From Candidatus Poribacteria bacterium (GTDB taxonomy: Bacteria > Poribacteria > WGA-4E > WGA-3G): DNA of 64,000 nucleotides. Position 1 is the first letter of the stretch. The number at the start of each line of letters is the position of its first letter. Shown here piece after piece: positions 1 to 64,000 of this stretch. A model generated the notes under the pieces. The model searched no databases. It had not been told where the DNA came from and saw only the letters and a program-made list of their open reading frames with translations. The stretch covers positions 32,001 through 96,000 of the forward strand of contig CAXXUA010000004.1 in the NCBI GenBank assembly GCA_963663765.2, written 5' to 3'. The position numbers were made by a program, and so were the translations under genes.

Positions 1-947
1 CCCCATTTTTTCATGAGTTGAACAAGTCCGAGATTTACATCTTGTGTTGAATTTCGCGATGGGTCCAGCAGCAAAAGTAGTTTTCCACTTTTTGCTAAAT
101 ACTCTTCAATGATTTCAATACCTTGTACGTTTATAGGTTTAGTTGGACCTGCTATAACAAGAACGTCACAGTCTTTTGGAATACGTGGTTCCTTCAACAG
201 TGAGTGTGATAGTACTTCATAGTTTTGTTTTTCTAACTCTATGCGAACCTGACGGTATCTGTAATTTGTTGTATCATCAATACCGTGTTCCCCATGCCCA
301 CTTAGAAAATATACCCTTTTTGTTCTATTTTGAATCGTTCTTAATATGGCACTTGTAAATTTCTGTTCATCAACAATGGTTATTTTCTCTACACGATCCT
401 TACTCTCAAAGACAATAGTTCCATCATACTCAATCCCATATTTTCCAATAAGCGCGGGGTCTACATTTGGATTTTTGATTGAGAGGGTAATCTCTTTTGA
501 TTCACGTGAGTACAATTCTAAAATGTCCTTAGCGTGTAGTGCCAATAATGAATTATCATCTGTAAAAAACGCTATAATACTTACTTTCTTATCAAGCTTT
601 TTGAGTATCTGTTTTGTTTGTTCAGAAAGTGAATACCGTTTCAAATCAGTTAAATCTGCTCTCTTGTCAAACCTTTGCATAACGATGACATTGACAAAAA
701 CTGCAATTCCGATCACTCCCACTATGCTTAGTGCAACATTTGCACCGTATCGTAGTTGTCTACTTTTAGAAAAGTTGACAATTTCACTAAAACGCAAACT
801 GATAAAAGTAATAAGTGTTGATATTAATAGGACAAAAAATATCCAAAACGCTGTCCATGCTATTAGAAATAAACATGCAACAGAGATAAAGCTGAATATT
901 AAGGTAAGAAAACCAAAAAGTGGTGCAATTGCGTTTTTCTTTTTCAT
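1..947 (-). CDS. GldG-like ABC-type uncharacterized transport system component (partial, runs off window start)
   Basis: Read manually from ATG at 947: MKKKNAIAPLFGF... with TM segments, then LRYGAN...RFDKRADLT..RYSLSEQTKQILKKLDKKVSIIAFF, typical of GldG; directly follows a GldF-like permease. Absent from the ORF track because it has no stop in the window. Confidence 0.8.
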   Translation of the reverse strand, partial: MKKKNAIAPLFGFLTLIFSFISVACLFLIAWTAFWIFFVLLISTLITFISLRFSEIVNFSKSRQLRYGANVALSIVGVIGIAVFVNVIVMQRFDKRADLTDLKRYSLSEQTKQILKKLDKKVSIIAFFTDDNSLLALHAKDILELYSRESKEITLSIKNPNVDPALIGKYGIEYDGTIVFESKDRVEKITIVDEQKFTSAILRTIQNRTKRVYFLSGHGEHGIDDTTNYRYRQVRIELEKQNYEVLSHSLLKEPRIPKDCDVLVIAGPTKPINVQGIEIIEEYLAKSGKLLLLLDPSRNSTQDVNLGLVQLMKKW

Positions 948-950
948 ACC

Positions 951-1676
951 TTATCTCCATTTTGAGGACTCAATTGATTTTAGCGATGCAAATAGACATA
1001 CACAAGTAAAACTGACGTAATAGATAACATCCTTTAGGTTGATGACTCCACGGGAAAAATCACTATAGTGTTCTTGAAATGATAGGTAACCCAAGTATTT
1101 ACCGATTGTTCCTGATCGGGAAGATAATGCCCCGATTAACCAAAGAATTAGGAAGAAACCAAAACTTGTAAGAGCAGCGACAATCTGATTCTTACTCATT
1201 GAAGACATCAATATACCAAAAGAAAGAAAGCATGAACTGATGAGGATAAGTCCAAAATAACCGCTTATTAATATACCGGTATCTAAATGTCCAAAACGTT
1301 GTGTGAGAAATGGAAACAGGAGCGTTAACCCAAGCATGATAAGGACAAGAATCCAACTTGATAAGAATTTTCCGAGGACTACTTGCATATCAGTAATCGG
1401 GGAGGTGAGTAGGAGTTCAATGGTACCAGATTTGCGTTCTTCTGCGAATAGTTTCATCGTCAACACTGGTGTAAAAAAGAGTAGAATGATAGCGATATTT
1501 CCAAAGAGTGTTTGCATTACACCAGCCCCGATACCGTCATTTATACTGGCATATATTAGGGCAAGAGAAAAAAGAAAACCCGTTATCGATGAGAAAACAA
1601 TACATACAAAATATGCAATTGGAGTAACAAAATATGTATAGAGTTCTTTAGTGCAAACTGCAAGTATATTTCTCAT
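951..1676 (-). CDS. ABC-2 type transporter permease (GldF-like)
   Basis: KELYTYFVTPIAY, TMKLFAEERKSGTIELLLTSP, VLGKFL motifs; multiple TM helices; start moved to MRNIL (1676). Confidence 0.88.
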   Translation of the reverse strand: MRNILAVCTKELYTYFVTPIAYFVCIVFSSITGFLFSLALIYASINDGIGAGVMQTLFGNIAIILLFFTPVLTMKLFAEERKSGTIELLLTSPITDMQVVLGKFLSSWILVLIMLGLTLLFPFLTQRFGHLDTGILISGYFGLILISSCFLSFGILMSSMSKNQIVAALTSFGFFLILWLIGALSSRSGTIGKYLGYLSFQEHYSDFSRGVINLKDVIYYVSFTCVCLFASLKSIESSKWR

Positions 1677-1719
1677 TTTTTGATTGTGTGTGAGGATAAA
1701 TGTTTGATTGTAGATTAGG

Positions 1720-2454
1720 TTAGCCAAACCGCTTTCTGACCTTACCGACAAAGAACGGACCAAGGGAATCAATATATTTGGTTGTCTGTTCTGTTTTTCG
1801 CATATCCTGAATTAGTCGTGATAAGGGATATAAGTCAGGACCGACTAAACCGATAAGGAATTCATTGTCATTTGTATCTAACCCGAAACAAGCTAAACGT
1901 ATATCGCTTGCATATCCGCCAGCAGCGTAACTGCGTCCGAGCATTGCATGTTCACCTAATATTCTACCTTGTTCACGTCTTTCAAGTTGATAGAATTCAG
2001 ATTTTCGTCGTAGAGGGTACCAAATTGCCCAAGGCAAGTTTGGATTCAGGACATTATTGCGTGGTTTGTTGATAAGCCATTGCTCTAAATCCGGTTCTCT
2101 TCCACTTGAATAGGTACGACCAATCATCGTCATTTCTGGACGATACACAAGATTATAGGTTTTCTGAGCAGTTAATAAAATGTCTCGTGAATTTTCTATT
2201 AACTTCTCTGGTTCTTCAGAGAAAAATAGCACACCAATACCCGTTGGATGGTTTATATCGTCGTATAAAACTGCATTCAAACTACTTCTGTTGAGTGTGT
2301 CAATTATCGATTCTGTTTCATATACCTTTTCAAATGCGTGTAATTGGAAGTATAACCGTCTATCGGTATATTGCGGTTCACCATCTATTGGCGTTCCAGA
2401 CTCGCGTATATCTAACTTTTCTGGACGTGTTCGTTTCTCTGCTTCGGTTTGCAT
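1720..2454 (-). CDS. Chlorite dismutase family protein (probable coproheme decarboxylase ChdC/HemQ-type)
   Basis: WYPLRR..FYQL...EQGRILGEHAMLGRSY, FGLDTNDNEF, RLIQDMRKTEQT..Y....PFFVG motifs. Confidence 0.8.
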   Translation of the reverse strand: MQTEAEKRTRPEKLDIRESGTPIDGEPQYTDRRLYFQLHAFEKVYETESIIDTLNRSSLNAVLYDDINHPTGIGVLFFSEEPEKLIENSRDILLTAQKTYNLVYRPEMTMIGRTYSSGREPDLEQWLINKPRNNVLNPNLPWAIWYPLRRKSEFYQLERREQGRILGEHAMLGRSYAAGGYASDIRLACFGLDTNDNEFLIGLVGPDLYPLSRLIQDMRKTEQTTKYIDSLGPFFVGKVRKRFG

Positions 2455-2487
2455 GTTGCTATTCTTTCGTTTTCGGTTTGTTTATGG

Positions 2488-4056
2488 TTATGTTGTGTAT
2501 GACTCACGTATCCATTCTTCAAGTACAGGATCTGGATCATCAACAACTTCTTTTGGAAAAGTAAATGAGGTTTGACCAGTATTCTGTTTTATCAGGTTCA
2601 ATCCGTGTTGATAACTGCTCAGGATTTCATTGCAGATTTGTGTAATAGATGTTTCTTTTGCAACTGCTTTCTCACAGATTGCTTCAGTAGCTTTTTCATC
2701 AAAAGTAATATTCAGGTCATGTTTTGCATAAAATTGTGCTTCATATCTTCGAATTTGTTCATGCATGACTGTAGTGCGATTATAATCTGTATCTTCAATA
2801 ATTCTTTTTAGTTCGTTTTCAGGTTTATCAACAACTTCTTCAGTGGCAACAAACTCAACAACACCTGTAGAAGGAAGTTCATACTTATAGTTGCGTAATG
2901 CTTTTTCACACACTGTCATCAAAGCGCGAGCCCCTGTTTTTTGCTCAATGGCATTTTCAGCAATGCGGTGTAACCCAGAGTTAGAAAAAAGGACGTTAAT
3001 GCCGTAAGCTTTGAAAGCATTTTCATACTGTCTGACGATTGATCCTTCAGAATGTTTCAATATATAGTATAGGTCATCCACATCCAATTCTGTGCAGATT
3101 ACGTGTACAGGTAATCTACCAATAAACTCTGGTTCAAAGCCGAAGTCTATAAAGTCTCTTGGTGTAACATTATCTAAATATTCTGTGGTATTGTCTTTCT
3201 GAGTAGCGACTTCAGCGTTGAAGCCGATGCGACTTTGATGCATACGTTTTTTGATAATCTTTTCCATTCCAGTGAACGCGCCACTGATTATGAACAGGAT
3301 ATGTCGGGTGTTAATTACCTCTTTTTCCACTTTACCACTTTTCTGAAATTCCATGACAGCACGCATTTGTGAAGCGACATCGTTTCCCCCTCTCAGGTCA
3401 ACTTCTGTTTCTTCCATTAATTTTAGAAGACCGATCTGTACGCCACGTCCACTGACATCGCGTCCGAGGATGTTCGGTGGTGTTGCGATTTTGTCTGCTT
3501 CATCAAGATAGATTATACCGTATTGAGCTAATTCAAGATTACCTTCTGCCTGCGCAACAAGTTCACGTATTAAGTCATCTACATTCGCGCCGACATAACC
3601 TGTTTCACTAAAACGTGTAGCATCTGCTTTAACAAATGGTACACCGATTAGTTTTGCGATGTGTCTGATGAGATAAGTCTTACCGACACCTGTTGGACCG
3701 AGCATGACAATGTTTTGCTTTGAATAGTCGGTATCCGCAGCATCAGGATTTTCGTGGCATTCCCGTACGTGGTTGTAATGGTCACAGACAGCGATTGCAA
3801 GTGCTTTTTTTGCATCATCTTGTTTGATGACATATCTGTCTAAATACTTTTTTATATCTTTAGGTTTCAGGTCAAACTTAAGATCGAAGGTCTTTTGGGG
3901 TTCAGGTACTTCTTCCGCGGTCTGTTGGGGTGAACCTTGTGCTCCACCGACGTATCCTAAACGAACACTTACACCATCGCCATATTTCTTTTGTAAGAAC
4001 TCTTGAAATTCCTTTTGAAGTTCTTCCTGTGAAGGAATCTTATTTTCATTTTCCAT
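2488..4056 (-). CDS. ClpX-like AAA+ unfoldase lacking the N-terminal zinc-binding domain
   Basis: Walker A GPTGVGKT, GYVG pore loop, YLDEADK Walker B, RDVSG, IGF loop, PEFIGRLP, TGARAL; start taken at MENENK. Confidence 0.85.
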   Translation of the reverse strand: MENENKIPSQEELQKEFQEFLQKKYGDGVSVRLGYVGGAQGSPQQTAEEVPEPQKTFDLKFDLKPKDIKKYLDRYVIKQDDAKKALAIAVCDHYNHVRECHENPDAADTDYSKQNIVMLGPTGVGKTYLIRHIAKLIGVPFVKADATRFSETGYVGANVDDLIRELVAQAEGNLELAQYGIIYLDEADKIATPPNILGRDVSGRGVQIGLLKLMEETEVDLRGGNDVASQMRAVMEFQKSGKVEKEVINTRHILFIISGAFTGMEKIIKKRMHQSRIGFNAEVATQKDNTTEYLDNVTPRDFIDFGFEPEFIGRLPVHVICTELDVDDLYYILKHSEGSIVRQYENAFKAYGINVLFSNSGLHRIAENAIEQKTGARALMTVCEKALRNYKYELPSTGVVEFVATEEVVDKPENELKRIIEDTDYNRTTVMHEQIRRYEAQFYAKHDLNITFDEKATEAICEKAVAKETSITQICNEILSSYQHGLNLIKQNTGQTSFTFPKEVVDDPDPVLEEWIRESYTT

Positions 4057-4090
4057 AATATTTTCAAAATTTAGCTTTAAATTTTCTTTG

Positions 4091-5641
4091 CTAATCTCCA
4101 ACATTTGCATAGAAAAATGGTGGCATCGTCAATGCTACTACATCATCTTCACCAGAGACTTCGCGTGCCATTGCAAGTGCATCGTCTAAGTTCTTTGCCC
4201 ACTCTACTCCTAACCTTTGTGCCACCTGCGGTTCTTTGGGACCAACCAAAATAACCTTTGATAAATACTTCAGCGGATAAGTCGCCCAATACCATACTGT
4301 AAATGGGTGAAAACCGTGATGTGCATATTTGTTCCTATAACAGTCAATCAAATATTCATCCTTTGCGTATTTTTCTTGATACTTCTGTTGCATCTCAAAT
4401 GGTTCGGTTGTATCTGCAAGCACTTCATCATAGAACATTCTGTATGCAACGTGATATTCCTCGTGAAATATCTCGTAAGTCGGATTCATGATGATGACAA
4501 CACCGTTCTCTTTGATGATCGGTTTATTGTAGAACCAGTTGAAAACATAACCCAAGATGTCGCTCACAACCAATACAGGATTGATGCGCGCATCAACAGC
4601 ATAAGGACTCATATCTGGCAGTCCAAACACTAAGGTACTATACTGACGCGGTATGTCAATTGCCAATTGATCTTTCATCATTGTAAGAGTTTTTGCATGA
4701 ACAGCATCAATATCACCTGCGTTTACTGCCATCGGTTCATAGTCCGTTTGCACACTTTTGAGAATCTTATATCGGACAGATTCAGGTAAGATCGATAAAG
4801 TTGCAGGTGTAAAGGTTTTGATAATCTTCTCAGCAATGTTACAGTCTTTGTTTGGTTTTCCAACATAACGAAGATGAAATGGATATATTGCCCCATTCAT
4901 TGCTGCTTCAAGAACGAATATCGGAGTTTCTTTTTGAATGAGTCTACTCATCCGTTCAATACAAGCATGCATGTGTGAACCATCTGGCTGCATCACATGC
5001 GGAGAATCCGATGTCATGTGTGGTGAGTGGTGCGGTGCGATAGAGTTATATGTACCGAGACCAACAGCAACAGATTTATGTCCACCATTGAGTGGAATCT
5101 GAATCATGTCCACATATATTATCAGGTCAGCATCAAGTGCGGCTTTGTCAGTCTCAACGACTTCGTCATGGTCTGTTTTTCCAACTTCAACAATCTGGTC
5201 ATTATCTTCAGCATCAAAATTGCGGAGTTGATGGGGATAGAACTCACTCATAATATCTTTACCCAACATAAAAGCGAGTTCGTGTTGTTTCATTTTCCTG
5301 TGTAGTGCTACTGCACACATTAATTCAATGTTCTTTTTCTCAACACCATATTCATATAGCAATTTGAGCAATGTTTCAATCATAATCTGCCGCATATCCG
5401 GCTTTTTGGTTAATGGAAATGGTTGGCAGTTATCATCAAATAGAATGAGTATCTTTGAATTGCCATTAACAAGTTCCCATAATGGTGGCATTTCAAGCGG
5501 GTTTTCAAAGGCGTTCTTAGTATGTTCGCTGAGTTCAGCCCGTTTTATACCCGGAAGTGGAGGTTTGGCGTAGAACACCTCTGAATTGTCCGGAAGTTTT
5601 GCATTGACCAGGTGATTTCCGAAGTAGGTAAAGTATTTCAT
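4091..5641 (-). CDS. Lactate racemase (LarA/DUF2088) domain protein
   Basis: AFENPL.MPPL.ELV....I.ILFDD, ALHRKM, GGHKS motifs of LarA-superfamily proteins; start taken at MKYF. Confidence 0.8.
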   Translation of the reverse strand: MKYFTYFGNHLVNAKLPDNSEVFYAKPPLPGIKRAELSEHTKNAFENPLEMPPLWELVNGNSKILILFDDNCQPFPLTKKPDMRQIMIETLLKLLYEYGVEKKNIELMCAVALHRKMKQHELAFMLGKDIMSEFYPHQLRNFDAEDNDQIVEVGKTDHDEVVETDKAALDADLIIYVDMIQIPLNGGHKSVAVGLGTYNSIAPHHSPHMTSDSPHVMQPDGSHMHACIERMSRLIQKETPIFVLEAAMNGAIYPFHLRYVGKPNKDCNIAEKIIKTFTPATLSILPESVRYKILKSVQTDYEPMAVNAGDIDAVHAKTLTMMKDQLAIDIPRQYSTLVFGLPDMSPYAVDARINPVLVVSDILGYVFNWFYNKPIIKENGVVIIMNPTYEIFHEEYHVAYRMFYDEVLADTTEPFEMQQKYQEKYAKDEYLIDCYRNKYAHHGFHPFTVWYWATYPLKYLSKVILVGPKEPQVAQRLGVEWAKNLDDALAMAREVSGEDDVVALTMPPFFYANVGD

Positions 5642-5761
5642 AAACTGAAAAACCAATCTAATATGTATGTCTTTTAACGTTCAATTTTGTTCTTATTTTA
5701 GCATAGTTTGGAGATGAATGCAAGTATATAATATGATAAGGGGTGTGTAAATATTTTTAAC

Positions 5762-6335
5762 CCTTTTGTCAGAATCACGGATTACGTAGATTAGGTGGAT
5801 TACGGGGATTTCACGGAAAAGACCTCTGCATATAATTGTATTGCTTAGAAAAGACTTATCCGCTGCCATACGTTCTCAGTCCGGTATCTTATCCGCGCAC
5901 TCCGCGCACTCCACGTAATCCGCGATTCCGTACAGGGTGTGTAAAGTTTTTGCACAGAGGTACAAACTTTTGTTCTCTTTAGTCCCGTAGGGACGCAATG
6001 TTTATAGATAGGTGTAATCACCCTCTCTTGAGTTCCGTAGGAACGACATAGAAGAATAAACATATCGTCCCTACGGGACTAAAGAACTGGGAAGGGTACT
6101 TGTTTTCTATAAACATATCGTCCCTACGGGACTGAAGAGTATGGTTGATATTAACAATATTTCCTTATATTGACACCTATGGGTCTCTGTGCCCGCAATC
6201 TCTCATTTAATCAGTTGCGGCGGGGTACAGAGACCCGGGGAATGCCTAAATGGCATTCATACCGTTGATTCCGCTCTACAATGGAGAATGTGCAGTTTGT
6301 GCAAAAACTTTACACACCCTTCCGTACACAAAGGA
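5762..6335. repeat. Outer inverted-repeat element (CCTTTTGTCAGAATCACGGATTA...TAATCCGCGATTCCGTACACAAAGG) with 9-bp periodic subrepeats, interrupted by the MITE at 5935
   Basis: Imperfect inverted ends; TCCGCGCAC-type 9-mers; the right end is split by the MITE and its TSD. Confidence 0.55.
5935..6319. mobile_element. MITE with GGGTGTGTAAAGTTTTTG terminal inverted repeats and 9-bp TSD TTCCGTACA; REP cargo
   Basis: TIRs at 5935 and 6319; identical 9-bp direct repeats at 5926-5934 and 6320-6328; interior has GTCCCGTAGGGAC-type REPs. Confidence 0.85.
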
Positions 6336-6377
6336 ATTATGAAAATCCTATATTGACACTTATAGAGACAAAAACTT

Positions 6378-7604
6378 TTATTCTATCTGTAAGTCAAAAA
6401 TAGTTTTTACGGTTGCAGTTTTTCCGGTGTTAAGGGCGGTTTGTATTGCGATCTTATAGTCGCGTAGGGAAAATGGTTTGCCAACCAATGGCAGCAATTG
6501 CTCGCCATGATCTTGCAACAGACGGAGACCGAGTTGAAAAGTATGTATCTGTTCACCGTTGTATGTTTCAAGTCTGTATGTATATGCCCCTTTCACCTGT
6601 AGTTGTTTATACCAAATAGATGTCCAGTCAATGTTATTCGGAATTCCTGGCATTCCGAGTAAGATGACTTCTCCACCTGCTCGCGTAAAACGTAGTGCAT
6701 CATCTATTGTAACACTGGAACCGACGCAGTCAAAGGTTAAATCCACCCCGCCAAGTAGCACTTGTTGACCGAGTTCCGGTTGGTAAGATTCTGCATTCGT
6801 TAACTCACAGAAAGCATCATAACGATTTATTCGAACAGGAATCACCACATCTGCTCCTAGATCGCGTGCTAACGTCTGTTGGTGGGGATGTTTTGCAAAG
6901 ATAAGGATTCTGTTTTTAAATTCAAGCATTCTTAGAGCTGCTACGGTGAGTAATCCGATGGTACCTCCGCCAATTATACATATATCCGTTTTGTCGTGGA
7001 ATTCAGCTTGCAGAACACCATGAATTGCGCATGCAAACGGTTCAAGCAGCACCGCTAATTCATCTGATAGTTCATCTGGAACGCTATGAAGTTGTGACTG
7101 ATGTGCAAGGACGTATTGACTCCAACCCCCACCTGTATCCCGACAATAACCTGTTTGAATACCTGCAGAAATGCTACCATTTGTGATGTTTTCGCAGTTA
7201 GCAAAACTTAAATTTTGACACTGATGACAAGGTGGATTTATCTCGCGGACTGTACAGGAGAGTGCGGGTTCTATAACTACTCTTTCACCGATAGACCGCC
7301 CCTTAACTGCATTTCCGATCTCTGCAATTTCACCGACAATCTCATGTCCCAGTATAAAAGGTGTTGACGTGAAAGGTGAAAAATAGGGACTGCCCTTTGC
7401 TGTAATCGTTGCTAAATCGGAGCCGCAGATGCCACTGAGATGGGTTTTGATTTTGACCCATTGGGGAGTTGGCAGTTGTGGTTCTGGTATGTTAACGAGT
7501 GAAATGCAAGAGATAGGAGACGTATATAGGCTGCGCCACCTTTTTCCAAGGTAGCGCATTGCGAGATAACGGGGGATGCTTTTTGTGTATTGGATGGCTT
7601 GCAC
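6378..7604 (-). CDS. Zinc-binding alcohol dehydrogenase (MDR family)
   Basis: GICGSD, LGHEIVG, structural Cys cluster, GGGTIG Rossmann motif; GTG start. Confidence 0.9.
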   Translation of the reverse strand: MQAIQYTKSIPRYLAMRYLGKRWRSLYTSPISCISLVNIPEPQLPTPQWVKIKTHLSGICGSDLATITAKGSPYFSPFTSTPFILGHEIVGEIAEIGNAVKGRSIGERVVIEPALSCTVREINPPCHQCQNLSFANCENITNGSISAGIQTGYCRDTGGGWSQYVLAHQSQLHSVPDELSDELAVLLEPFACAIHGVLQAEFHDKTDICIIGGGTIGLLTVAALRMLEFKNRILIFAKHPHQQTLARDLGADVVIPVRINRYDAFCELTNAESYQPELGQQVLLGGVDLTFDCVGSSVTIDDALRFTRAGGEVILLGMPGIPNNIDWTSIWYKQLQVKGAYTYRLETYNGEQIHTFQLGLRLLQDHGEQLLPLVGKPFSLRDYKIAIQTALNTGKTATVKTIFDLQIE

Positions 7605-7613
7605 GGTAATTGA

Positions 7614-8807
7614 CTAATTTACCTCACTCTGATAATACTCCATCAAAATCTCAGCAACTTCGGGACGTGAGATCTCTTGTGGGAGCTGCTCTCCTGCAGC
7701 AAGCATTTCGCGCATTTTCGTACCAGAGATGGAAAAGTAATCTTCTTGTCCATGTGGACAGTCACCTAACATAATGATTTTGTTACATTTATTACACCAC
7801 ATTGTCCAGTTCCCTCGGAAAATTTCAATTTCTAATGCATCCTCAGGGATTTCATCAAAGATTGTTTGTGCATCAAAAGGTCCATAGAAATCACCAGCAC
7901 CAGCATGGTCGCGTCCAACGATAAAATGCGATGCACCACTGTTCTGGCGAAAAACTGCGTGTAGTAGTGCTTCACGCGGTCCTGCGTATAACATATCAAA
8001 TCCATAACCGGTGATAGAAACGGTGTTTTCAGGGAAGTAGTTATCAACCATAATGCGAATAGCTGCATCCCGAACAGCAGCGGGAATATCTCCAGGTTTT
8101 AATTTGCCAAGTAACATGTGGATAAGCACTCCGTCAGCATTGACTTCTTTTTGAGCGATTTTACAGAGTTCTTCGTGTGCGCGGTGCATCGGGTTGCGCG
8201 TCTGGAATGCGACAACTGTTTCCCAACCACGTTTAGCAATGTCCTCACGAATTTCAACAGCAGTCCGAAATGTGTCTGGGAAGTCTTCAGGGAAATAGGA
8301 GTAGTTTAGAACCTCAATAGCACCAGAGAGAACGTAGTCTCCGACATCTGCAAATGCGGGAACTCCTGGATGTTTAGGATCCGTTGAGCCAAATGTTTTT
8401 TCAATGATGAGATGTTTCTGTTCGGGTGTTAGTTTCTCAATAGCTGAAACGTTCATCACCGCTATGGGTGGATTGCCTTCAACGTTTGGATCCCGCAATG
8501 CAATTTGGTTTGAATTCTCCACAGAATCTGTGAGTTGATCTTCAGTGACAATGTTCATGATGGGTACTGGCCAAAATAGACCGTTAGACAACTTCATATC
8601 TGCAGCGACACTGATTGACTCAGCGATATTCATGTATCCTGCCAAGGGAGTAAAATATCCCGATGCAAGCATTACGGCTGATGCAGCTGCTCCTGATGTA
8701 AGCAGGACTGATGGAAGTTGTTCTGCTTGCTTGGTCAGTTCGGTGTGTTCTGCATCATCCGTGACATAAAGCGGTGTTAAGGTTTCTGCTCCATGTGGTT
8801 TAATCAT
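7614..8807 (-). CDS. sat: Sulfate adenylyltransferase (ATP sulfurylase)
   Basis: VVAFQTRNPMHRAHE, MLYAGPREALLHAVFRQN, VGRDHAG, ISGTKMR motifs; start MIKPHG after AAGGAG. Confidence 0.95.
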   Translation of the reverse strand: MIKPHGAETLTPLYVTDDAEHTELTKQAEQLPSVLLTSGAAASAVMLASGYFTPLAGYMNIAESISVAADMKLSNGLFWPVPIMNIVTEDQLTDSVENSNQIALRDPNVEGNPPIAVMNVSAIEKLTPEQKHLIIEKTFGSTDPKHPGVPAFADVGDYVLSGAIEVLNYSYFPEDFPDTFRTAVEIREDIAKRGWETVVAFQTRNPMHRAHEELCKIAQKEVNADGVLIHMLLGKLKPGDIPAAVRDAAIRIMVDNYFPENTVSITGYGFDMLYAGPREALLHAVFRQNSGASHFIVGRDHAGAGDFYGPFDAQTIFDEIPEDALEIEIFRGNWTMWCNKCNKIIMLGDCPHGQEDYFSISGTKMREMLAAGEQLPQEISRPEVAEILMEYYQSEVN

Positions 8808-8858
8808 TAAAATTCTCCTTTTTATCTCAATTGTAGTGCAATACAAACGATCTTCCTG

Positions 8859-11093
8859 TTATTCTTTTTCAGCTGCTTCTATCTGTTCTACGATACATCC
8901 ATTCCAAACCCAATGTATATGTCTTTTATTGGTTTGATAACGCTTTTTTGGTGTGTAAATCACAAGAACAAGATACCCGTTTTCCACCTCAACCGTAGCA
9001 ACTTTTTCAACTAATTCGTTGAGTGGTGGTACTATAAGTTTTTTTATGATAGGTTTTCCGTTTGCTAACATATTGACTTCGTGTGTTGCATCTTCCGGTG
9101 TTTGAAAATAGTTGGTGATCTTATATGTGCCATTTGGTAGGTCAATTCTGAAACCTGCGTCTTCTGTACCATAGATAGCATCTCTTGTGAGTGAAGTGGA
9201 ACCTTCAGGTGGTCCGATAAATGCTGCACGAGGCGAGATTCTCCAGTTTGTGGTATTCAACTGATCTCTTGGATTCCATTCCGTATCCCATCCATATTTT
9301 CCACTTATATACATTGTTTTCGGTGCGACAATATAGTATCCTTCATCTATTACTGCATTATCAGGTTGCATATCAAAACGGATAATCAAGTTCCCATCTT
9401 CTGTTCTATCCCATAAGTTTAGTTGCGTTTCTTGTGTTTTTCTTCTGAATAGTTTTAATCGTTCAGTCTCATATATAATATCATAGTTAGGTGTAAGGTC
9501 GGCAAAAGTTTCTGTTTCAGGATAGTACCAAGCAACAACATAATCTGCCCGAATATAACTCAATGCTACACTATCTTTGTTGTTACGGTTAACAGGAAAA
9601 TAGTAATAGTTTGCCTCATAGTTTGCCATGTGGACAACATCATCCGCATAAGTACCATAAAATGCGGTTGAATGAACAAATGGTGTAACATACTTTATTG
9701 CATTCTCCTTTTTCATAGTTTTTTCTTCATAATTGTAATGTTCAAATTCAAACTTAGATTTGTTCCACCCACCTGTCCGATGCGTAAATGTTGTATGTGG
9801 TTCTATAAGCTTTACCCCCGATACAAGTTCAGTGATCTCTGTAGAGATGCGACCGTGGTCTAAAGCAGTCCTACCGAAATGGAGTAAGGTGAAAACAACA
9901 AGACATGTGGTTATAGAATATCGAATGAATGCATGTAAATTTGAGATTGTCCATAATGGTACCCCTTGTTGAGAAGTATCCGTATCCAATTCAGATGACT
10001 TTTTAACATCTGGAATAATCAACCATGGTGCCAACATCAGCAGAATGTAAATATGAATTCTGTCGTTGATCCATCCTCCCGGTCCATAACTCCACGGAGC
10101 TTTGAAATACATATAGGTGAACAGAATGGCTATGAGTAAGAATACATCGGTTTGTTTTAACCACTGCTTACGGACAATTCTGTATAATAAAGAGATAACA
10201 ATGGCAACACCTAAAACAACAAGCAGGAAGAAGTTTACTGATAGATGCCAATCCGTAAAATACACGATTGATTTAACACCCCAAAAGTAATCCATAAGCC
10301 ATTCAAAACCTCTATGACCACCTGTCGGATGTCGTTTAATACTCTGTAAATAGTATTCCATCAGAATAAAATAAATAGGCACCATATAAAGAAGGAATAT
10401 ATAAAAAGGTTTTAGGTTAAGAAAGAATTTTTTGAAAATTGCTGTAGCATTTTCTTTTCTTGCCTTCCATGCTTCTGATAACGCTTCACAACCCCATATA
10501 CACCCAGCTGCAACAGATATACCCAATACGACAAGTCCATAAGATGCGATATGGGACAGATAGGTTAGCAGCAGCAAGATGTAAAGGATACACAGATGTT
10601 TTATCTGTATATTATCCTTGTGCTTCCACCAGTAACCGAAACTGAAGAAGAAAAAGGACATGCTGAGTGTAAAGTTGTAAAATCCCATATAAAGAAGATA
10701 ATTGTATGCAAATGGAAATCCTAACCAAGCATACATATACTTCTCTTTATAATCTTTGTTAACCGCATGAAGGAAATAAAAGAATGAAATCGGAATCATG
10801 CCTATAGCGATCGTCAGTAAGATTTTTTCAGACACGACAGGAGGAAAAATATAGAGGAGTGCAGCAAGTACTATGTGAGATAACCAGTTTGGAAAGATGG
10901 TGATGTTGAGTTGCCATGCATCTCGGATCTTAAAATTTTCGTGTTTGGAATAGTCTTTTAGTACTAAAGCGTTGTAGACGTGACTTGCTCCATCTTGTGA
11001 AGGAAAATATGCAAATATCCAAAGCGGGAGAATATGAAGTATTAATAACACAACAAATAGGTGTTTCCATGATAAGTTTCTCCAATTAAACAT
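8859..11093 (-). CDS. Polytopic membrane protein, possible GT-C glycosyltransferase with C-terminal beta-sandwich domain
   Basis: PSQDGASH early loop, many TM helices, YMGFYNF; C-terminal FDMQP...GKYGW...FRIDLPNGTYKIT resembles a galactose-binding-like domain. Confidence 0.5.
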   Translation of the reverse strand: MFNWRNLSWKHLFVVLLILHILPLWIFAYFPSQDGASHVYNALVLKDYSKHENFKIRDAWQLNITIFPNWLSHIVLAALLYIFPPVVSEKILLTIAIGMIPISFFYFLHAVNKDYKEKYMYAWLGFPFAYNYLLYMGFYNFTLSMSFFFFSFGYWWKHKDNIQIKHLCILYILLLLTYLSHIASYGLVVLGISVAAGCIWGCEALSEAWKARKENATAIFKKFFLNLKPFYIFLLYMVPIYFILMEYYLQSIKRHPTGGHRGFEWLMDYFWGVKSIVYFTDWHLSVNFFLLVVLGVAIVISLLYRIVRKQWLKQTDVFLLIAILFTYMYFKAPWSYGPGGWINDRIHIYILLMLAPWLIIPDVKKSSELDTDTSQQGVPLWTISNLHAFIRYSITTCLVVFTLLHFGRTALDHGRISTEITELVSGVKLIEPHTTFTHRTGGWNKSKFEFEHYNYEEKTMKKENAIKYVTPFVHSTAFYGTYADDVVHMANYEANYYYFPVNRNNKDSVALSYIRADYVVAWYYPETETFADLTPNYDIIYETERLKLFRRKTQETQLNLWDRTEDGNLIIRFDMQPDNAVIDEGYYIVAPKTMYISGKYGWDTEWNPRDQLNTTNWRISPRAAFIGPPEGSTSLTRDAIYGTEDAGFRIDLPNGTYKITNYFQTPEDATHEVNMLANGKPIIKKLIVPPLNELVEKVATVEVENGYLVLVIYTPKKRYQTNKRHIHWVWNGCIVEQIEAAEKE

Positions 11094-11102
11094 ATTTGTT
11101 AC

Positions 11103-11771
11103 CTATTCTTTCATATATTCTTCATAATAGATACAGTGCTGTGTCAAAGGACACTTTTCACACAAAGGTTTTCTTGCATTACATATTTGTCTGCCGAAAT
11201 AGATTAGGTTCATGTGGAACGGATATGATTTTCCTTTAGGTATAATCAGAGGTAGTTCGTGATGTGCCTTTTCTGCACTACAGTTAGACGAAATCAATTC
11301 AAGACGTTTAGAAATGCGCAGGATATGTGTATCAACAGGAAAAATCTCTCTACCACAAGCAAAGGAGAGTGTGACAGATGCGGTTTTGATTCCGATACCT
11401 TTGTGTTGACAGAGGAATTCTAATGCTTCCTCTGTCTTCATGTCATGAATAAACTCTAAGGACAACTCTCCGTACTCTGACTTCAACCAAGAGAGAAAGT
11501 TTTTGATAGTCTCAGTTTTCTGTTTTCCCAATCCGACAATTCTGATTGTTGCTTCTACAGCATCTACATCTGCTTGAAGTACATCTTCCCAAGTTGGAAA
11601 TATCTCTCTAAGTTTTGCGTAACCCTTATCTCGGCTTACATCCGTTGTGTTCTGTGATAAAATAGTTAAAATAAGACATTCCAAGACATCTTCTGTTCCG
11701 TCCCATTGAGGAATCCCCATTAAATCTTCAAGCGTATCTGATATGAATTGTGCTTTCTGTTGTAATTCCAA
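11103..11771 (-). CDS. Endonuclease III-like HhH-GPD DNA glycosylase
   Basis: TILSQNT, HhH KGIGIKTA, PVDTH, C-terminal 4Fe-4S motif C-X6-C-X2-C-X5-C. Confidence 0.88.
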   Translation of the reverse strand: MELQQKAQFISDTLEDLMGIPQWDGTEDVLECLILTILSQNTTDVSRDKGYAKLREIFPTWEDVLQADVDAVEATIRIVGLGKQKTETIKNFLSWLKSEYGELSLEFIHDMKTEEALEFLCQHKGIGIKTASVTLSFACGREIFPVDTHILRISKRLELISSNCSAEKAHHELPLIIPKGKSYPFHMNLIYFGRQICNARKPLCEKCPLTQHCIYYEEYMKE

Positions 11772-11987
11772 TTGACTTTTTCCAGCATCCTTAGTTTTTA
11801 ATATTATAACACATTCAGGAAAAATAACAATTCTTTTTATGTGAATAGATTGTGCTGATTGTTTTGAATCTCGGATTGCACCAAATCATAGGTAATAATA
11901 ATGGAGTATGCCACACGTGCATGCTTCTTTAGGAGTTTTGATCCTTTTTTTCATAAGGTGCATCCGTAATGTTGTTAATAATGAAAA

Positions 11988-13346
11988 CTGACATTTATCA
12001 CAAGGTTGTTTATACTGCTAACAATCAATGTATAGAAGGGATAGTGTTATGAAAATGCGATTTGATTTTATAGATTTTTCTTGACTTTTAGCACATGAGA
12101 TATCATCCTAATTTAAAAAACTTATGACATATTCATAAAATAGGAGGCTATCTCATGCAAAATCATATTATCACTTCTGTAAAGTTTTTTCAAACACTTC
12201 TCTACTCTAATTTTCGAAAAATGACATCGGAACTTGAAGAAACCTTGCTTTTACTTTCAACCGGTCATCTATTTGGACTTTACAATTTGAATCAAATAGC
12301 AGACGCATTGTCTGAACCGAAAGTGAAACTCTATCGGTGTCTAAAAAGTTTCAGCCTTTATCAGTGGCGGTGTTTATTAGTGCGTATCGGGTGTTCCATT
12401 GCAATCCAAGAGATACGTGATACCGAATCTAAAAGTGCTTCTACACAATCCCGTCGTCGCATTACAATCAGTGTAGATGATACAAATGAGCAGAGATATG
12501 GCAAACTGTTGTCATACTGCTTCAGTTGGTGGTCAAAAAAAGATAATAGAGCGGTGCGATGCCGAAATATATTAGGGATCACCATCAAGATTGGAGATAT
12601 GATCATACCGCTCAACCTTCGTATTGTCAGCAAACAAGGGCGTGGCAACACAGATAAACCGAGCCTTTTTGTGGCTATGCTCAAAGAAGTTCTAAGTTTC
12701 TTTGATGCTGAAGGTATTGATCTGAGAAAATATCCTATCACTTTTGATTCGTGGTATGGCAGTAAAAAACTTACCGACATTCTGTCTGAAATGGGATTTG
12801 ATAGCATACTCATTCACGGGAAAAACAACTATGTGATGGACATTGATAACAAGTCCAAAAAACTTTCGGAACACAAAAAGGAAGTAGAACTGAACACAGA
12901 AAAATGGGGGTGTGACAAACCTCACTATCGCACCCAAGCGATAAGCCGAACATTCGGTCCTCTTGTGATACTCTTTTTTTCAGATATGGGCAAAATCCGA
13001 ACAATGCTGGTATTCGGTAAATCCTTACGATCTTGTGAGATACTCAGGAATTGGTCACAACACCACGGTATAGAACAATTTTGGCGATGCCTAAAATCAG
13101 ATTTGAAACTTTCAAAAATGAGTTTACGGAAACAGCAAGGAGCGTATGCTACTTTAGGTATAAAAGTGATGAGTTATCTCCTATTACAAGATTTGAGCCG
13201 TTTGCAACACAAAACATTTCATCAAATACAACTTGAACTTACAGGATAAAGAAAGATACTGCTAAAACTAAAAAAGCATTTTCATGAATGAATACCAACT
13301 AAACACTGATAAACATTGAAATCTCAAGAACTTTGAGAAATATCAG
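11988..13346 (+). mobile_element. Insertion sequence (DDE, IS4/IS701-like) with 6-bp TSD TGAAAA
   Basis: Imperfect TIRs CTGACATTTATCACAAGGTT / AACTTTGAGAAATATCAG; TGAAAA at 11982-11987 and 13347-13352; the empty-site sequence matches the paralogous GNAT upstream region at ~14341-14414. Confidence 0.85.
12155..13249 (+). CDS. DDE transposase (IS4 superfamily/IS701-like), possibly C-terminally truncated
   Basis: ISVDDT, TFDSWY, HHGIEQFWRCLKS catalytic motifs; the frame continues ~20 codons past the TAA through a second stop. Confidence 0.85.
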   Translation: MQNHIITSVKFFQTLLYSNFRKMTSELEETLLLLSTGHLFGLYNLNQIADALSEPKVKLYRCLKSFSLYQWRCLLVRIGCSIAIQEIRDTESKSASTQSRRRITISVDDTNEQRYGKLLSYCFSWWSKKDNRAVRCRNILGITIKIGDMIIPLNLRIVSKQGRGNTDKPSLFVAMLKEVLSFFDAEGIDLRKYPITFDSWYGSKKLTDILSEMGFDSILIHGKNNYVMDIDNKSKKLSEHKKEVELNTEKWGCDKPHYRTQAISRTFGPLVILFFSDMGKIRTMLVFGKSLRSCEILRNWSQHHGIEQFWRCLKSDLKLSKMSLRKQQGAYATLGIKVMSYLLLQDLSRLQHKTFHQIQLELTG

Positions 13347-13376
13347 TGAAAATATATTGCAGATTAAAGGAGATAC

Positions 13377-14291
13377 ATGGCAAATACATTGACTTTTAGA
13401 CATTGGCAACCCGGAGATGATGATGCTATTTTAGAACTGTTGGTCCCCGCAGAACAAGTCTACGAAGACTCTTATCAAACGAAGTTTGAGGATTGGCATG
13501 TTGAAATTGAGGCAGAAGCAATTCGTTTAGCACTTGTTAACAAAAGGGTTGTAGGGCACGTTCTCGGTGAACCTATTCTTTTGCACATTGAGGATAAAAT
13601 TCAGAAATTCGGATGGGTATCACATGTCTTTGTTGATCCAGACATGCGTCGGCAAGGTATCGCAACCCGCTTGATGAGTGAATTGCATTCCTACTTTCAG
13701 CGAAATGGATATCGTGGTAGTATTCTTGATACGGATGAAGAAGCAGCCATACGATTGTATCAGAAGATTGGATATAAGATGTTTACAAGAGAATTAGTAA
13801 CACAACTTTCCCCAAACCGAAATTCAACACGGCTCAAATGGACTAAAGTTAATTTAAATGACTTAAGTACCTTACCTCAATTGGATGAAAGATGGGCAAA
13901 ACAGAATTTTCCAGTTGAGTGTGTTCGGCAAGATATTGTCAAAAAACGTAGATTCATAAAAGTGCTTGAGTACAACATGAGCGGTTACCGAATTTTACGT
14001 CATGGTCAAAATATTGTCGGTTATTCGAGATGGGATGAACCCTCAGAACATCACCCACACGGATTAATTCGTGACCCTATCGTGCCGGATGAAGATTCGA
14101 TGGATGTTATTGCATCAGTCCAGGCAAGGATACTGGCACCTCGCGCTTGGCAAACAGCAGAGGGTGGAAAGTATGAAGAAACTCTTGTTTCATGCGGTTG
14201 TGTATTTAAACCCACAACATGGATTATAATGCATTTATCCTTTGGCGAAGAATTTGATTTGACAGGATACTACAAGACAGCTTGGTTGTAA
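13377..14291 (+). CDS. GNAT family N-acetyltransferase (copy 1)
   Basis: VFVDPDMRRQGIA motif A and A.RLYQKIGY; AAAGGAG RBS. Confidence 0.9.
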   Translation: MANTLTFRHWQPGDDDAILELLVPAEQVYEDSYQTKFEDWHVEIEAEAIRLALVNKRVVGHVLGEPILLHIEDKIQKFGWVSHVFVDPDMRRQGIATRLMSELHSYFQRNGYRGSILDTDEEAAIRLYQKIGYKMFTRELVTQLSPNRNSTRLKWTKVNLNDLSTLPQLDERWAKQNFPVECVRQDIVKKRRFIKVLEYNMSGYRILRHGQNIVGYSRWDEPSEHHPHGLIRDPIVPDEDSMDVIASVQARILAPRAWQTAEGGKYEETLVSCGCVFKPTTWIIMHLSFGEEFDLTGYYKTAWL

Positions 14292-14414
14292 ATTGCTATT
14301 TGCCTATGGATATAAAGCGTTATGTATTATTCATAGAAATTTGATTCCTTTTTTCATAAGGTGCATCCGTAATGGTGTTAATAGTGAAAATGCTTTGCAG
14401 ATAAAAGGAGATAC

Positions 14415-15299
14415 ATGGCAAACACATTGACTTTCAGACATTGGCAGCCTGGTGATGACGACGCAATTCTGAAATTGTTAGTTCCTGCTGAACAATGCAA
14501 TGAGTACCACTATAGAAGAAAGTTTAACAGGCCCAACCTTGAACCTGAAGATATTCGTATAGCATTAGACGGTGAGAGAGTTGTGGGACATGTTTTTGGT
14601 ACTCAAGCAACCTTATTCATTGAAGGTAAGGTACAAGATTTTGGTATTGTGTCGCTTGTATATGTTGCTACAGATATGCGGCGTCAAGGAATTGCAACCA
14701 GATTAATGGAAGACTTAAATGCTCACTTTCTTAGGAAAGGGTATAGAGGCAGTATTCTTTATGTAGAGACAACAGAAGCATTTCAACTATATCGTAAAGT
14801 AGGATATCAAGAACTCACCAAGGAATTAAGAACTATACTAAAACCGTGTACAATTACATCACCACTCAAATGGTCTGATGTAAAACCTGATGATTATGAT
14901 GACTTGAAACAGGTTAAGGAAAGATGGACAAAGATGAATTTCCCAGTTTTTTGGAGTCCGAATACATTGGAGATTCATCAACGTAATATGAATCAGTATC
15001 GCGCATTACGTCGGGGGACAAATATCATCGGTTATGCGAAATGGGATGAGCCTTCAGAACACCGACCAAATGGTTTAATATGTGACCCAGTAGTCCCAGA
15101 TGAAGACCCAATTGAAATAATTACATCAGTACAGTCTGTGGTTCCAACACAGCGCGAATGGAAAACTGTTGAAGTGAGTCTATACGAAGATACACTCATT
15201 TCCATAGGCTGCAAATTGCAGAAGGAAAAGAATATTGATATGTTGTTATCTTATGGTCAGGAAATAGATTTGACAGGTATTCATCGAACTTGGTGGTGA
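14415..15299 (+). CDS. GNAT family N-acetyltransferase (copy 2, tandem paralog)
   Basis: VYVATDMRRQGIA; N-terminus MANTLTFRHWQPGDDDAIL identical to copy 1. Confidence 0.9.
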   Translation: MANTLTFRHWQPGDDDAILKLLVPAEQCNEYHYRRKFNRPNLEPEDIRIALDGERVVGHVFGTQATLFIEGKVQDFGIVSLVYVATDMRRQGIATRLMEDLNAHFLRKGYRGSILYVETTEAFQLYRKVGYQELTKELRTILKPCTITSPLKWSDVKPDDYDDLKQVKERWTKMNFPVFWSPNTLEIHQRNMNQYRALRRGTNIIGYAKWDEPSEHRPNGLICDPVVPDEDPIEIITSVQSVVPTQREWKTVEVSLYEDTLISIGCKLQKEKNIDMLLSYGQEIDLTGIHRTWW

Positions 15300-15342
15300 A
15301 ACTATCAAACATAGAACAGAAAGCAACTCATCAAGCGATCTG

Positions 15343-16113
15343 CTAATCTTCATTGAAATAGTTCAAGACTTTGGAGTGCAAAACACCATTTGTTGCGATC
15401 AGCGAATCAGTATCTTTCGTGATAGATTGTCCTTGTATATCTGTCACCGTTCCGCTTGCTTCTCGGACAATAACTGTAATTGCAGCGATGTCCCAAATGC
15501 TTATTGCTGCTTCAACCACTGCGTCCACTCTACCATTAGCTAGTAGATGATACATATAGAAATCACCAAAACCCCTGGAACGTGCTGCGTCGTTGATAAG
15601 ATAGTAAATCCCGGGGAATGTATCATTTTCTACAAACCATTTTAACCCACCGTGACAGATCATGGTGTCTGAAACTTGTGAGACATCGGATACCTGAATT
15701 GGTTCTCTGTTTAGGAATGCGCCATTGCCTTGTTCTGCATAGAGAAGTTCATTTAACAACGGTGCGTTTGATACACCAAGGATAAGTTCGTCATCTTTCA
15801 TCAAGGCAATCTGCGTGCCAAAAAATGGAATTTTGCGTATGTAATTTTTCGTTGCATCGATGGGATCAATAATCCAAGTATAGGGTGATGTTCCTTCCTG
15901 CATGCCGAATTCTTCTCCCATGAATCCGTGCTCTGGAAATACTTGTTTAATAGTTTCTCGTATTGCTTTTTCTGCATCGGTATCCGCGCGAGTGACTGGG
16001 GTTTCATCATCTTTTAGTTCAACTGTGATAGTATCAGTTGTATAGTATGAAGTAATAATATCTTCTGCATTTTTCGCTGCATCTAACGCGACGTTCAAGA
16101 AATCACTGGGCAT
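15343..16113 (-). CDS. Inositol monophosphatase family protein, probable histidinol-phosphatase (HisN-type)
   Basis: GEEFG, WIIDPIDATKNY, RSRGFGDF, WDIAA motifs. Confidence 0.8.
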   Translation of the reverse strand: MPSDFLNVALDAAKNAEDIITSYYTTDTITVELKDDETPVTRADTDAEKAIRETIKQVFPEHGFMGEEFGMQEGTSPYTWIIDPIDATKNYIRKIPFFGTQIALMKDDELILGVSNAPLLNELLYAEQGNGAFLNREPIQVSDVSQVSDTMICHGGLKWFVENDTFPGIYYLINDAARSRGFGDFYMYHLLANGRVDAVVEAAISIWDIAAITVIVREASGTVTDIQGQSITKDTDSLIATNGVLHSKVLNYFNED

Positions 16114-16172
16114 AAATTCACCTCACAAAATAGATGGCCTGGATTTTTGTTCATATTTTAGCCTAAATACAT

Positions 16173-16532
16173 TCAACGTAACCAGCGAGTCACAGTTGTA
16201 AAGAATGATCTATGTTTAGCAACAAAACGGTAGATAAATTCAGACAACGGAGCATATCCAGGAAAGTTGTAGTAACACCATAGTACCAACCGATTATTCA
16301 GGACATAAAAAACAGCCTCTGCTCCAGACAGGACTTTCCCGTTTACTAAAACTAACTTCACTGAATTTTGGAACTCTGAGATTGATATATCTGGAAAATT
16401 AGACGCTACCTCTTGATATGGGGCATAGTCAACTCGATCTGCAGTCAAATGTTGCATTCGATTAACCCAATATCTACAAAATTCACAGTCTGAATCGTAG
16501 ACAAGAAGAGGTTTATTTAGTTGTGATTGCAT
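16173..16532 (-). CDS. DCC1-like/DUF393 thiol-disulfide oxidoreductase family protein
   Basis: LVYDSDCEFC (DxxCxxC), GAEA, YRFVAKHR. Confidence 0.85.
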   Translation of the reverse strand: MQSQLNKPLLVYDSDCEFCRYWVNRMQHLTADRVDYAPYQEVASNFPDISISEFQNSVKLVLVNGKVLSGAEAVFYVLNNRLVLWCYYNFPGYAPLSEFIYRFVAKHRSFFTTVTRWLR

Positions 16533-16638
16533 CAGTTCTATCTTCTGAATTTGCTTGATTCCCTTATAATTCCAATTTAAATAAATCTTGTCTCATTAAG
16601 GAATTCTACTGTTTACTGGCAGGGGTTTACTCTCTTCG

Positions 16639-16775
16639 GTAGGAGCGACCTCCTGGTCGCGACAGTTTTGATACATGGTCTCTATACGGTCGCGACCAGG
16701 AGGTCGCTCCTACCAACGCATAGAGAGGTCGCTCCTACCAACGCATAGAGAGGTCGCTCCTACCAACGCATAGAG
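16639..16775. repeat. GTAG-family REP doublet with three 25-bp tandem copies of the right half
   Basis: GTAGGAGCGACCTCCTGGTCGCGAC ... GTCGCGACCAGGAGGTCGCTCCTAC, then GAGGTCGCTCCTACCAACGCATAGA at period 25 (16701, 16726, 16751). Confidence 0.85.
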
Positions 16776-16830
16776 GTGTCACTCCAAACAGTCCAAGTGT
16801 GTAATTAATTCCATAGTTTACCATAGTATA

Positions 16831-16920
16831 ATACCAAATTAACGTAATTTATCTTTTTTCAACGGTAGGTGCGGTTTCCTAACCGCACACTTAGCAAGAC
16901 GACTCACGTTAATTGGGTAT
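16831..16920. mobile_element. Small MITE-like element (ATACCAAATTAACGT...ACGTTAATTGGGTAT) holding a single REP
   Basis: Near-perfect 15-bp inverted ends; internal GTAGGTGCGGTTTCCTAACCGCAC hairpin. Confidence 0.6.
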
Positions 16921-16926
16921 AACAGA

Positions 16927-18156
16927 TTATTTCCATGCACACTTTATTTTAGCAATTGCTTCAACGACTTGGTCCATATCAGATTGAGTGCCAAGAAGTA
17001 GATTTTGGAATAACCAAACACTTTCCTTACAAACTAATTCTACATTTGGACATGGTAATGTACGAATAAGGTGTGGGTATTTTTCTGCGACATGTGCCAT
17101 TCCAGGTTCTTGCGATAGTGGAGAACGATAGCCGATTGAACAAGGTATACCTTCCGCAGACAATGCTTTAACAAAATCGTCTCGCGATTTACCACTGAAG
17201 CCATCTGAATTATACTTCATGCAGTAGAGGTGGTAGCCATGTTTTGTAACCCATGATGCTTGAATAGGTGGTGTTATCCCCGATATGTCGGTTAACGCAT
17301 TTGAGAGATATTTTGCATTTTGGTTTCGTTGGTCTGTTTGTGTCTCAAGGAGTTCTAACCGAACTGACAGCAGTGCTGCGAGGTATTCAGATGGTCGGTA
17401 GTTCCATCCTAAACGAGGATATTCCCACCTTGCACCGCCAGGTGCGCGTCCAACATTCATAAAAGCACAAACGCGATCATGTATGTCTTTATCATCTGTA
17501 GTAACCATTCCGCCTTCACCCGAAGTTAGATTCTTGGAGGATTGAAAACTGAAAGCACCGACATCTCCAAGTCCACCTACCTTTTTAGTATGATATTCTG
17601 CTCCATGTGCCTGTGCGCAATCTTCAACAATCTTGAGTTGATGTCGTTGTGCAATATCTTGTAATGCGCCCATTTCTGCTGGATGACCTCCAAGATGAAC
17701 AGGTAAAATTGCACGTGTTTCTGGTCGAATTGCTGCCTCAACTGCTTTGGGATCAATCGTGGATGTATCAGGACAAATATCAACAAATGCTACAGTGCAT
17801 CGTCGTTCTAAAACAGCACTTGCAGTCGCAACAAATGTATAATTTGGGACGATAACTTCCCCACCATGACTGAATCCATCAAGGTCGAGTGCACTTGCTA
17901 ATGCAGCACTAATTGCATCAGTTCCGTGTGGCATGAATAACGCGTAATTAGTTCTAGTGTATTTGGCATACTTTTCACAAAAATGCGGTATCATCTGTCC
18001 ACTGCTACCTTCGTTGCCACTCATATAGACATCGCGAAGAAGGGGTTCAATTATTGTATTCCATTCTTCAGATGAACGTAACGGCCAAGATAGCCACGGA
18101 TGGGTTTTTGTGTCCCGTACGGGTGTGCCACCCATTATTGCCAATTCGTTTGACAT
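16927..18156 (-). CDS. DegT/DnrJ/EryC1/StrS family PLP aminotransferase
   Basis: PVHLGG, EDCAQAHGA, FSFQSSKNLTSGEGG (catalytic Lys), GWNYR. Confidence 0.93.
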   Translation of the reverse strand: MSNELAIMGGTPVRDTKTHPWLSWPLRSSEEWNTIIEPLLRDVYMSGNEGSSGQMIPHFCEKYAKYTRTNYALFMPHGTDAISAALASALDLDGFSHGGEVIVPNYTFVATASAVLERRCTVAFVDICPDTSTIDPKAVEAAIRPETRAILPVHLGGHPAEMGALQDIAQRHQLKIVEDCAQAHGAEYHTKKVGGLGDVGAFSFQSSKNLTSGEGGMVTTDDKDIHDRVCAFMNVGRAPGGARWEYPRLGWNYRPSEYLAALLSVRLELLETQTDQRNQNAKYLSNALTDISGITPPIQASWVTKHGYHLYCMKYNSDGFSGKSRDDFVKALSAEGIPCSIGYRSPLSQEPGMAHVAEKYPHLIRTLPCPNVELVCKESVWLFQNLLLGTQSDMDQVVEAIAKIKCAWK

Positions 18157-18453
18157 ACAAAACTCCGAATATAAGATTAAATTCTTACCTTATACCTACC
18201 TTATACAAAATATAGCGTATCCTAATAGATGAATATTTGCAAGAATAAAAATAATTTTGATATATGTGAAAATTGATACTATAATTAAGAGATTGTAGAA
18301 CAAGCAGAATAGAGGCATTGATTTTAAAAATCATGTTTGTAGAAATTTCTACAATTGAATGTCTCTATAATCACTCAAGATATTTTTGGTATATTTGTCC
18401 AGACTTGAGTACCACTAATATGATACAGCGAAAATAATAATAGGAGATGAATT

Positions 18454-18981
18454 TTGAAAAAAACTTTTTTGATGCTGCTATTGATAGGATGTGCAGTAAT
18501 CCATTTTACAAGTTGTGAGAAGTCAGTGAGAGATTCTATGAATGATATTGTTGATTCATCAGAAACACCGACAAAGGACGACCCTGAAGCGTATACTGTA
18601 GCACTTGTGCAGTCTGCGATTGATCTTTTCAAAACGGAAGGTCGCGAAGTCGTTATAGCTTACCACAATGATCCAACCAATATTGATGGACAATGGTATG
18701 TGTTTATTACTGATGAAAACGATATTTTTCTTGCACATGCGCAGAATCTACAATTAGTCGGTACGGATCTTAAGGATGTCATTGGACTTGATGGATCCGC
18801 CCTTGGCGTAGAAATTGCGATGGCAACTGATGAAGGAAAGTGGATTGAGTATTTGTGGCCTAACCCAGAGAGCGGAAATGATGAAATGAAACGGACCTGG
18901 GCAATTAGGTATGATGGTTATTTATTCGGTTCGGGATATTACTCTCCAGTAAGTGATGATTCCGAATCTAAAGATAATTAG
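18454..18981 (+). CDS. Single Cache-domain lipoprotein
   Basis: Lipobox-like FTSC, QWYVFI, G.WIEYLWPNP...KRTW..RYDGYLFGSGYY. Confidence 0.75.
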   Translation: MKKTFLMLLLIGCAVIHFTSCEKSVRDSMNDIVDSSETPTKDDPEAYTVALVQSAIDLFKTEGREVVIAYHNDPTNIDGQWYVFITDENDIFLAHAQNLQLVGTDLKDVIGLDGSALGVEIAMATDEGKWIEYLWPNPESGNDEMKRTWAIRYDGYLFGSGYYSPVSDDSESKDN

Positions 18982-19003
18982 TTAGAAAAGTCATTTATAC
19001 ACA

Positions 19004-19049
19004 GATAGGAACAATAGCAAGGTACAAGTACCTTGCTATTGTTCCTATC
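19004..19049. terminator. Perfect 22-bp inverted repeat between convergent genes (probable bidirectional terminator)
   Basis: GATAGGAACAATAGCAAGGTAC-AA-GTACCTTGCTATTGTTCCTATC. Confidence 0.6.
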
Positions 19050-19080
19050 GTGATTTCACCTTCAAGAATTATTCAGAAGG

Positions 19081-20193
19081 TTATTTACTAAGTTTTTCAA
19101 TTAGAGCATCAATTTTCTTCTCTAATTTTTCAACTTTTTTCGTCAGTTTATCAATTGCATCAGAGGCATTAGACTTATTTGAAGACACGATCGAACCTCT
19201 TTTCAAGACCTTTATGTCTGCTTTATCCCCTAAATCTATAATAGGAATCAACGCAGAAGGATTTTCCTTGACAATTTCTTTTATCTTCTCAGCCAATTGA
19301 TCTACGTCGAGGTCTTCATCCTTGGCAAGTTCTGCAATATCCTTCGCGAATTCTGTAAGTCCTTTGGTTTTCTTGACATCACTTGCGACAATCACTGTAA
19401 CATTGTCGTCGTCAGAAACGATGACGTTTTCTAATTTACTATCTTTCAACAACTTCTTCAATTTCTCAGTTAACTGATCTTCAACAAGGTTTTCCTCCTT
19501 AGTGAGTTCAGTAATTTTCTTCATTAACCCCGTTAGATCTTTCTCATTTTTGATGACTTTGGTGACAACGATTGGTTCAGATGTAATGACTTTTACATTA
19601 TCATTGTCAATATCAAAGATTGAATGTAAATCAAGATTCTTCACCAATTCCTTTATCTTTTTTTCCAAAGATGCATCATCAAGACTTTCATCCTTGATGA
19701 GATCCTTGATTTTTTCCACGAATTCCTGCAATTTCTCTGGATTTGTAAGAACTTTAGATACATCAGTTGAAGTTTTTACTTCAACTTTTACATCTTCAAT
19801 GTTCTCTAAGTTCTTTAACATCTTAGAAAGTTTTTCTTTAAGCTTTTTTTCGTCAAGTAACTCATCTTCTGAAAGCTCTTTAAGTCCTTCCATAGACTCT
19901 GTTAACTTGTCCAAGACTTTTTGAACATTTTTATCAACCTCTTTCTTTTCTTCATCAGTAAGGTCTTCATAGGATTTAGTTTCTTTCTTTTCTGGAGTGG
20001 TTTTAGTATCAGCATTTGCTTCAGTGTCAGCATTTGCTTCAGTGTCAGCATTTGCTTCAGTGTCAGCATTTGCTTCAGTGTCAGCATTTGCTTCAGTGTC
20101 AGCATTTGCTTCAGTGTCAGCATTTACTACTAACAAAGCCATTCCAAACGATAAGAAAAATGTGAGAATAAAAACTAAGCATTTAACATTCAT
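19081..20193 (-). CDS. Secreted Lys/Glu-rich coiled-coil hypothetical protein with DTEANA repeats
   Basis: Signal peptide, AGGAG RBS, internal repeated helical units; no recognised family. Confidence 0.7.
   Translation of the reverse strand: MNVKCLVFILTFFLSFGMALLVVNADTEANADTEANADTEANADTEANADTEANADTEANADTKTTPEKKETKSYEDLTDEEKKEVDKNVQKVLDKLTESMEGLKELSEDELLDEKKLKEKLSKMLKNLENIEDVKVEVKTSTDVSKVLTNPEKLQEFVEKIKDLIKDESLDDASLEKKIKELVKNLDLHSIFDIDNDNVKVITSEPIVVTKVIKNEKDLTGLMKKITELTKEENLVEDQLTEKLKKLLKDSKLENVIVSDDDNVTVIVASDVKKTKGLTEFAKDIAELAKDEDLDVDQLAEKIKEIVKENPSALIPIIDLGDKADIKVLKRGSIVSSNKSNASDAIDKLTKKVEKLEKKIDALIEKLSK
20008..20124 (-). repeat. 18-bp coding tandem repeat (~6.5 copies, ADTEAN)
   Basis: TCAGCATTTGCTTCAGTG repeated perfectly. 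Confidence 0.95.
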
Positions 20194-20348
20194 TTTAATC
20201 TCCTAATCTATTACATGAAAAATATATTTAATACATAACTTTCCAATAGTTGGTCCGATTAAGAACATTTTATAAGAAAATTATTCTAATGAATATCTAT
20301 ATCTTGTTTTATACACCAAATAGTGTAAAAAGTTCCATTAATTAATTA

Positions 20349-21428
20349 TTATTTAAATTTGTTGTCAAAAACTAATTCTTGAATCTTATCTACAGCTTTT
20401 TCTGTATCTTGAAGTTGGTTATTCGGCGTTTTGCAGTTTAGTTCTTTGATTATTCGTTTTTCTAATTCCATAAGTTTGCACTGGTTTACAATTGAATGAT
20501 TTTCCATATATTCATAGATGCTATACCTTTTTGGTAGTTTCTTTCTTTTTTGAGTAAGCGATAGAACGATCACTTTCCTGCCACTACTTGCTGCTTCACA
20601 TACCATAGAAAAACTATCCGCACTGACAATCAGTAGTTCACTCATAGCAAGTATTGCTTGATATGGATCGTCAAGTTCAGAAGGTGTGTCAGGTTCAACA
20701 AAGAGCGGACACCACTCAGCATCTTCTAATTTTGACTTCAAGTAAGAATTTACTACTAAAGGAGTTCTGCGGGAGGTGGTCATCAAAAAATGAATTTGCA
20801 TTTTTTCAGCAACCGTTTTGCAAATATTCCACAGTGGTTCCGCATCTTCAATTGTAATAGTTTCGTGTTTGTCAGTTCCCCCAATTAATACACCTATACA
20901 TTTGTCCTTATGCAGATTCAAAGTTTGTAGAAGATCGTCTTTTACAGTATCAAGTGCATCCGGTGAAATTGGGTTTGGAACACCAATTGTTTGAATAATA
21001 TTTTCTCGTGTATATGCTTTATCGGAATAGAGTTTTGGTATGATAGCAAGGTCAAAATGTCGTATACCGATTGGTGATGGTCTTAGACAGGTGACCGATT
21101 TGGCATTAAGGGTTTTGCACAGAAGTAAGTTAATTGCTCCTAATGATGATCCTGTTGATAGAATTATGTCGATCCCTTTGACTTTTAATAATGTGTTGTA
21201 TGAATGGGGAGTCAGGCACCACTTAAACAATTTGTGGATAAAGCCGGAAGAAAATGATATTCCTTGAAAAACAGACATGAATAATCGTAATAAATTATCG
21301 CGCCATTTTGCTCGAAATTCAATATCAACCCATTCCACACTACAATCAGGTATTTTTTGTAGTATACCTAACGATTGTTTATAATGACCAGGTTTTTTGT
21401 CACTTAAGACAAGTATTGTGATACTCAC
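20349..21428 (-). CDS. ELM1/GtrOC1 family putative nucleoside-diphosphate-sugar epimerase/glycosyltransferase
   Basis: ILVLSDKKPGH..QSLG, FDLAIIP, VLIGG, TTSRRTP, VSADSFSMVCEAASSG. Confidence 0.85.
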   Translation of the reverse strand: MSITILVLSDKKPGHYKQSLGILQKIPDCSVEWVDIEFRAKWRDNLLRLFMSVFQGISFSSGFIHKLFKWCLTPHSYNTLLKVKGIDIILSTGSSLGAINLLLCKTLNAKSVTCLRPSPIGIRHFDLAIIPKLYSDKAYTRENIIQTIGVPNPISPDALDTVKDDLLQTLNLHKDKCIGVLIGGTDKHETITIEDAEPLWNICKTVAEKMQIHFLMTTSRRTPLVVNSYLKSKLEDAEWCPLFVEPDTPSELDDPYQAILAMSELLIVSADSFSMVCEAASSGRKVIVLSLTQKRKKLPKRYSIYEYMENHSIVNQCKLMELEKRIIKELNCKTPNNQLQDTEKAVDKIQELVFDNKFK

Positions 21429-21559
21429 GACGACTAAAGTTATGTGCTTCTTTGAAACTCATAACTCTCCTCTGTGTGATTCCTGCTTCCGTCTCTCGTG
21501 CCTCTATCCTGAACTGCGTGAGGTCTTATTCGGACTCCACAAGCGTTTATGCTCTCTGT

Positions 21560-22635
21560 CTATCCGAAAGCGAGGGTTCTTAGGTTGATTGCAGCATTTA
21601 TGTCTCTATCTATTTGATAGTCGCATTGACTGCAATGATACGTTCTCTCTGATAGCGTCAAATCATCTTTCTTGTGTCTACAACGACTACAAGTTTTACT
21701 TGAAGCATAGAATTGCGGTGCTTGTAATACAGGTATTCCGAAAGCATCTGCTTTCGTTTTTAGCTTATTGAGAAACCCACCTAACGCTGAATCCGATAAT
21801 GCCTTCGCGAGTTTTCTATTCTTTAGCATGTTCGTTATTTTTAGTGTCTCAATGCTGATAGTAGATGCAAGGTTGACGATCTCTGTAGTTGCTTTGTGGT
21901 GTGCATCATTTCGGATACAAGCGATACGATAGTGGATACGTTCTAACTTGTGTTTCTGCTTGAACCAGTTTTTTGACTTGAAAACACGCCGACTCAACTT
22001 GCGTTGTTCCCTCTTTAGTTTTCTCTCATAGCGTTTCAGAGGTCTTGGATTCTCATATTTCGTGCCATTACTCAAGGTGGCAAGTGTGTTGATGCCTAGA
22101 TCTATACCGATAACAGGGTGCGTTGAATTGTCAACGACTTCGGTGTCCTCTGTTTCTACAGTGATAGATATAAACCAACGATGTGCTGTCCTTGAAATCG
22201 TCACGCTGGTAATCTTCCCTACAAAACGCAATGCTTGACGCATTTTGACCCAACCAACCTTAGGCAACCGGACCTTCTTGCCTTCAACTTTCACAGATTG
22301 TACGTCTGTTGTCCATGTGTCCCGAATCCCACGCTTTTTGAATCGAGGAAACCTCGCACGTTTGCTAACCCAATTCGTAATCGCTTGACCCAAATTCTTG
22401 ATCGCATACAACGCAGCTCTTTGGTCTTGTGAACGTGTCCACTCATAACGCTTTTTCGCTTTGTTGAAGTTGTTATTAAGGGTGCGCCACGACTGGAAGT
22501 TATCATTATCTAATCCTACATTAAATCTGACAACGGTTGATTATACGCAAAACGAGCATAACCACATTGTTGGGAAAACCATGTGCGTTGTTTGTTGTTC
22601 GGATTCAATGTAATCTTGTGTGTTTTGTAGGGCAT
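21560..22635 (-). pseudogene. tnpB: Frameshifted TnpB (RNA-guided endonuclease)
   Basis: HTH N-terminus MPYKTHKITLNPN (ATG 22635) is split by frameshifts from the RuvC/Zn-finger part (IGIDLG, IETL, CxxC..CxxC, DRDINAAINL). Confidence 0.85.
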
Positions 22636-22655
22636 ACCTGACTCCTGATAAGATG

Positions 22656-22709
22656 CTGACCCCCTCGTCAAAGGTGTGGCAGGTGTTGACGCACCTACCA
22701 CAGAGTCAG
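22656..22709 (-). promoter_or_regulatory. Structured 5' leader of tnpB copy 1 (three-way junction with loop-loop pairing)
   Basis: CTGACTC/GGGTCAG stem, TGTGGTAGGTG/CACCTGCCACA stem with loop CGTCAA complementary to downstream TTGACG; lies between a TTGATA-N18-TATAAT promoter (22717-22746) and the CAGGAG RBS. Confidence 0.65.
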
Positions 22710-22762
22710 TCTTATTATTATACCACAACTTTAGGGAAAATATCAAGCGTTTTTTGACCCGA

Positions 22763-23149
22763 GGGTGGGTAAAGTTTTTGTAGAAACCCTATTATTATAG
22801 TGGATTTTAGAATTATTTTTTGCACTATCAGGTGTAGGAGGGAACTCCGATTCCCGACTATCAAGGCGTTCAGTCGCGATTCGGAGATCGAAATCAAGTA
22901 ATCAACGGTATGAATACCTTATGGTATTCCCCGGGTATGAATGCCTATTGGCATTCCCCGCCTACAGAAAAAGTGTAAACTTAATTGTATATTTCACTAT
23001 AAAAGAAGTATCTAAAGTTTCTATCAAAGTTTGCTTCACGTAAGGGAACTGTGGACATCGTAGGGGCGAGGTTTCCTCGCCTGCGTAATACCTTTGCTCG
23101 GGCAGGGAGTCCCCGCCCCTACACACAGTAACCAAAACTTTACACACCC
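22763..23149. mobile_element. MITE with GGGTG(T/G)GTAAAGTTTT TIRs and 9-bp TSD TTGACCCGA; nested cargo
   Basis: TSD at 22754-22762 and 23150-23158; interior holds a TATAGTG...CACTATA-bounded element (22796-23001) and two REP doublets. Confidence 0.85.
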
Positions 23150-23259
23150 TTGACCCGAAGCTAAAGGCTTGGGATTGTCATTTAATTCCCTTCATCTGTT
23201 TTTTCGGACTAATATGGATATTGATTACTACATATCTTGAATTGAGGGTTGCAAATTAT

Positions 23260-23382
23260 CAGGACTTACGCAGTTTTCTTGATTTAATCATAAATTATGA
23301 CGAAAATGATGCCGTTATCAGCGTTTTTATGGGTTTCCGGCGCGCTTACAAAGCACGCCTACCGTTGTGTGCGTAAGTCCTG
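23260..23382. mobile_element. 123-bp MITE, TIR CAGGACTTACGCA, 5-bp TSD ATTAT
   Basis: Perfect 13-bp TIRs; near-identical to 45947-46069; carries the REP GGCGCGCTTACAAAGCACGCCTAC. Confidence 0.9.
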
Positions 23383-24126
23383 ATTATATTCGATCAGTTC
23401 TGTAATACCTTCATCATCTTCTATTCTTACAATGCCAATATTTGGAACAAACCAAATCAACTTAGTATCAATAACTGTTTCCTCATTTGATAAAACTAAA
23501 TGAGTTATATCTGTTTCATATTGTATCTGAAATGCATTCTCAAATGTTCCTGCAGATGTATGAATAACATTTTGATCAAGCACTTTACAATGAACGTTAA
23601 TATGGACATCAAACGCAAACTGAAGAAGAACAAGGTCCTGCAAAATGAGGTTACCGGTGATATTAGTATTTAATGCATCCCATTGAGAATTCAGTGTTAA
23701 AGGAGTATGCAAAAAAAGGAGTTCAGGGTACAACTCTGTATCAGAATTCACACTTATTTCTAATCCTGTGAATTCATCCTCAACAACTTTTGGCAGTCCA
23801 TTTTGAAGATAATTATTAATTCTTTCATCTACTCTGAAAAAAACCTGATTCTGAGTAACACGAAAAGAGGAAGGGATAAGAATATCCAATTCGTTACCAG
23901 TCATTTCTGGTATAAAATCAATTTTCTGAAATAAGATGTTGTTTGTAGTTATATCATCTGCGACTGACCACGTCCATAGCAACTCATCAGGAGTTTGATA
24001 GACCCATCTCGTTCCAACTGCATCGGGGAAGTAGTTTGGTTTAAATTCAGTAGGTTCAGGATCCTTATCAGAACTGCATGCAACAAACATTGTAATGCAG
24101 TATATCGTTAAAAGAAAAAACCTCAT
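23359..24126 (-). CDS. Hypothetical lipoprotein (stop codon supplied by a MITE)
   Basis: Lipobox FVAC; NYFP..VG.RWVY, T.AGTF, WFVPNIGIVR beta-barrel-type motifs. Confidence 0.75.
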   Translation of the reverse strand: MRFFLLTIYCITMFVACSSDKDPEPTEFKPNYFPDAVGTRWVYQTPDELLWTWSVADDITTNNILFQKIDFIPEMTGNELDILIPSSFRVTQNQVFFRVDERINNYLQNGLPKVVEDEFTGLEISVNSDTELYPELLFLHTPLTLNSQWDALNTNITGNLILQDLVLLQFAFDVHINVHCKVLDQNVIHTSAGTFENAFQIQYETDITHLVLSNEETVIDTKLIWFVPNIGIVRIEDDEGITELIEYNQDLRTQR

Positions 24127-24182
24127 TTTATGCCTTGATGAATTGAGATTATTATAGGAATGCTATGACGGTGAACAAGTGA

Positions 24183-24212
24183 TTATAGGCGCGGGTTGAG
24201 ACGCGCCTATAA
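24183..24212. terminator. Hairpin downstream of redoxin gene
   Basis: ATTATAGGCGCG...CGCGCCTATAAT inverted repeat. Confidence 0.5.
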
Positions 24213-24223
24213 TTGGCAATATA

Positions 24224-25549
24224 CTATTCTGCTGATTCTTCCTTCAAAGCTTCAGCAACCAATTTCTCTAAATTACTCCTTGCATTATTTGAGATCAGTT
24301 TACCCTCTTTGTCTATGAGCCACACTGTCGGAATCCCAAAAATACCATACTTTCGTGATACAGGACTATTCCAACCTTTACCGCTATAGACTTGTCTCCA
24401 AGCAATATCGTTCTTTTTGAGATATTCCCTGAGTTTAGTTTCATCAGAATCAAGACTAATACCAACGATATCAAACCCTTTGTCTTTGTAGGTATCATAT
24501 ACCTTTTTAACTTTAGGCATGTCTGCGATGCAGGGACCACACCAAGTCGCCCAGAAATCAACTAAGAGAACTTTACCGCGATATGCTTCAATGGATATCG
24601 GTTTTCCTTCAAGATCTGTTGCTTCAAAATCGGGAACCATTTTGCCAAGAAACGCCAACCCAGGAACATACTTTTTACGGTATTCTAAAGCCAATTCATC
24701 GTTACCACGTTGCTTATGAATACTCTCAAGCCTTTGTAGGACAAAACGATTTTGGGGTTCATGTTTTTCAAGTTCTTGAAATAGTTGTAGTTCTTCATCA
24801 AACCGATTCAATGCTTTAAGCATATCTCCTAACACGGCACCATGATAATAGTTCTTAGGATCCATCTGTGATTTGAATCGCTTCATCAAGTTCTCAGCAT
24901 CTTCCATGCGTTCTGCTTTCATATAGAGTTGATGAAGCGTAGCATAGAGTCTATAAACCCGTTGAATATCGGTCTTTTTCTTTAATACCTTATCCAATGC
25001 TTGAATTGCAGGTTCAACACCACCATATACTTTTTCAAGTGAATTCTGCCATGAATATGGTGCGCGATACACTTTGTTTTCAAAACTCAGACTTAACATT
25101 GAATAAGAGGGGTTATTATTTTCATTATGATGTATACAACGTACAAGAGGCGTTACATCACCTAACAAATCACGTGCACTCATGACTGAATTCCGCAATT
25201 GTGGTGCTAACTGATAGTCATAACTCACAGGTTTATTTGGATCTTTTGTGAGTGGATGTAAGGTTTTTCCTCCATTCTTGTCTGCAGGACACAACAGAAC
25301 TTTCTCGTCTGCTAAGTATTTTGGAACAAGGTCTGATAACCATTTAGGATAATCACCATGTTCCTTATGGTAGGCTTGAATTGCTTTGCCTACTGTTTCC
25401 AGATTGTGTGTACAAATCTCTATGTTCTTCTTTTTCATGTTCTTTTTTTCTACTGGATCAACGTCTGAACTTTTATCAGAATCGTCTTCCGCATATACAG
25501 AAGGAATCATCAAACACAACAGAATTCCAATGGTTAGAATGACTTTCAT
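24224..25549 (-). CDS. Exported TlpA/redoxin-domain protein with TPR-like region
   Basis: Signal peptide; C-terminal GKVLLVDFWATWCGPC...GIPTVWLIDKEGK thioredoxin fold. Confidence 0.88.
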   Translation of the reverse strand: MKVILTIGILLCLMIPSVYAEDDSDKSSDVDPVEKKNMKKKNIEICTHNLETVGKAIQAYHKEHGDYPKWLSDLVPKYLADEKVLLCPADKNGGKTLHPLTKDPNKPVSYDYQLAPQLRNSVMSARDLLGDVTPLVRCIHHNENNNPSYSMLSLSFENKVYRAPYSWQNSLEKVYGGVEPAIQALDKVLKKKTDIQRVYRLYATLHQLYMKAERMEDAENLMKRFKSQMDPKNYYHGAVLGDMLKALNRFDEELQLFQELEKHEPQNRFVLQRLESIHKQRGNDELALEYRKKYVPGLAFLGKMVPDFEATDLEGKPISIEAYRGKVLLVDFWATWCGPCIADMPKVKKVYDTYKDKGFDIVGISLDSDETKLREYLKKNDIAWRQVYSGKGWNSPVSRKYGIFGIPTVWLIDKEGKLISNNARSNLEKLVAEALKEESAE

Positions 25550-25660
25550 TTTTATCTCCTTGTTGAGTTAATTGAATATTTTATTGTTAACGTTAGTTTT
25601 TTATAGTCAAATTTATATAATTATGTTCGGTGATGAAAACGCACCTACCAGAGTTTTTGG

Positions 25661-27004
25661 TTATAGTAATAGTTCACGAACATAAACTGCGATAAAGAAT
25701 ACTGCGAAATAGTGGACGAGAGGATTCACCTCTTTCCTACGTCCAGTGACAAGCTTTAAAAATGACATAGAAATAAAACCGAATGCGATTCCTTCTGTAA
25801 TACTGAAAGCAAGAGGCATCATTAATACAGTCAAAGCAGCGGGTATTGCTTCAGTGAAATCTTCCCAATTTATGTTGATAAGGTCTTTAAGCATCAACCC
25901 ACCCACAACAACTAATGCGGGACCAATTATAGGATAAAGTGGAATTGGACTTCCTTGTTGTATAAATCCACCCCCAACAATTTTTGCTAAAGGTGTAAAA
26001 AACATTGCACACAACATGAGCAGACCTGTAACAATTGCAGTCAATCCTGTTCGTCCCCCCTCAGCAATGCCAGAAGCACTTTCAATATAACACGTAACTG
26101 TTGAGGTGCCAAGACATGCCCCACCTACGGAACCAACTGCATCTGACAAAAGTGCTTGTCTGCCTTTTGATAATTTTCCATCCTCCATCAAGTCTGCCTC
26201 ATAACCAGTAGCAGTTAGTGTGCCGATGCTATCAAACATATCCACTGCAAAGAAGAAAAATATATAAGGTATAAGTTCCATCAACTTTGAAGGACTTGGG
26301 AACCGTAATTTTAGAAAAGTAGGTTCGATTGAGGAAGGCATAGAAACAATACCCTCAAATTTTGCAATTCCAAAAATAAGTGCGACAATTCCAGTTGCAA
26401 GTATCCCCATCAACATAGCACCCTTCACCCGGTGTGCCATCAATGTAATTATTACTAACAATCCGAAAATTGAGACCAAGACAGGTTTAGATTGGATATT
26501 TCCAAGTTTTACAAATGTATCCGGATCTGCAGTGATAATCCCACACATCCGTAAACCGATAAACGCGATAAAAACGCCAATTCCTACAGCAATAGCGTTT
26601 TGGAGTGAAGATGGCAGTGCATTCATAACTGCAGCACGTAAACCGACGAAGGAAAGAATGACAAACAGCATTCCCGATATGAAAACAATACCTAAAGCGA
26701 ATTGCCAGTCAAGACCAAGTCCACGTTCTTTTGATACAATCTCATAAACAAAATATGTATTTATTCCCATACCCGGTGCAAGTGCAACCGGATAGTTCGC
26801 AAGAAATGCCATCAAAAAAGTTGCAAAAGCACTTGAGACACATGTTGCAACCAATACAGCATCTGGATCCATACCTGCTTGACCCAGAAAATAAGGTTGT
26901 ACAAAGATAATATATGAAAGTGTCATAAAGGTTGTACAACCTGCGACAATCTCTCTTCGTATACTTGTCCCGTGTTCTTTTAAACGAAATAATTTTTCTA
27001 ACAC
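25661..27004 (-). CDS. NCS2 family (AzgA/PbuG-like) purine permease
   Basis: REIVAG.TTFMTLSYIIFVQP, APGMG.N, DMFDSIGTL, YIESASG..EGGRTGLT. Confidence 0.92.
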   Translation of the reverse strand: MLEKLFRLKEHGTSIRREIVAGCTTFMTLSYIIFVQPYFLGQAGMDPDAVLVATCVSSAFATFLMAFLANYPVALAPGMGINTYFVYEIVSKERGLGLDWQFALGIVFISGMLFVILSFVGLRAAVMNALPSSLQNAIAVGIGVFIAFIGLRMCGIITADPDTFVKLGNIQSKPVLVSIFGLLVIITLMAHRVKGAMLMGILATGIVALIFGIAKFEGIVSMPSSIEPTFLKLRFPSPSKLMELIPYIFFFFAVDMFDSIGTLTATGYEADLMEDGKLSKGRQALLSDAVGSVGGACLGTSTVTCYIESASGIAEGGRTGLTAIVTGLLMLCAMFFTPLAKIVGGGFIQQGSPIPLYPIIGPALVVVGGLMLKDLININWEDFTEAIPAALTVLMMPLAFSITEGIAFGFISMSFLKLVTGRRKEVNPLVHYFAVFFIAVYVRELLL

Positions 27005-27166
27005 AATTCCCCCTAAAATATGAATCGCTAATTACAATTAACAATCAATCATGTCTTGAAAATACACATATTATCCAAATACTCTATCAAGTAACTAGGA
27101 ATTTAAAACCTACATTAGTATATTTCTATTCATAGATATAACCCAGATTAGCATGCTTGTCAAGTA

Positions 27167-28795
27167 CTACTTGTCTAAAACAATATGTACTTCCGCATTC
27201 GCACCCTCTTCACCAACAAATAGATTTGCGGTTATCGGTCCAAGTGACTCCAATGGAAATAGATTATCTTGGATTTGCTGCATTAATTGAGCATCCAGTT
27301 TTATACCAGAAAATGATGCAAGAATCGTAACTAATGGGATGAACCTTTTTATTTCAGGTACTAACAGTTGCGGTTGAACATAAGTCTGAATACCATTAGA
27401 CGCAAATGTTATGTCTTCTAAATTAGGAGAGTCTCCAGAATTCGTATCAAGTACAGTTTTTAACCCATCCAATGTCGTACTTAAAAATAGATCGTTATTC
27501 ACAATTGCATAAGCACCAGTATACGACATTAGGATATTTAAACGCATTCGAAGAGGATGTAAAGAAATTCCTTTATAGTTTTGCACTTCAAGGAACTCAA
27601 TAGGCCTTCCCGCAACAGAAAATTTTGTGTTATTAAGTTTTTTTATGTTTTCATCAAGAGATTTTATGTTTTGAATTGGGGTATGTATCACTAACGAAGG
27701 TAATTTTGACATTTCACCTTCATTACGAGAAACTATAGCAGCAGTCATTTCGGGTTTAAAAATGTCATAAAAACTTACATCATCTGATTCAATTTCAATT
27801 GTTAATAGAGAAGTTAATACTTGCCAAAACTGAGTCCAATTATGCTGTGGATAGAATGCAACTAAAGCGGTATGTTTAGGAATAAATGTTGGTGTGGTTC
27901 GCGGTTTTGAATGTGGGTTTTTTGGTGATTCGTGATTTCCAAACTGATATTTTGAAACTACCGCACCTTCTTCATACCGATTCTCAAATGTCCAAAACTT
28001 TCCTTCGTTAATCATAGAAGATAAATGACCAGAAATATTATCATTTTCATCTGCTAGATGTTTTAACAACACAGAAAAGCGTGGAAGGTCCACATATCCA
28101 GTGTTTGTATTGTCATTATAACTTTTCTGTATATGTTTTTTAATGGAATGTTTAGTAAGAAAACCTTCATTTTTATCATTATATATGTCTATTACTTCTG
28201 CTAAAAGCAAGGGATTAAGGGTTAACACTCCTATTTTTCCGATAAAGGTATAACTAAAATCAAGTGGATATCCAATTATGGTATTGATAGTTAGACCGTT
28301 GTGTTCTGTCTTAATTCGTTTATAGTTAGGGTTTATTAGATCTGTCGCTGTGATTGCTTCAATGGCAAGCTTTTCTGGTCCACCTACTTCTGTAATAAGT
28401 AGAAATGAGAACTCATTTTCACGTTGATAGAGTGCAAGAATTACTTCCTTACCAAAATGACCTTTAACTGCTCGCATATCAAATCTTCCACCCATTTCGT
28501 ATTCCCAGAGCATTTTCTGATATACAATCTGACGCCACCAAAGTTTAGATCCTATTTGCTTGAATATAGGCATCTGTTTGACCTGCTTACCAAATTCACT
28601 CTCATTAAATGCCTTAACAAGTCCATCCAAATCCTTCAATGTCAAATAACATATTGGAGATTCTGGGAGTAATGTGATAAGACTATGTTCAGGTTTCCAA
28701 AGTGAAGTTTGATGATAAACAACAGTTAACAATAGAATGATACCAACCAATACAATTAGTAGGGTGAAGATGAATCTTTTCTTTGACTTTTGCAT
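27167..28795 (-). CDS. Hypothetical membrane-anchored protein (DUF3352-like)
   Basis: N-terminal TM anchor, LLPE...Y pattern, YAIVNNDLFLST; family assignment weak. Confidence 0.55.
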   Translation of the reverse strand: MQKSKKRFIFTLLIVLVGIILLLTVVYHQTSLWKPEHSLITLLPESPICYLTLKDLDGLVKAFNESEFGKQVKQMPIFKQIGSKLWWRQIVYQKMLWEYEMGGRFDMRAVKGHFGKEVILALYQRENEFSFLLITEVGGPEKLAIEAITATDLINPNYKRIKTEHNGLTINTIIGYPLDFSYTFIGKIGVLTLNPLLLAEVIDIYNDKNEGFLTKHSIKKHIQKSYNDNTNTGYVDLPRFSVLLKHLADENDNISGHLSSMINEGKFWTFENRYEEGAVVSKYQFGNHESPKNPHSKPRTTPTFIPKHTALVAFYPQHNWTQFWQVLTSLLTIEIESDDVSFYDIFKPEMTAAIVSRNEGEMSKLPSLVIHTPIQNIKSLDENIKKLNNTKFSVAGRPIEFLEVQNYKGISLHPLRMRLNILMSYTGAYAIVNNDLFLSTTLDGLKTVLDTNSGDSPNLEDITFASNGIQTYVQPQLLVPEIKRFIPLVTILASFSGIKLDAQLMQQIQDNLFPLESLGPITANLFVGEEGANAEVHIVLDK

Positions 28796-29019
28796 AATGG
28801 TAGAAAACAGCTTTTGTGCGTCAATTTGCTATCATCGTTTAGTATAACATTATTATGGATATAATACAATAGGACTTATTTTAAGGCCAGGGTTATTTAG
28901 ATTTCAATTTATTGATATTATTTTGCTGTTTCGTTAATTTTATGGGATACCATCTTGTCTAGTTCTTTAGTCCCGTATGAAGATTAATTTATGAATAGGG
29001 TAATAAATATTTTTCAGAT

Positions 29020-30091
29020 GGTAGGTGTGCTTTGTAAGCGCGCTCTTGGGATTTGATGTGCCAGCGCGCTTACAATGCACGCCTGCGGTTGGGGGTCAGG
29101 TGGGTGGCGCGCCTACAAAGCACGGCTGCAGTTGGGTGGCAGTTGGGGGGCGCGCGGACAAAGCACGCCTGCAGTTGGGGGTAGTTGGCAGGCTCGCTTA
29201 CAAAGCACGCCTGCAGTTAGGGGCAGTTGGGGGGCGCGCTTACAAAGCACGCCTGCAGTTAGGGGGCAGTTGGGGGGCGCGCTTACAAAGCACGGCTGCG
29301 GTTGGGGGGCAGATGGGAGGCGCCGCTTACAAAGCACGCCTGCGGTTGGGGGGCAGTTGGCAGGCGCGCTTACAAAGCACGCCTGCGGTTGGGGGGCAGG
29401 TGGGTGGCGCGCCTACAAAGCACGCCTGCAGTTGGGGGGCGCGCGGACAAAGCACGCCTGCAGTTGGGGGGAGTTGGCAGGCGCGCTTACAAAGCACGCC
29501 TGCAGTTAGGGGGCAGTTGGGGGGCGCGCTTACAAAGCACGCCTGCGGTTGGGGGGCAGATGTGAGGCGCGCTTACAAAGCACGCCTGCGGTTGGGGGGC
29601 AGTTGGCAGGCGCACTTACAAAGCACGCCTGCAGTTGGGGGTAGTTGGCAGGCTCGCTTACAAAGCACGCCTGCAGTTAGGGGCAGTTGGGGGGCGCGCT
29701 TACAAAGCACGCCTGCAGTTAGGGGGCAGTTGGGGGGCGCGCTTACAAAGCACGGCTGCGGTTGGGGGGCAGATGGGAGGCGCCGCTTACAAAGCACGCC
29801 TGCGGTTGGGGGGCAGTTGGCAGGCGCGCTTACAAAGCACGCCTGCAGTTGGGGGCAGTTGGCAGGCGCGCTTACAAAGCACGCCTGCAGTTAGGGGGCA
29901 GTTGGGGGGCGCGCTTACAAAGCACGCCTGCAGTTGGGGGGAGTTGGGGGGCGCGCGGACAAAGCACGCCTGCAGTTGGGGGGAGTTGGGGGGCGCGCGG
30001 ACAAAGCACGCCTGCAGTTGGGGGGCAGATGGGAGGCGCGCTTACAAAGCACGCCTGCAGTTGGGGGAGTTGGGGGGCGCGCTTACAAAGC
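29020..30091 (+). repeat. G-rich tandem array of ~25 REP-derived units (~42-44 bp) preceded by one inverted REP
   Basis: Core GCGCGCTTACAAAGCACGCCTGC(A/G)GTT plus G-run linkers; inverted GTAGGTGTGCTTTGTAAGCGCGC at 29020; 460-bp higher-order duplication; followed by the right end of the CAGGACTTACGCA MITE (ends 30163). Confidence 0.92.
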
Positions 30092-30253
30092 GGTAAATCA
30101 AGAAATCAACGGTATGAATGCCATTTAGGCATTCCCCGCCTACCGTTGGGTGCGCAAGTCCTGATATAACAAAACATAAGCAAACAACAAGAACAGTATG
30201 CAAAACCAAATATTGCGAAGAAATTGCAATGTTTTTGCAACAAATAACTGGAA

Positions 30254-33200
30254 ATGAGGGTTACATATTTTATGCAGAAATTATGCTTTTTCTTACTTCT
30301 TTTGATGAGTCTTTCTTTTTTTCATGTGAACTTAATCACACATGCCTATGAACAGAAAGATAGATCAGAAGAATACTATTCACAACCTCAAAACCCATTA
30401 CATACACCATTCACGCCACGTGAGCTTATAGTCCGAATATCTCCTAATTCGACAATTGAACAACTTCGCGATTTTAGTCATAAATTCGGTGCTGAATCTG
30501 TTACATCAATCTTTTCCGTGAAAACTCCTGGAGGAAAAGATCTTGAGCTGCAACGTATCTTTCGGATCCAATTACCTAAAGGCACATCGTTAGAACGGTT
30601 ACTTGAGATATATGCAAAAAACAGTATGATTGAAGATGTTGAGATGAATAGGCTTAATCGTTTCTGTGCTGAGATAACACCGAGTGACCCACGATTTGAT
30701 GAACAGTGGAATTTACCAGCAATGAACATTCAAAAGGCATGGATCATTGAGCAAGGGAAATCCTCTGTTACAATAGCTGTTGTTGATAGCGGTATCATGA
30801 GCAACCATCCTGATTTGCAGAATAAAATTTGGCGTAATCCGGGTGAAATTGCAAATAACGGGATAGATGACGATACAAACGGTTATGTTGACGATGTCAT
30901 TGGTTGGGATTTTAGTGATGCACCAACTTTGCAAGGACTTGGTGATTGGAAAACACGAGATAATAGTCCTGATGACGAATCTGGACACGGAACCCAAGTG
31001 TCTGGGATTATCGCTGCTGAATCAAATAACAGTATAGGAATTGCGGGTATTGCTTGGGGATGTCGTATAATGCCGTTAAGAGCCGGATTTCGACTTGCTG
31101 GTGGCGGTTCATTCTTACAAAACGATGATATCGCTGCTGCAATAGTTTATGCTGCAGATAACGGTGCGGACATCATCAATCTTAGTCTTGGTGATACAGT
31201 GAATGCGTTTGTGATACAAGATGCTGTAGAATATGCTTATAGTCGTGGTTGTGTATTGGTTGCTGCAGCAGGAAATTCCTCAGAGTCAGGATCATATTAT
31301 CCCGCAGCACTTGAAAATGTCTTATCTGTTGCCAGTATTGATAATGACGGTCAATTGTCGGGTTCAAACTTCGGTGCATCCATTGCTATTGCTGCACCGG
31401 GTGAAGATATATTGACAACTGAACTTTTTATTCACAATTCTGCAGAGAGCGAACACTATGCATACAAATCCGGCACATCAATGGCAGCAGCACACATATC
31501 AGGAGTTGCTGCACTATTGGTCTCTGCGAATCCATCGTGTAGCAACTCACAAGTCTATCAGTGGATGACTGACACCGCACGGCAAACGACTGTGACCAAT
31601 CTTGTAGGCGCAGGGATTGTAGATGCTTATGCTGCTTTGGCTGCTCAGAGTAGTCTAATAGCAAATATCTATGTACAACATACTCCTGAAAATAAAGTAT
31701 CTGAGGTAAACACTCGCCTTTATATAAATGGTAGTGCAGGAGGTGCAGGATTTATGCAGTTCTGGCTTGAATACGGAATCTCTGAAACACCGGATCTCTG
31801 GTTTCCTATTGGTGTTCCACAGACAGAACCGAAGTACAACTCGCTTCTATACGAATGGAATACATCTGAATTAGACGAGGGGATTTATACGTTGCGACTG
31901 AGTGTTAGGGATGAAAATGAAAACACAATTAGGAAAAAGACTGTGGTGGAAATTCGTCATTCTCTTCCTCACATATCTAATCATGAAGCATCTATATGGC
32001 TTTCTCAAGACAAGTATGTATCAAATATTATATGGAAATCGGATGTATTCACAATTGGATCCTTAGAGATTTTTTCCGGTGAGGATAGTCCACAACAAAA
32101 TCTAAATACTTCTCCCTTAAGAGTAACGCATTCAGATTCAGTCAATAGACAACATATCTTCTATTTGTCTGATTTAGGTTTACCATCTGGAGAATATATA
32201 TATCGCATAAAGGCACAGAATAGAGCACGGCTTACGCGGATTGATGATAACGATGGAAACTTATATACAATTGCATTGCGAAATGAACAGATCTCACATT
32301 TACACATGCAAGTTGAAAACTCAGCACAACTTGGATTGCATGCAATCGTTGCACCTACCGATATAAATTTGAATGGAAAAGTTGAACTGATAGGCGTTGA
32401 AACAGGAACTAATACTGCCCATATTTTTGAGGCGGACAATAGCGATGGTCTTGTTAAGGTGTCTACTGTTGGTGAATCGGTGTCTCGTCTTTGGAGTATT
32501 GGGGACACAGATGGTGATGGACTGATAGAAATCTTATGCAATCGTGGTAATATCACATTCTTGCTTGAACAACCCTCAGCTGGACAATTGCCTTCAGACA
32601 TCATTTGGGAGATGCAGGGTATTTGGGGTGGAACAATCACTGACTTGGATCAAGACGGGAAACCTGAGATTCTATCACGACATGATGCAACTAATTCCAT
32701 CATGGTATACGAAGCAGACGGAAATAACAACCATAGAGAAATTGTCTCACTTGAAAATCCCACATCTGGAAAGAATGGACTTGAATCAAGGTTTGCAATT
32801 GGAGACTTTGATGCGGATGGCAAGATGGAGTTCCTTGCTGGCGACAGTGATGGAGAAGTATTCATATACGAAAATGTAGGAGATGACACATACCAAAATA
32901 CTTGGAATGAAACATTACAAGATGGTACACCACACCTTTTTGCAGCTGGAGATATGAATGGTGATGGACGTCCAGAATTTGCAATAGGGTCGAAAGTTTG
33001 GACAGCAGAATTAGACTTGCCTCGACAACATTGGCTCATTACAATCTATACATCAACAGGAAACGATTCATATCGTGCAGTCTGGCATCAACGAATTCGT
33101 GAACTACATGATGGTGATAGTGGTATGACCATAGCAGATGCAAACAGTGATGGAAAAAATGAACTCTGTATCGTTGTACCTCCAAATGCATATCTTGTGC

Positions 33201-34237
33201 AATACGATGGTGTTGATTACCATCCTATTTGGCACCATACAGCGACAAGTACATTTAACCCAATTGTGACTGATTTTGATAAAGACGGTAAAAATGAATT
33301 CCTATTTAATAATTGGAATGTATTCAGCAGTTTCATTAACCCATACACAAACGCAATTGCTGCAGATATACTTCCACCATGGGGCATTTCAGCGAAACCG
33401 ATTAGCGAGACATCAGTGTCGCTACAATGGCAAGCAACAAAGGATGTTGTTGCATTTACAATCCATCGTGGAGAAAGTAAGGCATCATTGAAACCTATAC
33501 ATGAAGGAATTACAGTAACACATTTTACGGATGAAGGACTTACGAAAGGAAAAACCTATTGGTATGCCATTTCGTCTAAAGGTCTTGATGGCAAAATGTC
33601 CGATCTATCATCACTCGTATCAGTGAAACCCACTTCTCTACCGCAGTTACTGTCGGCAGTCCATTCACATCCTAAGCAGATACTGATTACCTTTGACAAA
33701 CAGATGGATATATCGGCAACGAATCCTGCACGCTATATGCTGCACAGACAAAAAACGGATGCAGAATCAAACGGTACAGACACCAACACAAAAGAGCACT
33801 ATGTACCACAGTCTGCTATCTTTGATAGGTCAAGCAAAAGGGTCATACTAACGTTTACCAATGACGTTCTTGATTCCAACGATCAATATCAGATTGAGAC
33901 ATTCCAACTTTCTGATATATCTGGTGCTGAGATAACTAAGGAAGGAAGCAGGATAGCAGTTGAATTCACTTCTCAGTCTCACAAGGATATGATTGTCTAT
34001 CCAAATCCAGCACGAGGCAATAAAATCACATTTGATAGGTTACCTGCAGGAAGCAAAATAGCGATCTATGATGTAAGCGGAAATCAGATCACTTCCCTTG
34101 CTACTTTAGAAGAGGACGCAACAGGAGAGAAGTGTCAACAAATCTGGTCATTAAATGGTATCAGTAGCGGCGTCTATATCTATGTGATTGAATCTGTTAC
34201 GGGTAGACAGATTGGAAAAGTGTCTGTGATTCGGTAG
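30254..34237 (+). CDS. S8 (subtilisin-like) serine peptidase with FG-GAP repeats, FN3 and T9SS-A/FlgD-like C-terminal domain
   Basis: IAVVDSG, GHGTQVSG, AAGN, SGTSMAA catalytic motifs; DxDxDG repeats; VYPNP...IYDVSG...SGVYIY C-terminus. Confidence 0.9.
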   Translation: MRVTYFMQKLCFFLLLLMSLSFFHVNLITHAYEQKDRSEEYYSQPQNPLHTPFTPRELIVRISPNSTIEQLRDFSHKFGAESVTSIFSVKTPGGKDLELQRIFRIQLPKGTSLERLLEIYAKNSMIEDVEMNRLNRFCAEITPSDPRFDEQWNLPAMNIQKAWIIEQGKSSVTIAVVDSGIMSNHPDLQNKIWRNPGEIANNGIDDDTNGYVDDVIGWDFSDAPTLQGLGDWKTRDNSPDDESGHGTQVSGIIAAESNNSIGIAGIAWGCRIMPLRAGFRLAGGGSFLQNDDIAAAIVYAADNGADIINLSLGDTVNAFVIQDAVEYAYSRGCVLVAAAGNSSESGSYYPAALENVLSVASIDNDGQLSGSNFGASIAIAAPGEDILTTELFIHNSAESEHYAYKSGTSMAAAHISGVAALLVSANPSCSNSQVYQWMTDTARQTTVTNLVGAGIVDAYAALAAQSSLIANIYVQHTPENKVSEVNTRLYINGSAGGAGFMQFWLEYGISETPDLWFPIGVPQTEPKYNSLLYEWNTSELDEGIYTLRLSVRDENENTIRKKTVVEIRHSLPHISNHEASIWLSQDKYVSNIIWKSDVFTIGSLEIFSGEDSPQQNLNTSPLRVTHSDSVNRQHIFYLSDLGLPSGEYIYRIKAQNRARLTRIDDNDGNLYTIALRNEQISHLHMQVENSAQLGLHAIVAPTDINLNGKVELIGVETGTNTAHIFEADNSDGLVKVSTVGESVSRLWSIGDTDGDGLIEILCNRGNITFLLEQPSAGQLPSDIIWEMQGIWGGTITDLDQDGKPEILSRHDATNSIMVYEADGNNNHREIVSLENPTSGKNGLESRFAIGDFDADGKMEFLAGDSDGEVFIYENVGDDTYQNTWNETLQDGTPHLFAAGDMNGDGRPEFAIGSKVWTAELDLPRQHWLITIYTSTGNDSYRAVWHQRIRELHDGDSGMTIADANSDGKNELCIVVPPNAYLVQYDGVDYHPIWHHTATSTFNPIVTDFDKDGKNEFLFNNWNVFSSFINPYTNAIAADILPPWGISAKPISETSVSLQWQATKDVVAFTIHRGESKASLKPIHEGITVTHFTDEGLTKGKTYWYAISSKGLDGKMSDLSSLVSVKPTSLPQLLSAVHSHPKQILITFDKQMDISATNPARYMLHRQKTDAESNGTDTNTKEHYVPQSAIFDRSSKRVILTFTNDVLDSNDQYQIETFQLSDISGAEITKEGSRIAVEFTSQSHKDMIVYPNPARGNKITFDRLPAGSKIAIYDVSGNQITSLATLEEDATGEKCQQIWSLNGISSGVYIYVIESVTGRQIGKVSVIR

Positions 34238-34283
34238 AAATTGCTATTTCTCACACATGATAGTGAATTGGAAAAGAACGTTA

Positions 34284-37200
34284 CTACTGATCATCACTGA
34301 CATCAATATATTGTAAATCATCAAAAGGTTTTCCATTTTCATCTGTAAATCGCATATAGAAACCCCATGTCAATTGCTCGTTACAGACCTTAATGAGAAT
34401 GGTGTTTTTTCCTGCTTTTAATGTGACTGGAACAATATCTTTGTCAACAACAACCCATCGACCAGTTTCGAAAGTATAGACCTGTTCTCCGTTTAACCAC
34501 ACTTTCGCTTGGTCATCAGTGCCAATACGGAGTTGTACTTCGCGCTCAACAGGGGACGTTACGGTTGTCCATGCATAAGAAACACGCCAATCCTCATTTC
34601 TACCAAAATCGATGAGTCCATTAAATGCGTCATCAGAGTGTTTTTGCCAACTGACCTTTCCATCAATGCCAACGTATTCTGCAGATCTGTCAATCTGTGT
34701 GATGTCTTCAGGAATGTAAGCTGTATCGTATCCGATACTTGCTGTGTTATCAAACGGACCGAGAACCAACCACTGTTCCTCATGGATGATACCTGTCTGT
34801 CGTATCTGTTCAATTGCTTTGTCATGCATGTCGTTCTTTTCGTAGTATTCAGCCCACCCTAAATTGACATTAACATGGAATGTAGGTTCTGGTGGAGGGG
34901 GTGTGTTCAGCAAAGCATCAGCAGATTTATAATGCAGATCATCATAAGGTATACCATCTACATCGGTAATACGGAAGTAAAAATCATAATCAGAACTTCC
35001 ATTACATATCTTCACAAGGATAGTGTTTTCTCCCTGATTTAGTGTCGTGTTAATTGTGTAGCGGTCAATCCTTGCAGCACCGGTTCTATCATGGTTGAAC
35101 ACATATTCACCGTTTAACCATATTGCACCTTGGTCATCACTGTCAAATTTTATGACTATATCACGATCATCTGGAGAGACAACGACTGCCCAAACATAAG
35201 ATGAGCTCGATTCGGTGTCACCCGTAAAAACGTAATGACCATCTAATGAACGATATGTCGATTTTTTCCAACTAATTAATTCACCTTTACCATAGTATTG
35301 TGCAGATGGGTCAATTTGGGTGGTTTCCTCTTTAATATAAGCATTTTGCACACCATAAGCATCAGTATTATCAAAGGGACCGAGTGTTATCCAATTTGTT
35401 TCAGGAACAAGTCCAGCTTTCATAGTGTATTCTATTGCATTTGCTTTTTTGCCTTTGTTACTATAGTAATGTGCTATCTTTCGGTAGCCGTTTGCTCGAG
35501 AAGTTGAACTCTCATCAGTAAAAGTGTCTAACACCTCATCCAACATCTGCTCAAACCTTTTCTTATCATCAGCATACTTACTACTGTCAATTATTCTGTC
35601 CCATATCCGTTCATAGGAATACTCGTTTGAGACAATAGAAAATGCTAGTTTATAGTATTTTATAGCGTCATCATAGAGTTGGTTAGCAACGCAGGTTTCC
35701 GCGAGTACAGCAGGATAATAATAACTTGTTCCTGTAAAGGTCTGTACTGCTCGTTTTGCGAATGTGTGTGCAGTTTTTGGAAATAGACCTTTTTCCAACA
35801 ATTCTTCAGCAAAAGTGCGATAGTAATATTCGTAGTCTGAGTTGTAGACCTGTTTTTGACGAATTTTTAACCACTGTGTAAACGCTTGTTCAGCTTTTTC
35901 TGTATCACCCAATTCATTGTAAATATTACCTAACAGGTCGTGTAGGACAGCACTCTTGAGCATCTTCGGTTGTATCTCTTCAAGGATAGCAAGACGTTTT
36001 TCCTTATGCTGTTCGTCAGCGAAGATTCCAACTAATGCTGTTATCGCGGAGTCGTGTGAAGATTGAGAAAGTGGTGCATCTAATGCTTGCCGGTATACAG
36101 TTTCTGCATCTGACATCTGATCCATTTTCATGTAAGTTTTTGCTAATAGATCGTAGTTTTGATATGTCGTAGGTTCAAGTTCAATTGCCTTTTGATAAGC
36201 AGATATTGCCTTTGTCAATACATCACTATTTATGGTTTCAAAGATTGGACGTTCGTATGATTCAAGTTTTGCATCACCTATGAGTTTTCCATGGTTGTTG
36301 TTCGGTGTAGTATCAAGGATCTGTTCATCTTTTTCTACGTCAAATTTCCAGTATCCGACCAAACCGTCTTCATCACCGTTGAGTGGTGTATCCATGTCAA
36401 CACGGATTTGTTTCTGAGTACGAGCGATATTCCAGATGCGCACCTCATCAATCTGTCCGACAAAAGAACCATGTAATGGATGCTTGTTCTCATGGGTCCA
36501 ACCGATTCGCAGCGGGAGTGTGCTTTTATGGATACTTTTCTGTCCATTGTAATTATTATGACTCACTTCATTGCCGTTAATAAAAAGTTTGATGTAATTG
36601 TTTTTTGCATCAATGACTCCAGCAATATGTGTCCATGTATTTAGTTTTATAGTTCCTGCTGGGGCATAGATGGGTATATCATGTACGTCTTGAGGAGATG
36701 ATGCAAATTGAATTCCCCCATCATTTATTAGCTGCAGAACGTAACTTCGCAGCTTGAATCCTGGATCCCATTCATCACCTCTGAAAATAATAGGAATGTA
36801 ATTATTTGAAAATCCTGTTGGATTCATCCAAAGTGAGAGAGTTACCTGTTCCGTTAAACTGTCTAAAACTTCGCTATCGTGGATTTCGACAAAATCTCGA
36901 TTTCCACTGAGTGTTAGTGCAGTATCTTCAATAACTTTTACAGTTTTACGTTTCTCTGTAGGTAGTTTTTGATAGAGATCCCCGAGTTTCTTTTGCCATT
37001 GTGGATTGTATAGTTGAAGTTCACTTATTTTTTCATACTGTTCAACTGCTAATGCAGTCTGTTCCGTCGATTCGTAGGTCTCAGCAAGGGTTTGCCTTGT
37101 GTTAGCATCGTTAGGATTTCTTTTTATCTTCTCCAGATATTTTGGTATCCATTTTTCATAGAGTTTTGTGGTTTTCGCAAGTTCAGTCATTGCTGTTTTT

Positions 37201-40200
37201 GCTCTGGATCGTGTGCTGCTGTTTCTGGCACTGTTTGCGAGTTGTTGATATATATTGACAGCTTCTTCATGTTGTTCTGTTTCCTTATAACACTTTGCGA
37301 GTAATTCGCTCAATATATCCACAATTGAACTACTACTATAACTGCTGCTTTTGTCTATAGCATACTTGGCGTATTTAATTGCACTCTCAAACTGTTTATG
37401 TTCAAAACTTATAGATGCAAGAGAACCGAGAAACCACATATCATTAATTTTGTTGTTTTCAAAAACTTTTTCTGCTTCACGGAACATTTCTTGTGCTAAA
37501 CCCTGTTGTCCACTGTTTGTAAATGCGTTACCAGCAGCATAGAAATTAGTTATGTTCTCTGGTTGTAGTTTTATTAACTTTTGATACACCTCAGCAGCTG
37601 CTTTGTAATTCTGTCCGCCTAAATAGATTTCTGCAAGTAATTCAAGAAAATCCGTGTTTTCAGGTTCATCATTAAGTTTATTTTCATAGAGTATTCTCAA
37701 CTTGTCCAGTTTTCCAGCACTGTTGTATGAACTAACCAATTCTTCACGCGCTTGTTCTTCCTTACTCTTATATGTCATGGTCGCGTTACTTGAATTTGAA
37801 GATCGATATGGACTACCAGAAGCGATATTATTGTCAAAGATTTCAAATACAGAATCGGTATCATCAAGTTTGACGTATACATCAAGCAATTCAGATGTGA
37901 TTCTTTCTCGATCATAGCTGTCTGTTGTCAAATCAAGTGCTTTTTTAAAAGCATCAACCGACTTATGTAAATCACCCTTTTTTTCATAGATTTGTGCTTG
38001 TTCTCTCTGCATCACTGCAGTGATAGTTCCTTCGTCCTCTGCCTTTTGTAACATCTCTTCTAATTTTCCTTGATAACGATACAAATTGATCAAATTCGCT
38101 TCTGTGTTTTCTCTATCCCACTGTGATGTCGTGAATTGGATAGCTTTTTTATATGCGTTTTCAGCAGCTTCCATGTTATCTTTGCGAAGGTATAGGTCAG
38201 CCATGTTTAGATGAATTTGTCGATTTCCAGCAGCATATTCCAATGCTTTTTCATAGTTGGAAATAGCTTCATCAACCTTATCTTCATCAATATATAGTTT
38301 TGCAAGACGTACGTAATGTACACTGCTTTCCGGTTCTGATTGGATGTATTCTTGGCACAATTCATACGCCTCCTTTATTTTTCCTGCAGACACATGACTA
38401 TTAACAAGTCCGTCCTGAAATTTGGTATTTTCTGGGTCGGAGTCAAGCAGAGAAGTCCATGTATTTGAAGCCTTTTCGTGTAAATTCAGACGAGTGTAAA
38501 GCCTTGCGAGTTCAGAACGCGATTCAAAGTCTTCAGGAGTGGATTTTGCAATCCGTTCGTATATACTTATTGCTCTTGCTACCTGACCAAGTCCCACCAG
38601 TTCTGTTGCAATAGCACGTTGCATGTGGATACTCATCGTCTGCGTCTGTTCGACCATCTGTTTTCTTGATGAAAGATCACCACGTTTTTGTATTGTATCT
38701 ATGTACATTCTTTGAGCATTGTCACGATCCCACCAATCAGCTGACAAGTCATTGATAATTCCTGCCAAGATGGTCTCAGCATCATCCCACATTTGGTATT
38801 TCATATATGTTGAAGCCAATCTTCTTCTCTCATATATATCAGTGTTGTTATTTCTCATCAATTGGAAATTACCCATCTTACGAAATGCGGTTTGTGCTTT
38901 TTCCAATTCACCGTTCGCTGCATAAGCCTCCCCAAGTCTATTGTAACAACTAACGACAGACCATGAGTTTTCTTGTTTCAGTTTTCTGGCAGCAGCCTCA
39001 AGTATCTGTGTTTGGAGATCATGTCCATCACTTGCATTGGCAAGATTATATAACCATTGTGTATTAACTGATGAGTGGTGATTCTCAATCAGTTGATTGA
39101 CATGTATGCTTGCTCCATCAATATCCTCAGCCATCAGTTTCATTCTTGCTACAATGTAAAGGAGTGTAGCGTTTGACGGATCGTCGTTCAGTATTGTTTC
39201 GTATTCAGTGATTAATTGTTCTAATTCATCCTTCTTTTTGTATAGATTAGAAAGTCTTTGTATATATGTTACATTAATGTCCGATATATCGTTGTTTTCG
39301 ATCTTTTCACGCATGTATTGAATTGCTTTATCTGGACCGCTTGCTGTTTCATGGAATTCGGAGATCTTTATTTCAAAAGAACTCTGTGTCATTCCAGTTT
39401 TATCCTGTTCAAACATCTCTGTTAAATACTGAATAGCTTTTTCAGGTTCATCATTCTTAGCATATATAGTTGCCAATTCTTGATATTGGTAGTTACGATT
39501 CGGTTGAACTTCAAGTATCTTTTCAAATAGTTCAATAGACTCTTTTGTTCTTTTTTCTGCAAGGCATCGTCGTGCAACCGCAATGGTAAATTCATCTCCA
39601 TAATATCTACCAACAGGTTGAATAATCTCTTTTGTTAGAGCAATCAGTTCATCTAATTTGTCTGAATGTACAAAAGCATCTATTGCATTTTCATAGTTGT
39701 AACCGAGTATGGATGAATCGCTTTTGAGAAGTACTTTATAATGAGGAATTGCGTCTTTCGCTTTACCGCTTCGTTCAAGCATCTGGACATAACGGAGACG
39801 GATGTTAATTTCCTTCGGACGTAGATTGAGTACTGACTTAAATGCTTCAGAAGCTTTTTGTATCTTATTTGTTCCCTCATAAAACATTGCTAATTTGAGT
39901 TGTGCATTGAATGATGTTGGGTTATTCTGCGCATCTTCAATAATTTTAGTTTCCCTGTTCTTTCTTTCTTTTACAGTACCAACTAAACTATTCGCCTGTT
40001 GAAAACTCCATGTTGACATCATGCGTCCATATTGGTCGGGACTGTTCGCAAACCGTAGTGCGCGTTCCGCTAATATAGCAGCATCCTGTCCTCTGCCAAG
40101 GTCAGCCAGATGGTCTCCCAGGTCTAATAGAAAGTTCGGATTGCGTTGTGTCATTGCCAATGTCATTGCTTTCTTAGCAGTTGCAATTGCGAATTGTGTG

Positions 40201-43200
40201 AAACCAGACTCTTGAAGCGTGATAGAGAATTCGTAAAGTTCTTGAGGACTTATCGGTGAGTTCATGAGATTGTTCATCACTTCCCGCAAGGTAATAGCAT
40301 CCCCAGTGTGAATTGCAAGTTGCAAGATCAGATCATTGTATTGGCGGCGGTTTCTTGGTTCTGACTCTGCAAGATCTTCAAGCATCGTTAGTGCTATTTT
40401 GTATTGACCACTTTGAATTGAGATATAGGCAATATTCAGTTTTAAAGTTAGGTCATCAGGAAAATCATTGTGTAACGTAGTGAGGATCTGTTGTGCTTTA
40501 TCACGTTTCTCATCCCACCAGTAGCAGTAGCTAAGAGCTAATCCAGGATAGACACGATCTCTACCGTTTGCAATATCCAATTCCTTTTGCAGTTTTTCGA
40601 AGAGTATCTCCTGTTTATTCCGTATCCATACCTCACGAAAAATTGATCTAAGATAGTTTAATCGTTCAATATTGAAGTATGCTGTTGGAACCGGGAAATT
40701 GGACTGTACAGGATTATAGTAGCCATAGTAAGAGTATGAAGATTGTGCAAGTGAAGCAACACGTCTGGGATTAATAGTATTGGGATTCGTTCTTTCTAAG
40801 AAAGTCCAGAATACATCTAATGCTTTTTCTGTTGCTTCTTGTTCTATGTAAGCGTCAGTGATTTCTTCAAAGATTAATCTATATTCCCTGTGCTGTTTTT
40901 GGGGTGGTGTAGGTAAATTCAGTAGTATTTGTTCTGCAATGTCTGTCCTTTTGCTTAATAGGAAAGCACCAACTAACTTGCTGCTTACAGAGAGATCTGT
41001 GTGATTTTCTTCTTCGATCTCTTCTAACAGTCTTGTTGCGTCTTCTTTTTTGTCTTCAGTGTATAGTATTGCGGCATATTCTGCAAAATATCGAGCACGT
41101 ACAGTTGGAACTAAACCGGGTATATCGTCAATTGCTTTCTTGACTGATGCATAATTAAGGTCATCCTTCAATAGTAGCTGCAAACGAAGTGGTTGATATG
41201 CCAAATCGTTGGGTGATATATCTATCAACTTATTTATTGCAGTTTCTGCTTTATCTTTTTGCTGTATCAATGTATAAAACCTTGCTAACGTCTCAAGTGC
41301 TTTTACATCTGTTGGATTTGCTTGAACAACATCCTCAAAATGTTGAATGAGTTCAGAAAGTTTTCCCAGTTGCTGAGCGATTGAAACTAAATGCACAAGT
41401 GCACCTACTTGTGCCTCTTCAAAGGTCTTCGGAATCCATTGCACATTTCCTCCAGCAAAAGTCGATCTACTCTGTATTTCACTGATAGTACCCTGAGAAA
41501 TCTCAAATTTGTTAAAGGTAATACCAGGGATGTAAGAATAGTTATAAATTTCACTATATCTTGTAGCTTGTTTTGTGGTGTTTTCTGCAGATTCGGACAT
41601 ATCCAGTATGCGGTGGAAGTATGTCTGCGCGCGATCCGGTTCATTCATGCCAACTAACAACACACCCAACCTGTAAAGAGGTAAATGTGCATCAGTACCC
41701 GATATCTTTTCAGATGCGCGTTCAAGTACAAAAAATGCTTCTTCCGACAATCCGTGCCGAAGTAATAGAGCAGCAAGCTTCACCTCTGCTTCAAGCGTTT
41801 GATTTTTTGCGTGTAGTAACTTCGTCCAAGCTTGAATTGCTTCCTGTTCTCGTCCAGCATCAAATAGTAATTCACCCAGTTTCTGTTGATGAGTTGGGTC
41901 TGGATCAACTTTGACAAGTCGCTGTTGGTAAGTTAGTGCATCTTGTATATCACCCAATTCAGAACTGATTTCAACTAATTTGAATAAGAGTTCCGGATTT
42001 TCACGTTGTTTGTTTAAACCTTGTGCTAATTGGAAACGTGCACTGGGTAGGTCACCTTCCATACGGTGAAGTTCAGCAAGTGCAAGTACTGGTGCAACCC
42101 AAGCAGTATTTGATTTTGCTAACTGCTTTAGTTTTTCCTCAAACTCACCTTGTCTACCAAGGTCATAATAGACTTCAGCAAGTGGTTTGACAAAAGTCAG
42201 TTTGTCGTGAATGTCTTCACTCAAGTTCCAACAACGCCAATATTGTGATAGTGCTTCCTGTAACTTACCAGAGAGTTTATAGACCTTTGCTAACTCTGTG
42301 CGTGTGTCAATCATTTCTGGGCGCAGCCGAATTGCTTGTTTCAAACTGTCTATAGCGGCATCATAATTCTTAGCTTGCTTTGCTATCTGTGCGAGAAGTT
42401 GGTGTCCTTCAGGATTACGCGGACTATTCGCGATAACCTGTTTTGCTGCTGTGGTAGCGGACTCGTAGTCTAATATATCTAAATAGGACTTTGCTATATT
42501 TGCGTGGTACTCTCGTGCGTTTGCACTGTCTATCTCAATTAGCTGCAAATATATAGAATTTGCATCGTCGCGTCTACCTTGCCTATTGTATACCTTAGCA
42601 AGCCATCGATTCACACCTACATCATTTGGTTTTAGTTTCTTTGCATTCAGTAGAACTTCTAAAGCATGGGTGATATTGCCCAACTTAAGATACATTTTTG
42701 CGATCTGTTTTTGGTATAAGAAATTTTGGTCAGAAGCTATTTCTGATTTATCAAGTTTAGTTTCCAGTTCTTCTATTTTTTCTTGTAGTGTACCTTGTCT
42801 TCGGTAGAGTTCTATCCTTTTGTCATCCATTTTTTCTGCAAAAAATGCATTGGGTGCAAGTTCCATTGCTGCCGTGTATTCAGTAAGAGCTGCATCGTAA
42901 TCTCCACTCTCAATAAGGTGTTTGGCTAAAGTTTCACGGTATTTATACTCATCTGGCATCAACTCAACTGCTTTTCGTATGGCAGCAACTGCTTCAGTAT
43001 TGAAATGCTTTGCTTTGAATAATTGTGCGAGTCTATCATAGTTCGCTCCAATTGCTCTTTTTCCCTCAACCATCTGATTCCAAGTCTCAAGTGCTTTCTC
43101 ACGGTTACCTTGTCGAAAGTAGAAATCTCCATAATACTCAATATAATCCAGATTGTTAGGCGCAAGTGAGATTGCCTTTTCATACTGAGCAACAGCATCA

Positions 43201-44477
43201 TCAATCCATTCATGGCCAGTGTAAATTTCAGCTAAAATGATATGTGTTGCCGGATTATTAGGAGAACGGTCAATCATTCTTTGATAGACGGTTGTTGCTT
43301 TATCTGGATTGCCAATCTGCAGATACAACTCTCCAAGTTCTCGGTAAATACCGAAATCATCAGGGGATTGTTCGCTGAGTACTTCGTATTCTGCTGCTGC
43401 ATCTTGAAACTTTTCAATGTTTCGGAGTGTGGCGATAAGATTAAGTCGCAGATTTGTATCAGTAGGTGCAAGATCAATGCCCTTTCTGTAAGTGCTGATA
43501 CCTTCATCAATCTGCTGGTTTTCTATATATGCAGCTGCCAGCAAACCGAACAGTTCAGGTTCATTTGGGGTTGCATCAAGTTTATCTTGATAGAATTTTA
43601 TGAGATCTTCCCAATTTCCATCTGCTGCAAAAATACCGATGATACGGTGTTGTAGGTCTTTACGTAGCCAATTTCCCGGTGCTGTCAACGACAAAGCAGT
43701 ATCAAAACTCTTTATTGCTGCCTGAAAGTCACCTTTCACTTCTTGTATGATACCTATTTCTCGGTGACTCAGACAGATCCTGTATATATCATCCTCTCTC
43801 AATTTAATTATTGCTTCATATTGTGAAATTGCCTGCGAAAAAAGTTCTTGTTCACGGAATAGGTCAGCAATATCAATACGTGCAAAAATGTCATCAGGAT
43901 CAAGTTCAGTAATCTTCTTCCATGCCTGAATTGCTTCATCTACCTTGTCACGCGCAAAATATGCATGTCCAAGTGCTTTATATATGTCTGTTAACTCTTC
44001 TGGAGCAACATTTTGTGCCTGTTCAGATAATTTTGATGCAGTTGTTAATGCTTTGATCGCGTCTTCATGCTGACGCAATGTAGCATAGAACTTACCCAAA
44101 GCAAAATGTGGATAGTAATTTTCTGGTTTGAGTTCAACAGCACGTTGGTATACTTTAACTGCTTGGGTGTCCTTACCAAGACGTTTATATATGTGTCCTA
44201 AAATGAGTTGGAGGTTTGAGTCGTCAGGTTTTTCATTTGCTTCTGTCAGATAATCGTTTAGCATTGCATCTAATCCTGCACCTTCAAGGTAAAACTGATA
44301 GACGCGATCAAAAGTACTTCCATCTTTGGGTTTTTGATATAATATCTGTTTATAACGTTCAATGATTTTCTCATCACTGGTAACATCTTGTGCTATAGAT
44401 ATTGTATTCGCTGTGAGCATTAGGACAATAAGAAACATAAAACTATAGATAACTGATCTTTTTTCTCGTTCAAGCAT
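34284..44477 (-). CDS. Giant secreted TPR-repeat protein with LamG domain and two C-terminal carbohydrate-binding-like domains (3397 aa)
   Basis: Signal peptide; dozens of TPR motifs; LamG WTHIAGV...FVGQIDEVRIWN; duplicated W..LGPFDNT...DDQ..WLNGE domain. Confidence 0.88.
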   Translation of the reverse strand: MLEREKRSVIYSFMFLIVLMLTANTISIAQDVTSDEKIIERYKQILYQKPKDGSTFDRVYQFYLEGAGLDAMLNDYLTEANEKPDDSNLQLILGHIYKRLGKDTQAVKVYQRAVELKPENYYPHFALGKFYATLRQHEDAIKALTTASKLSEQAQNVAPEELTDIYKALGHAYFARDKVDEAIQAWKKITELDPDDIFARIDIADLFREQELFSQAISQYEAIIKLREDDIYRICLSHREIGIIQEVKGDFQAAIKSFDTALSLTAPGNWLRKDLQHRIIGIFAADGNWEDLIKFYQDKLDATPNEPELFGLLAAAYIENQQIDEGISTYRKGIDLAPTDTNLRLNLIATLRNIEKFQDAAAEYEVLSEQSPDDFGIYRELGELYLQIGNPDKATTVYQRMIDRSPNNPATHIILAEIYTGHEWIDDAVAQYEKAISLAPNNLDYIEYYGDFYFRQGNREKALETWNQMVEGKRAIGANYDRLAQLFKAKHFNTEAVAAIRKAVELMPDEYKYRETLAKHLIESGDYDAALTEYTAAMELAPNAFFAEKMDDKRIELYRRQGTLQEKIEELETKLDKSEIASDQNFLYQKQIAKMYLKLGNITHALEVLLNAKKLKPNDVGVNRWLAKVYNRQGRRDDANSIYLQLIEIDSANAREYHANIAKSYLDILDYESATTAAKQVIANSPRNPEGHQLLAQIAKQAKNYDAAIDSLKQAIRLRPEMIDTRTELAKVYKLSGKLQEALSQYWRCWNLSEDIHDKLTFVKPLAEVYYDLGRQGEFEEKLKQLAKSNTAWVAPVLALAELHRMEGDLPSARFQLAQGLNKQRENPELLFKLVEISSELGDIQDALTYQQRLVKVDPDPTHQQKLGELLFDAGREQEAIQAWTKLLHAKNQTLEAEVKLAALLLRHGLSEEAFFVLERASEKISGTDAHLPLYRLGVLLVGMNEPDRAQTYFHRILDMSESAENTTKQATRYSEIYNYSYIPGITFNKFEISQGTISEIQSRSTFAGGNVQWIPKTFEEAQVGALVHLVSIAQQLGKLSELIQHFEDVVQANPTDVKALETLARFYTLIQQKDKAETAINKLIDISPNDLAYQPLRLQLLLKDDLNYASVKKAIDDIPGLVPTVRARYFAEYAAILYTEDKKEDATRLLEEIEEENHTDLSVSSKLVGAFLLSKRTDIAEQILLNLPTPPQKQHREYRLIFEEITDAYIEQEATEKALDVFWTFLERTNPNTINPRRVASLAQSSYSYYGYYNPVQSNFPVPTAYFNIERLNYLRSIFREVWIRNKQEILFEKLQKELDIANGRDRVYPGLALSYCYWWDEKRDKAQQILTTLHNDFPDDLTLKLNIAYISIQSGQYKIALTMLEDLAESEPRNRRQYNDLILQLAIHTGDAITLREVMNNLMNSPISPQELYEFSITLQESGFTQFAIATAKKAMTLAMTQRNPNFLLDLGDHLADLGRGQDAAILAERALRFANSPDQYGRMMSTWSFQQANSLVGTVKERKNRETKIIEDAQNNPTSFNAQLKLAMFYEGTNKIQKASEAFKSVLNLRPKEINIRLRYVQMLERSGKAKDAIPHYKVLLKSDSSILGYNYENAIDAFVHSDKLDELIALTKEIIQPVGRYYGDEFTIAVARRCLAEKRTKESIELFEKILEVQPNRNYQYQELATIYAKNDEPEKAIQYLTEMFEQDKTGMTQSSFEIKISEFHETASGPDKAIQYMREKIENNDISDINVTYIQRLSNLYKKKDELEQLITEYETILNDDPSNATLLYIVARMKLMAEDIDGASIHVNQLIENHHSSVNTQWLYNLANASDGHDLQTQILEAAARKLKQENSWSVVSCYNRLGEAYAANGELEKAQTAFRKMGNFQLMRNNNTDIYERRRLASTYMKYQMWDDAETILAGIINDLSADWWDRDNAQRMYIDTIQKRGDLSSRKQMVEQTQTMSIHMQRAIATELVGLGQVARAISIYERIAKSTPEDFESRSELARLYTRLNLHEKASNTWTSLLDSDPENTKFQDGLVNSHVSAGKIKEAYELCQEYIQSEPESSVHYVRLAKLYIDEDKVDEAISNYEKALEYAAGNRQIHLNMADLYLRKDNMEAAENAYKKAIQFTTSQWDRENTEANLINLYRYQGKLEEMLQKAEDEGTITAVMQREQAQIYEKKGDLHKSVDAFKKALDLTTDSYDRERITSELLDVYVKLDDTDSVFEIFDNNIASGSPYRSSNSSNATMTYKSKEEQAREELVSSYNSAGKLDKLRILYENKLNDEPENTDFLELLAEIYLGGQNYKAAAEVYQKLIKLQPENITNFYAAGNAFTNSGQQGLAQEMFREAEKVFENNKINDMWFLGSLASISFEHKQFESAIKYAKYAIDKSSSYSSSSIVDILSELLAKCYKETEQHEEAVNIYQQLANSARNSSTRSRAKTAMTELAKTTKLYEKWIPKYLEKIKRNPNDANTRQTLAETYESTEQTALAVEQYEKISELQLYNPQWQKKLGDLYQKLPTEKRKTVKVIEDTALTLSGNRDFVEIHDSEVLDSLTEQVTLSLWMNPTGFSNNYIPIIFRGDEWDPGFKLRSYVLQLINDGGIQFASSPQDVHDIPIYAPAGTIKLNTWTHIAGVIDAKNNYIKLFINGNEVSHNNYNGQKSIHKSTLPLRIGWTHENKHPLHGSFVGQIDEVRIWNIARTQKQIRVDMDTPLNGDEDGLVGYWKFDVEKDEQILDTTPNNNHGKLIGDAKLESYERPIFETINSDVLTKAISAYQKAIELEPTTYQNYDLLAKTYMKMDQMSDAETVYRQALDAPLSQSSHDSAITALVGIFADEQHKEKRLAILEEIQPKMLKSAVLHDLLGNIYNELGDTEKAEQAFTQWLKIRQKQVYNSDYEYYYRTFAEELLEKGLFPKTAHTFAKRAVQTFTGTSYYYPAVLAETCVANQLYDDAIKYYKLAFSIVSNEYSYERIWDRIIDSSKYADDKKRFEQMLDEVLDTFTDESSTSRANGYRKIAHYYSNKGKKANAIEYTMKAGLVPETNWITLGPFDNTDAYGVQNAYIKEETTQIDPSAQYYGKGELISWKKSTYRSLDGHYVFTGDTESSSSYVWAVVVSPDDRDIVIKFDSDDQGAIWLNGEYVFNHDRTGAARIDRYTINTTLNQGENTILVKICNGSSDYDFYFRITDVDGIPYDDLHYKSADALLNTPPPPEPTFHVNVNLGWAEYYEKNDMHDKAIEQIRQTGIIHEEQWLVLGPFDNTASIGYDTAYIPEDITQIDRSAEYVGIDGKVSWQKHSDDAFNGLIDFGRNEDWRVSYAWTTVTSPVEREVQLRIGTDDQAKVWLNGEQVYTFETGRWVVVDKDIVPVTLKAGKNTILIKVCNEQLTWGFYMRFTDENGKPFDDLQYIDVSDDQ

Positions 44478-44535
44478 TCAGAAGTCTCCATGTAAGAAAA
44501 GATGATAGGATGAATCGGACTCATTTATGTGGTCT

Positions 44536-45504
44536 TTATATTTCAGATGGACGAACTATGTCCGGATTTATACCGTAGTATTTTATAAGGTCTTGAAATG
44601 GATCATAAAAATAGTCTTTGACATTTGGAGAAAATACAATAGTTTTGAGTAATGCCTGTAAGTCATTTTCCAGTGAAATTCCTTTTTTCGGTATGTCTTT
44701 CATTAGATTGGTATCATATCTACTAAAGAATGGGACATCTTCCCTTGACAGTAGATCACTATAATAAGGTATTTTCTTAGATGTGTAGATAACGCCATGC
44801 AGATATTCTTCACAAATAGTTTCAAATGAAATGATTGCTCTAACCTCATTTTCTTCTTGATATATATTTCTTTTATGCAAAATTGGAGCGTAAAATAGTT
44901 TGAATAGGTTATCAGGATTATTTAAGTCTATTGATGGAAAATCTTCATATCCTTCAATATCTTCTTTTTCATAGTCCTTATATTTTATCTCACCTATATG
45001 GAATTGATAATTGGTAGATGCAAAACTTTTGATTAGATCGCCAATTGTCGTTTGAATGGCAATGGCTGTAGGACTACTATTTTCCCCATATCCCGCCCAC
45101 ATTGTATGGCTTTCATTTTCTTTTAGAAACCAGCTATTACAAAACATGAGATGGTTTGAAAAAAGTTGTAATAATGTTTCAAATGAGTGAAGAGTATTTA
45201 ATAATTCTTTTACTCTGTGTTCTGTGTGAAATTCTTCAGCATCCTCTATAAATCTTTTCATTCTTCGGAATGCTTCATCTTGTTTTATTGGTGTGTTTTC
45301 TTCATTTAATAAGTCTGTCTTATAGACTTCTTCTTTAGATTTTTCAGATAGTGTTCCCTCCTTTTTATCACTAAATATGGAGATGTTAGGAAAATAAAGT
45401 GAATTATTTTTGAGCATTGCCATAAATTTTTCTATTGACATGTACCTCCATATTTTTTTGTGTGCGCATGGGGTGTCAAAATGCGGACTATTTTGATAAG
45501 GCAT
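44536..45504 (-). CDS. DUF2971-like hypothetical protein
   Basis: IWRYMS..KF, LYF....F.D..EG, CNSW....ES..MW..Y, KR..Y..ENEVR motifs. Confidence 0.65.
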   Translation of the reverse strand: MPYQNSPHFDTPCAHKKIWRYMSIEKFMAMLKNNSLYFPNISIFSDKKEGTLSEKSKEEVYKTDLLNEENTPIKQDEAFRRMKRFIEDAEEFHTEHRVKELLNTLHSFETLLQLFSNHLMFCNSWFLKENESHTMWAGYGENSSPTAIAIQTTIGDLIKSFASTNYQFHIGEIKYKDYEKEDIEGYEDFPSIDLNNPDNLFKLFYAPILHKRNIYQEENEVRAIISFETICEEYLHGVIYTSKKIPYYSDLLSREDVPFFSRYDTNLMKDIPKKGISLENDLQALLKTIVFSPNVKDYFYDPFQDLIKYYGINPDIVRPSEI

Positions 45505-45574
45505 TTGTATATTTGGCTGGTTAGTATAATCCTTTTCGAACTTTTTGCTTAATTCGTAATTTGCGTTTTAACGT

Positions 45575-45913
45575 CTAAATTTGATCATTAAGCAGTGGTC
45601 TAAGATGTGTAATCAATCGATTTTCTATATCAAAACGTGATTCTGAAGGTAGAGGCACATAAACAGCGATAGCATTCATACCTAGCTTGAGAGCTTCCTC
45701 CCATTTTTCATGACCTGGGTTCAATCGTGTCCTAAAACCCTCGGTCTGTCCAATATATAAAAATTGATGTTGATTCTTACCACCGGCATCAGGTATGCCT
45801 TTTGAAAAAATATAGACACCGGATGCATTGTAGATAGGTCCCTCTAAATCATATACTACAAATGGGTATGAATCATTGTCTGTATTGACAGTCATTGGTC
45901 CTATCCTTGCCAT
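45575..45913 (-). CDS. Small GIY-YIG nuclease-like protein
   Basis: GVYIF...LYIGQT...RL..H...E..LI...P.LN; AAGGAG RBS. Confidence 0.7.
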   Translation of the reverse strand: MARIGPMTVNTDNDSYPFVVYDLEGPIYNASGVYIFSKGIPDAGGKNQHQFLYIGQTEGFRTRLNPGHEKWEEALKLGMNAIAVYVPLPSESRFDIENRLITHLRPLLNDQI

Positions 45914-45946
45914 TTTTTATCTCCTTAAGGTTTAATTGTTTTAGGA

Positions 45947-46069
45947 CAGGACTTACGCAGTTTTCTTGATTTAATCAAAAATTATGATGAAAATGATGCC
46001 ATTATCAGCGTTTTTATGGGTTTCCGGCGCGCTTACAAAGCACGCCTACCGTTGTGTGCGTAAGTCCTG
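45947..46069. mobile_element. 123-bp MITE, TIR CAGGACTTACGCA, 5-bp TSD TAGGA
   Basis: Perfect TIRs and TSD; near-identical to 23260-23382. Confidence 0.9.
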
Positions 46070-46125
46070 TAGGAATCAAAGCATTTAACAATCCTTTAAT
46101 CTCACGGATTCGTTGAAGGGTCTAT

Positions 46126-46953
46126 TTAGGTAGCAGCAAGAACATTATCCATGATCTCTTGCCATCTACCCTCATATTTTTCACCGAATTCTTTTTCACC
46201 ACCAGTGGCTAATGGTCCAGTAATCATAGGCTTTGATGCGTTGTTTCGTTCCCAAAGTTGCTTCCCACCGAAGTCGTTATGTATAAAGTGCAAAGCAATC
46301 CCTGCTCGTTCCTTATCAGACAAATTCGATCTGGTGCAGTGGGCAACACCATAACAAAAGAAGAGCACGCCACCAGCCTTTAATTCAATCGGTACAGCAC
46401 GTTCTTCAGGTGGATCACAGCGAATATGGTGGTCGCTCAAGGGGTCACGGTAGTGTTCATAACTTTCACGGTGACTACCGGGGATAACATGCATACAGCC
46501 GTTTTCAACTTTTGCATCGTGGATCGCAACCCACATAGCACATCCACGCAATGGGTCCGAAATTTTAAAGTAAGCGTTATCCTGATGCCAACTAGTACCG
46601 ATACCGATTTTCGGTGGTTTCCAAAACGCTTGATCCAATTGTAACATGAATCCATCACCGATAAGTTGCTTGACAGTGGAAACAACGTTGGGATGAAAAG
46701 GTAAAACTTTGTGTAAATCACTGCGGTTATTTAGCGGAATGACCTGCAAGTTTTGTCGTTCACCTTCGTTGTCACGTTTTGTGCCATCTTCCTGCACAGC
46801 ACAATTGATGCCAGTACCTTTCTCCAATTCAGTATTGTATATCCGCTCCAATTCAAGACGAAGTGCTTTTGCTTCAACTGACGAGAAAAAATCATCAATT
46901 GCTAAATACCCATTTTCTCTAAATTCAGCAAGTTGTTTTTCTGTTAATTGCAT
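46126..46953 (-). CDS. Phytanoyl-CoA dioxygenase (PhyH) family protein
   Basis: WHQD (HxD), NGCMHVIPGSH, AHCTRSN, R motifs. Confidence 0.9.
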   Translation of the reverse strand: MQLTEKQLAEFRENGYLAIDDFFSSVEAKALRLELERIYNTELEKGTGINCAVQEDGTKRDNEGERQNLQVIPLNNRSDLHKVLPFHPNVVSTVKQLIGDGFMLQLDQAFWKPPKIGIGTSWHQDNAYFKISDPLRGCAMWVAIHDAKVENGCMHVIPGSHRESYEHYRDPLSDHHIRCDPPEERAVPIELKAGGVLFFCYGVAHCTRSNLSDKERAGIALHFIHNDFGGKQLWERNNASKPMITGPLATGGEKEFGEKYEGRWQEIMDNVLAAT

Positions 46954-46994
46954 ATCAATGTGTTTATCCTATTTAAATATGATTGGTAAGTGCT

Positions 46995-47170
46995 CTGACA
47001 TACTCCCCAAGCTAAAGCATGGGTGTTCTCAGTTCTTATATTGGAAACGGTTTGAGTTGTTTCCAAACGACTTTTCCTGCTTCCGTGTCTCGTGCCCTTT
47101 CCTGAACAGCGTTGGGTCTTATTTGCACTCCACAAGCGTGACTTTCGGTGTGCCCCACCGTAGTTGGTTT
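46995..47170 (-). ncRNA. Predicted omega/reRNA scaffold overlapping the tnpB 3' end
   Basis: Established TnpB biology plus sequence conservation with 21418-21560 beyond the catalytic region; 5' boundary approximate. Confidence 0.5.
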
Positions 47171-48226
47171 CAAGTTTATGGCAGCGTTGACATCTCTATC
47201 TATAGACATATCACATTGACTGCAGTGATACATTCTTTCTGAAAGTGTAAGGTCTTTCTTTTTGTGTCCACAACCGGAACAGGTTTTACTACTTGCAAAG
47301 AACTGATCTGCTTCTTTGACAGGTATACCGCGCACTTCCGCTTTTGTCTTGAGTTTTAGCAGGAAACCGCCTAATGCTGAATCTGACAATACTTTTGCGA
47401 GGTTTCTGTTCTTCAGCATATTAGTAACCTTGAGTGTCTCAATACCGATCGCAGCGGCACGGTTGACAATCTCTGTAGTTGCTTTGTGATGTGCGTCGTT
47501 TCGGATACAAGCGATACGATAGTGGATACGTTGTAACTCGTGTTTCTGCTTGAACCAGTTTTTAGACTTGAAAACACGACGGCTCAACTTGCGTTGTTCT
47601 CTCTTTAGCTTCCGCTCATAACGTTTTAGCGGTCGGGGATTATCATATTTCGTGCCATTACTCAAGGTGGCAAGTGTGTTGATGCCTACATCTACACCAA
47701 TCACAGGGTGCGTTGAATTATCAACTGCTTCGGTGTCCTCTGTTTCTACGGTGATAGATACAAACCAACGATGTGCTGTCCTTGAGATCGTCACTTTCAT
47801 AATCTTACCCACAAAACGCAATGATTCAAACATTCTAATCCAACCAATCTTAGGAAGTTTGATACGCTTGCCTTCAACTTCCACAGATTGATTATTTGTG
47901 GTGAATGCATCCTTTTTACCACGCTTCTTGAACTTCGGAAACTTTGCACGTTTACCAACCCAATTCGCAAGCGCAGCCGATAAGTTGCCAAATATGCTTT
48001 TGTTGGCTACAACCTGATCCATATCTTTTGTCCAAGCATGTTCTTTCTTAGCAACATTAAACCGCTTGTTTAACTTAGCAGCTGATAAGAACTCATCATT
48101 TGCCAATGCAGACTTGAAATCTGCTAATGCATGATTATATGCAAATCTCGCATAGCCACACTGTTGTGCAAACCAATTGCGTTGATTGTAATTTGGATTC
48201 AATGCAATCTTATGTGTTTTTAGCAT
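47036..48226 (-). CDS. tnpB: TnpB RNA-guided endonuclease
   Basis: HTH N-terminus, RuvC D (IGVDVG), E (IETL), D (DRDVNAAINL), Zn finger CSGC..CSQC. Confidence 0.93.
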   Translation of the reverse strand: MLKTHKIALNPNYNQRNWFAQQCGYARFAYNHALADFKSALANDEFLSAAKLNKRFNVAKKEHAWTKDMDQVVANKSIFGNLSAALANWVGKRAKFPKFKKRGKKDAFTTNNQSVEVEGKRIKLPKIGWIRMFESLRFVGKIMKVTISRTAHRWFVSITVETEDTEAVDNSTHPVIGVDVGINTLATLSNGTKYDNPRPLKRYERKLKREQRKLSRRVFKSKNWFKQKHELQRIHYRIACIRNDAHHKATTEIVNRAAAIGIETLKVTNMLKNRNLAKVLSDSALGGFLLKLKTKAEVRGIPVKEADQFFASSKTCSGCGHKKKDLTLSERMYHCSQCDMSIDRDVNAAINLKPTTVGHTESHACGVQIRPNAVQERARDTEAGKVVWKQLKPFPI

Positions 48227-48253
48227 GATGATATTCCAGTCCTATGAAGATGT

Positions 48254-48305
48254 CAGTTCCCTCTACTAAAGCTGTGTAGGTGTTAGTAGCACCTACACTG
48301 AACTG
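48254..48305 (-). promoter_or_regulatory. Structured 5' leader of tnpB copy 2 (three-way junction with loop-loop pairing)
   Basis: CAGTTC/GAACTG stem, GTGTAGGTG/CACCTACAC stem with loop CTACTAA complementary to downstream TTAGTAG; lies after a TTGATT-N17-GATACT promoter (48314-48342). Confidence 0.65.
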
Positions 48306-48941
48306 CTATAATGAGTATCTCATGTTTTAAACCAAAAATCAAGTGTTTTCTTGACACAAGCACTTAGCACGACTACATCCCACTACCTAAAGGTAGGGGT
48401 TTTGTCGTGATTCTTGATAAAAAGCAAATTGTGAAGACGTAAACAAACACACCATCAACAGTGAGTGGTATCAGATGTGTAAAATAATTGTATCACATCT
48501 CAAAACTGTTTGCTATATATATTTTTTGATACGGGTGTGTAAAGTGTTTATACAAAACAAAATTTTAGTGTGTCTTTGGATTTTTTACAAATGTTCTATC
48601 CATAATCTTTCCACATCCTAAATATACAACAGGAACATTCTATTCTCCAGTAGTACTTTTTCCCTACTAATTTGACTGGCTAAATGTTTCATAGCATTGC
48701 CTAATGTTCCAGAATTACAGAAAAAAGACAAGAATATAATCGACAGAATTGTTTGCTCTTCAAACAAATTAATTTTTCTCATTTTTTATTTGACAATAAA
48801 ATTAAAACAATGTAAATTAGCCATAATAAGTAACTAAACAAGCCGATTATCGTTAATTATAATTATCGTCTTAACATGGCATTTTATTTTTGTATTTTAA
48901 ATGTCTATGACAATTCAATTTTGTTGGAGATAAATTAATAT

Positions 48942-51431
48942 ATGAATAAAAAAACAATTCATATTTCTTTAACATTTTATATTTTTTTGTATGTTCTTCT
49001 AATAGTTATATCTGAAACAATTGCAGATCCTGTGGACATTCCTGATCCTGGCCTTCGCAAAGCATTAGAAGTGATGCTTAATAAGAAGCCGGGTGAAATA
49101 ATTACTGAGGCGGAAATGGGAGCGGAGAATTTCAAAATCCTTGGTGCACAGGAAAGGAATATTAACGATTTAACAGGACTTGAATTTGCAACCAACCTTC
49201 AATATGTATATCTTGAGTGGAATTCAATCTCAGATTTGTCACCGTTGTCAGAATTAACCAGTTTGGAACATTTACATCTTGAACATAACCAAATATCAGA
49301 CATTTCACCTCTCTCTAACTTTCCTGCACTAAAGAGTCTTAACATTTCATACAACAATCTTACAAGTCTGGAAGGTTTACCAGACCTAAGTTTGGTGTAT
49401 GCGCTCTTTTTACAACACAACCAAATAACCAGCATTAAACCTTTTATAGATCACACCGAATTCACCAGTGTCAATGACCCATATCGTGTTAATGTAGACT
49501 TGGAGGGTAACCCATTAGACGATGATTCTGCAAATATTTACTTTCCAATACTGTTTTTTGATAGAAGTATTGATGTATCTTTCACACTCACATTCATGAA
49601 GAAGGTTTCAGGTGATAAACAAACGGCATCCACCAACACGACGCTGCAACCGTTTGTCATCGAAGTATACAATTACAAAAATGAAAAACTATCGGGAGTC
49701 GCTGTGCGATTTGAACTTACTTCTGGTAGTGGTAGTTTTGTCAATGGTTACAAAAAATATGGTTACGAATCTTTTGATACGACAACTGATGCCGATGGCA
49801 AGGCTTCAGCAACACTAACTGCCGGATCAACAGCTGGCACTTACAAGATTTCTGTGTCTGCAACAATCGTGTATTCAAGTCATATTGGATCAGTAGGCAC
49901 TGGACCCTTTACTTTAACAATTAATGATCCCACACCAACTCAACAACAGGAAACAACACAACAAGAGCAAGAAGAAAATACACAACAACAGGAAACAACA
50001 CAAGAAGAGCAAGAAGAAAATATACAACAACAGGAAACGCAACAACAAGAAGAGGAAACGCAACAACAGGAAACAACACAACAAGTTAGTGAAGAACAAC
50101 AGGAAACAACACAACAACCTGAAACAAAGAACCTGTCTGAACCTGATCCAGATACACAATCTGAACAAAATCTGGAATCTGAGTCAGAACAACAGGAAAC
50201 AACACAACAAGTGAGTGAAGAACAACAGGAAACAACACAACAACCTGAAACAAAGAACCTGTCTGAACCTGATCCAGATACACAATCTGAACAAAATCTG
50301 GAATCTGAGTCAGAACAACAGGAAACAACACAACAAGATATTGAAGCACAACTATTGTCTAAATCTGAATCAGATATACAATCTGAACAACAACTTGAAC
50401 CGGAACCAGAAACAAATTATACTAAAATACCATTTGATTATCACTGGGAAAATGTTGGTAAAGTCGTTATTAGTGAGATTATGTTAGCGACGCTTGGAAA
50501 ATTTCCACAATGGATAGAGTTATACAATACTACTGATCAAGACATAGAGTTGAATGGGTGGAAAATCGTTGGAAGATATAAAGATGATTTAGATGCGGTA
50601 CACATATTAGAATCTCAAGTAATTACAATGTCAATAACAATAAAGGCTAAAGAAACAGTTTTATTAGTAAGTTATACATTACCAAATTTTAGGGACAGAG
50701 TTTCTGAAGGTTTTTCAAACAAAATCTGTTCTTTACAAGCAGCATCAATTAACCTTTGCAATTATAAGGGTCTCGTATTAGAATTACAAGATTCAGAAGG
50801 TAACCCTATTGATCGTATTGGCAATCTAAACGATAAGGACGAAATCGTATGGGAAATTCCTATACTTGTTCGAAATAAAAGAGTTTCTCTTATACGAAGA
50901 CTAAAATCGGTTCGATCACAAGAATATAATTTTTCATTTGGAATGAAAAAATTCGGTTGGTTTCCTGCAGAAAATGTAAAGGATTTGCGTGATAGTAATA
51001 ATCGTTATTTTTATGGCAGTTCAACTGATATCGGAACTCCAGGCTATAGAACAGAATCTGGTGAAATGTTACCTGTTACTTTATCATCGTTTCGTCCTCA
51101 ACTGAATCAAGATGGCCATGTTAGGTTGAGTTGGATTACTGAATCGGAATTAGAAAATGCTGGTTTCAATATCTTGCGTAGTGAGTTTAGAAAAGGTCCG
51201 TTTGTAAAAGTCAATCCGAAACTCATACAAGGTGCTGGTACGACGGGACAACGTAGTTTCTATTCCTGGACAGATACAACAGCAAAACCTGATGTTGAAT
51301 ATTACTACCGACTTGAAGATGTAGCTTTTTCAGGTGAACGACAAACCTTAACAACAAAACGTATAAAAGGAATGCTTTCAGCCAAGAATAGATTTACAAC
51401 GCAATGGGGACGACTAAAATCAAGACATTAA
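48942..51431 (+). CDS. Internalin-like LRR surface protein with Ig-like (Big-1), Q/E/T-rich linker, lamin-tail domain and C-terminal TWGxLK-type motif
   Basis: IPDPGLR cap, L.L..N.ISDLSPLS LRRs, TTDADGKASATLT, VISEIM...QWIELYN, LPVTLSSF, TTQWGRLK. Confidence 0.85.
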   Translation: MNKKTIHISLTFYIFLYVLLIVISETIADPVDIPDPGLRKALEVMLNKKPGEIITEAEMGAENFKILGAQERNINDLTGLEFATNLQYVYLEWNSISDLSPLSELTSLEHLHLEHNQISDISPLSNFPALKSLNISYNNLTSLEGLPDLSLVYALFLQHNQITSIKPFIDHTEFTSVNDPYRVNVDLEGNPLDDDSANIYFPILFFDRSIDVSFTLTFMKKVSGDKQTASTNTTLQPFVIEVYNYKNEKLSGVAVRFELTSGSGSFVNGYKKYGYESFDTTTDADGKASATLTAGSTAGTYKISVSATIVYSSHIGSVGTGPFTLTINDPTPTQQQETTQQEQEENTQQQETTQEEQEENIQQQETQQQEEETQQQETTQQVSEEQQETTQQPETKNLSEPDPDTQSEQNLESESEQQETTQQVSEEQQETTQQPETKNLSEPDPDTQSEQNLESESEQQETTQQDIEAQLLSKSESDIQSEQQLEPEPETNYTKIPFDYHWENVGKVVISEIMLATLGKFPQWIELYNTTDQDIELNGWKIVGRYKDDLDAVHILESQVITMSITIKAKETVLLVSYTLPNFRDRVSEGFSNKICSLQAASINLCNYKGLVLELQDSEGNPIDRIGNLNDKDEIVWEIPILVRNKRVSLIRRLKSVRSQEYNFSFGMKKFGWFPAENVKDLRDSNNRYFYGSSTDIGTPGYRTESGEMLPVTLSSFRPQLNQDGHVRLSWITESELENAGFNILRSEFRKGPFVKVNPKLIQGAGTTGQRSFYSWTDTTAKPDVEYYYRLEDVAFSGERQTLTTKRIKGMLSAKNRFTTQWGRLKSRH
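50062..50337 (+). repeat. 126-bp (42-aa) near-perfect tandem duplication in a QQETT-rich linker
   Basis: Units start at 50062 and 50188, with a partial third at 50314. Confidence 0.9.
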
Positions 51432-51603
51432 CCCAGTTGTATTTCAATGTTCCGACTACTACATAACCACGCGGACAATAAACAGTGATTTGTTGTCCGT
51501 TATTATATTAATAAAATTCCGTGAACTTTTTTAGCATTTATATGACTAATAAGATGTAAATATCAATATCTTATGTTTATGAAAATTTGGAGATCTGATA
51601 AAA

Positions 51604-52935
51604 ATGAAGTTTATTGCACCAGTATTTATTTTTTTGATCCTTGTTTGTACTGCACTCCCTTGTTTTGGACATGGTGACGAGGAAGTTGCAGAAGATCAAG
51701 AGATGGTCAAATCAACCGGTTTATGGATATACAACGACCTTGAAAAAGGAATAACACAAGCTGAAGAGACAGGTAAACCGATGCTTGTTGTTTTCCGCTG
51801 AGTACCGTGAGTGTCCTGTCAAGGCATTGATGAACAGGTTGTTCGTCACGAAGAATCAATAAAAGATTTAATGGAACAGTTTGTATGTGTACGCATCGTA
51901 CAAGGTAACGGTATTGACCTATCTGTCTTTCAATTTGATTACGATCTCACTTTTGCAGCTTTTTTCATGAACGTTGATAAAACCATTTATGGTCGCTTCG
52001 GTACACGTGCAGAATACAGAAACGCTGCAAAGAATATATCTGTTGAAGGTTTTAAGCAAGCACTTGAAGCAGCACTTGAATTACACAAAGGTTATCCTGA
52101 CAACCAAGCAGTTTTAGCTGCAAAGACTGGTCCTGCTCCTTTAAAGAAAACACCAGAAGCATTTCCCGCATTACAACGATATCCATCTGATGTAAATTTA
52201 AGTAGACGTGTAGAAGGACAGTGTATACATTGCCACCAGATTGGTAAAGCACAACGTGAGATACATTGGTATGATAGGAAACCCGTACCAGATCAAGTGC
52301 TATATCCATTCCCAATGCCCGATGTGTTAGGGTTGAACTTTTCACCTAAACATCGTGCAAAAATTAGTAAGATTACACAAGGTTCGTCAGCAGAAAAAGA
52401 TGGTTTCAAACGCGCTGATGAAATTTTAACACTTGCTGGACAACCGATAATCTCAATTGCTGATATTCAATGGGTGTTACACCGTGCAAAAGACCACGAT
52501 GTATTACCAGTTACTGTGCTTCGTCATGGTGAAGAAATCAATCTTAATCTAACACTCAACAAAGGTTGGCGGAAAGCAAGCGACATCTCCTGGCGAACGA
52601 CAACCTATGAATTACGGCTTGTATCCTTGGGAGGTATGATACTTGAAGACTTGTCGAACACTGAACGCAAACAAAGCAATTTAAGCAATGATAATATGGC
52701 TCTGTTTGTTAAGGATTTGATGCGACGTGATCGTCGTGCAAATAGTCAGACAAATGCTCAAAAAGCGGGTATCCGACGAGGAGACATATTAGTCGGTTTC
52801 GGTGAACGAACTGATCGAGTCTCTGAAAGTAATATCATTGGATATGTGCTACAAGAACAAGCCAAAGCCAAGTCTTTACCTGTTAAAATCAACCGAAATG
52901 GAAATTTGTTAGATGTGAACCTATCACTTGAATAG
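51604..52935 (+). CDS. Exported thioredoxin-like/PDZ selenoprotein with two in-frame UGA (UVPUVSC) and a CxxCH motif
   Basis: ORFs 51604-51801 and 51811-52935 share a frame and are separated only by TGA-GTA-CCG-TGA at the Trx CxxC position (GKPMLVVFR-U-V-P-U); downstream SECIS-like hairpin; signal peptide; PDZ-like segments. Confidence 0.85.
51828..51848 (+). promoter_or_regulatory. Candidate bacterial SECIS element
   Basis: TGATGAACA-GGT-TGTTCGTCA stem-loop (one G.U pair) with an apical G, loop ~26 nt after the second UGA and ~35 nt after the first. Confidence 0.65.
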
Positions 52936-52953
52936 AAAACGATTTTTCATGAG

Positions 52954-53146
52954 CAGGACTTACGCAGTTTTCATGATCCAATTAAGAATTAAGACGAAAA
53001 CGATGTAATTTTCAGCATTTTTTAGGTTTCCGGCGCGCTTACAAAGCACCAAATCAAGTAATCAACGGAATGAATACCTTATGGTATTCCCCGGGTATGA
53101 ATGCCATTTAGGCATTCCCCGCCTACCGTTAGGTGCGTAAGTCCTG
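52954..53146. mobile_element. CAGGACTTACGCA MITE (TSD ATGAG) carrying a ~70-bp hairpin insert in its REP
   Basis: Perfect TIRs and TSD; relative to the 123-bp copies it has an extra segment at 53051-53120. Confidence 0.9.
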
Positions 53147-53178
53147 ATGAGAATTATAACTACATTAAAAGGATTGAC

Positions 53179-54375
53179 ATGTTACGTAAAATAACTCTTA
53201 TACTGGTTTTGTTTTCGATAGCTTGTATCGTTGCAATCACAATTAGTGCAATTGAATCTGCAGAAGAAGTTGATGCGGATAAAACAACTGAAATTGCTAA
53301 GATTTCAAAAGAACCGAACATAGTTGCTTTGTCAAAAGTTATGAAAACATTCCGTGATTCATTAACTGAAGAACTGCTTGTCGCTGCCTCCTATCCGCTT
53401 GGACATAAGGAATCGTATTCTTGGTCTAATCTACCAGCATCAAGGAACAGTGATCGTGGTGGTATTGAATTTGCTAAGTTGTCTTTAGATCAATTAACAC
53501 TTTTTCATAAAGTATTAGATGCATTCTTGAGTGATGAAGGTTTGACCAAAGTATCTCTGATAACAAAAAGAGCAAAAACAACACTCAGCGAAATTAAGAC
53601 AGATTTTTGGAATTCACGTCCCTACTTTATTGCCCTGTTTGGTAACCCAGAGACAGATGGTTCTTGGGGATTCCAACTGGATGGACATCATTTAGCATTG
53701 AACTTTCTGGTGCATGGGGATGAGGTTACTATTGTTCCGAATCATCTCGGGACACAACCCACAATCATAGACGGCGCGATAGTGCTTGAAGACGAAAGAA
53801 AACTTGCATTAGCTCTACTCAATAGTCTTGACACCAATCAGAAAACAAAGGCAATACAAAAAAGCACTCGTCGCGGCTTGAAGGTAGGACCTGGAAGCAG
53901 AACTGACCCTTACCTGAATTATGATTACTCAAACTTTGTTGGTGTTGGTTTGAAAGCATCTGAAATGGATGATGCGCAACAACAGAATCTCCGGAAACTG
54001 ATTAAAGCCTATGTCTACAATCTTGAAACTGAGTTTGCAGATATCTGGATGAAAGACATTGACGTTGAACTTGACGACACCTATTTTGCTTGGATCGGCG
54101 GAACAACAGAAAACGATTCCATTTATTATCGTGTGTTCAATCCAGCGGTTTGGATTGAATTTAACGACGAAGCAAGGGGTAGTGATGGTAAACCGAATCA
54201 TATTCATACGATCACCAGAGCACCCAACGGTAAAGACTACGGTATTTTTGCATTGAATAGAGGTCCAAGAACACTATTAGAACACTATGCAATGGCAGAT
54301 CATCATAAATCAAGTAAAGTGTTTTTTGATTATACAACCTCCGATTTATCAGTAAAAAAAGTGAAGGAGCATTAA
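53179..54375 (+). CDS. DUF3500 domain exported protein
   Basis: WSNLP...RGG, FG.P....WGFQLDGHHLALN, YFAWIG, WIEF, NHIHTITR.P..KDYG; start MLRKI with signal peptide. Confidence 0.8.
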   Translation: MLRKITLILVLFSIACIVAITISAIESAEEVDADKTTEIAKISKEPNIVALSKVMKTFRDSLTEELLVAASYPLGHKESYSWSNLPASRNSDRGGIEFAKLSLDQLTLFHKVLDAFLSDEGLTKVSLITKRAKTTLSEIKTDFWNSRPYFIALFGNPETDGSWGFQLDGHHLALNFLVHGDEVTIVPNHLGTQPTIIDGAIVLEDERKLALALLNSLDTNQKTKAIQKSTRRGLKVGPGSRTDPYLNYDYSNFVGVGLKASEMDDAQQQNLRKLIKAYVYNLETEFADIWMKDIDVELDDTYFAWIGGTTENDSIYYRVFNPAVWIEFNDEARGSDGKPNHIHTITRAPNGKDYGIFALNRGPRTLLEHYAMADHHKSSKVFFDYTTSDLSVKKVKEH

Positions 54376-55013
54376 TGTTTGATCAAGTTTTGTCAGAAGT
54401 TGAGCAACAGTGTCGTGAAGAACGGGTTCCAATGTTGGGACCAGATAAAGCAAAGTTACTTGCGACTACTGTTGAAAAGGCTAAACCCTCTCTCATTGTA
54501 GAGTGTGGTACAGCTATAGGTTACTCTGGTTTATGGATATTGCGTGTTTTGAAGACTTTAGGTTTAGGTCGTTTGATCACAGCAGAGATAAATCCTGAAA
54601 GCGCACAACGAGCAAGAGAAAACTTTAAAAAAGCTGGTGTAGCTGACCTTGTTGATTCACGAATTGGAGATGCAGCAGAAATATTAACAACAATTCAAGA
54701 ACCTGTGGATTTTTTGTTCCTTGACAACAACAAGGACGGCTATTACGCTTGTTTTAATGCAATTGAACCACAGTTAACCAGTCCTGCAACGATAGTTGCA
54801 GACAATGTTGGAAGAGCAGATCAGATGGCGGATTATCTGGAACATGTCCGATCTAACTACGAGTCAGAAACCCATTGGTTTGAAAGACGTCGAAGACGCA
54901 GACCTGATAGCGGTGGGGAAGCAAATCGTGGACCACGTAGACGAGACGGTGATGAAGGTAACAGAGGTCCACGCAGACGTGACGGAATGGAAGTTAGTAT
55001 TTTTCGTCGTTGA
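54375..55013 (+). CDS. Class I SAM-dependent O-methyltransferase with Arg-rich insertion
   Basis: VECGTAIGYSGLW, GDA, DFLFLD..K, IVADNV; translationally coupled (TAATG overlap). Confidence 0.88.
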   Translation: MFDQVLSEVEQQCREERVPMLGPDKAKLLATTVEKAKPSLIVECGTAIGYSGLWILRVLKTLGLGRLITAEINPESAQRARENFKKAGVADLVDSRIGDAAEILTTIQEPVDFLFLDNNKDGYYACFNAIEPQLTSPATIVADNVGRADQMADYLEHVRSNYESETHWFERRRRRRPDSGGEANRGPRRRDGDEGNRGPRRRDGMEVSIFRR

Positions 55014-55023
55014 AGTGAAAATA

Positions 55024-56466
55024 TTATTCCTTTTTTGCACAAGGAACAATTATGGAATCCACCATACCGTGTAAGATTTTCTTATCTGCGGGACAGACAG
55101 TTGCTTGGATTCCACCTAATTTGACTGTATCTCCTACGACAAAATAGTATGGACGGAGTAGCGGTCGACACGGCATCTCCTGCATCGCTTCTGTTTCAAA
55201 GTCATAGTATTGCATCCGAACACGTTTTGCAGTGTGAAACTGCTGCATCACGTGAGGTGTATTTTCAAAGGATGCAAGACTATCATTAATTGCAGTTTCC
55301 CACTCCTCTGTAGGTAGATCATGTCCGATTTTCACACCACGACTTCCCCATGCGAGTTCTGAAAAACCTGATGGTTTTATGACTAATTCACGTTGCTTTT
55401 GTGTAACGGTACTTAGTTGCTTCCAATCGGTTAAAGCGATTCCGTCAATATCCAGGTTTGGAATAACTGCGTGTGGTGGTAATGGACGAGGATCGAGAAT
55501 CCAAGTTTGTGGTATCACTTCCTGAAGAAAAGAATGAGACTTCTTCCCAAGCTGACGTTGCCAGAACGGTTGTAGAGATGAATGGTGAAAGAGAGCAAGA
55601 CATAACTTTTCTTCCAAATATGCTTTTGGTGGTGGTGTCATCATAACGGTGCGTTTCTTTGCACTATAGAAAATCAGTTCTACTTTTGGAATGTTCGGTA
55701 GATCAAACATTTCATAAAATCGGTATACAACATCAACTTTATATTTTCCGTGATTATCTTCAACTAAGAGTCCCTCTTCAGTAAAAGCGATTTCAGGTGT
55801 TTTGAGTGCAACTGTTCTAAGTCCAGCATCACAAAGAGCATCCGCAAGCCATATCATCTCTGGATGATAGTCCTCAGATTCATCTGACACCACAATCGCA
55901 AGGGTAGCATCCTTTTTCTTTGCTAAAGCGCGAATCATCTCGGCAAATCCAACCACCATACCATCTTTACCCCCGATGATGTCATATCCGAGTTTTGTAT
56001 ATAGTCGTGCCAGACAACCTGTTCCACCGATGAAGCCTGGTATAGAGTCCAACTCAGTTATTACGCGTTCCTCATCGGAAGTGGGTAATATATCTGGTCG
56101 CATGACACCGGGAAGTTGTGTTTTAAAGCGGTTCATTCGTCCTTGCTGGATGACACTTTCCGGTTTGCCAATATCTAAGTATTCTGCGACCCAATCAGGT
56201 TGAATACCTCGAACACTTTGAGAATAAAGGAGATTACATGCGCGGTAAAATGTTAAAAGGTGAGGACCGAGTTCTTCTAACCAGTTCAGTTCTGACTCAG
56301 TTAGCCAGAACGGTTCGGGTGAGATTCGCCATGAGGTATTGCAATCGTGATGGACTGCCCTTTTTTCTGCGGTAAATAATTTCTCTTTCGGTATTTCGTC
56401 ATTAATTAACAGACATAACTGTTTTGCATCCAAACTATAACTCCCAAATGAAAATAATGTTGTCAA
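55024..56466 (-). CDS. ATP-grasp-like ligase (circularly permuted/GSP-synthase-like), function unknown
   Basis: MRPD...ITELDS.PG, VYRFYE, LVIKPSG...WGSRGV, VMQQF. Confidence 0.6.
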   Translation of the reverse strand: MTTLFSFGSYSLDAKQLCLLINDEIPKEKLFTAEKRAVHHDCNTSWRISPEPFWLTESELNWLEELGPHLLTFYRACNLLYSQSVRGIQPDWVAEYLDIGKPESVIQQGRMNRFKTQLPGVMRPDILPTSDEERVITELDSIPGFIGGTGCLARLYTKLGYDIIGGKDGMVVGFAEMIRALAKKKDATLAIVVSDESEDYHPEMIWLADALCDAGLRTVALKTPEIAFTEEGLLVEDNHGKYKVDVVYRFYEMFDLPNIPKVELIFYSAKKRTVMMTPPPKAYLEEKLCLALFHHSSLQPFWQRQLGKKSHSFLQEVIPQTWILDPRPLPPHAVIPNLDIDGIALTDWKQLSTVTQKQRELVIKPSGFSELAWGSRGVKIGHDLPTEEWETAINDSLASFENTPHVMQQFHTAKRVRMQYYDFETEAMQEMPCRPLLRPYYFVVGDTVKLGGIQATVCPADKKILHGMVDSIIVPCAKKE

Positions 56467-56472
56467 TTATCC

Positions 56473-58056
56473 TTAGAGAATAACCTGCTTGACAGAATCT
56501 ATTTTATCCTGTGCAGCGATTGACTTGATGACATTGCGCGGAACGAAACTATCCACATTAATAAGGGTCAACGCAACATCTTCAATGCGGGATCGACCCA
56601 CCGTCATATCCGCTATGTTTATATTGTGTTCTCCCAAGATGGTACCCATAAGTCCAATAATCCCAGGTTGGTCTCGATTGCTAATGAGGAGAATATGTCC
56701 TTCAGGAGTTGCATTTAGATCAAGTTGGTTGATGCGAACAATGCGTATCTCTTTGCGTCCGAAGGTTGTCCCAGCAAGGATTGTATCACCTTTATCGGTT
56801 GTAACGGTGACTGTGATCAAGTTTGAATAATCAGTCTCTGCATCGCTCTTGGTCTGTGTCACGGAAATTCCGCGTTGTTTAACCAAGAAAGGAGCATTCA
56901 CATAATTTACCTCTGATATCACAGGTGTCAATAGACCTTTCTGTAATGCGACTGTAATCGGTTTAACATCCTCTTGTTGAAAAAGAGTTCCACTATATTG
57001 AATTTTGATTGTAGATATTTGACCTTCAACTATTTGCGCGTGGAAACTACCAATTTTCTCTGCAAGTTCAAGATAAGGACCCAAGATGTCATACATTCTC
57101 GGATCAATTTTGGGTTGATTGACAGCATTAGCGACAGGTTTACCTTGAAGTGCGTTAATGACTTGTTGTGCGACTTCAATGGATACATGTTCTTGTGCTT
57201 CGGTTGTGGATGCACCAAGGTGAGGTAGAGCGAGGACGTTATCCAATTCAAGGAGTGGACTGTCAATTGCGGGTTCGTCTTCAAACACATCAAGCGCAGC
57301 ACCAGCGATCTGTTTATCTTTCAATGCAGCGTAGAGTGCAGTTTCTTCTATGATACCGCCACGTGCACAATTGATGATTCTCGCGGTAGGTTTCATGAGT
57401 TTTATTTCAGATTCACCAATGCTGTGGTAGGTTTCTGCGGTAAGAAGTGCATGAACAGAGATAAAATCAGATTCACGAAAGAGCGAATCACGGTCAACGA
57501 GACGCACACCCATTTTATCAGCTGAGTTTGCGGTAATGAATGGGTCAAAAGCAATGAGTTTCATCTCAAATGCATTTGCACGTTTTGCGACTTCACGTCC
57601 AATTTTCCCAAGACCAACAGTTCCAAATACTTTACCGTAAAGTTCAACGCCAATATAATCATTTCGTTCCCAAATACGATCTCTAAGTGATATTCCTGCA
57701 GGAACAAGGTTTCGTGCTAATGCTAGCAACATTGCGATGGTGTGTTCCGCTGCTGCGATTGTATTACCATCAGGAGTATTTACAACTAAAATGCCGCTTT
57801 TTGTAGCTGCTTCAACGTCGATATTATCTACACCGACTCCTGCACGTCCGATTACCTTAAGCTGCTTTGCTGCATCAATAACATCTGCTGTTACTCTTGT
57901 CCCACTTCTAATCAATAGTGCATCATAATCCGCAATACGTTTTAACAAATTCTCATGTGACAATTCTAACTCAACATCTACCTTGAAGTCACCATTGTTG
58001 ATTAAGACATCTAATCCTTGCTGCGATAGCAAATCACTAATCAGCACTTTGTTCAT
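56473..58056 (-). CDS. serA: D-3-phosphoglycerate dehydrogenase
   Basis: GRAGVGVDNID, NTIAAAEH, GLGKIG, NCARGG, PHLGAST, ASB and ACT domains; start MNKVLI after GGAGG. Confidence 0.95.
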   Translation of the reverse strand: MNKVLISDLLSQQGLDVLINNGDFKVDVELELSHENLLKRIADYDALLIRSGTRVTADVIDAAKQLKVIGRAGVGVDNIDVEAATKSGILVVNTPDGNTIAAAEHTIAMLLALARNLVPAGISLRDRIWERNDYIGVELYGKVFGTVGLGKIGREVAKRANAFEMKLIAFDPFITANSADKMGVRLVDRDSLFRESDFISVHALLTAETYHSIGESEIKLMKPTARIINCARGGIIEETALYAALKDKQIAGAALDVFEDEPAIDSPLLELDNVLALPHLGASTTEAQEHVSIEVAQQVINALQGKPVANAVNQPKIDPRMYDILGPYLELAEKIGSFHAQIVEGQISTIKIQYSGTLFQQEDVKPITVALQKGLLTPVISEVNYVNAPFLVKQRGISVTQTKSDAETDYSNLITVTVTTDKGDTILAGTTFGRKEIRIVRINQLDLNATPEGHILLISNRDQPGIIGLMGTILGEHNINIADMTVGRSRIEDVALTLINVDSFVPRNVIKSIAAQDKIDSVKQVIL

Positions 58057-58186
58057 AGTTTTAAATCCTCCCGCCAAAGCAGCTTTGAGCATTTGCAATT
58101 GTAGCACTTAAGGTTAGCGGTGTCAATATATTTTCAAAGATTACTTGTGGTTTTTCTGGTATTAGCAACAAAGTTTTATGTTGCAT

Positions 58187-59083
58187 TCATTTTGGATCGC
58201 AATAAGAATCGGACTTTAAATCAACCTTTTTAACGTTTACTTCATCCCCTATTTTCAATCCATAGCGAGCACTTGCATTGCCTAAATTTACTGAAATCTC
58301 TAATAGGCCGAAACTACTAATGATAGCTAAAGGTTCACCCGGTTTCGACTCGGAATAGGAACTGTTTAGTTTCTGTAATCTGACTGATCCTGCTATAATT
58401 TCGTAACAAAGTTGGTATTGTTGTTTGTATAGTTTTCCTGTTGTGGATTCATTTGAAGAACCAGATAAAAGAAACTGTGCAAGAAAATCCTCTGAAATAT
58501 TTGTAATCAAATTCCCAAAACTGTCGACTTTGATGACTTCACCTGTCAAAGTGGTTTCATCTATATTTACCATTGGTACAGTAAATCGGACAAATTTACA
58601 TAATGGAGTTCCAAAATCAGTAAGGGGTACACCGAGGGATAGATGAGCTGCAATAGGTGCAAAAATATCTCTACCATGGAAGGTGTTACTGACTTTAGGT
58701 AATAAGTAGTCAGTGTTTTGTATAGTAACAGCATTGGGTTTGTTAATGTTTTCAGTATCAGTTTTGTGTAGCAGATAACTTAGTACACCGTTGTTAGGAC
58801 AAACAAATAATGCGTTATCTGTTTGACACACAATTGCTTGTCGATTGCTGCCGACACCAGGATCTACGACAATGACATGTATTGTGTCTTCTGGGAAGAA
58901 ACGGTATGAGGAATGGATTGATAATGCTGCTTGGTGTATATCATGAGGCGGAATCGCGTGCGTCAGATCAACAACTTTGACATTTGGATTTATGTTTAGG
59001 ATGACTCCTTTCATGACACCGACATACACATCGCTTGTACCAAAATCGGTTGTTAGTGTAATGACGCGTGGAGATTTGTTCAT
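58187..59083 (-). CDS. SAM hydroxide adenosyltransferase/halogenase family (DUF62)
   Basis: ITLTTDFG, VVDPGVGS.R, SNTFHGRDIFAP, DSFGNLITN, LEISVN. Confidence 0.9.
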   Translation of the reverse strand: MNKSPRVITLTTDFGTSDVYVGVMKGVILNINPNVKVVDLTHAIPPHDIHQAALSIHSSYRFFPEDTIHVIVVDPGVGSNRQAIVCQTDNALFVCPNNGVLSYLLHKTDTENINKPNAVTIQNTDYLLPKVSNTFHGRDIFAPIAAHLSLGVPLTDFGTPLCKFVRFTVPMVNIDETTLTGEVIKVDSFGNLITNISEDFLAQFLLSGSSNESTTGKLYKQQYQLCYEIIAGSVRLQKLNSSYSESKPGEPLAIISSFGLLEISVNLGNASARYGLKIGDEVNVKKVDLKSDSYCDPK

Positions 59084-59108
59084 ACTGATGTGCTATACCG
59101 TGATTACC

Positions 59109-59909
59109 TTATAGATTTTGCTGCATCCATGCAAAACTTTTTTGTTGACCTGTTCCATCATTTTCTCTACCTTCATATTCACAGCACCAGACGCCATCAT
59201 AACCCGCATCACGTAGACATTGGATTGCTTTCTTGAGATCAATTTCACCTTCTCCCAATGCTTCCCCGCGATAGTTACCCCGCGAACCAGTACCATCTTT
59301 TAGATGTGTGTGTATGGTATAAGGTGCGATGATTTCGTAGAACCTACCGACTGTCTCTAAGTCGTGACCAGCCCATCGGTAGTTCATTGTGTCCATATTC
59401 GCACCGACATGTTTAGAACCCACCCGTTCAAAGAGTTCTACTTGTAAATCACCATCATTGGTGACCAATCCGTGATTGTCAACTGCCAAATAGATATCTT
59501 CCTGTTCAGCGAATTCAAGACATCGGGTTAAGCATCCTGCCATAGCTTCAACCCATCGGTTCTTGGGAACAGAATCCTTCATAGAGCCGCCTTCTGTACG
59601 CAGTACAGAAGTACCAAGTATTTTAGCTATTTTTGCGATACGTTCCATCCTTTCAACCTGTGCGGTTATAGTTTCTTCCTCTAACACCACAAAGTCGTTA
59701 CCCGCACCAAGAGCGGAAACCTGCAACCCATAGGATTCAACCTGTTTTCGTACGGCTTCAGCATTAGTTTCTGGTTCAGATGCATCTGCATTCCAGACTG
59801 TTCCTATTGCAAGTTCAACGTAACCAAATCCTGTATCACTACAAAACTTGAGAAAGTCGTCAAGTGAATTACCAGCATAGTTATAATGGATAAGACCAAG
59901 TTTAGACAT
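59109..59909 (-). CDS. Sugar phosphate isomerase/epimerase (xylose isomerase-like TIM barrel)
   Basis: LAVDNHG, NMDTMN, HTHLKD, LGEG.ID, EYE. Confidence 0.85.
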   Translation of the reverse strand: MSKLGLIHYNYAGNSLDDFLKFCSDTGFGYVELAIGTVWNADASEPETNAEAVRKQVESYGLQVSALGAGNDFVVLEEETITAQVERMERIAKIAKILGTSVLRTEGGSMKDSVPKNRWVEAMAGCLTRCLEFAEQEDIYLAVDNHGLVTNDGDLQVELFERVGSKHVGANMDTMNYRWAGHDLETVGRFYEIIAPYTIHTHLKDGTGSRGNYRGEALGEGEIDLKKAIQCLRDAGYDGVWCCEYEGRENDGTGQQKSFAWMQQNL

Positions 59910-60027
59910 ATTATTGTTTCCTATATTAAAAAGTTTTTGGAATTTAATGCGTGAATATGATATAATACATTTATAAAAGAGAAGAGTCAAGCAGTTTATA
60001 TCTTTTGAAAATAGATTAGGGAGAACA

Positions 60028-61164
60028 ATGGAGAAATATAATCCTCTAACTGATCCGAAATTACATGAGATCTATGAAAAAGTAATAGCGAAAGAACGTC
60101 TATCGTTTGAGGATGGGTTAGCACTTTACGAGAGTCCAGATATAAATGGTGTCGGTTTAATTGCGAATTATGTTCGTGAACGGTTAAACGGGAATGTTAC
60201 ATTCTACAATATCAATCAACATATAGATTACTCCAATGTGTGTATCCTACATGCCCGTTGTCATTTTTGTGCGTTTGCACGGAAGAACATGCAAACAGAA
60301 GGTGCTTGGGAGATGAGCGTAGATGAGTTTTTGGATAAAGCCATGTATTCTATAGAACATGGATGTACCGAAATTCATAGTGTCGGGGGATTGCACCCAA
60401 AATTACCTTTTGACTACTATTTAAAGATTATTCGGGGACTCAAAGAACGGATGCCAGAAGTCCATTTAAAGTTCTTCACTGCGGTTGAAATACATCACTT
60501 TTCGCGTATATTTAAGATGTCAATAGAGGAAGTTTTAAAACAACTCCGTGAAGTAGGTTTGGATTCATTGCCGGGAGGTGGAGCGGAGATATTTGCTGAA
60601 GAAACCCGTGAGAAGATATGTCCTGGAAAACTCAGTGCAGAAGGATGGTTAGAGATACACGATATTGCACATAGTTTGGGTATTCCTACAAACGCAACCA
60701 TGCTCTATGGTCACCTTGAAACAAACGCGGATAGAGTTGACCATCTCATCAGGTTGCGTGAACAACAGGATAAATCTGGTGGGTTTGTAACATTTATTCC
60801 TCTTGCGTTCCATCCTGCGAACACTCGGATGGCATACTTACCCTCAACCACTGGATTAACTGATTTACGAAACATTGCAGTTTCTCGTTTGCTGTTGGAC
60901 AACATACCCCACATAAAAGTATACTGGATTATGACCGGATTGAAAACTGCACAGATTGCTCTCAGTTTCGGTTCAGATGATATTGATGGTACAGTAACAG
61001 AAGAAAAGATTACCCACATGGCAGGTGCTGATACACCGGAAGCTGTATCAGTTGAAGCACTTACACGTCTGATTGAAGAAGCAGGATATGTTCCCGTTGA
61101 ACGCGACACACTTTACAATGAAATAATTCGAGAGGGTCATCAGTGGTACAGAAAAGCCGCATAA
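60028..61164 (+). CDS. mqnE: Aminofutalosine synthase (radical SAM)
   Basis: EIHSVGGLHP, FTAVEI, SLPGGGAEIF, NATMLYGH, FIPLAFHP, HIKVYW, DGTV.EEKI.HMAGA; adjacent mqnA. Confidence 0.9.
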   Translation: MEKYNPLTDPKLHEIYEKVIAKERLSFEDGLALYESPDINGVGLIANYVRERLNGNVTFYNINQHIDYSNVCILHARCHFCAFARKNMQTEGAWEMSVDEFLDKAMYSIEHGCTEIHSVGGLHPKLPFDYYLKIIRGLKERMPEVHLKFFTAVEIHHFSRIFKMSIEEVLKQLREVGLDSLPGGGAEIFAEETREKICPGKLSAEGWLEIHDIAHSLGIPTNATMLYGHLETNADRVDHLIRLREQQDKSGGFVTFIPLAFHPANTRMAYLPSTTGLTDLRNIAVSRLLLDNIPHIKVYWIMTGLKTAQIALSFGSDDIDGTVTEEKITHMAGADTPEAVSVEALTRLIEEAGYVPVERDTLYNEIIREGHQWYRKAA

Positions 61165-61958
61165 GAATTGGTGCCGTGTCATTTTTGAACACGAAACCCC
61201 TGATTTATCCGCTCATGAGTTGTGACTTTCAGTCAGAAGAAATATCCCTCAGTTTACATTTACCCAGTCAACTTGCTTCAATGTTAGAAGATAATGAATT
61301 AGAAGTGGGTTTGATTCCAATTGTTGAATACTTTCGTGCAAATGATCGCGGAGATAGTTATCGTATTCTTCCAGGTATTTCAATCGCATCGCGCGGAAGT
61401 GTCTTAAGCATTCAATTGTTTAGTCATGTGCCGGTTCATGACATACAAAAAATTGCATTAGATACAAGTTCAAGATCATCAGTTGCTCTATTGAATATCT
61501 TGCTTGTTGAGAAATATCAAATATCCCCAGTTTTTGTTTCTTGTGAACCATCGGTAAATCCTACCACTGTTGATACTGATGCGGTTTTACTCATTGGTGA
61601 TGCAGCCCTCAAGAATCTGGGAGTAACAGAATATAGTTATGATTTAGGGTATGAATGGCATGAACTCACAGGACTACCTTTCGTCTATGCGTGTTGGGTT
61701 GCAAGGGAAAAAGTGGGTCTCGGAAACATCCCAAAATTGCTTACAGATGCAAAAGATATTGGTGTTAAGCAGATACCTGAAATAGCACAAATTGAATCAG
61801 AAAAACTGGGTTTACCAGAAGGTTTATGCAAGAGGTATTTGCAAGAACATATCCACTATGACTTGGATGAAACAGCAATTGCGGGTCTTGAACGATTTTA
61901 CGAACTTGCTGTGAAAAACAAACTTATCAAACCATCTGGGAACTTGCATTTTGTGTAA
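61143..61958 (+). CDS. mqnA: Chorismate dehydratase (futalosine pathway)
   Basis: IGAVSFLNTKPL, V.SI.LFS, SSRSS..L, LLIGD.AL, DLG.EW...TGLPFVYA.W. Confidence 0.9.
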   Translation: MVQKSRIRIGAVSFLNTKPLIYPLMSCDFQSEEISLSLHLPSQLASMLEDNELEVGLIPIVEYFRANDRGDSYRILPGISIASRGSVLSIQLFSHVPVHDIQKIALDTSSRSSVALLNILLVEKYQISPVFVSCEPSVNPTTVDTDAVLLIGDAALKNLGVTEYSYDLGYEWHELTGLPFVYACWVAREKVGLGNIPKLLTDAKDIGVKQIPEIAQIESEKLGLPEGLCKRYLQEHIHYDLDETAIAGLERFYELAVKNKLIKPSGNLHFV

Positions 61959-62006
61959 TATGAACAGGTCATATAAAATTAATATTTTAAATATTGGACA
62001 AGAATA

Positions 62007-62492
62007 ATGAATTCCGCTGAAGAAACTAACAGTGCAGACGACTTTACTCAGAAGTTTTTGGATTTTTTAAAAGAATCAGGCCTCCGTTTGACACAAAAGC
62101 GGTTGGATGTGGTGAACCAAGTTTTTGTATTCCCTGGTCATTTCCAAACCGAAGACATTTTGGTGCAGATGCGTCAAAATGGATATAATGTCTCGCGTCC
62201 GACAATCTACCGCACCCTTCCATTGCTTGTTCAAAGTGGATTACTTACTGAGTTTATTGATGCGCATAAGAATACACGGTATGAGACTATTCACTCTTTG
62301 AAAGAACACGCCCACCTTATCTGCCTTCGGTGTGGACAGATAGCCGAATTCAAAGAACCTCAGATAGATGCATTGCAAAAAGCTGTATGTGAAGCCCATC
62401 AGTTCAGAGCTGTTCGCTTCAGAAACGAGATCATTGGTTATTGTACTGAATGCCAAGAGGAAATAGATAATCAGGATAATCCGGACGTATAA
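62007..62492 (+). CDS. Fur family transcriptional regulator
   Basis: GLRLTQKR, VSRPTIYRTL, H.HLIC..CG, C-terminal CxxC. Confidence 0.92.
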   Translation: MNSAEETNSADDFTQKFLDFLKESGLRLTQKRLDVVNQVFVFPGHFQTEDILVQMRQNGYNVSRPTIYRTLPLLVQSGLLTEFIDAHKNTRYETIHSLKEHAHLICLRCGQIAEFKEPQIDALQKAVCEAHQFRAVRFRNEIIGYCTECQEEIDNQDNPDV

Positions 62493-62507
62493 TTTCACTC
62501 CATCCAA

Positions 62508-63338
62508 ATGAACCTAAGTTGCCTACCTGTCACTCTCTATAACGACATCTTCTCAGGAAAAAGATCTGTTGCTGATTGGATCCAATTCGGTGCTGAATTG
62601 GGATTAGATGCAGTTGATTTTAGCATCAAGTTTTTTCCCCAACGTGATACAGAAGCGGTTAAGCAGATTCGATCAATTCTTGAAAAACACAGAATACGTG
62701 CTTGTATGTTGGCGTGTTATTCTGATTTCACGCATCCAAATAAGACACAAAGGGATCAAGAGCTGTCTAATCTCAAAGTTGACATCTCCCTTGCAAAGGC
62801 ATTGGGAGCAGAGTTTGTTAGGGTGACTGCAGGGCAAAACCATCCGGGTATTGAACGTAAAAAGGGAGTTCAATGGGTAACTGATGGAATGAGACAAGCT
62901 CTTGATGTAGCAGAAGATTATGGCATCACGCTTGCTTTTGAGAATCATACTATAGGTGCACCGTGGCAATATTGGGATTTTTCTCAACAGTCAGAGATAT
63001 TTATAGAAATTCTTGATGGACTTTCCGACACACCGCTGGGTGTGTGTTTTGACACAGCAAACCCACTTGTCCTGAAGGAGGATGTGCTAAAACTATTGGA
63101 CAAAGTGATTGATCGTGTTGTAGTGTTACATGTCTTTGACCTAAGCGAGATAGGTTCATTTGAACCTGTTTGTATTGGGACGGGGGCAGCTCCAATACCT
63201 GAAGTTTTTAACCGCATGCAAATAGTGAATTTTGATGGGTGGGTTAGTATTGAAGAAGCAAGTCGTCAAGGTCGTCAAGGATTTGAGCAAGCAATTAGGT
63301 TTGTAAGACAAGCATGGATAGATGTAGCAACCGTGTGA
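62508..63338 (+). CDS. Sugar phosphate isomerase/epimerase (TIM barrel)
   Basis: LAFENH, CFDTAN, LHVFD, GTG, WVSIEE. Confidence 0.85.
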   Translation: MNLSCLPVTLYNDIFSGKRSVADWIQFGAELGLDAVDFSIKFFPQRDTEAVKQIRSILEKHRIRACMLACYSDFTHPNKTQRDQELSNLKVDISLAKALGAEFVRVTAGQNHPGIERKKGVQWVTDGMRQALDVAEDYGITLAFENHTIGAPWQYWDFSQQSEIFIEILDGLSDTPLGVCFDTANPLVLKEDVLKLLDKVIDRVVVLHVFDLSEIGSFEPVCIGTGAAPIPEVFNRMQIVNFDGWVSIEEASRQGRQGFEQAIRFVRQAWIDVATV

Positions 63339-63366
63339 TTCTGTGTTTTGGTAAATAGTTGGAGTA

Positions 63367-64000
63367 TTACTGTTCTTCAGATATCTCAGCATCTCTTGCG
63401 AAGTCGCTGAGTATAGTTGGTGTAGCAGTATCAAAACCGATAAAGTCTATCATGTCAGGATCGTTTGGGTCTGCAATGGAAAAGTTGTTTGCCACCATTC
63501 CTACCACTGCACACTTTGCGTGTCTTCCCATTTTTTCTCGATACATATCCAATGCAGTTTTAGGGTGAATTTCCCCGTGCCACGTTTCGTTATCGGTGTA
63601 AATCACGAACACATCTACTTCAAGTTTGTTTTTCATTGCATATTGCATTGGTAGGGAGCAATCAGTTTTACCTTGTGGAAGACCTGATACGGCTTCAACC
63701 GCACTTGCCAACCTATCTGTAGCAGTAATAGGTACTCGTATAAAATTCTCAGAAAACCCGTAGATGTGGTAATGTGGTTCGGTACGTGCAGTAACCATCG
63801 CCATTGCTGCAGATGCGTTGCGCGGTGTAAGCCCTTGGCAACCAGCAACCATCCCAGATGCCATTGAACCTGAAACATCAAGTGCTAAGAATGTATTCTT
63901 TTGACTTGGTTCAATGTTGTCAAATGCCATATAAAAAGCGGAGTCTAATGCATCAATAATTTGTGGTACAGGTTCCCATGACAGACTTCCTCTCATCCCG
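63367..64000 (-). CDS. Ro60/Rsr TROVE-vWA RNA-binding protein (3' part; start outside window)
   Basis: RGSLSWEPV..IIDALD.AFY.AF, LALDVSGSM (MIDAS), TDCSLPM, YTDNETW.G.IHP, SIADP.D..M....GFD. Confidence 0.9.
   Translation of the reverse strand, partial: GMRGSLSWEPVPQIIDALDSAFYMAFDNIEPSQKNTFLALDVSGSMASGMVAGCQGLTPRNASAAMAMVTARTEPHYHIYGFSENFIRVPITATDRLASAVEAVSGLPQGKTDCSLPMQYAMKNKLEVDVFVIYTDNETWHGEIHPKTALDMYREKMGRHAKCAVVGMVANNFSIADPNDPDMIDFIGFDTATPTILSDFARDAEISEEQ

What the first reader, a model, noticed from the sequence alone, without database searches (positions are those of the whole stretch)
22656..48305. Covarying three-way-junction/kissing-loop RNA leader upstream of both tnpB genes
Seen (minus strand): copy 1 (22656-22709) is P1 CTGACTC/GGGTCAG, P2 TGTGGTAGGTG-[CGTCAA]-CACCTGCCACA, P3 CCT-[TTGACG]-AGG. 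Copy 2 (48254-48305) is P1 CAGTTC/GAACTG, P2 GTGTAGGTG-[CTACTAA]-CACCTACAC, then CT-[TTAGTAG]-AG. The loops differ between copies yet each is perfectly complementary to its partner, which is compensatory covariation. Each structure begins ~7-8 nt after a sigma70-like -10 box and ends just before the RBS. Established: the known TnpB RNA (omega/reRNA) comes from the 3' right end, not here. Inference: a second structured RNA that controls tnpB translation or stability, or an antisense-RNA target. The GGTGC-N3/4-AACACC loop recalls symE-type leaders (from memory, unverified).
Basis: partly seen in the sequence, partly recalled or inferred. Interest (0 to 1): 0.75.

Follow-up and report, generated by a model that had tools for sequence, protein, structure and literature searches.

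The report
Covarying leader RNA before tnpB genes
The start of the messenger RNA of a transposon nuclease gene (tnpB) in sponge-symbiont bacteria folds into a conserved, previously undescribed structure that looks like a switch able to hide the ribosome landing site, and it carries two matching loops that probably let copies of the RNA pair with one another.

Summary
Both window copies have the three-way junction (P1, P2, P3) with complementary P2 and P3 loops, at the stated coordinates. The structure lies in the 5' leader of IS200/IS605-type tnpB genes, right after a conserved promoter-like site.

A covariance model found the structure in 47 of 151 Poribacteria genomes. On 96 distinct leaders all four helices covary, with 0 of 500 shuffles reaching the observed values. 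There are 28 different loop/loop pairs. G-U pairs outnumber A-C 115 to 17, so the sense strand folds.

New here:
- The 5' strand of P1 (alpha) is complementary to two direct repeats. Beta closes the junction. Gamma lies over the ribosome-binding region. All three covary, and the two states are nearly isoenergetic.
- P2 (10 bp) and P3 (3 bp) are 1 nt apart, so the loops cannot kiss within one molecule. I infer pairing between molecules.
- A second, differently built tnpB leader in a sister genus has the same two features.

There is no Rfam match, and my paper searches found no description. The transcription start is not mapped and nothing has been tested at the bench. I read it as a new translational-control leader, with possible dosage sensing through RNA-RNA pairing.

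The parts
46995..48416 (-). Family-A IS200/IS605-type element (tnpB only). The genome holds 19 full-length copies at 96-100% identity.
   Evidence: Ends set by aligning the 19 copies. The left end follows TTAT in 19 of 19. The right end is ...GGGGAGTATGTCAG. Copy count.
48417..48420 (-). TTAT flank next to the left end: insertion target and likely TAM
   Evidence: Present in 19 of 19 copies. No duplication at the right end.
48379..48399 (-). Left-end subterminal hairpin CCCCTACC-TTTA-GGTAGTGGG, of the TnpA-recognised type. It is not part of the leader fold.
   Evidence: Sequence. The stem was also picked up by the scan. A matching right-end hairpin is seen.
48314..48342 (-). Promoter-like site TTGATT-17-GATACT, homologous to the conserved TTGAC-N17/18-TGnTATAAT of relatives
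   Evidence: Position-wise conservation over 97 upstream regions. The -10 ends 7 nt before alpha, and A stands at -1 in 92 of 97. In this copy the match is 8 of 12, below the scan's threshold.
48300..48306 (-). alpha: 5' strand of P1 (G/C)CAGTTC, at the predicted 5' end of the mRNA
48274..48298 (-). P2 hairpin GTGTAGGTG[CTACTAA]CACCTACAC. Loop L2 is 48283-48289.
48260..48272 (-). P3 mini-hairpin (C)CT[TTAGTAG]AG(G). Loop L3 is 48263-48269 and is fully complementary to L2.
48254..48259 (-). beta: 3' strand of P1, GAACTG
48236..48242 (-). gamma: second complement of alpha (GGACTGG), a direct repeat of beta, 9 nt before the ATG at 48226
47036..48226 (-). Intact tnpB, 396 aa (OrfB_IS605 + Cas12f-like TNB + HTH)
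46995..47168 (-). Omega (guide) RNA scaffold, with its 5' end at 47168. Separate from the leader.
   Evidence: Contigs from RNA libraries in 4 runs of 2 studies. Sequencing-adapter letters follow directly at 47168 in X1, X2 and X3. One contig runs on 16 nt into another copy's flank.
22717..22746 (-). Copy 1 promoter-like site TTGATA-18-TATAAT (TG-extended)
22656..22709 (-). Copy 1 three-way junction: alpha 22709-22703; P2 22702-22675 (L2 CGTCAA 22691-22686); P3 22674-22663 (L3 TTGACG 22671-22666); beta 22662-22656
22638..22644 (-). Copy 1 gamma GAGTCAG, overlapping the AGGAG Shine-Dalgarno. The ATG is at 22635-22633.
21480..22635 (-). Copy 1 tnpB remnant: the frame is broken into ORFs 22516-22746, 22291-22506 and 21560-22411. 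The left-end hairpin is replaced by a genome-wide 38-nt repeat.

Best explanation
This is a cis-acting 5' leader of tnpB mRNA that sets how much TnpB protein is made.

Shown by comparison:
- A conserved sigma-70-type promoter with an extended -10 sits inside the transposon's left end. It places the RNA start 1-2 nt before a 7-nt strand, alpha.
- Alpha closes a three-way junction by pairing with beta. The junction holds P2 (10 bp, 6-7 nt loop) and P3 (3 bp, 6-7 nt loop).
- 10-12 nt downstream lies gamma, a direct repeat of beta. It overlaps the ribosome-binding region 5-9 nt before the start codon and is equally complementary to alpha.
- Alpha, beta and gamma change together in at least 20 variants. 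The two pairings come out nearly equal in energy.

Inferred:
- The leader toggles between alpha:beta, with the ribosome site free, and alpha:gamma, with the site masked.
- The P2 and P3 loops are always the same size and fully complementary, as in classical kissing hairpins. They sit 10 bp and 3 bp from a junction with a 1-nt spacer, so they cannot meet within one molecule.
That would make expression depend on the amount of that subfamily's RNA, for example by favouring the masked state or by creating a long coaxial helix that a double-strand RNase could cut.

My confidence by part:
- About 0.9 that this is a selected sense-strand RNA structure.
- About 0.6 that it is a ribosome-site switch.
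- About 0.4-0.5 that the loops pair between molecules.
For: - Covariation of P1, P2, P3 and the loop-loop helix on 96 distinct leaders: 92.1% of cells paired against 71.8% shuffled, 0 of 500 shuffles as high, 37-50% in slid controls. The same on a structure-blind alignment of 37 leaders.
- Loop-loop pairing: 75 of 96 rows have at least 6 contiguous Watson-Crick pairs, against 31 of 8446 non-self loop combinations. There are 28 distinct specificities.
- Alpha:gamma: 75 of 93 rows pair at 7 of 7 positions, at a fixed place, against 55 of 4032 for mismatched alpha/tail combinations. On the blind alignment 96.1% of cells pair and 5 of 7 pairs change on both sides.
- Where beta and gamma differ, both keep pairing with alpha through G-U. 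An example is alpha CTGTTTC with GAAACAG and GAAGCAG.
- Energy difference (alpha:gamma minus alpha:beta): median -1.0 kcal/mol over 87 leaders, and 35 of 87 lie within 1.5 kcal/mol.
- G-U 115 against A-C 17 in the nested helices, so the sense strand folds.
- The promoter is conserved over 97 upstream regions.
- Junction spacers are 1, 1 and 0 nt.
- No third copy of the loop words in the ORF or 3' end.
- Predicted loop-loop duplex energy: median -7.0 kcal/mol per contact.
- L058 and L086 are 94% identical outside the loops, yet differ at 4 of 6 positions in each loop and both stay complementary.
- The same leader precedes TnpBs that are only 29-31% identical.
- A differently built leader in 62 of 151 genomes repeats both features. 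31 of 32 have two tandem complements of the 5' strand just before the ATG, with 4 covarying variants. 26 of 32 have an exact 7-nt match between a P2 bulge and the P3 loop, with 14 variants. All 8 downstream proteins tested from that type are TnpB.
Against: - No transcription start is mapped. RNA-library contigs cover the leader at low depth and run on through the left end into flanking DNA. Read-through transcripts or DNA carry-over cannot be excluded.
- 21 of 96 leaders lack a full loop-loop match. Loss of the match does not track broken tnpB frames: 20 intact and matched, 8 broken and matched, 5 intact and unmatched. Some of those 5 are parsing slips.
- Many leaders have no clear Shine-Dalgarno in gamma, and a 7-bp helix is a modest block.
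- The energy comparison ignores tertiary contacts and kinetics.
- Beta and gamma could be redundant rather than alternative partners.
- Pairing between molecules rests only on geometry. No tool here models it.
- In the second leader type the partner is a bulge, which could reach the P3 loop within one molecule.
- All data come from one phylum of related mobile elements, so the sequences are not independent.
Confidence: 0.55

Rival explanations
1. One reading: one compact fold in which the P2 and P3 loops kiss within the same molecule. It would lock the junction and act as a static 5' stabiliser or a fixed translational brake.
For: Loop-loop covariation is as strong as for the stems. In the second leader type the P2 partner is a 7-nt bulge. 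P3 plus the loop helix (4 + 7 bp) is then about as long as the lower P2 stem (8-11 bp), which would allow closure within one molecule. A 5'-terminal helix is a known protection against 5'-end-dependent decay (general knowledge).
Against: In the type found in the window, P2 is 10 bp, P3 is 3 bp, and they are joined by one A. A loop-loop helix stacks on its stems, so the two stem bases would lie about 19 bp apart. An H-type pseudoknot would need about 4 nt to span a 10-bp stem, and would have to give up P3, which itself covaries. This picture also does not explain gamma.
Confidence: 0.2
2. The junction is a docking site for a protein, either TnpB itself (autoregulation) or a host factor such as a CsrA-like GGA binder. 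The loops and repeats would serve that binding.
For: The junction-proximal bases are nearly invariant (C-A-GUGG...CCAC-A-CC...GG-G). GGA-like motifs occur at the P3/beta border and near the start codon.
Against: The same leader serves TnpBs that are only 29-31% identical. Protein sites do not need 28 interchangeable complementary loop pairs.
Confidence: 0.1
3. The fold forms in single-stranded DNA of the transposon's top strand during TnpA-mediated excision or insertion, not in RNA.
For: IS200/IS605 elements move as single strands and use hairpins (established). The folding strand is the one that carries the left-end and right-end hairpins.
Against: The TnpA-type hairpins are elsewhere, about 20 nt from each end. 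The fold starts 1-2 nt after a conserved promoter's predicted start and its alternative partner lies on the ribosome site. G-T pairs are frequent, 115 cells, and they are weaker in DNA. Miniature left-end + right-end derivatives lack the fold.
Confidence: 0.05
4. A small-molecule riboswitch: the junction is an aptamer, and alpha:beta against alpha:gamma is its expression platform.
For: A three-way junction with interacting loops plus an alternative P1 partner at the ribosome site is the layout of purine-type translational riboswitches (general knowledge).
Against: Only about 2 unpaired junction nucleotides, so no pocket. The loops vary freely. No Rfam riboswitch hit. The gene context is always a transposon nuclease.
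Confidence: 0.04
5. Target of a cis-encoded antisense RNA, as in IS10 or IS200.
For: Hairpin loops are typical entry points for antisense RNAs. IS200 uses both an antisense RNA and a 5' UTR stem (PMC4513863, abstract seen in a search listing).
Against: An antisense RNA is complementary by construction and gives no reason for L2 and L3 to match each other. G-U against A-C counts show that only the sense strand is under structural selection. I did not see a conserved opposite-strand promoter, but I did not search for one systematically.
Confidence: 0.05

Closest known systems
   Same: Two loops in one RNA are complementary to each other and covary among relatives. They cannot pair within the molecule, so they join molecules.
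   Different: pRNA is a phage packaging-motor part with 4-nt contacts that form rings. Here a bacterial mRNA leader carries 6-7 bp contacts and a ribosome-site switch.
HIV-1 5' leader monomer/dimer switch (PMC6534999 and PMC9010304, abstracts seen in the listing)
   Same: A 5' segment alternates between two partners. One of them covers the start-codon region, and the choice is coupled to a kissing-loop dimer.
   Different: The HIV-1 case has a single self-complementary loop and serves genome packaging in a eukaryotic virus. There is no homology.
IS200 tnpA 5' UTR stem-loop with art200, and IS10 RNA-IN/RNA-OUT (PMC4513863, abstract in listing; IS10 recalled)
   Same: The transposon limits its own protein through ribosome-site occlusion in the leader.
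   Different: Those control the transposase and use an antisense RNA. They have no three-way junction, no repeated partner strands and no intramolecular loop complementarity.
hok/sok-type mRNAs with alternative 5' pairings (recalled)
   Same: A selfish element's mRNA in which the 5' end chooses between pairings that open or close the translation start.
   Different: The hok/sok case is a toxin-antitoxin system with a different fold, triggered by 3' processing and an antisense RNA.
Omega RNA / Rfam IS605-orfB-I (RF03065; named in PMC11701678, passages read)
   Same: A structured RNA encoded by the same kind of element.
   Different: Omega RNA lies at the 3' end and guides TnpB. Here it is at 46995-47168. 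The leader gave no Rfam hit.
Guanidine-II riboswitch (PMC9300104, abstract in listing) and purine riboswitch (recalled)
   Same: Loop-loop contact between two hairpins is linked to access to the ribosome site.
   Different: Those have conserved loops with 2 C-G pairs or a ligand pocket. Here the loops are freely variable, 6-7 bp, with no ligand site.
Arc repressor of IS605 tnpB promoters (bioRxiv 10.64898/2026.09.24.754181, passages read)
   Same: Element-encoded restraint on tnpB expression.
   Different: Arc is a protein that acts on DNA at the promoter. The elements here encode no arc gene and use an RNA fold.

Membership tests
IS200/IS605 family element (tnpB-only, IS1341-like) | TnpB with OrfB_IS605 (RuvC-like) and zinc-ribbon TNB domains | tested here: met
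   PF01385 at 1.3e-29 and PF07282 at 4e-19
IS200/IS605 family element (tnpB-only, IS1341-like) | Subterminal hairpins at both ends, insertion next to a fixed short word, no target duplication | tested here: met
   Left-end and right-end hairpins with a TTTA loop. TTAT precedes the left end in 19 of 19 copies. The right-end flanks are unrelated.
IS200/IS605 family element (tnpB-only, IS1341-like) | Y1 (HUH) TnpA available, in cis or in trans | tested here: met
   None in the element itself. The genome has 6 PF01797 matches over the family cut-off, 3 of them beside distant tnpB genes. Whether they act on these ends was not tested.
Omega RNA (TnpB guide RNA; Rfam IS605-orfB-I RF03065) | Lies at the 3' end of tnpB, running into the right end and the flank | tested here: not met
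   The fold lies 5' of the ATG. A separate RNA with that position is seen at 46995-47168.
Omega RNA (TnpB guide RNA; Rfam IS605-orfB-I RF03065) | Match to the Rfam covariance model | tested here: not met
   0 hits at gathering score on the window. No such family among the 6 chance-level hits at E <= 10 on 4 loci.
Any Rfam 15 family (riboswitches, self-cleaving ribozymes, symR/symE-type, IS-linked RNAs) | Covariance-model score at or near the family's gathering score | tested here: not met
   Only two chance hits overlap a leader: mir-3492 at 18.9 bits (gathering 44) and Alfamo_CPB at 14.6 bits (gathering 70).
Classical loop-loop kissing pair (TAR/TAR*, RNAI/RNAII type) | Two hairpin loops of equal size (6-7 nt), complementary over their whole length | tested here: met
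   Loop strings 6/6 or 7/7 with full Watson-Crick match in 75 of 96 rows. P3 stem covaries.
Classical loop-loop kissing pair (TAR/TAR*, RNAI/RNAII type) | Physical formation of the complex, and whether it forms within or between molecules | not testable with these tools
   Only a geometric argument from stem lengths and the 1-nt spacer
Translational RNA switch by Shine-Dalgarno sequestration | Two mutually exclusive pairings, one covering the ribosome site, both conserved | tested here: met
   Alpha:beta and alpha:gamma both covary. Median energy difference -1.0 kcal/mol.
Translational RNA switch by Shine-Dalgarno sequestration | Change of translation when the pairing changes | not testable with these tools
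   Needs reporter or toeprint assays

The most novel reading that the evidence does not exclude
This pairing flips a register-shift switch (alpha:beta to alpha:gamma) that shuts translation. It would be an RNA-only copy-number sensor for an RNA-guided nuclease. New loop pairs would let a subfamily escape repression by resident copies, much as incompatibility groups arise in plasmids.
Probability: 0.25. Interest if true: 0.9.

Novelty: new variant of a known kind. Interest (0 to 1): 0.7.

Why it matters
TnpB is the ancestor of Cas12 and one of the most abundant prokaryotic genes. How its expression is restrained in native hosts is largely unknown. The only element-encoded control I found in print is a protein, Arc, acting on the promoter.

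This would be the first RNA leader described for tnpB. Its design is unusual: one 5' strand with two covarying partners, plus a self-complementary pair of loops that cannot meet within the molecule.

Two different architectures carry the same logic in front of TnpB clades as distant as about 30% identity. That argues for a general solution to a real problem, namely making much guide RNA but little nuclease from one transcript.

The element is short (about 95 nt), which gives RNA biologists a compact natural system for testing RNA dimerisation and bistable leaders. For genome-editing work it is a possible natural tuning module.

Tried and rejected
1. **Third partner for the loops.** I looked in the ORF, the omega RNA region and the right end. 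Exact 6-mers of L2 or L3 recur only at scattered places or not at all in 42 loci. Rejected.

2. **Rfam.** The window at gathering score gave 0 hits. Four loci at E <= 10 gave 6 chance-level hits.

3. **Does loss of loop complementarity go with broken tnpB frames?** No pattern in 33 loci: 20 intact and matched, 8 broken and matched, 5 intact and unmatched.

4. **Greedy stem/loop parser.** It over-extended stems through U-G pairs inside the loops and gave meaningless loop sizes. I dropped it and used the model's columns instead.

5. **Fixed sum of P2 length and loop length,** which would fit a closed dimer. By eye the sum is 16 in some rows and 17 in others, so it is not fixed. Dropped.

6. **Transcription start from public RNA data.**
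   - Only assembled contigs were available.
   - They cover the leader at low depth and continue upstream into other copies' flanks.
   - No start can be read.
   - One contig joint, 47165 to 48335 in X3, has only 22 letters on its shorter side. I left it uninterpreted.

7. **Spread beyond close relatives.** Of 80 metagenome loci encoding TnpB relatives at 31-81% identity, the model hit 9, all with TnpB at or above 69% identity. Four of those 9 (L144, L145, L150, L151) have a broken loop match.

8. **Alternative hairpin formed by extending L2:L3 into its flanks.** The flanks are not complementary (read). Rejected.

9. **Promoter-like hit CTGACA-17-TATCAT at 48256-48228.** It would start inside the ORF and is not at a conserved site. 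Treated as chance.

11. **Paper searches.** Five searches found no description of a tnpB leader RNA. The library lacks most subscription journals and I opened no supplements, so an earlier description cannot be excluded.

Full report
**What is at the coordinates**

Copy 2 lies 28 nt upstream of an intact 396-aa gene at 47036-48226. The protein carries the OrfB_IS605, Cas12f-like TNB and HTH domains of TnpB.

Copy 1 lies before a tnpB whose frame is broken into three pieces.

Folding either sequence alone is not convincing: z = -2.82 for copy 1 and -1.41 for copy 2. The test had to be comparative.

**The elements**

The window is part of a 6.35-Mb genome whose close relatives are Candidatus Poribacteria MAGs.

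Copy 2 belongs to a tnpB-only IS200/IS605-type element:
- The genome holds 19 full-length copies at 96-100% identity.
- Aligning them sets the left end directly after TTAT in 19 of 19 copies.
- A subterminal hairpin lies about 20 nt inside the left end.
- The right end is ...GGGGAGTATGTCAG, after a similar hairpin, with no target duplication.
- In window coordinates the element is 46995-48416.

The finding's structure is therefore not the TnpA-type end hairpin. It lies about 110-165 nt inside the left end, in the tnpB leader.

Copy 1 is a decayed relative. Its left-end hairpin has been replaced by a 38-nt repeat that is common in the genome.

Y1 transposase genes exist elsewhere in the genome, next to distant tnpB paralogues.

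**Covariation**

Other variants in the same genome already showed different but matching loops.

I built a covariance model of P1, P2 and P3 from 11 leaders:
- It matched 47 of 151 sampled genomes of the phylum: 45 of 99 in the window's family, 1 of 26 in a second family and none in seven others.
- I aligned 98 matches, of which 96 are distinct, from 38 earlier loci and 60 newly fetched regions.

On this alignment:
- 92.1% of cells pair against 71.8% after shuffling, and 0 of 500 shuffles reach the observed values.
- Sliding the partners by 1-3 columns gives 37-50%.
- Pairs that change on both sides: 6 of 7 in P1, 10 of 11 in P2, 2 of 3 in P3 and 7 of 7 in the loop-loop helix.

Because that alignment was fitted to the model, I repeated the test blind. 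MAFFT + RNAalifold on 37 leaders returned the same junction, with 17 of 20 pairs compensated. I chose those 37 by eye for diversity and intactness, which is a selection bias. The loop-loop helix was 97.0% paired there, with 7 of 7 pairs changed on both sides.

By my own count:
- 75 of 96 leaders have at least 6 contiguous Watson-Crick pairs between the loops.
- Among combinations of one leader's L2 with another's L3, the figure is 31 of 8446.
- There are 28 distinct loop specificities.
- In the nested helices G-U pairs number 115 and A-C only 17, so the sense strand is the one under structural selection.

The sequences are related mobile-element copies. The counts therefore overstate the number of independent events. 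The 28 loop variants and more than 20 P1 variants are the fairer measure.

The 5' strand of P1 (alpha) has two complements:
- Beta follows P3 directly and closes the junction.
- Gamma is a direct repeat of beta, 10-12 nt further on and 5-9 nt before the start codon.

In copy 1 gamma is GAGTCAG at 22644-22638, overlapping the AGGAG Shine-Dalgarno. In copy 2 it is GGACTGG at 48242-48236.

The evidence for alpha:gamma pairing:
- Across 93 leaders, alpha and gamma pair at 7 of 7 positions in 75, always at the same place.
- For alpha strands tried on unrelated tails the figure is 55 of 4032.
- On the blind alignment alpha:gamma is 96.1% paired, with 5 of 7 pairs changed on both sides.
- Where beta and gamma differ from each other, both still pair with alpha through G-U. 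This speaks for selection on both pairings rather than on repeat identity.

Constrained folding of 87 leaders puts the two states within a median of 1.0 kcal/mol of each other. 35 of the 87 lie within 1.5 kcal/mol. That is what a bistable leader should look like, although the model ignores kinetics and tertiary contacts.

**Promoter and RNA start**

Over 97 upstream regions the consensus is an A-tract, then TTGAC(A/T), 17-18 nt, then TGnTATA(A/C)T:
- The -10 ends 7 nt before alpha.
- A stands at -1 in 92 of 97.
- Copy 1 scores 11 of 12 with the TG extension.
- Copy 2's homologous site scores 8 of 12, below the scan's threshold.

Alpha would thus be at the very 5' end of the mRNA. This is a prediction.

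Public RNA libraries from sponge metagenomes were held only as contigs. These cover the leader thinly and continue upstream into other copies' flanks, so no start can be read.

**Can the loops meet within one molecule?**

Pair 19-49 is unpaired in 82 of 96 rows. P2 is therefore 10 bp, flanked by single A residues. P3 is 3 bp and abuts beta with no spacer.

The loops are of equal size, 6 or 7 nt, and pair over their whole length. This is the geometry of classical kissing hairpins, in which the loop-loop helix stacks between the two stems.

The bases of P2 and P3 would then lie about 19 bp apart, yet they are joined by one nucleotide.

An H-type pseudoknot would need about 4 nt to cross a 10-bp stem. 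It would also have to give up P3, which itself covaries.

I conclude, by inference from A-form geometry and not from a computation, that in this leader type the loops cannot pair in cis while P2 and P3 stand.

No third copy of the loop words exists in the ORF, the omega RNA region or the right end.

Points that fit this reading:
- A closed antiparallel dimer with two contacts is geometrically self-consistent.
- Each contact is predicted at a median of -7.0 kcal/mol.
- Loops can differ sharply between near-identical leaders. L058 and L086 are 94% identical elsewhere but differ at 4 of 6 positions in each loop, both still matched. That fits a specificity determinant. Only three such pairs were found.

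**Breadth**

The same leader and left end precede TnpBs that are only 29-31% identical to the window's (L058 and L069).

Among 80 metagenome loci with TnpB relatives, the model hit 9, all with TnpB at or above 69% identity. Four of those 9 have a broken loop match.

Two loci at 54-56% identity had a different leader, which I followed up:
- It occurs in 62 of 151 genomes, and in 50 of 57 of a sister genus. It was not found in the window's own genome.
- It has a longer two-tier P2.
- In 31 of 32 examples the 5' strand (TATCAGG, TATCGTG, TATCACG or TATCAAG) is followed by two tandem complements ending 3-5 nt before the ATG.
- In 26 of 32 an exact 7-nt match links a bulge in P2 with the P3 loop, in 14 variants.
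- All 8 downstream proteins tested from this type are TnpB, from several clades.

Two architectures thus share the same two features. This raises my confidence that both features are functional. It also weakens the case for pairing between molecules a little, because a bulge could reach the P3 loop in cis.

**What it most likely does**

I read the leader as a translational control element. Alpha:beta leaves the ribosome site open and alpha:gamma masks it. The loop pair probably couples this choice to the concentration of like RNAs. Which state the pairing favours is open.

The transcript's 3' part yields the guide RNA:
- RNA contigs show a discrete RNA from 47168 to the right end at 46995, running 16 nt into a flank.
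- Letters that I recognise from memory as Illumina adapter follow directly at 47168 in three runs of two studies.
- Contig depths there are 140-5060, against 4-96 on the ORF and leader. The tool warns that contig depths are a poor measure.

A leader that keeps translation low would let one strong promoter make much guide RNA and little nuclease. This last step is my inference.

**Comparison with what is known, and novelty**

No Rfam family matches. That includes IS605-orfB-I (RF03065), which is in release 15.

Five full-text searches found no tnpB leader RNA. The related literature I saw concerns:
- IStron ribozymes in tnpB 5' regions (PMC13565253, one passage);
- the Arc repressor protein (bioRxiv 10.64898/2026.09.24.754181, passages);
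- IS200's 5' UTR stem and antisense RNA (PMC4513863, abstract in a listing).

The library lacks most subscription journals and I opened no supplements.

I rate the finding as a new variant of a known kind, namely transposon-encoded translational control by leader structure. Its parts are unusual, and the strongest reading, RNA-RNA dosage sensing, remains untested.

Noticed in passing
window 46995-47168 (-): An abundant small RNA matching the expected omega (guide) RNA of the family-A element. Its 5' end at 47168 is marked by adapter letters in 3 RNA runs. One contig continues 16 nt into a different copy's flank. This suggests the element is expressed in the sponge host.
   Followed up: partly
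G000 C11:89712-89893 and C13:417314-417493: Miniature derivatives made of the left end (about 96-120 nt) joined to the last 54 nt of the right end. They have no tnpB, no leader and no omega scaffold (MITE/PATE-like).
   Followed up: partly
G000 C13:697697-697786 (family-A copy at C13:697530-699046): One family-A copy has an 88-nt insertion inside the leader, just after beta. The insert carries its own GC-rich hairpin and looks like another small mobile repeat.
   Followed up: no
window 22763-22800 (-): A 38-nt sequence directly upstream of copy 1 recurs at 87-96% identity at dozens of places in the genome (at least 33 listed). It replaces the left-end hairpin of copy 1. Its nature is unknown (REP- or MITE-like).
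   Followed up: no
G000 C13:~155100-155350 and the flank of C5:634397 copy: A long GC-rich palindromic repeat (...GGTAGGAGCGACCTC...GAGGTCGCTCCTACC...) sits inside a truncated tnpB and next to another IS copy. It may be a further mobile palindrome.
   Followed up: no
L222-L251 (genomes of a sister genus), L149, L152: A second tnpB leader type with a two-tier P2. It has the same 'one 5' strand, two tandem complements' rule and a covarying bulge-to-loop match. It is present in 62 of 151 genomes and stands in front of several TnpB clades.
   Followed up: partly
L114 and L125 (leaders in relatives): Two leaders have identical words in L2 and L3 (TTGACG/TTGACG and TGACAC/TGACAC). This is as expected if the P2 half of one loop class recombined with the P3 half of the swapped class. 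Loop classes with the two words exchanged coexist in the window's genome (copy 1 against the B-type copies).
   Followed up: no
window 48228-48256 (-): Promoter-like match CTGACA-17-TATCAT inside the leader, ending 2 nt before the ATG. It is not conserved and is probably chance.
   Followed up: no
G000 C5:688634-688987, C3:287718-288071, C5:550867-551220: Y1 (HUH) transposase genes next to tnpB paralogues that are only about 29% identical to the window's. These are candidate helpers that could move the tnpB-only elements in trans.
   Followed up: no

Follow-up and report, generated by a model that had tools for sequence, protein, structure and literature searches.

The selenoprotein SelL, a peroxiredoxin-like (Prx-like) protein with a UxxU motif, reportedly forms a diselenide, and its UxxU is said to replace the canonical CxxC motif. 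The spacing between SelB and the SECIS element is regarded as tight; the protein family studied here bears on how bacteria insert two selenocysteines (Sec) a few codons apart. A different combination is found in the periplasmic magnetochrome proteins MamP and MamE, which join PDZ domains to a short CxxCH haem segment. The family itself, NCBIfam NF041199, corresponds to the selenoprotein named 'Putative secreted serine protease MucD' in the GOS survey, where the section used here gives two Sec sequences and 12 Cys homologs for this MucD-type set (PMC2398784). The tables of two reviews carry it as 'PDZ domain-containing protein / Thioredoxin_7' with a CxxU motif and one Sec (PMC9312934, PMC13188914). 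Among Group 4 [NiFeSe] hydrogenases UXXU variants occur that are interleaved with CXXU forms on the tree; a conserved SECIS lies 3′ of both UGAs, and in the portion of that study drawn on here it is proposed that a single SECIS may serve both (PMC13582414, 2026).

We analyzed a gene with two in-frame TGA codons in a 64-kb window (the whole stretch of 64,000 nucleotides of Candidatus Poribacteria DNA). It belongs to the same HMM family as the tabulated NF041199 selenoprotein, has the same architecture and carries Sec at the CxxU position of the reviews, but this gene and most of its Poribacteria counterparts have UGA in place of the upstream Cys as well, giving UxxUxxC. No report of UxxUxxC in this family was found in the literature searched, to which supplementary files, outside that scope, may add. 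Since the Trx7/PDZ family has already been described, the double-UGA gene is a family variant and not a novel kind of protein. With the UXXU hydrogenases it shares a UGA pair two codons apart, interleaved forms and a SECIS downstream of both codons. In contrast, the hydrogenase residues, in the part of the study considered, are Ni ligands of a cytoplasmic enzyme from genomes enriched in tRNA-ReC (PMC13582414), whereas here the product is a putatively exported Trx-fold protein, our tRNA searches of the genome returned no tRNA-ReC, and the first UGA comes with a hairpin of its own.

SelL is likewise said to have two Sec with two residues between them in a Trx-superfamily fold, and it offers a precedent for a diselenide; our protein differs in that the canonical motif is U69-x-x-C72 with U66 additional, and in belonging to another family that also has CxxCH and PDZ segments. 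The C-terminal tandem PDZ1-PDZ2 and the putative export are features of HtrA, DegP and DegQ, but the N-terminal half consists of Trx7 and a CxxCH segment, and the protease domain is lacking. Finally, AGR2/AGR3, TXNDC12 (ERp18) and the Xylella disulphide isomerase 3fk8 match by Trx profile (E 1.2e-5 to 2e-3) with their CxxS/CxxC at U69-x-x-C72; unlike our protein, they have no Sec, no residue of this kind at the −3 position, no CxxCH and no PDZ. The features discussed below are as follows.

51604..52935, + strand: complete gene of 443 codons and a stop codon, TGA occurring twice in frame (NF041199 profile match, dN/dS)
51604..51669, + strand: hydrophobic N-terminus, approximately residues 1-22, presumed Sec-type export signal
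51724..51972, + strand: Thioredoxin_7 domain (Pfam, residues 41-123, E 2.5e-15), with the fold extending to about residue 175
51799..51801, + strand: TGA1, residue 66, an additional position for Sec or Cys that precedes the canonical Trx motif by three residues; CxxU and CxxC forms have Cys here
51808..51810, + strand: TGA2, residue 69, aligned to the N-terminal nucleophilic Cys of CxxC, Sec in every Sec-containing member seen
51811..51827, + strand: hairpin A, 6 bp with one bulge and a GUCA loop (centroid fold), specific to UxxU forms
51817..51819, + strand: TGT, Cys72, aligned to the C-terminal resolving position of CxxC, with its codon in the loop of hairpin A
51828..51848, + strand: hairpin B, the SECIS, an 8-9 bp stem with loop A-GGU-U (fold and covariation)
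52222..52236, + strand: C207-I-H-C210-H211, an invariant CxxCH and candidate covalent haem c site
52327..52557, + strand: PDZ domain 1, residues 242-318 (Pfam PDZ_2, E 1.5e-13)
52603..52926, + strand: PDZ domain 2, approximately residues 334-441, DegP/DegQ-like (degP_htrA_DO 247-436)

Two in-frame TGA codons within a conserved reading frame

The frame reads M-L-V-V-F-R-TGA-V-P-TGA-V-S-C across codons 66 and 69, as had been proposed in an earlier note on this DNA, and read-through of both TGAs gives the single 443-aa product that the note described. Translation table 11 cuts the frame into a 65-aa ORF (51604-51801) and a 374-aa ORF (51811-52935). The public-database versions in all close relatives listed are truncated (350-375 aa) and bear the misleading names 'peptidase' and 'serine protease Do'. 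Because the databases drop the redox domain and name the rest 'peptidase', a widespread selenoprotein is invisible to annotation.

These database proteins are just what would be expected if the locus were a pseudogene, a sequencing error or two genes, the true product being a 374-aa PDZ protein that starts at the GTG at 51811, and in a few relatives the gene is indeed disrupted: additional TAA/TAG codons or split matches occur in G125, G043, G172, G056 and G163, and also in L057. However, dN/dS was 0.05-0.16 across the 45 codons upstream of TGA1, similar to the 0.05-0.08 found downstream, so that purifying selection acts on both sides of the TGAs, against the pseudogene that the earlier note had named as a possible refutation. 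The part upstream of TGA1 moreover supplies W41, P59 and R65, which are invariant among the aligned members, and the Pfam Trx_7 match runs across both TGAs. The locus shows the marks of a Sec gene, an in-frame UGA where homologs have Cys and coding conservation on either side. On comparative evidence the two-TGA arrangement is not due to chance, since the same layout recurs in 42 of 50 family genes of the phylum, with both TGAs at identical positions, and in 30 of the best 80 named loci. Against a sequencing error, two assemblies from two studies (DNA contigs X1 and X4, either of which may be the source sample) showed 0 differences over the gene stretch. The pseudogene or two-gene reading is already contradicted by these data, and we give it next to no credence. 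Two contigs from RNA libraries (X9 and X10) span only 52155-52388 with 2 differences and are therefore uninformative on the TGAs and on expression in this strain. A genome-wide scan for in-frame TGA-N6-TGA returned 41 candidates, and among the 25 listed only this gene looked like a protein, with translations judged by eye.

Distribution of the UxxU, CxxU and CxxC forms

The Trx7/PDZ (seleno)protein family that the earlier note had mentioned proved to be NF041199, which the protein matches with 389 bits against a cut-off of 300 bits; the profile was covered at positions 2-389 of 390, and the genomic search score was 372.6 bits. Thioredoxin_7 followed by PDZ was found in 40/40 aligned members. 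The published CxxU position of the family is residue 69 of our protein, occupied by Sec in Sec forms and by Cys in Cys forms. Across 176 genomes of the phylum (Candidatus Poribacteria), 46 of 54 matches above the cut-off contain two TGAs, and in the 50 genes with a readable motif we counted 42 UxxUxxC, 1 CxxUxxC, 3 CxxUxxG and 4 CxxCxxC. The best 80 loci in a collection of named genomes comprised 35 CxxC, 30 UxxU, 15 CxxU and 0 UxxC, so Cys homologs, which the earlier note had expected, exist at both TGA positions. The two-TGA form also occurs in Planctomycetota and in metagenomes, and the hosts of the selenoprotein include sponge symbionts, Planctomycetota and Verrucomicrobiota.

The CxxC, CxxU and UxxU forms were interleaved on one tree, and the motif state changed at least 6-13 times (6 label changes on one tree, 13 on another). 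The ancestor may have been C-x-x-[U-x-x-C], its canonical nucleophile being Sec, in which case the upstream Cys would have been converted to Sec repeatedly. Recurring neighbours in the 80 loci were a DUF3500 gene (15/80) and an O-methyltransferase gene (20/80), all in Poribacteria; no gene partner across phyla was found in these loci. As no neighbour is conserved beyond Poribacteria, the genomic context lends no functional support.

Selenocysteine machinery and tRNA supply

The sel genes, whose presence the earlier note had made a condition of its proposal, were all recovered from the same genome: selA with 620.8 bits, selB with 361.6 bits, selD with 367.6 bits and tRNA-Sec with 78.5 bits. The tRNA-Sec gene lies directly after selB, and selD carries its own TGA, the sole one among the sel frames, which presumably marks the known Sec site of selD. 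A match to selA above the cut-off was obtained in 163 of 176 phylum genomes; being near-universal, its presence does not discriminate. Among relatives that have a UxxU gene G077 is the closest, and its 300-contig assembly gave no selA match. An alternative genetic code in which TGA is a sense codon was rejected, as the frames of selA and selB have no internal TGA and ordinary ORFs end in TGA.

One or both UGAs could in principle be read as Cys by a tRNA of the SelC* type (tRNA-ReC) acting through SelB and the SECIS, with a CxxU, UxxC or CxxC product. For the hydrogenases, the part of the study considered reports tRNA-ReC-like genes to be enriched in genomes with UXXU forms (∼56% against ∼2.3%) and points out that either or both of the UGAs might then be Cys (PMC13582414). 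In our genome, however, the 51 tRNAs include a single tRNA-SeC(tca) and a single tRNA-Cys(gca), the latter of the ordinary kind with 75 nt, and all 15 matches to RF01852 (15/15) were ordinary tRNAs or the one tRNA-Sec. A second SelC-like tRNA was not found with ARAGORN or RF01852 in this 97.8% complete genome, although an unusual SelC* type could escape both; the 64-kb window contained no tRNA according to ARAGORN. Furthermore, a Cys product would be hard to explain because codon 66 changed from C to U repeatedly (the 6 and 13 label changes described above) alongside a dedicated hairpin. We therefore regard Cys decoding as very unlikely. As judged from the sequence evidence, we estimate a probability of roughly 80% that the gene is intact and encodes a secreted 443-residue Trx7/PDZ selenoprotein, both UGAs of which would be recoded via SelB and tRNA-Sec, most likely as Sec.

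A SECIS downstream of both UGA codons

The G-loop hairpin at 51828-51848, which the earlier note had placed within SECIS distance of both codons, folds with 9 bp and a GGU loop at −9.2 kcal/mol (z −2.17; 6 of 200 shuffled sequences reached an equally good fold), and its loop begins 25-26 nt past TGA2 and 34-35 nt past TGA1. Published criteria for bacterial SECIS elements ask for a loop of 3-9 nt, a stem of 4-16 bp, a G in the first two loop positions, a distance of 16-37 nt from the UGA and an MFE of −7.5 kcal/mol or lower (PMC13188914, section 5 and Fig. 2 legend). Hairpin B lies within these limits for both UGAs. In the alignment, 98.7% of its cells are paired in 68 distinct Sec rows compared with 37.8% in 39 Cys rows. 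Compensatory pairs are seen at 44-54 (AU 44, GC 16, CG 5, GU 3) and at 42-56 (CG 57, UG 7, UA 4), and the covariation score of the whole two-hairpin structure was reached by 0 of 500 shuffles. Run independently on all Sec forms, RNAalifold predicted hairpin B as the only structure. All Sec forms have the hairpin, and Cys forms have lost it. Hairpin B is a true SECIS with covarying pairs, at consensus distance from both UGAs. Rfam returned 0 matches in the whole window at the gathering threshold. The suggestion of one shared SECIS holds insofar as hairpin B is in range of both UGAs, but it is probably incomplete, as UxxU forms carry hairpin A too.

A second hairpin tracks the first UGA

Hairpin A encloses the codon of Cys72; it follows UGA1 by 9-12 nt and lies downstream of TGA2, directly before hairpin B, the SECIS. 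In the window it is weak, its −4.0 kcal/mol for 18 nt falling short of the −7.5 kcal/mol of the SECIS criterion. With a threshold of −2 kcal/mol, which was chosen after the data had been seen, it was predicted in 76 of 77 UxxU rows versus 12 of 56 CxxU rows; at −3 kcal/mol the counts were 68/77 and 9/56. A separately drawn metagenome sample gave 27/28 UxxU versus 10/43 CxxU sequences with hairpin A.

We compared the folding of the real codons with that of synonymous resamples. UxxU rows had a mean of −4.42 kcal/mol versus −1.67 kcal/mol in the resamples and ranked among the best 10% in 43/77 rows, whereas CxxU rows had −1.38 versus −1.00 kcal/mol and ranked there in 9/56. The median rank of the real codons was 0.08 for UxxU and 0.47 for CxxU. 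Codon choice favours hairpin A in UxxU forms.

The hairpin might nevertheless have no role in decoding and simply follow from the amino acids preferred next to U66 or from the shared ancestry of UxxU genes. Many UxxU rows come from related Poribacteria, RNAalifold across Sec forms gives hairpin B alone, and the sign test over independent contrasts misses 0.05: the 13 label changes yielded 6 well-supported independent pairs, 5.3 of them concordant at the −2 kcal/mol threshold, with a median p of 0.0625. Yet 0 contrasts ran in the opposite direction at this threshold, and the UxxU rows contain 35 distinct hexapeptides over hairpin A with differing stems and registers, which argues against a by-product, as do the separate metagenome sample and real codons that fold better than their synonymous resamples in UxxU but not in CxxU forms. 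We consider the absence of a decoding role rather unlikely, though of all alternatives it deserves the most weight. A bolder and tentative proposal, which we would put somewhat below even odds, is that hairpin A is gained whenever the upstream Cys codon changes to UGA and is required for UGA1 of two UGAs 9 nt apart, the product being a selenoprotein of the periplasm that carries haem c and a triad of Sec, Sec and Cys. Hairpin A would aid the decoding of UGA1 in one of three ways: it could serve as a second SECIS of minimal size, it could compact the mRNA ('accordion') and thereby place hairpin B at a workable distance, or it could pause the ribosome while SelB reloads. If the requirement holds, it would apply generally wherever bacteria insert two Sec in this manner. 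Since the forms are interleaved, have one SECIS in common and show hairpin A tracking the additional UGA, the family provides a natural experiment that can be tested with reporters.

Register of the active site

The earlier note had placed the two TGAs on both Cys positions of a thioredoxin CxxC. When the profile is aligned to Trx-fold proteins of solved structure, the canonical motif instead falls on U69-x-x-C72, with U66 three positions upstream and aligned with a non-Cys residue. U69-V-S-C72 aligned with CPHS of AGR2 (E 1.2e-5) and CTDC of 3fk8 (E 5.1e-5), and Cys72 is at least 90% conserved among the aligned members. In comparison with the SelL type, the sequence reads UxxU but only U69 is at the canonical position. 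In the exported protein U69 would attack substrate disulfides or oxidants, and C72 and/or U66 would resolve the adduct as a selenenylsulfide or diselenide; a U66/U69 diselenide would be chemically plausible.

The CxxCH motif and possible cofactors

The CIHCH motif that had been pointed out earlier lies at residues 207-211, and CxxCH was invariant in both sets of aligned members (19/19 and 40/40). In the best 80 named loci it was found at +142 to +146 in 78, including two CIPCH rows. In an exported protein from a genome with a Ccm system, a CxxCH whose His never varies is the classical mark of haem c. CcmF-like, CcmC-like and CcmE genes for haem attachment were detected in the genome, and ResB was absent from it. 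No Pfam cytochrome family matched the CxxCH segment among 40 members; the Pfam MCR match (residues 204-216) was non-significant (E 0.26, 2/40 members), so the similarity to MamP/MamE is a resemblance only and not membership. Haem binding at CxxCH would be chemically plausible, and the invariant CxxCH would carry a c-type haem that trades electrons with the Sec centre. Should haem indeed be bound there, one protein would link a Sec-Sec-Cys centre with c-type haem and with PDZ domains of the DegP type, a combination for which our Foldseek comparison found no matching solved structure.

The same residues might instead bind a metal or metalloid (Hg, Cu, As, Fe) through U66/U69/C72, possibly with C207/C210/H211, in a periplasmic trap or chaperone with PDZ-mediated delivery. 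Three chalcogens at x-x spacing would look like a metal-binding motif, no cytochrome domain was recognised around CxxCH, a table in a selenoprotein review lists UxxU in the mercuric-reductase-like protein NF041115, and the UXXU residues of the hydrogenases bind Ni in the portion of the study used (PMC13582414). However, U69-x-x-C72 matches the catalytic motif of PDI-like Trx proteins, and a CxxCH with invariant His in an exported protein from a genome with Ccm genes is typical of haem c. A metal site appears improbable to us compared with the redox-active, haem-carrying selenoprotein proposed above.

Export signal and PDZ domains

The hydrophobic N-terminus, modelled as a helix at residues 4-16, suggests a putative signal peptide in a structure model of overall pLDDT 91.5 and pTM 0.88. 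No trypsin or peptidase-S1 domain was matched in Pfam, and the degP_htrA_DO score of 58.6 bits is below the 416.2-bit cut-off, which places the protein outside the HtrA/DegP proteases. With the whole model as query, Foldseek returned only matches to the PDZ domains of DegP, DegQ and RseP (TMq ≤ 0.27). The PDZ-like domains noticed earlier turned out to be two in number, and the tandem resembles that of DegP/DegQ in sequence (E 4e-18) and in fold (E 1e-10). The substrates that such a DegP-like tandem PDZ would bring in are envelope proteins in the unfolded state or the C-termini of peptides.

Identification of a probable two-selenocysteine Trx7/PDZ protein

The gene studied here codes for a genuine selenoprotein; its family is already known, and the variant found here has two probable selenocysteines (Sec). 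With read-through of the TGA codons at 51799 (UGA1, codon 66) and 51808 (UGA2, codon 69), 443 codons are open and the peptide around them reads GKPMLVVFR-U-VP-U-VS-C; translation table 11 breaks the frame into ORFs of 65 aa and 374 aa. The frame with two TGAs proposed in the earlier note, whose coordinates were all correct, was thus borne out, as were the three domain features expected in it:

51604–52935, + strand: Trx7/PDZ gene
residues 41–123, + strand: Thioredoxin_7 (Pfam, which also matched the PDZ domains)
residues 207–211, + strand: CIHCH motif

The family named in the earlier note exists as NCBIfam NF041199 ('Trx7/PDZ domain-containing (seleno)protein'); the gene matches positions 2–389 of the 390 in the model with 389 bits (cut-off 300) and therefore belongs to it. 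The family first appeared in print in the GOS survey (PMC2398784) and is tabulated as CxxU (residues 66 and 69) in two reviews (PMC9312934, PMC13188914), with a Sec count of '1' in the 2026 review table. In the main texts of the papers searched, the accession NF041199 occurs in a single paper and no report of a double-Sec form of this family was found; the two-Sec variant is widespread, yet missing from the published tables of the family within that scope. A search over ∼5.8 billion proteins returned, as the ∼100 closest relatives among the matches listed, fragments of 269–383 aa (mostly 350–375 aa) that start past UGA2 and are named, where at all, 'peptidase', 'serine protease Do' or 'hypothetical protein'. 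Proteins of ∼440 aa with a Trx7 domain were only the distant matches P0101–P0121 (≤50% identity) among those listed. Thus the double-Sec form is hidden in practice.

Conservation of both TGA codons

The gene is patchy in the phylum, with family matches over the cut-off in 45 of 176 genomes. Two TGAs were present in 46 of these 54 matches, one in five and none in three. We read 50 of the 53 matches outside the window, giving 51 genes with that of the window; L057 is a broken gene, and the 50 readable motifs (the last letter denoting position 72) comprised 42 UxxUxxC, 1 CxxUxxC, 3 CxxUxxG and 4 CxxCxxC. A named genome collection yielded 523 relatives, of which the best 80 comprised 35 CxxC forms, the Cys homologs mentioned in the earlier note, besides 30 UxxU (four Planctomycetota MAGs among them) and 15 CxxU; UxxC occurred in neither set. 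As the two sets overlap, subsequent counts refer to distinct sequences only.

Residues W41, P59, R65, C/U66 and C/U69 are invariant across 40 aligned members. dN/dS was 0.05–0.16 over 45 codons upstream of UGA1 (six comparisons) and 0.05–0.08 over 120 codons downstream of UGA2 (five of six comparisons, dS being saturated in the sixth). The stretch is identical in two assemblies from two studies, either of which could be the source of the window sequence. A pseudogene or a sequencing error, both considered in the earlier note, and a reading as two separate genes are therefore ruled out by the kept TGAs, the conserved residues and the low dN/dS on both sides.

Several irregular members were seen. 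L076 (G009:C29) is a CxxC form with a single TGA at another place in the frame, L057 (G125:C107) and the gene of genome G043 contain an extra TAA or TAG, and in genomes G172, G056 and G163 the family match is split or N-terminally truncated. Loci L061, L064 and L065 (genomes G010, G011 and G012) form a divergent subgroup on a very long branch (1.6), with FRCVPU-IN-G, CTECH or CVECH in place of CIHCH, and a SECIS kept with another stem (GAUGCAC/GUGCAU).

Selenocysteine machinery

The window's genome (97.8% complete) carries all four genes named as a check in the earlier note: selA (620.8 bits), selB (361.6 bits), selD (367.6 bits) and, directly after selB, tRNA-Sec (78.5 bits). The selD frame (G000:C2:220603–221529, outside the window) holds one TGA, so SelD appears to be a selenoprotein itself. 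A 2026 hydrogenase paper (PMC13582414) cautions that UGAs of this kind might be decoded as Cys through tRNA-ReC. We consider this very unlikely here, because all tRNA matches are accounted for: ARAGORN found 51 tRNAs, including one tRNA-SeC(tca) and one ordinary tRNA-Cys(gca), and 15 of 15 RF01852 matches were ordinary tRNAs or the sole tRNA-Sec, although an atypical tRNA could have escaped both searches.

A covarying SECIS element

The hairpin at 51828–51848 (9 bp, GGU loop, −9.2 kcal/mol), placed within SECIS distance in the earlier note, covaries and lies within model distance of both UGAs. All Sec forms share a hairpin GAY-GNN-CAGGUUG-NN-CRU-C, always at nt +30 to +48 when counted from the first codon's U; paired cells amount to 98.7% in 68 distinct Sec-form rows compared with just 37.8% in 39 distinct Cys-form rows. 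Two-sided pair changes in the Sec-form rows occur at 44–54 (AU44/GC16/CG5/GU3), 42–56 (CG57/UG7/UA4) and 45–53 (AU43/GU21/GC4), and they link an amino-acid swap (E, G or A) with the third (wobble) position in a codon for Val. RNAalifold on all Sec forms predicted this hairpin as the sole structure. Compared with the bacterial SECIS model of PMC13188914 (section 5 and Figure 2 legend), it agrees in all four features for each UGA, with loop A-GGU-U, a stem of 8–9 bp and spacings of 25–26 nt (UGA2) and 34–35 nt (UGA1).

Codons 76–81 are almost always D-[E/G/A]-Q-V-V-R (CAG GUU GUN CGU) in Sec forms and variable in Cys forms; judging from the alignment, the SECIS constrains the protein sequence here. 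In sequencing run X1 a 31-nt contig lies exactly over the hairpin (51821–51851, 3 differences) at a depth of 85, versus 6.6 for the gene's own contig, as expected if many co-occurring strains have the conserved SECIS RNA in common.

Active-site register and a second hairpin

The earlier interpretation was largely right but needs two corrections, one to where the canonical motif lies and one to the assumption of a single RNA element. The Trx domain was compared with solved structures by single-sequence search, which gave weak but consistent alignments, and then with a 19-member family profile (AGR2, E 1.2e-5; 3fk8 disulphide isomerase, E 5.1e-5; AGR3 and TXNDC12, ∼2e-3). Both TGAs had been placed on the two Cys of the canonical CxxC. 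However, every profile match aligned the canonical motif (C-P-H-S in AGR2, C-T-D-C in 3fk8) on U69-V-S-C72, and all four proteins have a non-Cys residue opposite U66, three positions upstream. So the family 'CxxU' is better given as C-x-x-[U-x-x-C], where Sec would take the nucleophile position, and the window protein as a predicted U-x-x-[U-x-x-C]; the diselenide active site suggested in the earlier note is a putative one. Cys72 is ≥90% conserved and missing only in the divergent CxxUxxG subgroup. VPGUxxT families gave weak NCBIfam matches in the same Trx region; going by the family name, their register would be VPG-U-xx-T versus VP-U-xx-C here.

One shared SECIS had also been proposed. All Sec forms do contain the hairpin at 51828–51848, but UxxU forms carry a second one:

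51811–51828, + strand: hairpin A, a stem-loop in the 18 nt from UGA2 to the SECIS, with the Cys72 codon in the loop

Both hairpins are visible in the centroid fold, and the covariation score of the whole two-hairpin structure was matched by 0 of 500 shuffles. In the first set, all three inner pairs of hairpin A were formed in 34/50 UxxU, 1/18 CxxU and 1/39 CxxC rows. A separately drawn metagenome sample (at least 120 stretches; 80 loci among the matches listed; 71 rows with family context) contained quite different stems (for example GCCU/AGGC, GGAC/GUCC, GGCG/CGCC, GGGA/UCCC), and an MFE ≤ −2 kcal/mol was found in 27/28 UxxU versus 10/43 CxxU rows among the matches listed. For the combined set, including these, the figures were 76/77 versus 12/56, with a threshold set post hoc and a scan pattern that demanded the SECIS core. 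Independent contrasts were few: six on well-supported branches (∼5.3 in the same direction, 0 opposite, median p 0.0625), 13 when all branches of the combined set with the listed metagenome matches were taken, and four in a prior test (p ∼0.125). Against synonymous resamples of the fixed peptide, UxxU rows had the better fold (−4.42 versus −1.67 kcal/mol, 43/77 in the best 10%, median rank 0.08), and CxxU rows did not (−1.38 versus −1.00 kcal/mol, 9/56, median rank 0.47).

In the window, hairpin A is weak (−4.0 kcal/mol), its loop GUCA has G first and starts 16 nt after UGA1; it therefore agrees with the same SECIS model in loop and spacing and falls short of it in energy. Hairpin A might be a minimal second SECIS serving UGA1, might compact the mRNA and so bring the SECIS within range, or might impose a pause during which a second SelB complex loads. 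A structure 9–12 nt past the A-site codon lies at the mRNA entrance of the ribosome; in E. coli, ∼11 nt separate the UGA of fdhF from the mini-SECIS. The main interest of the family is as a tractable system for how two adjacent UGAs are decoded.

History of the UxxU state

A quick maximum-likelihood tree was built from 105 distinct proteins with U replaced by C, so that the trait was kept from leaking into the tree. The UxxU label changes six times, at least four of them forced by well-supported branches, and CxxU lineages stand as sisters to UxxU lineages, as with loci L031/L033 (support 96). With metagenome rows from the matches listed added, 13 label changes were counted among 133 Sec-form Trx domains. 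The simplest reading would be CxxC to CxxU to UxxU, repeatedly and with the SECIS unchanged, an order we infer because the tree leaves its root free.

The CxxCH and PDZ half

C207, C210 and H211 are invariant in 40/40 aligned members. Covalent haem attachment through System I is feasible at this candidate site, because the window's genome contains CcmF-like and CcmC-like genes, with CcmE adjoining CcmF; no ResB was found in it. The segment had no cytochrome family match in Pfam among 40 members, so haem at the CxxCH is putative. The C-terminal half is a tandem PDZ, DegP/DegQ-like by sequence and by fold, but unlike DegP/DegQ the protein lacks a protease domain. AlphaFold gave a confident model (pLDDT 91.5, pTM 0.88), and a fold search with it found the whole architecture in no solved structure (TMq ≤ 0.27). 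If the two PDZ domains act as in DegP, they would supply the redox module with its substrates, either unfolded proteins of the envelope or the C-termini of peptides.

Gene neighbourhood

47036–48226, − strand: TnpB-type IS605-family element, 396-aa ORF (OrfB_IS605, Cas12f1-like TNB and HTH_OrfB_IS605 domains)
48942–51431, + strand: 829-aa protein (leucine-rich repeats, invasin-like domain, Lamin Tail Domain)
53101–55013, + strand: DUF3500 protein and O-methyltransferase, downstream of the Trx7/PDZ gene

Among the best 80 of 523 relatives, DUF3500 (15/80) and the O-methyltransferase (20/80) are syntenic with the gene in Poribacteria only, with none in loci from other phyla. The TnpB-type element, two genes upstream, is adjacent in just 1/80 of these loci. 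The 829-aa protein immediately upstream displays eukaryote-like repeat features, which are typical of sponge symbionts.
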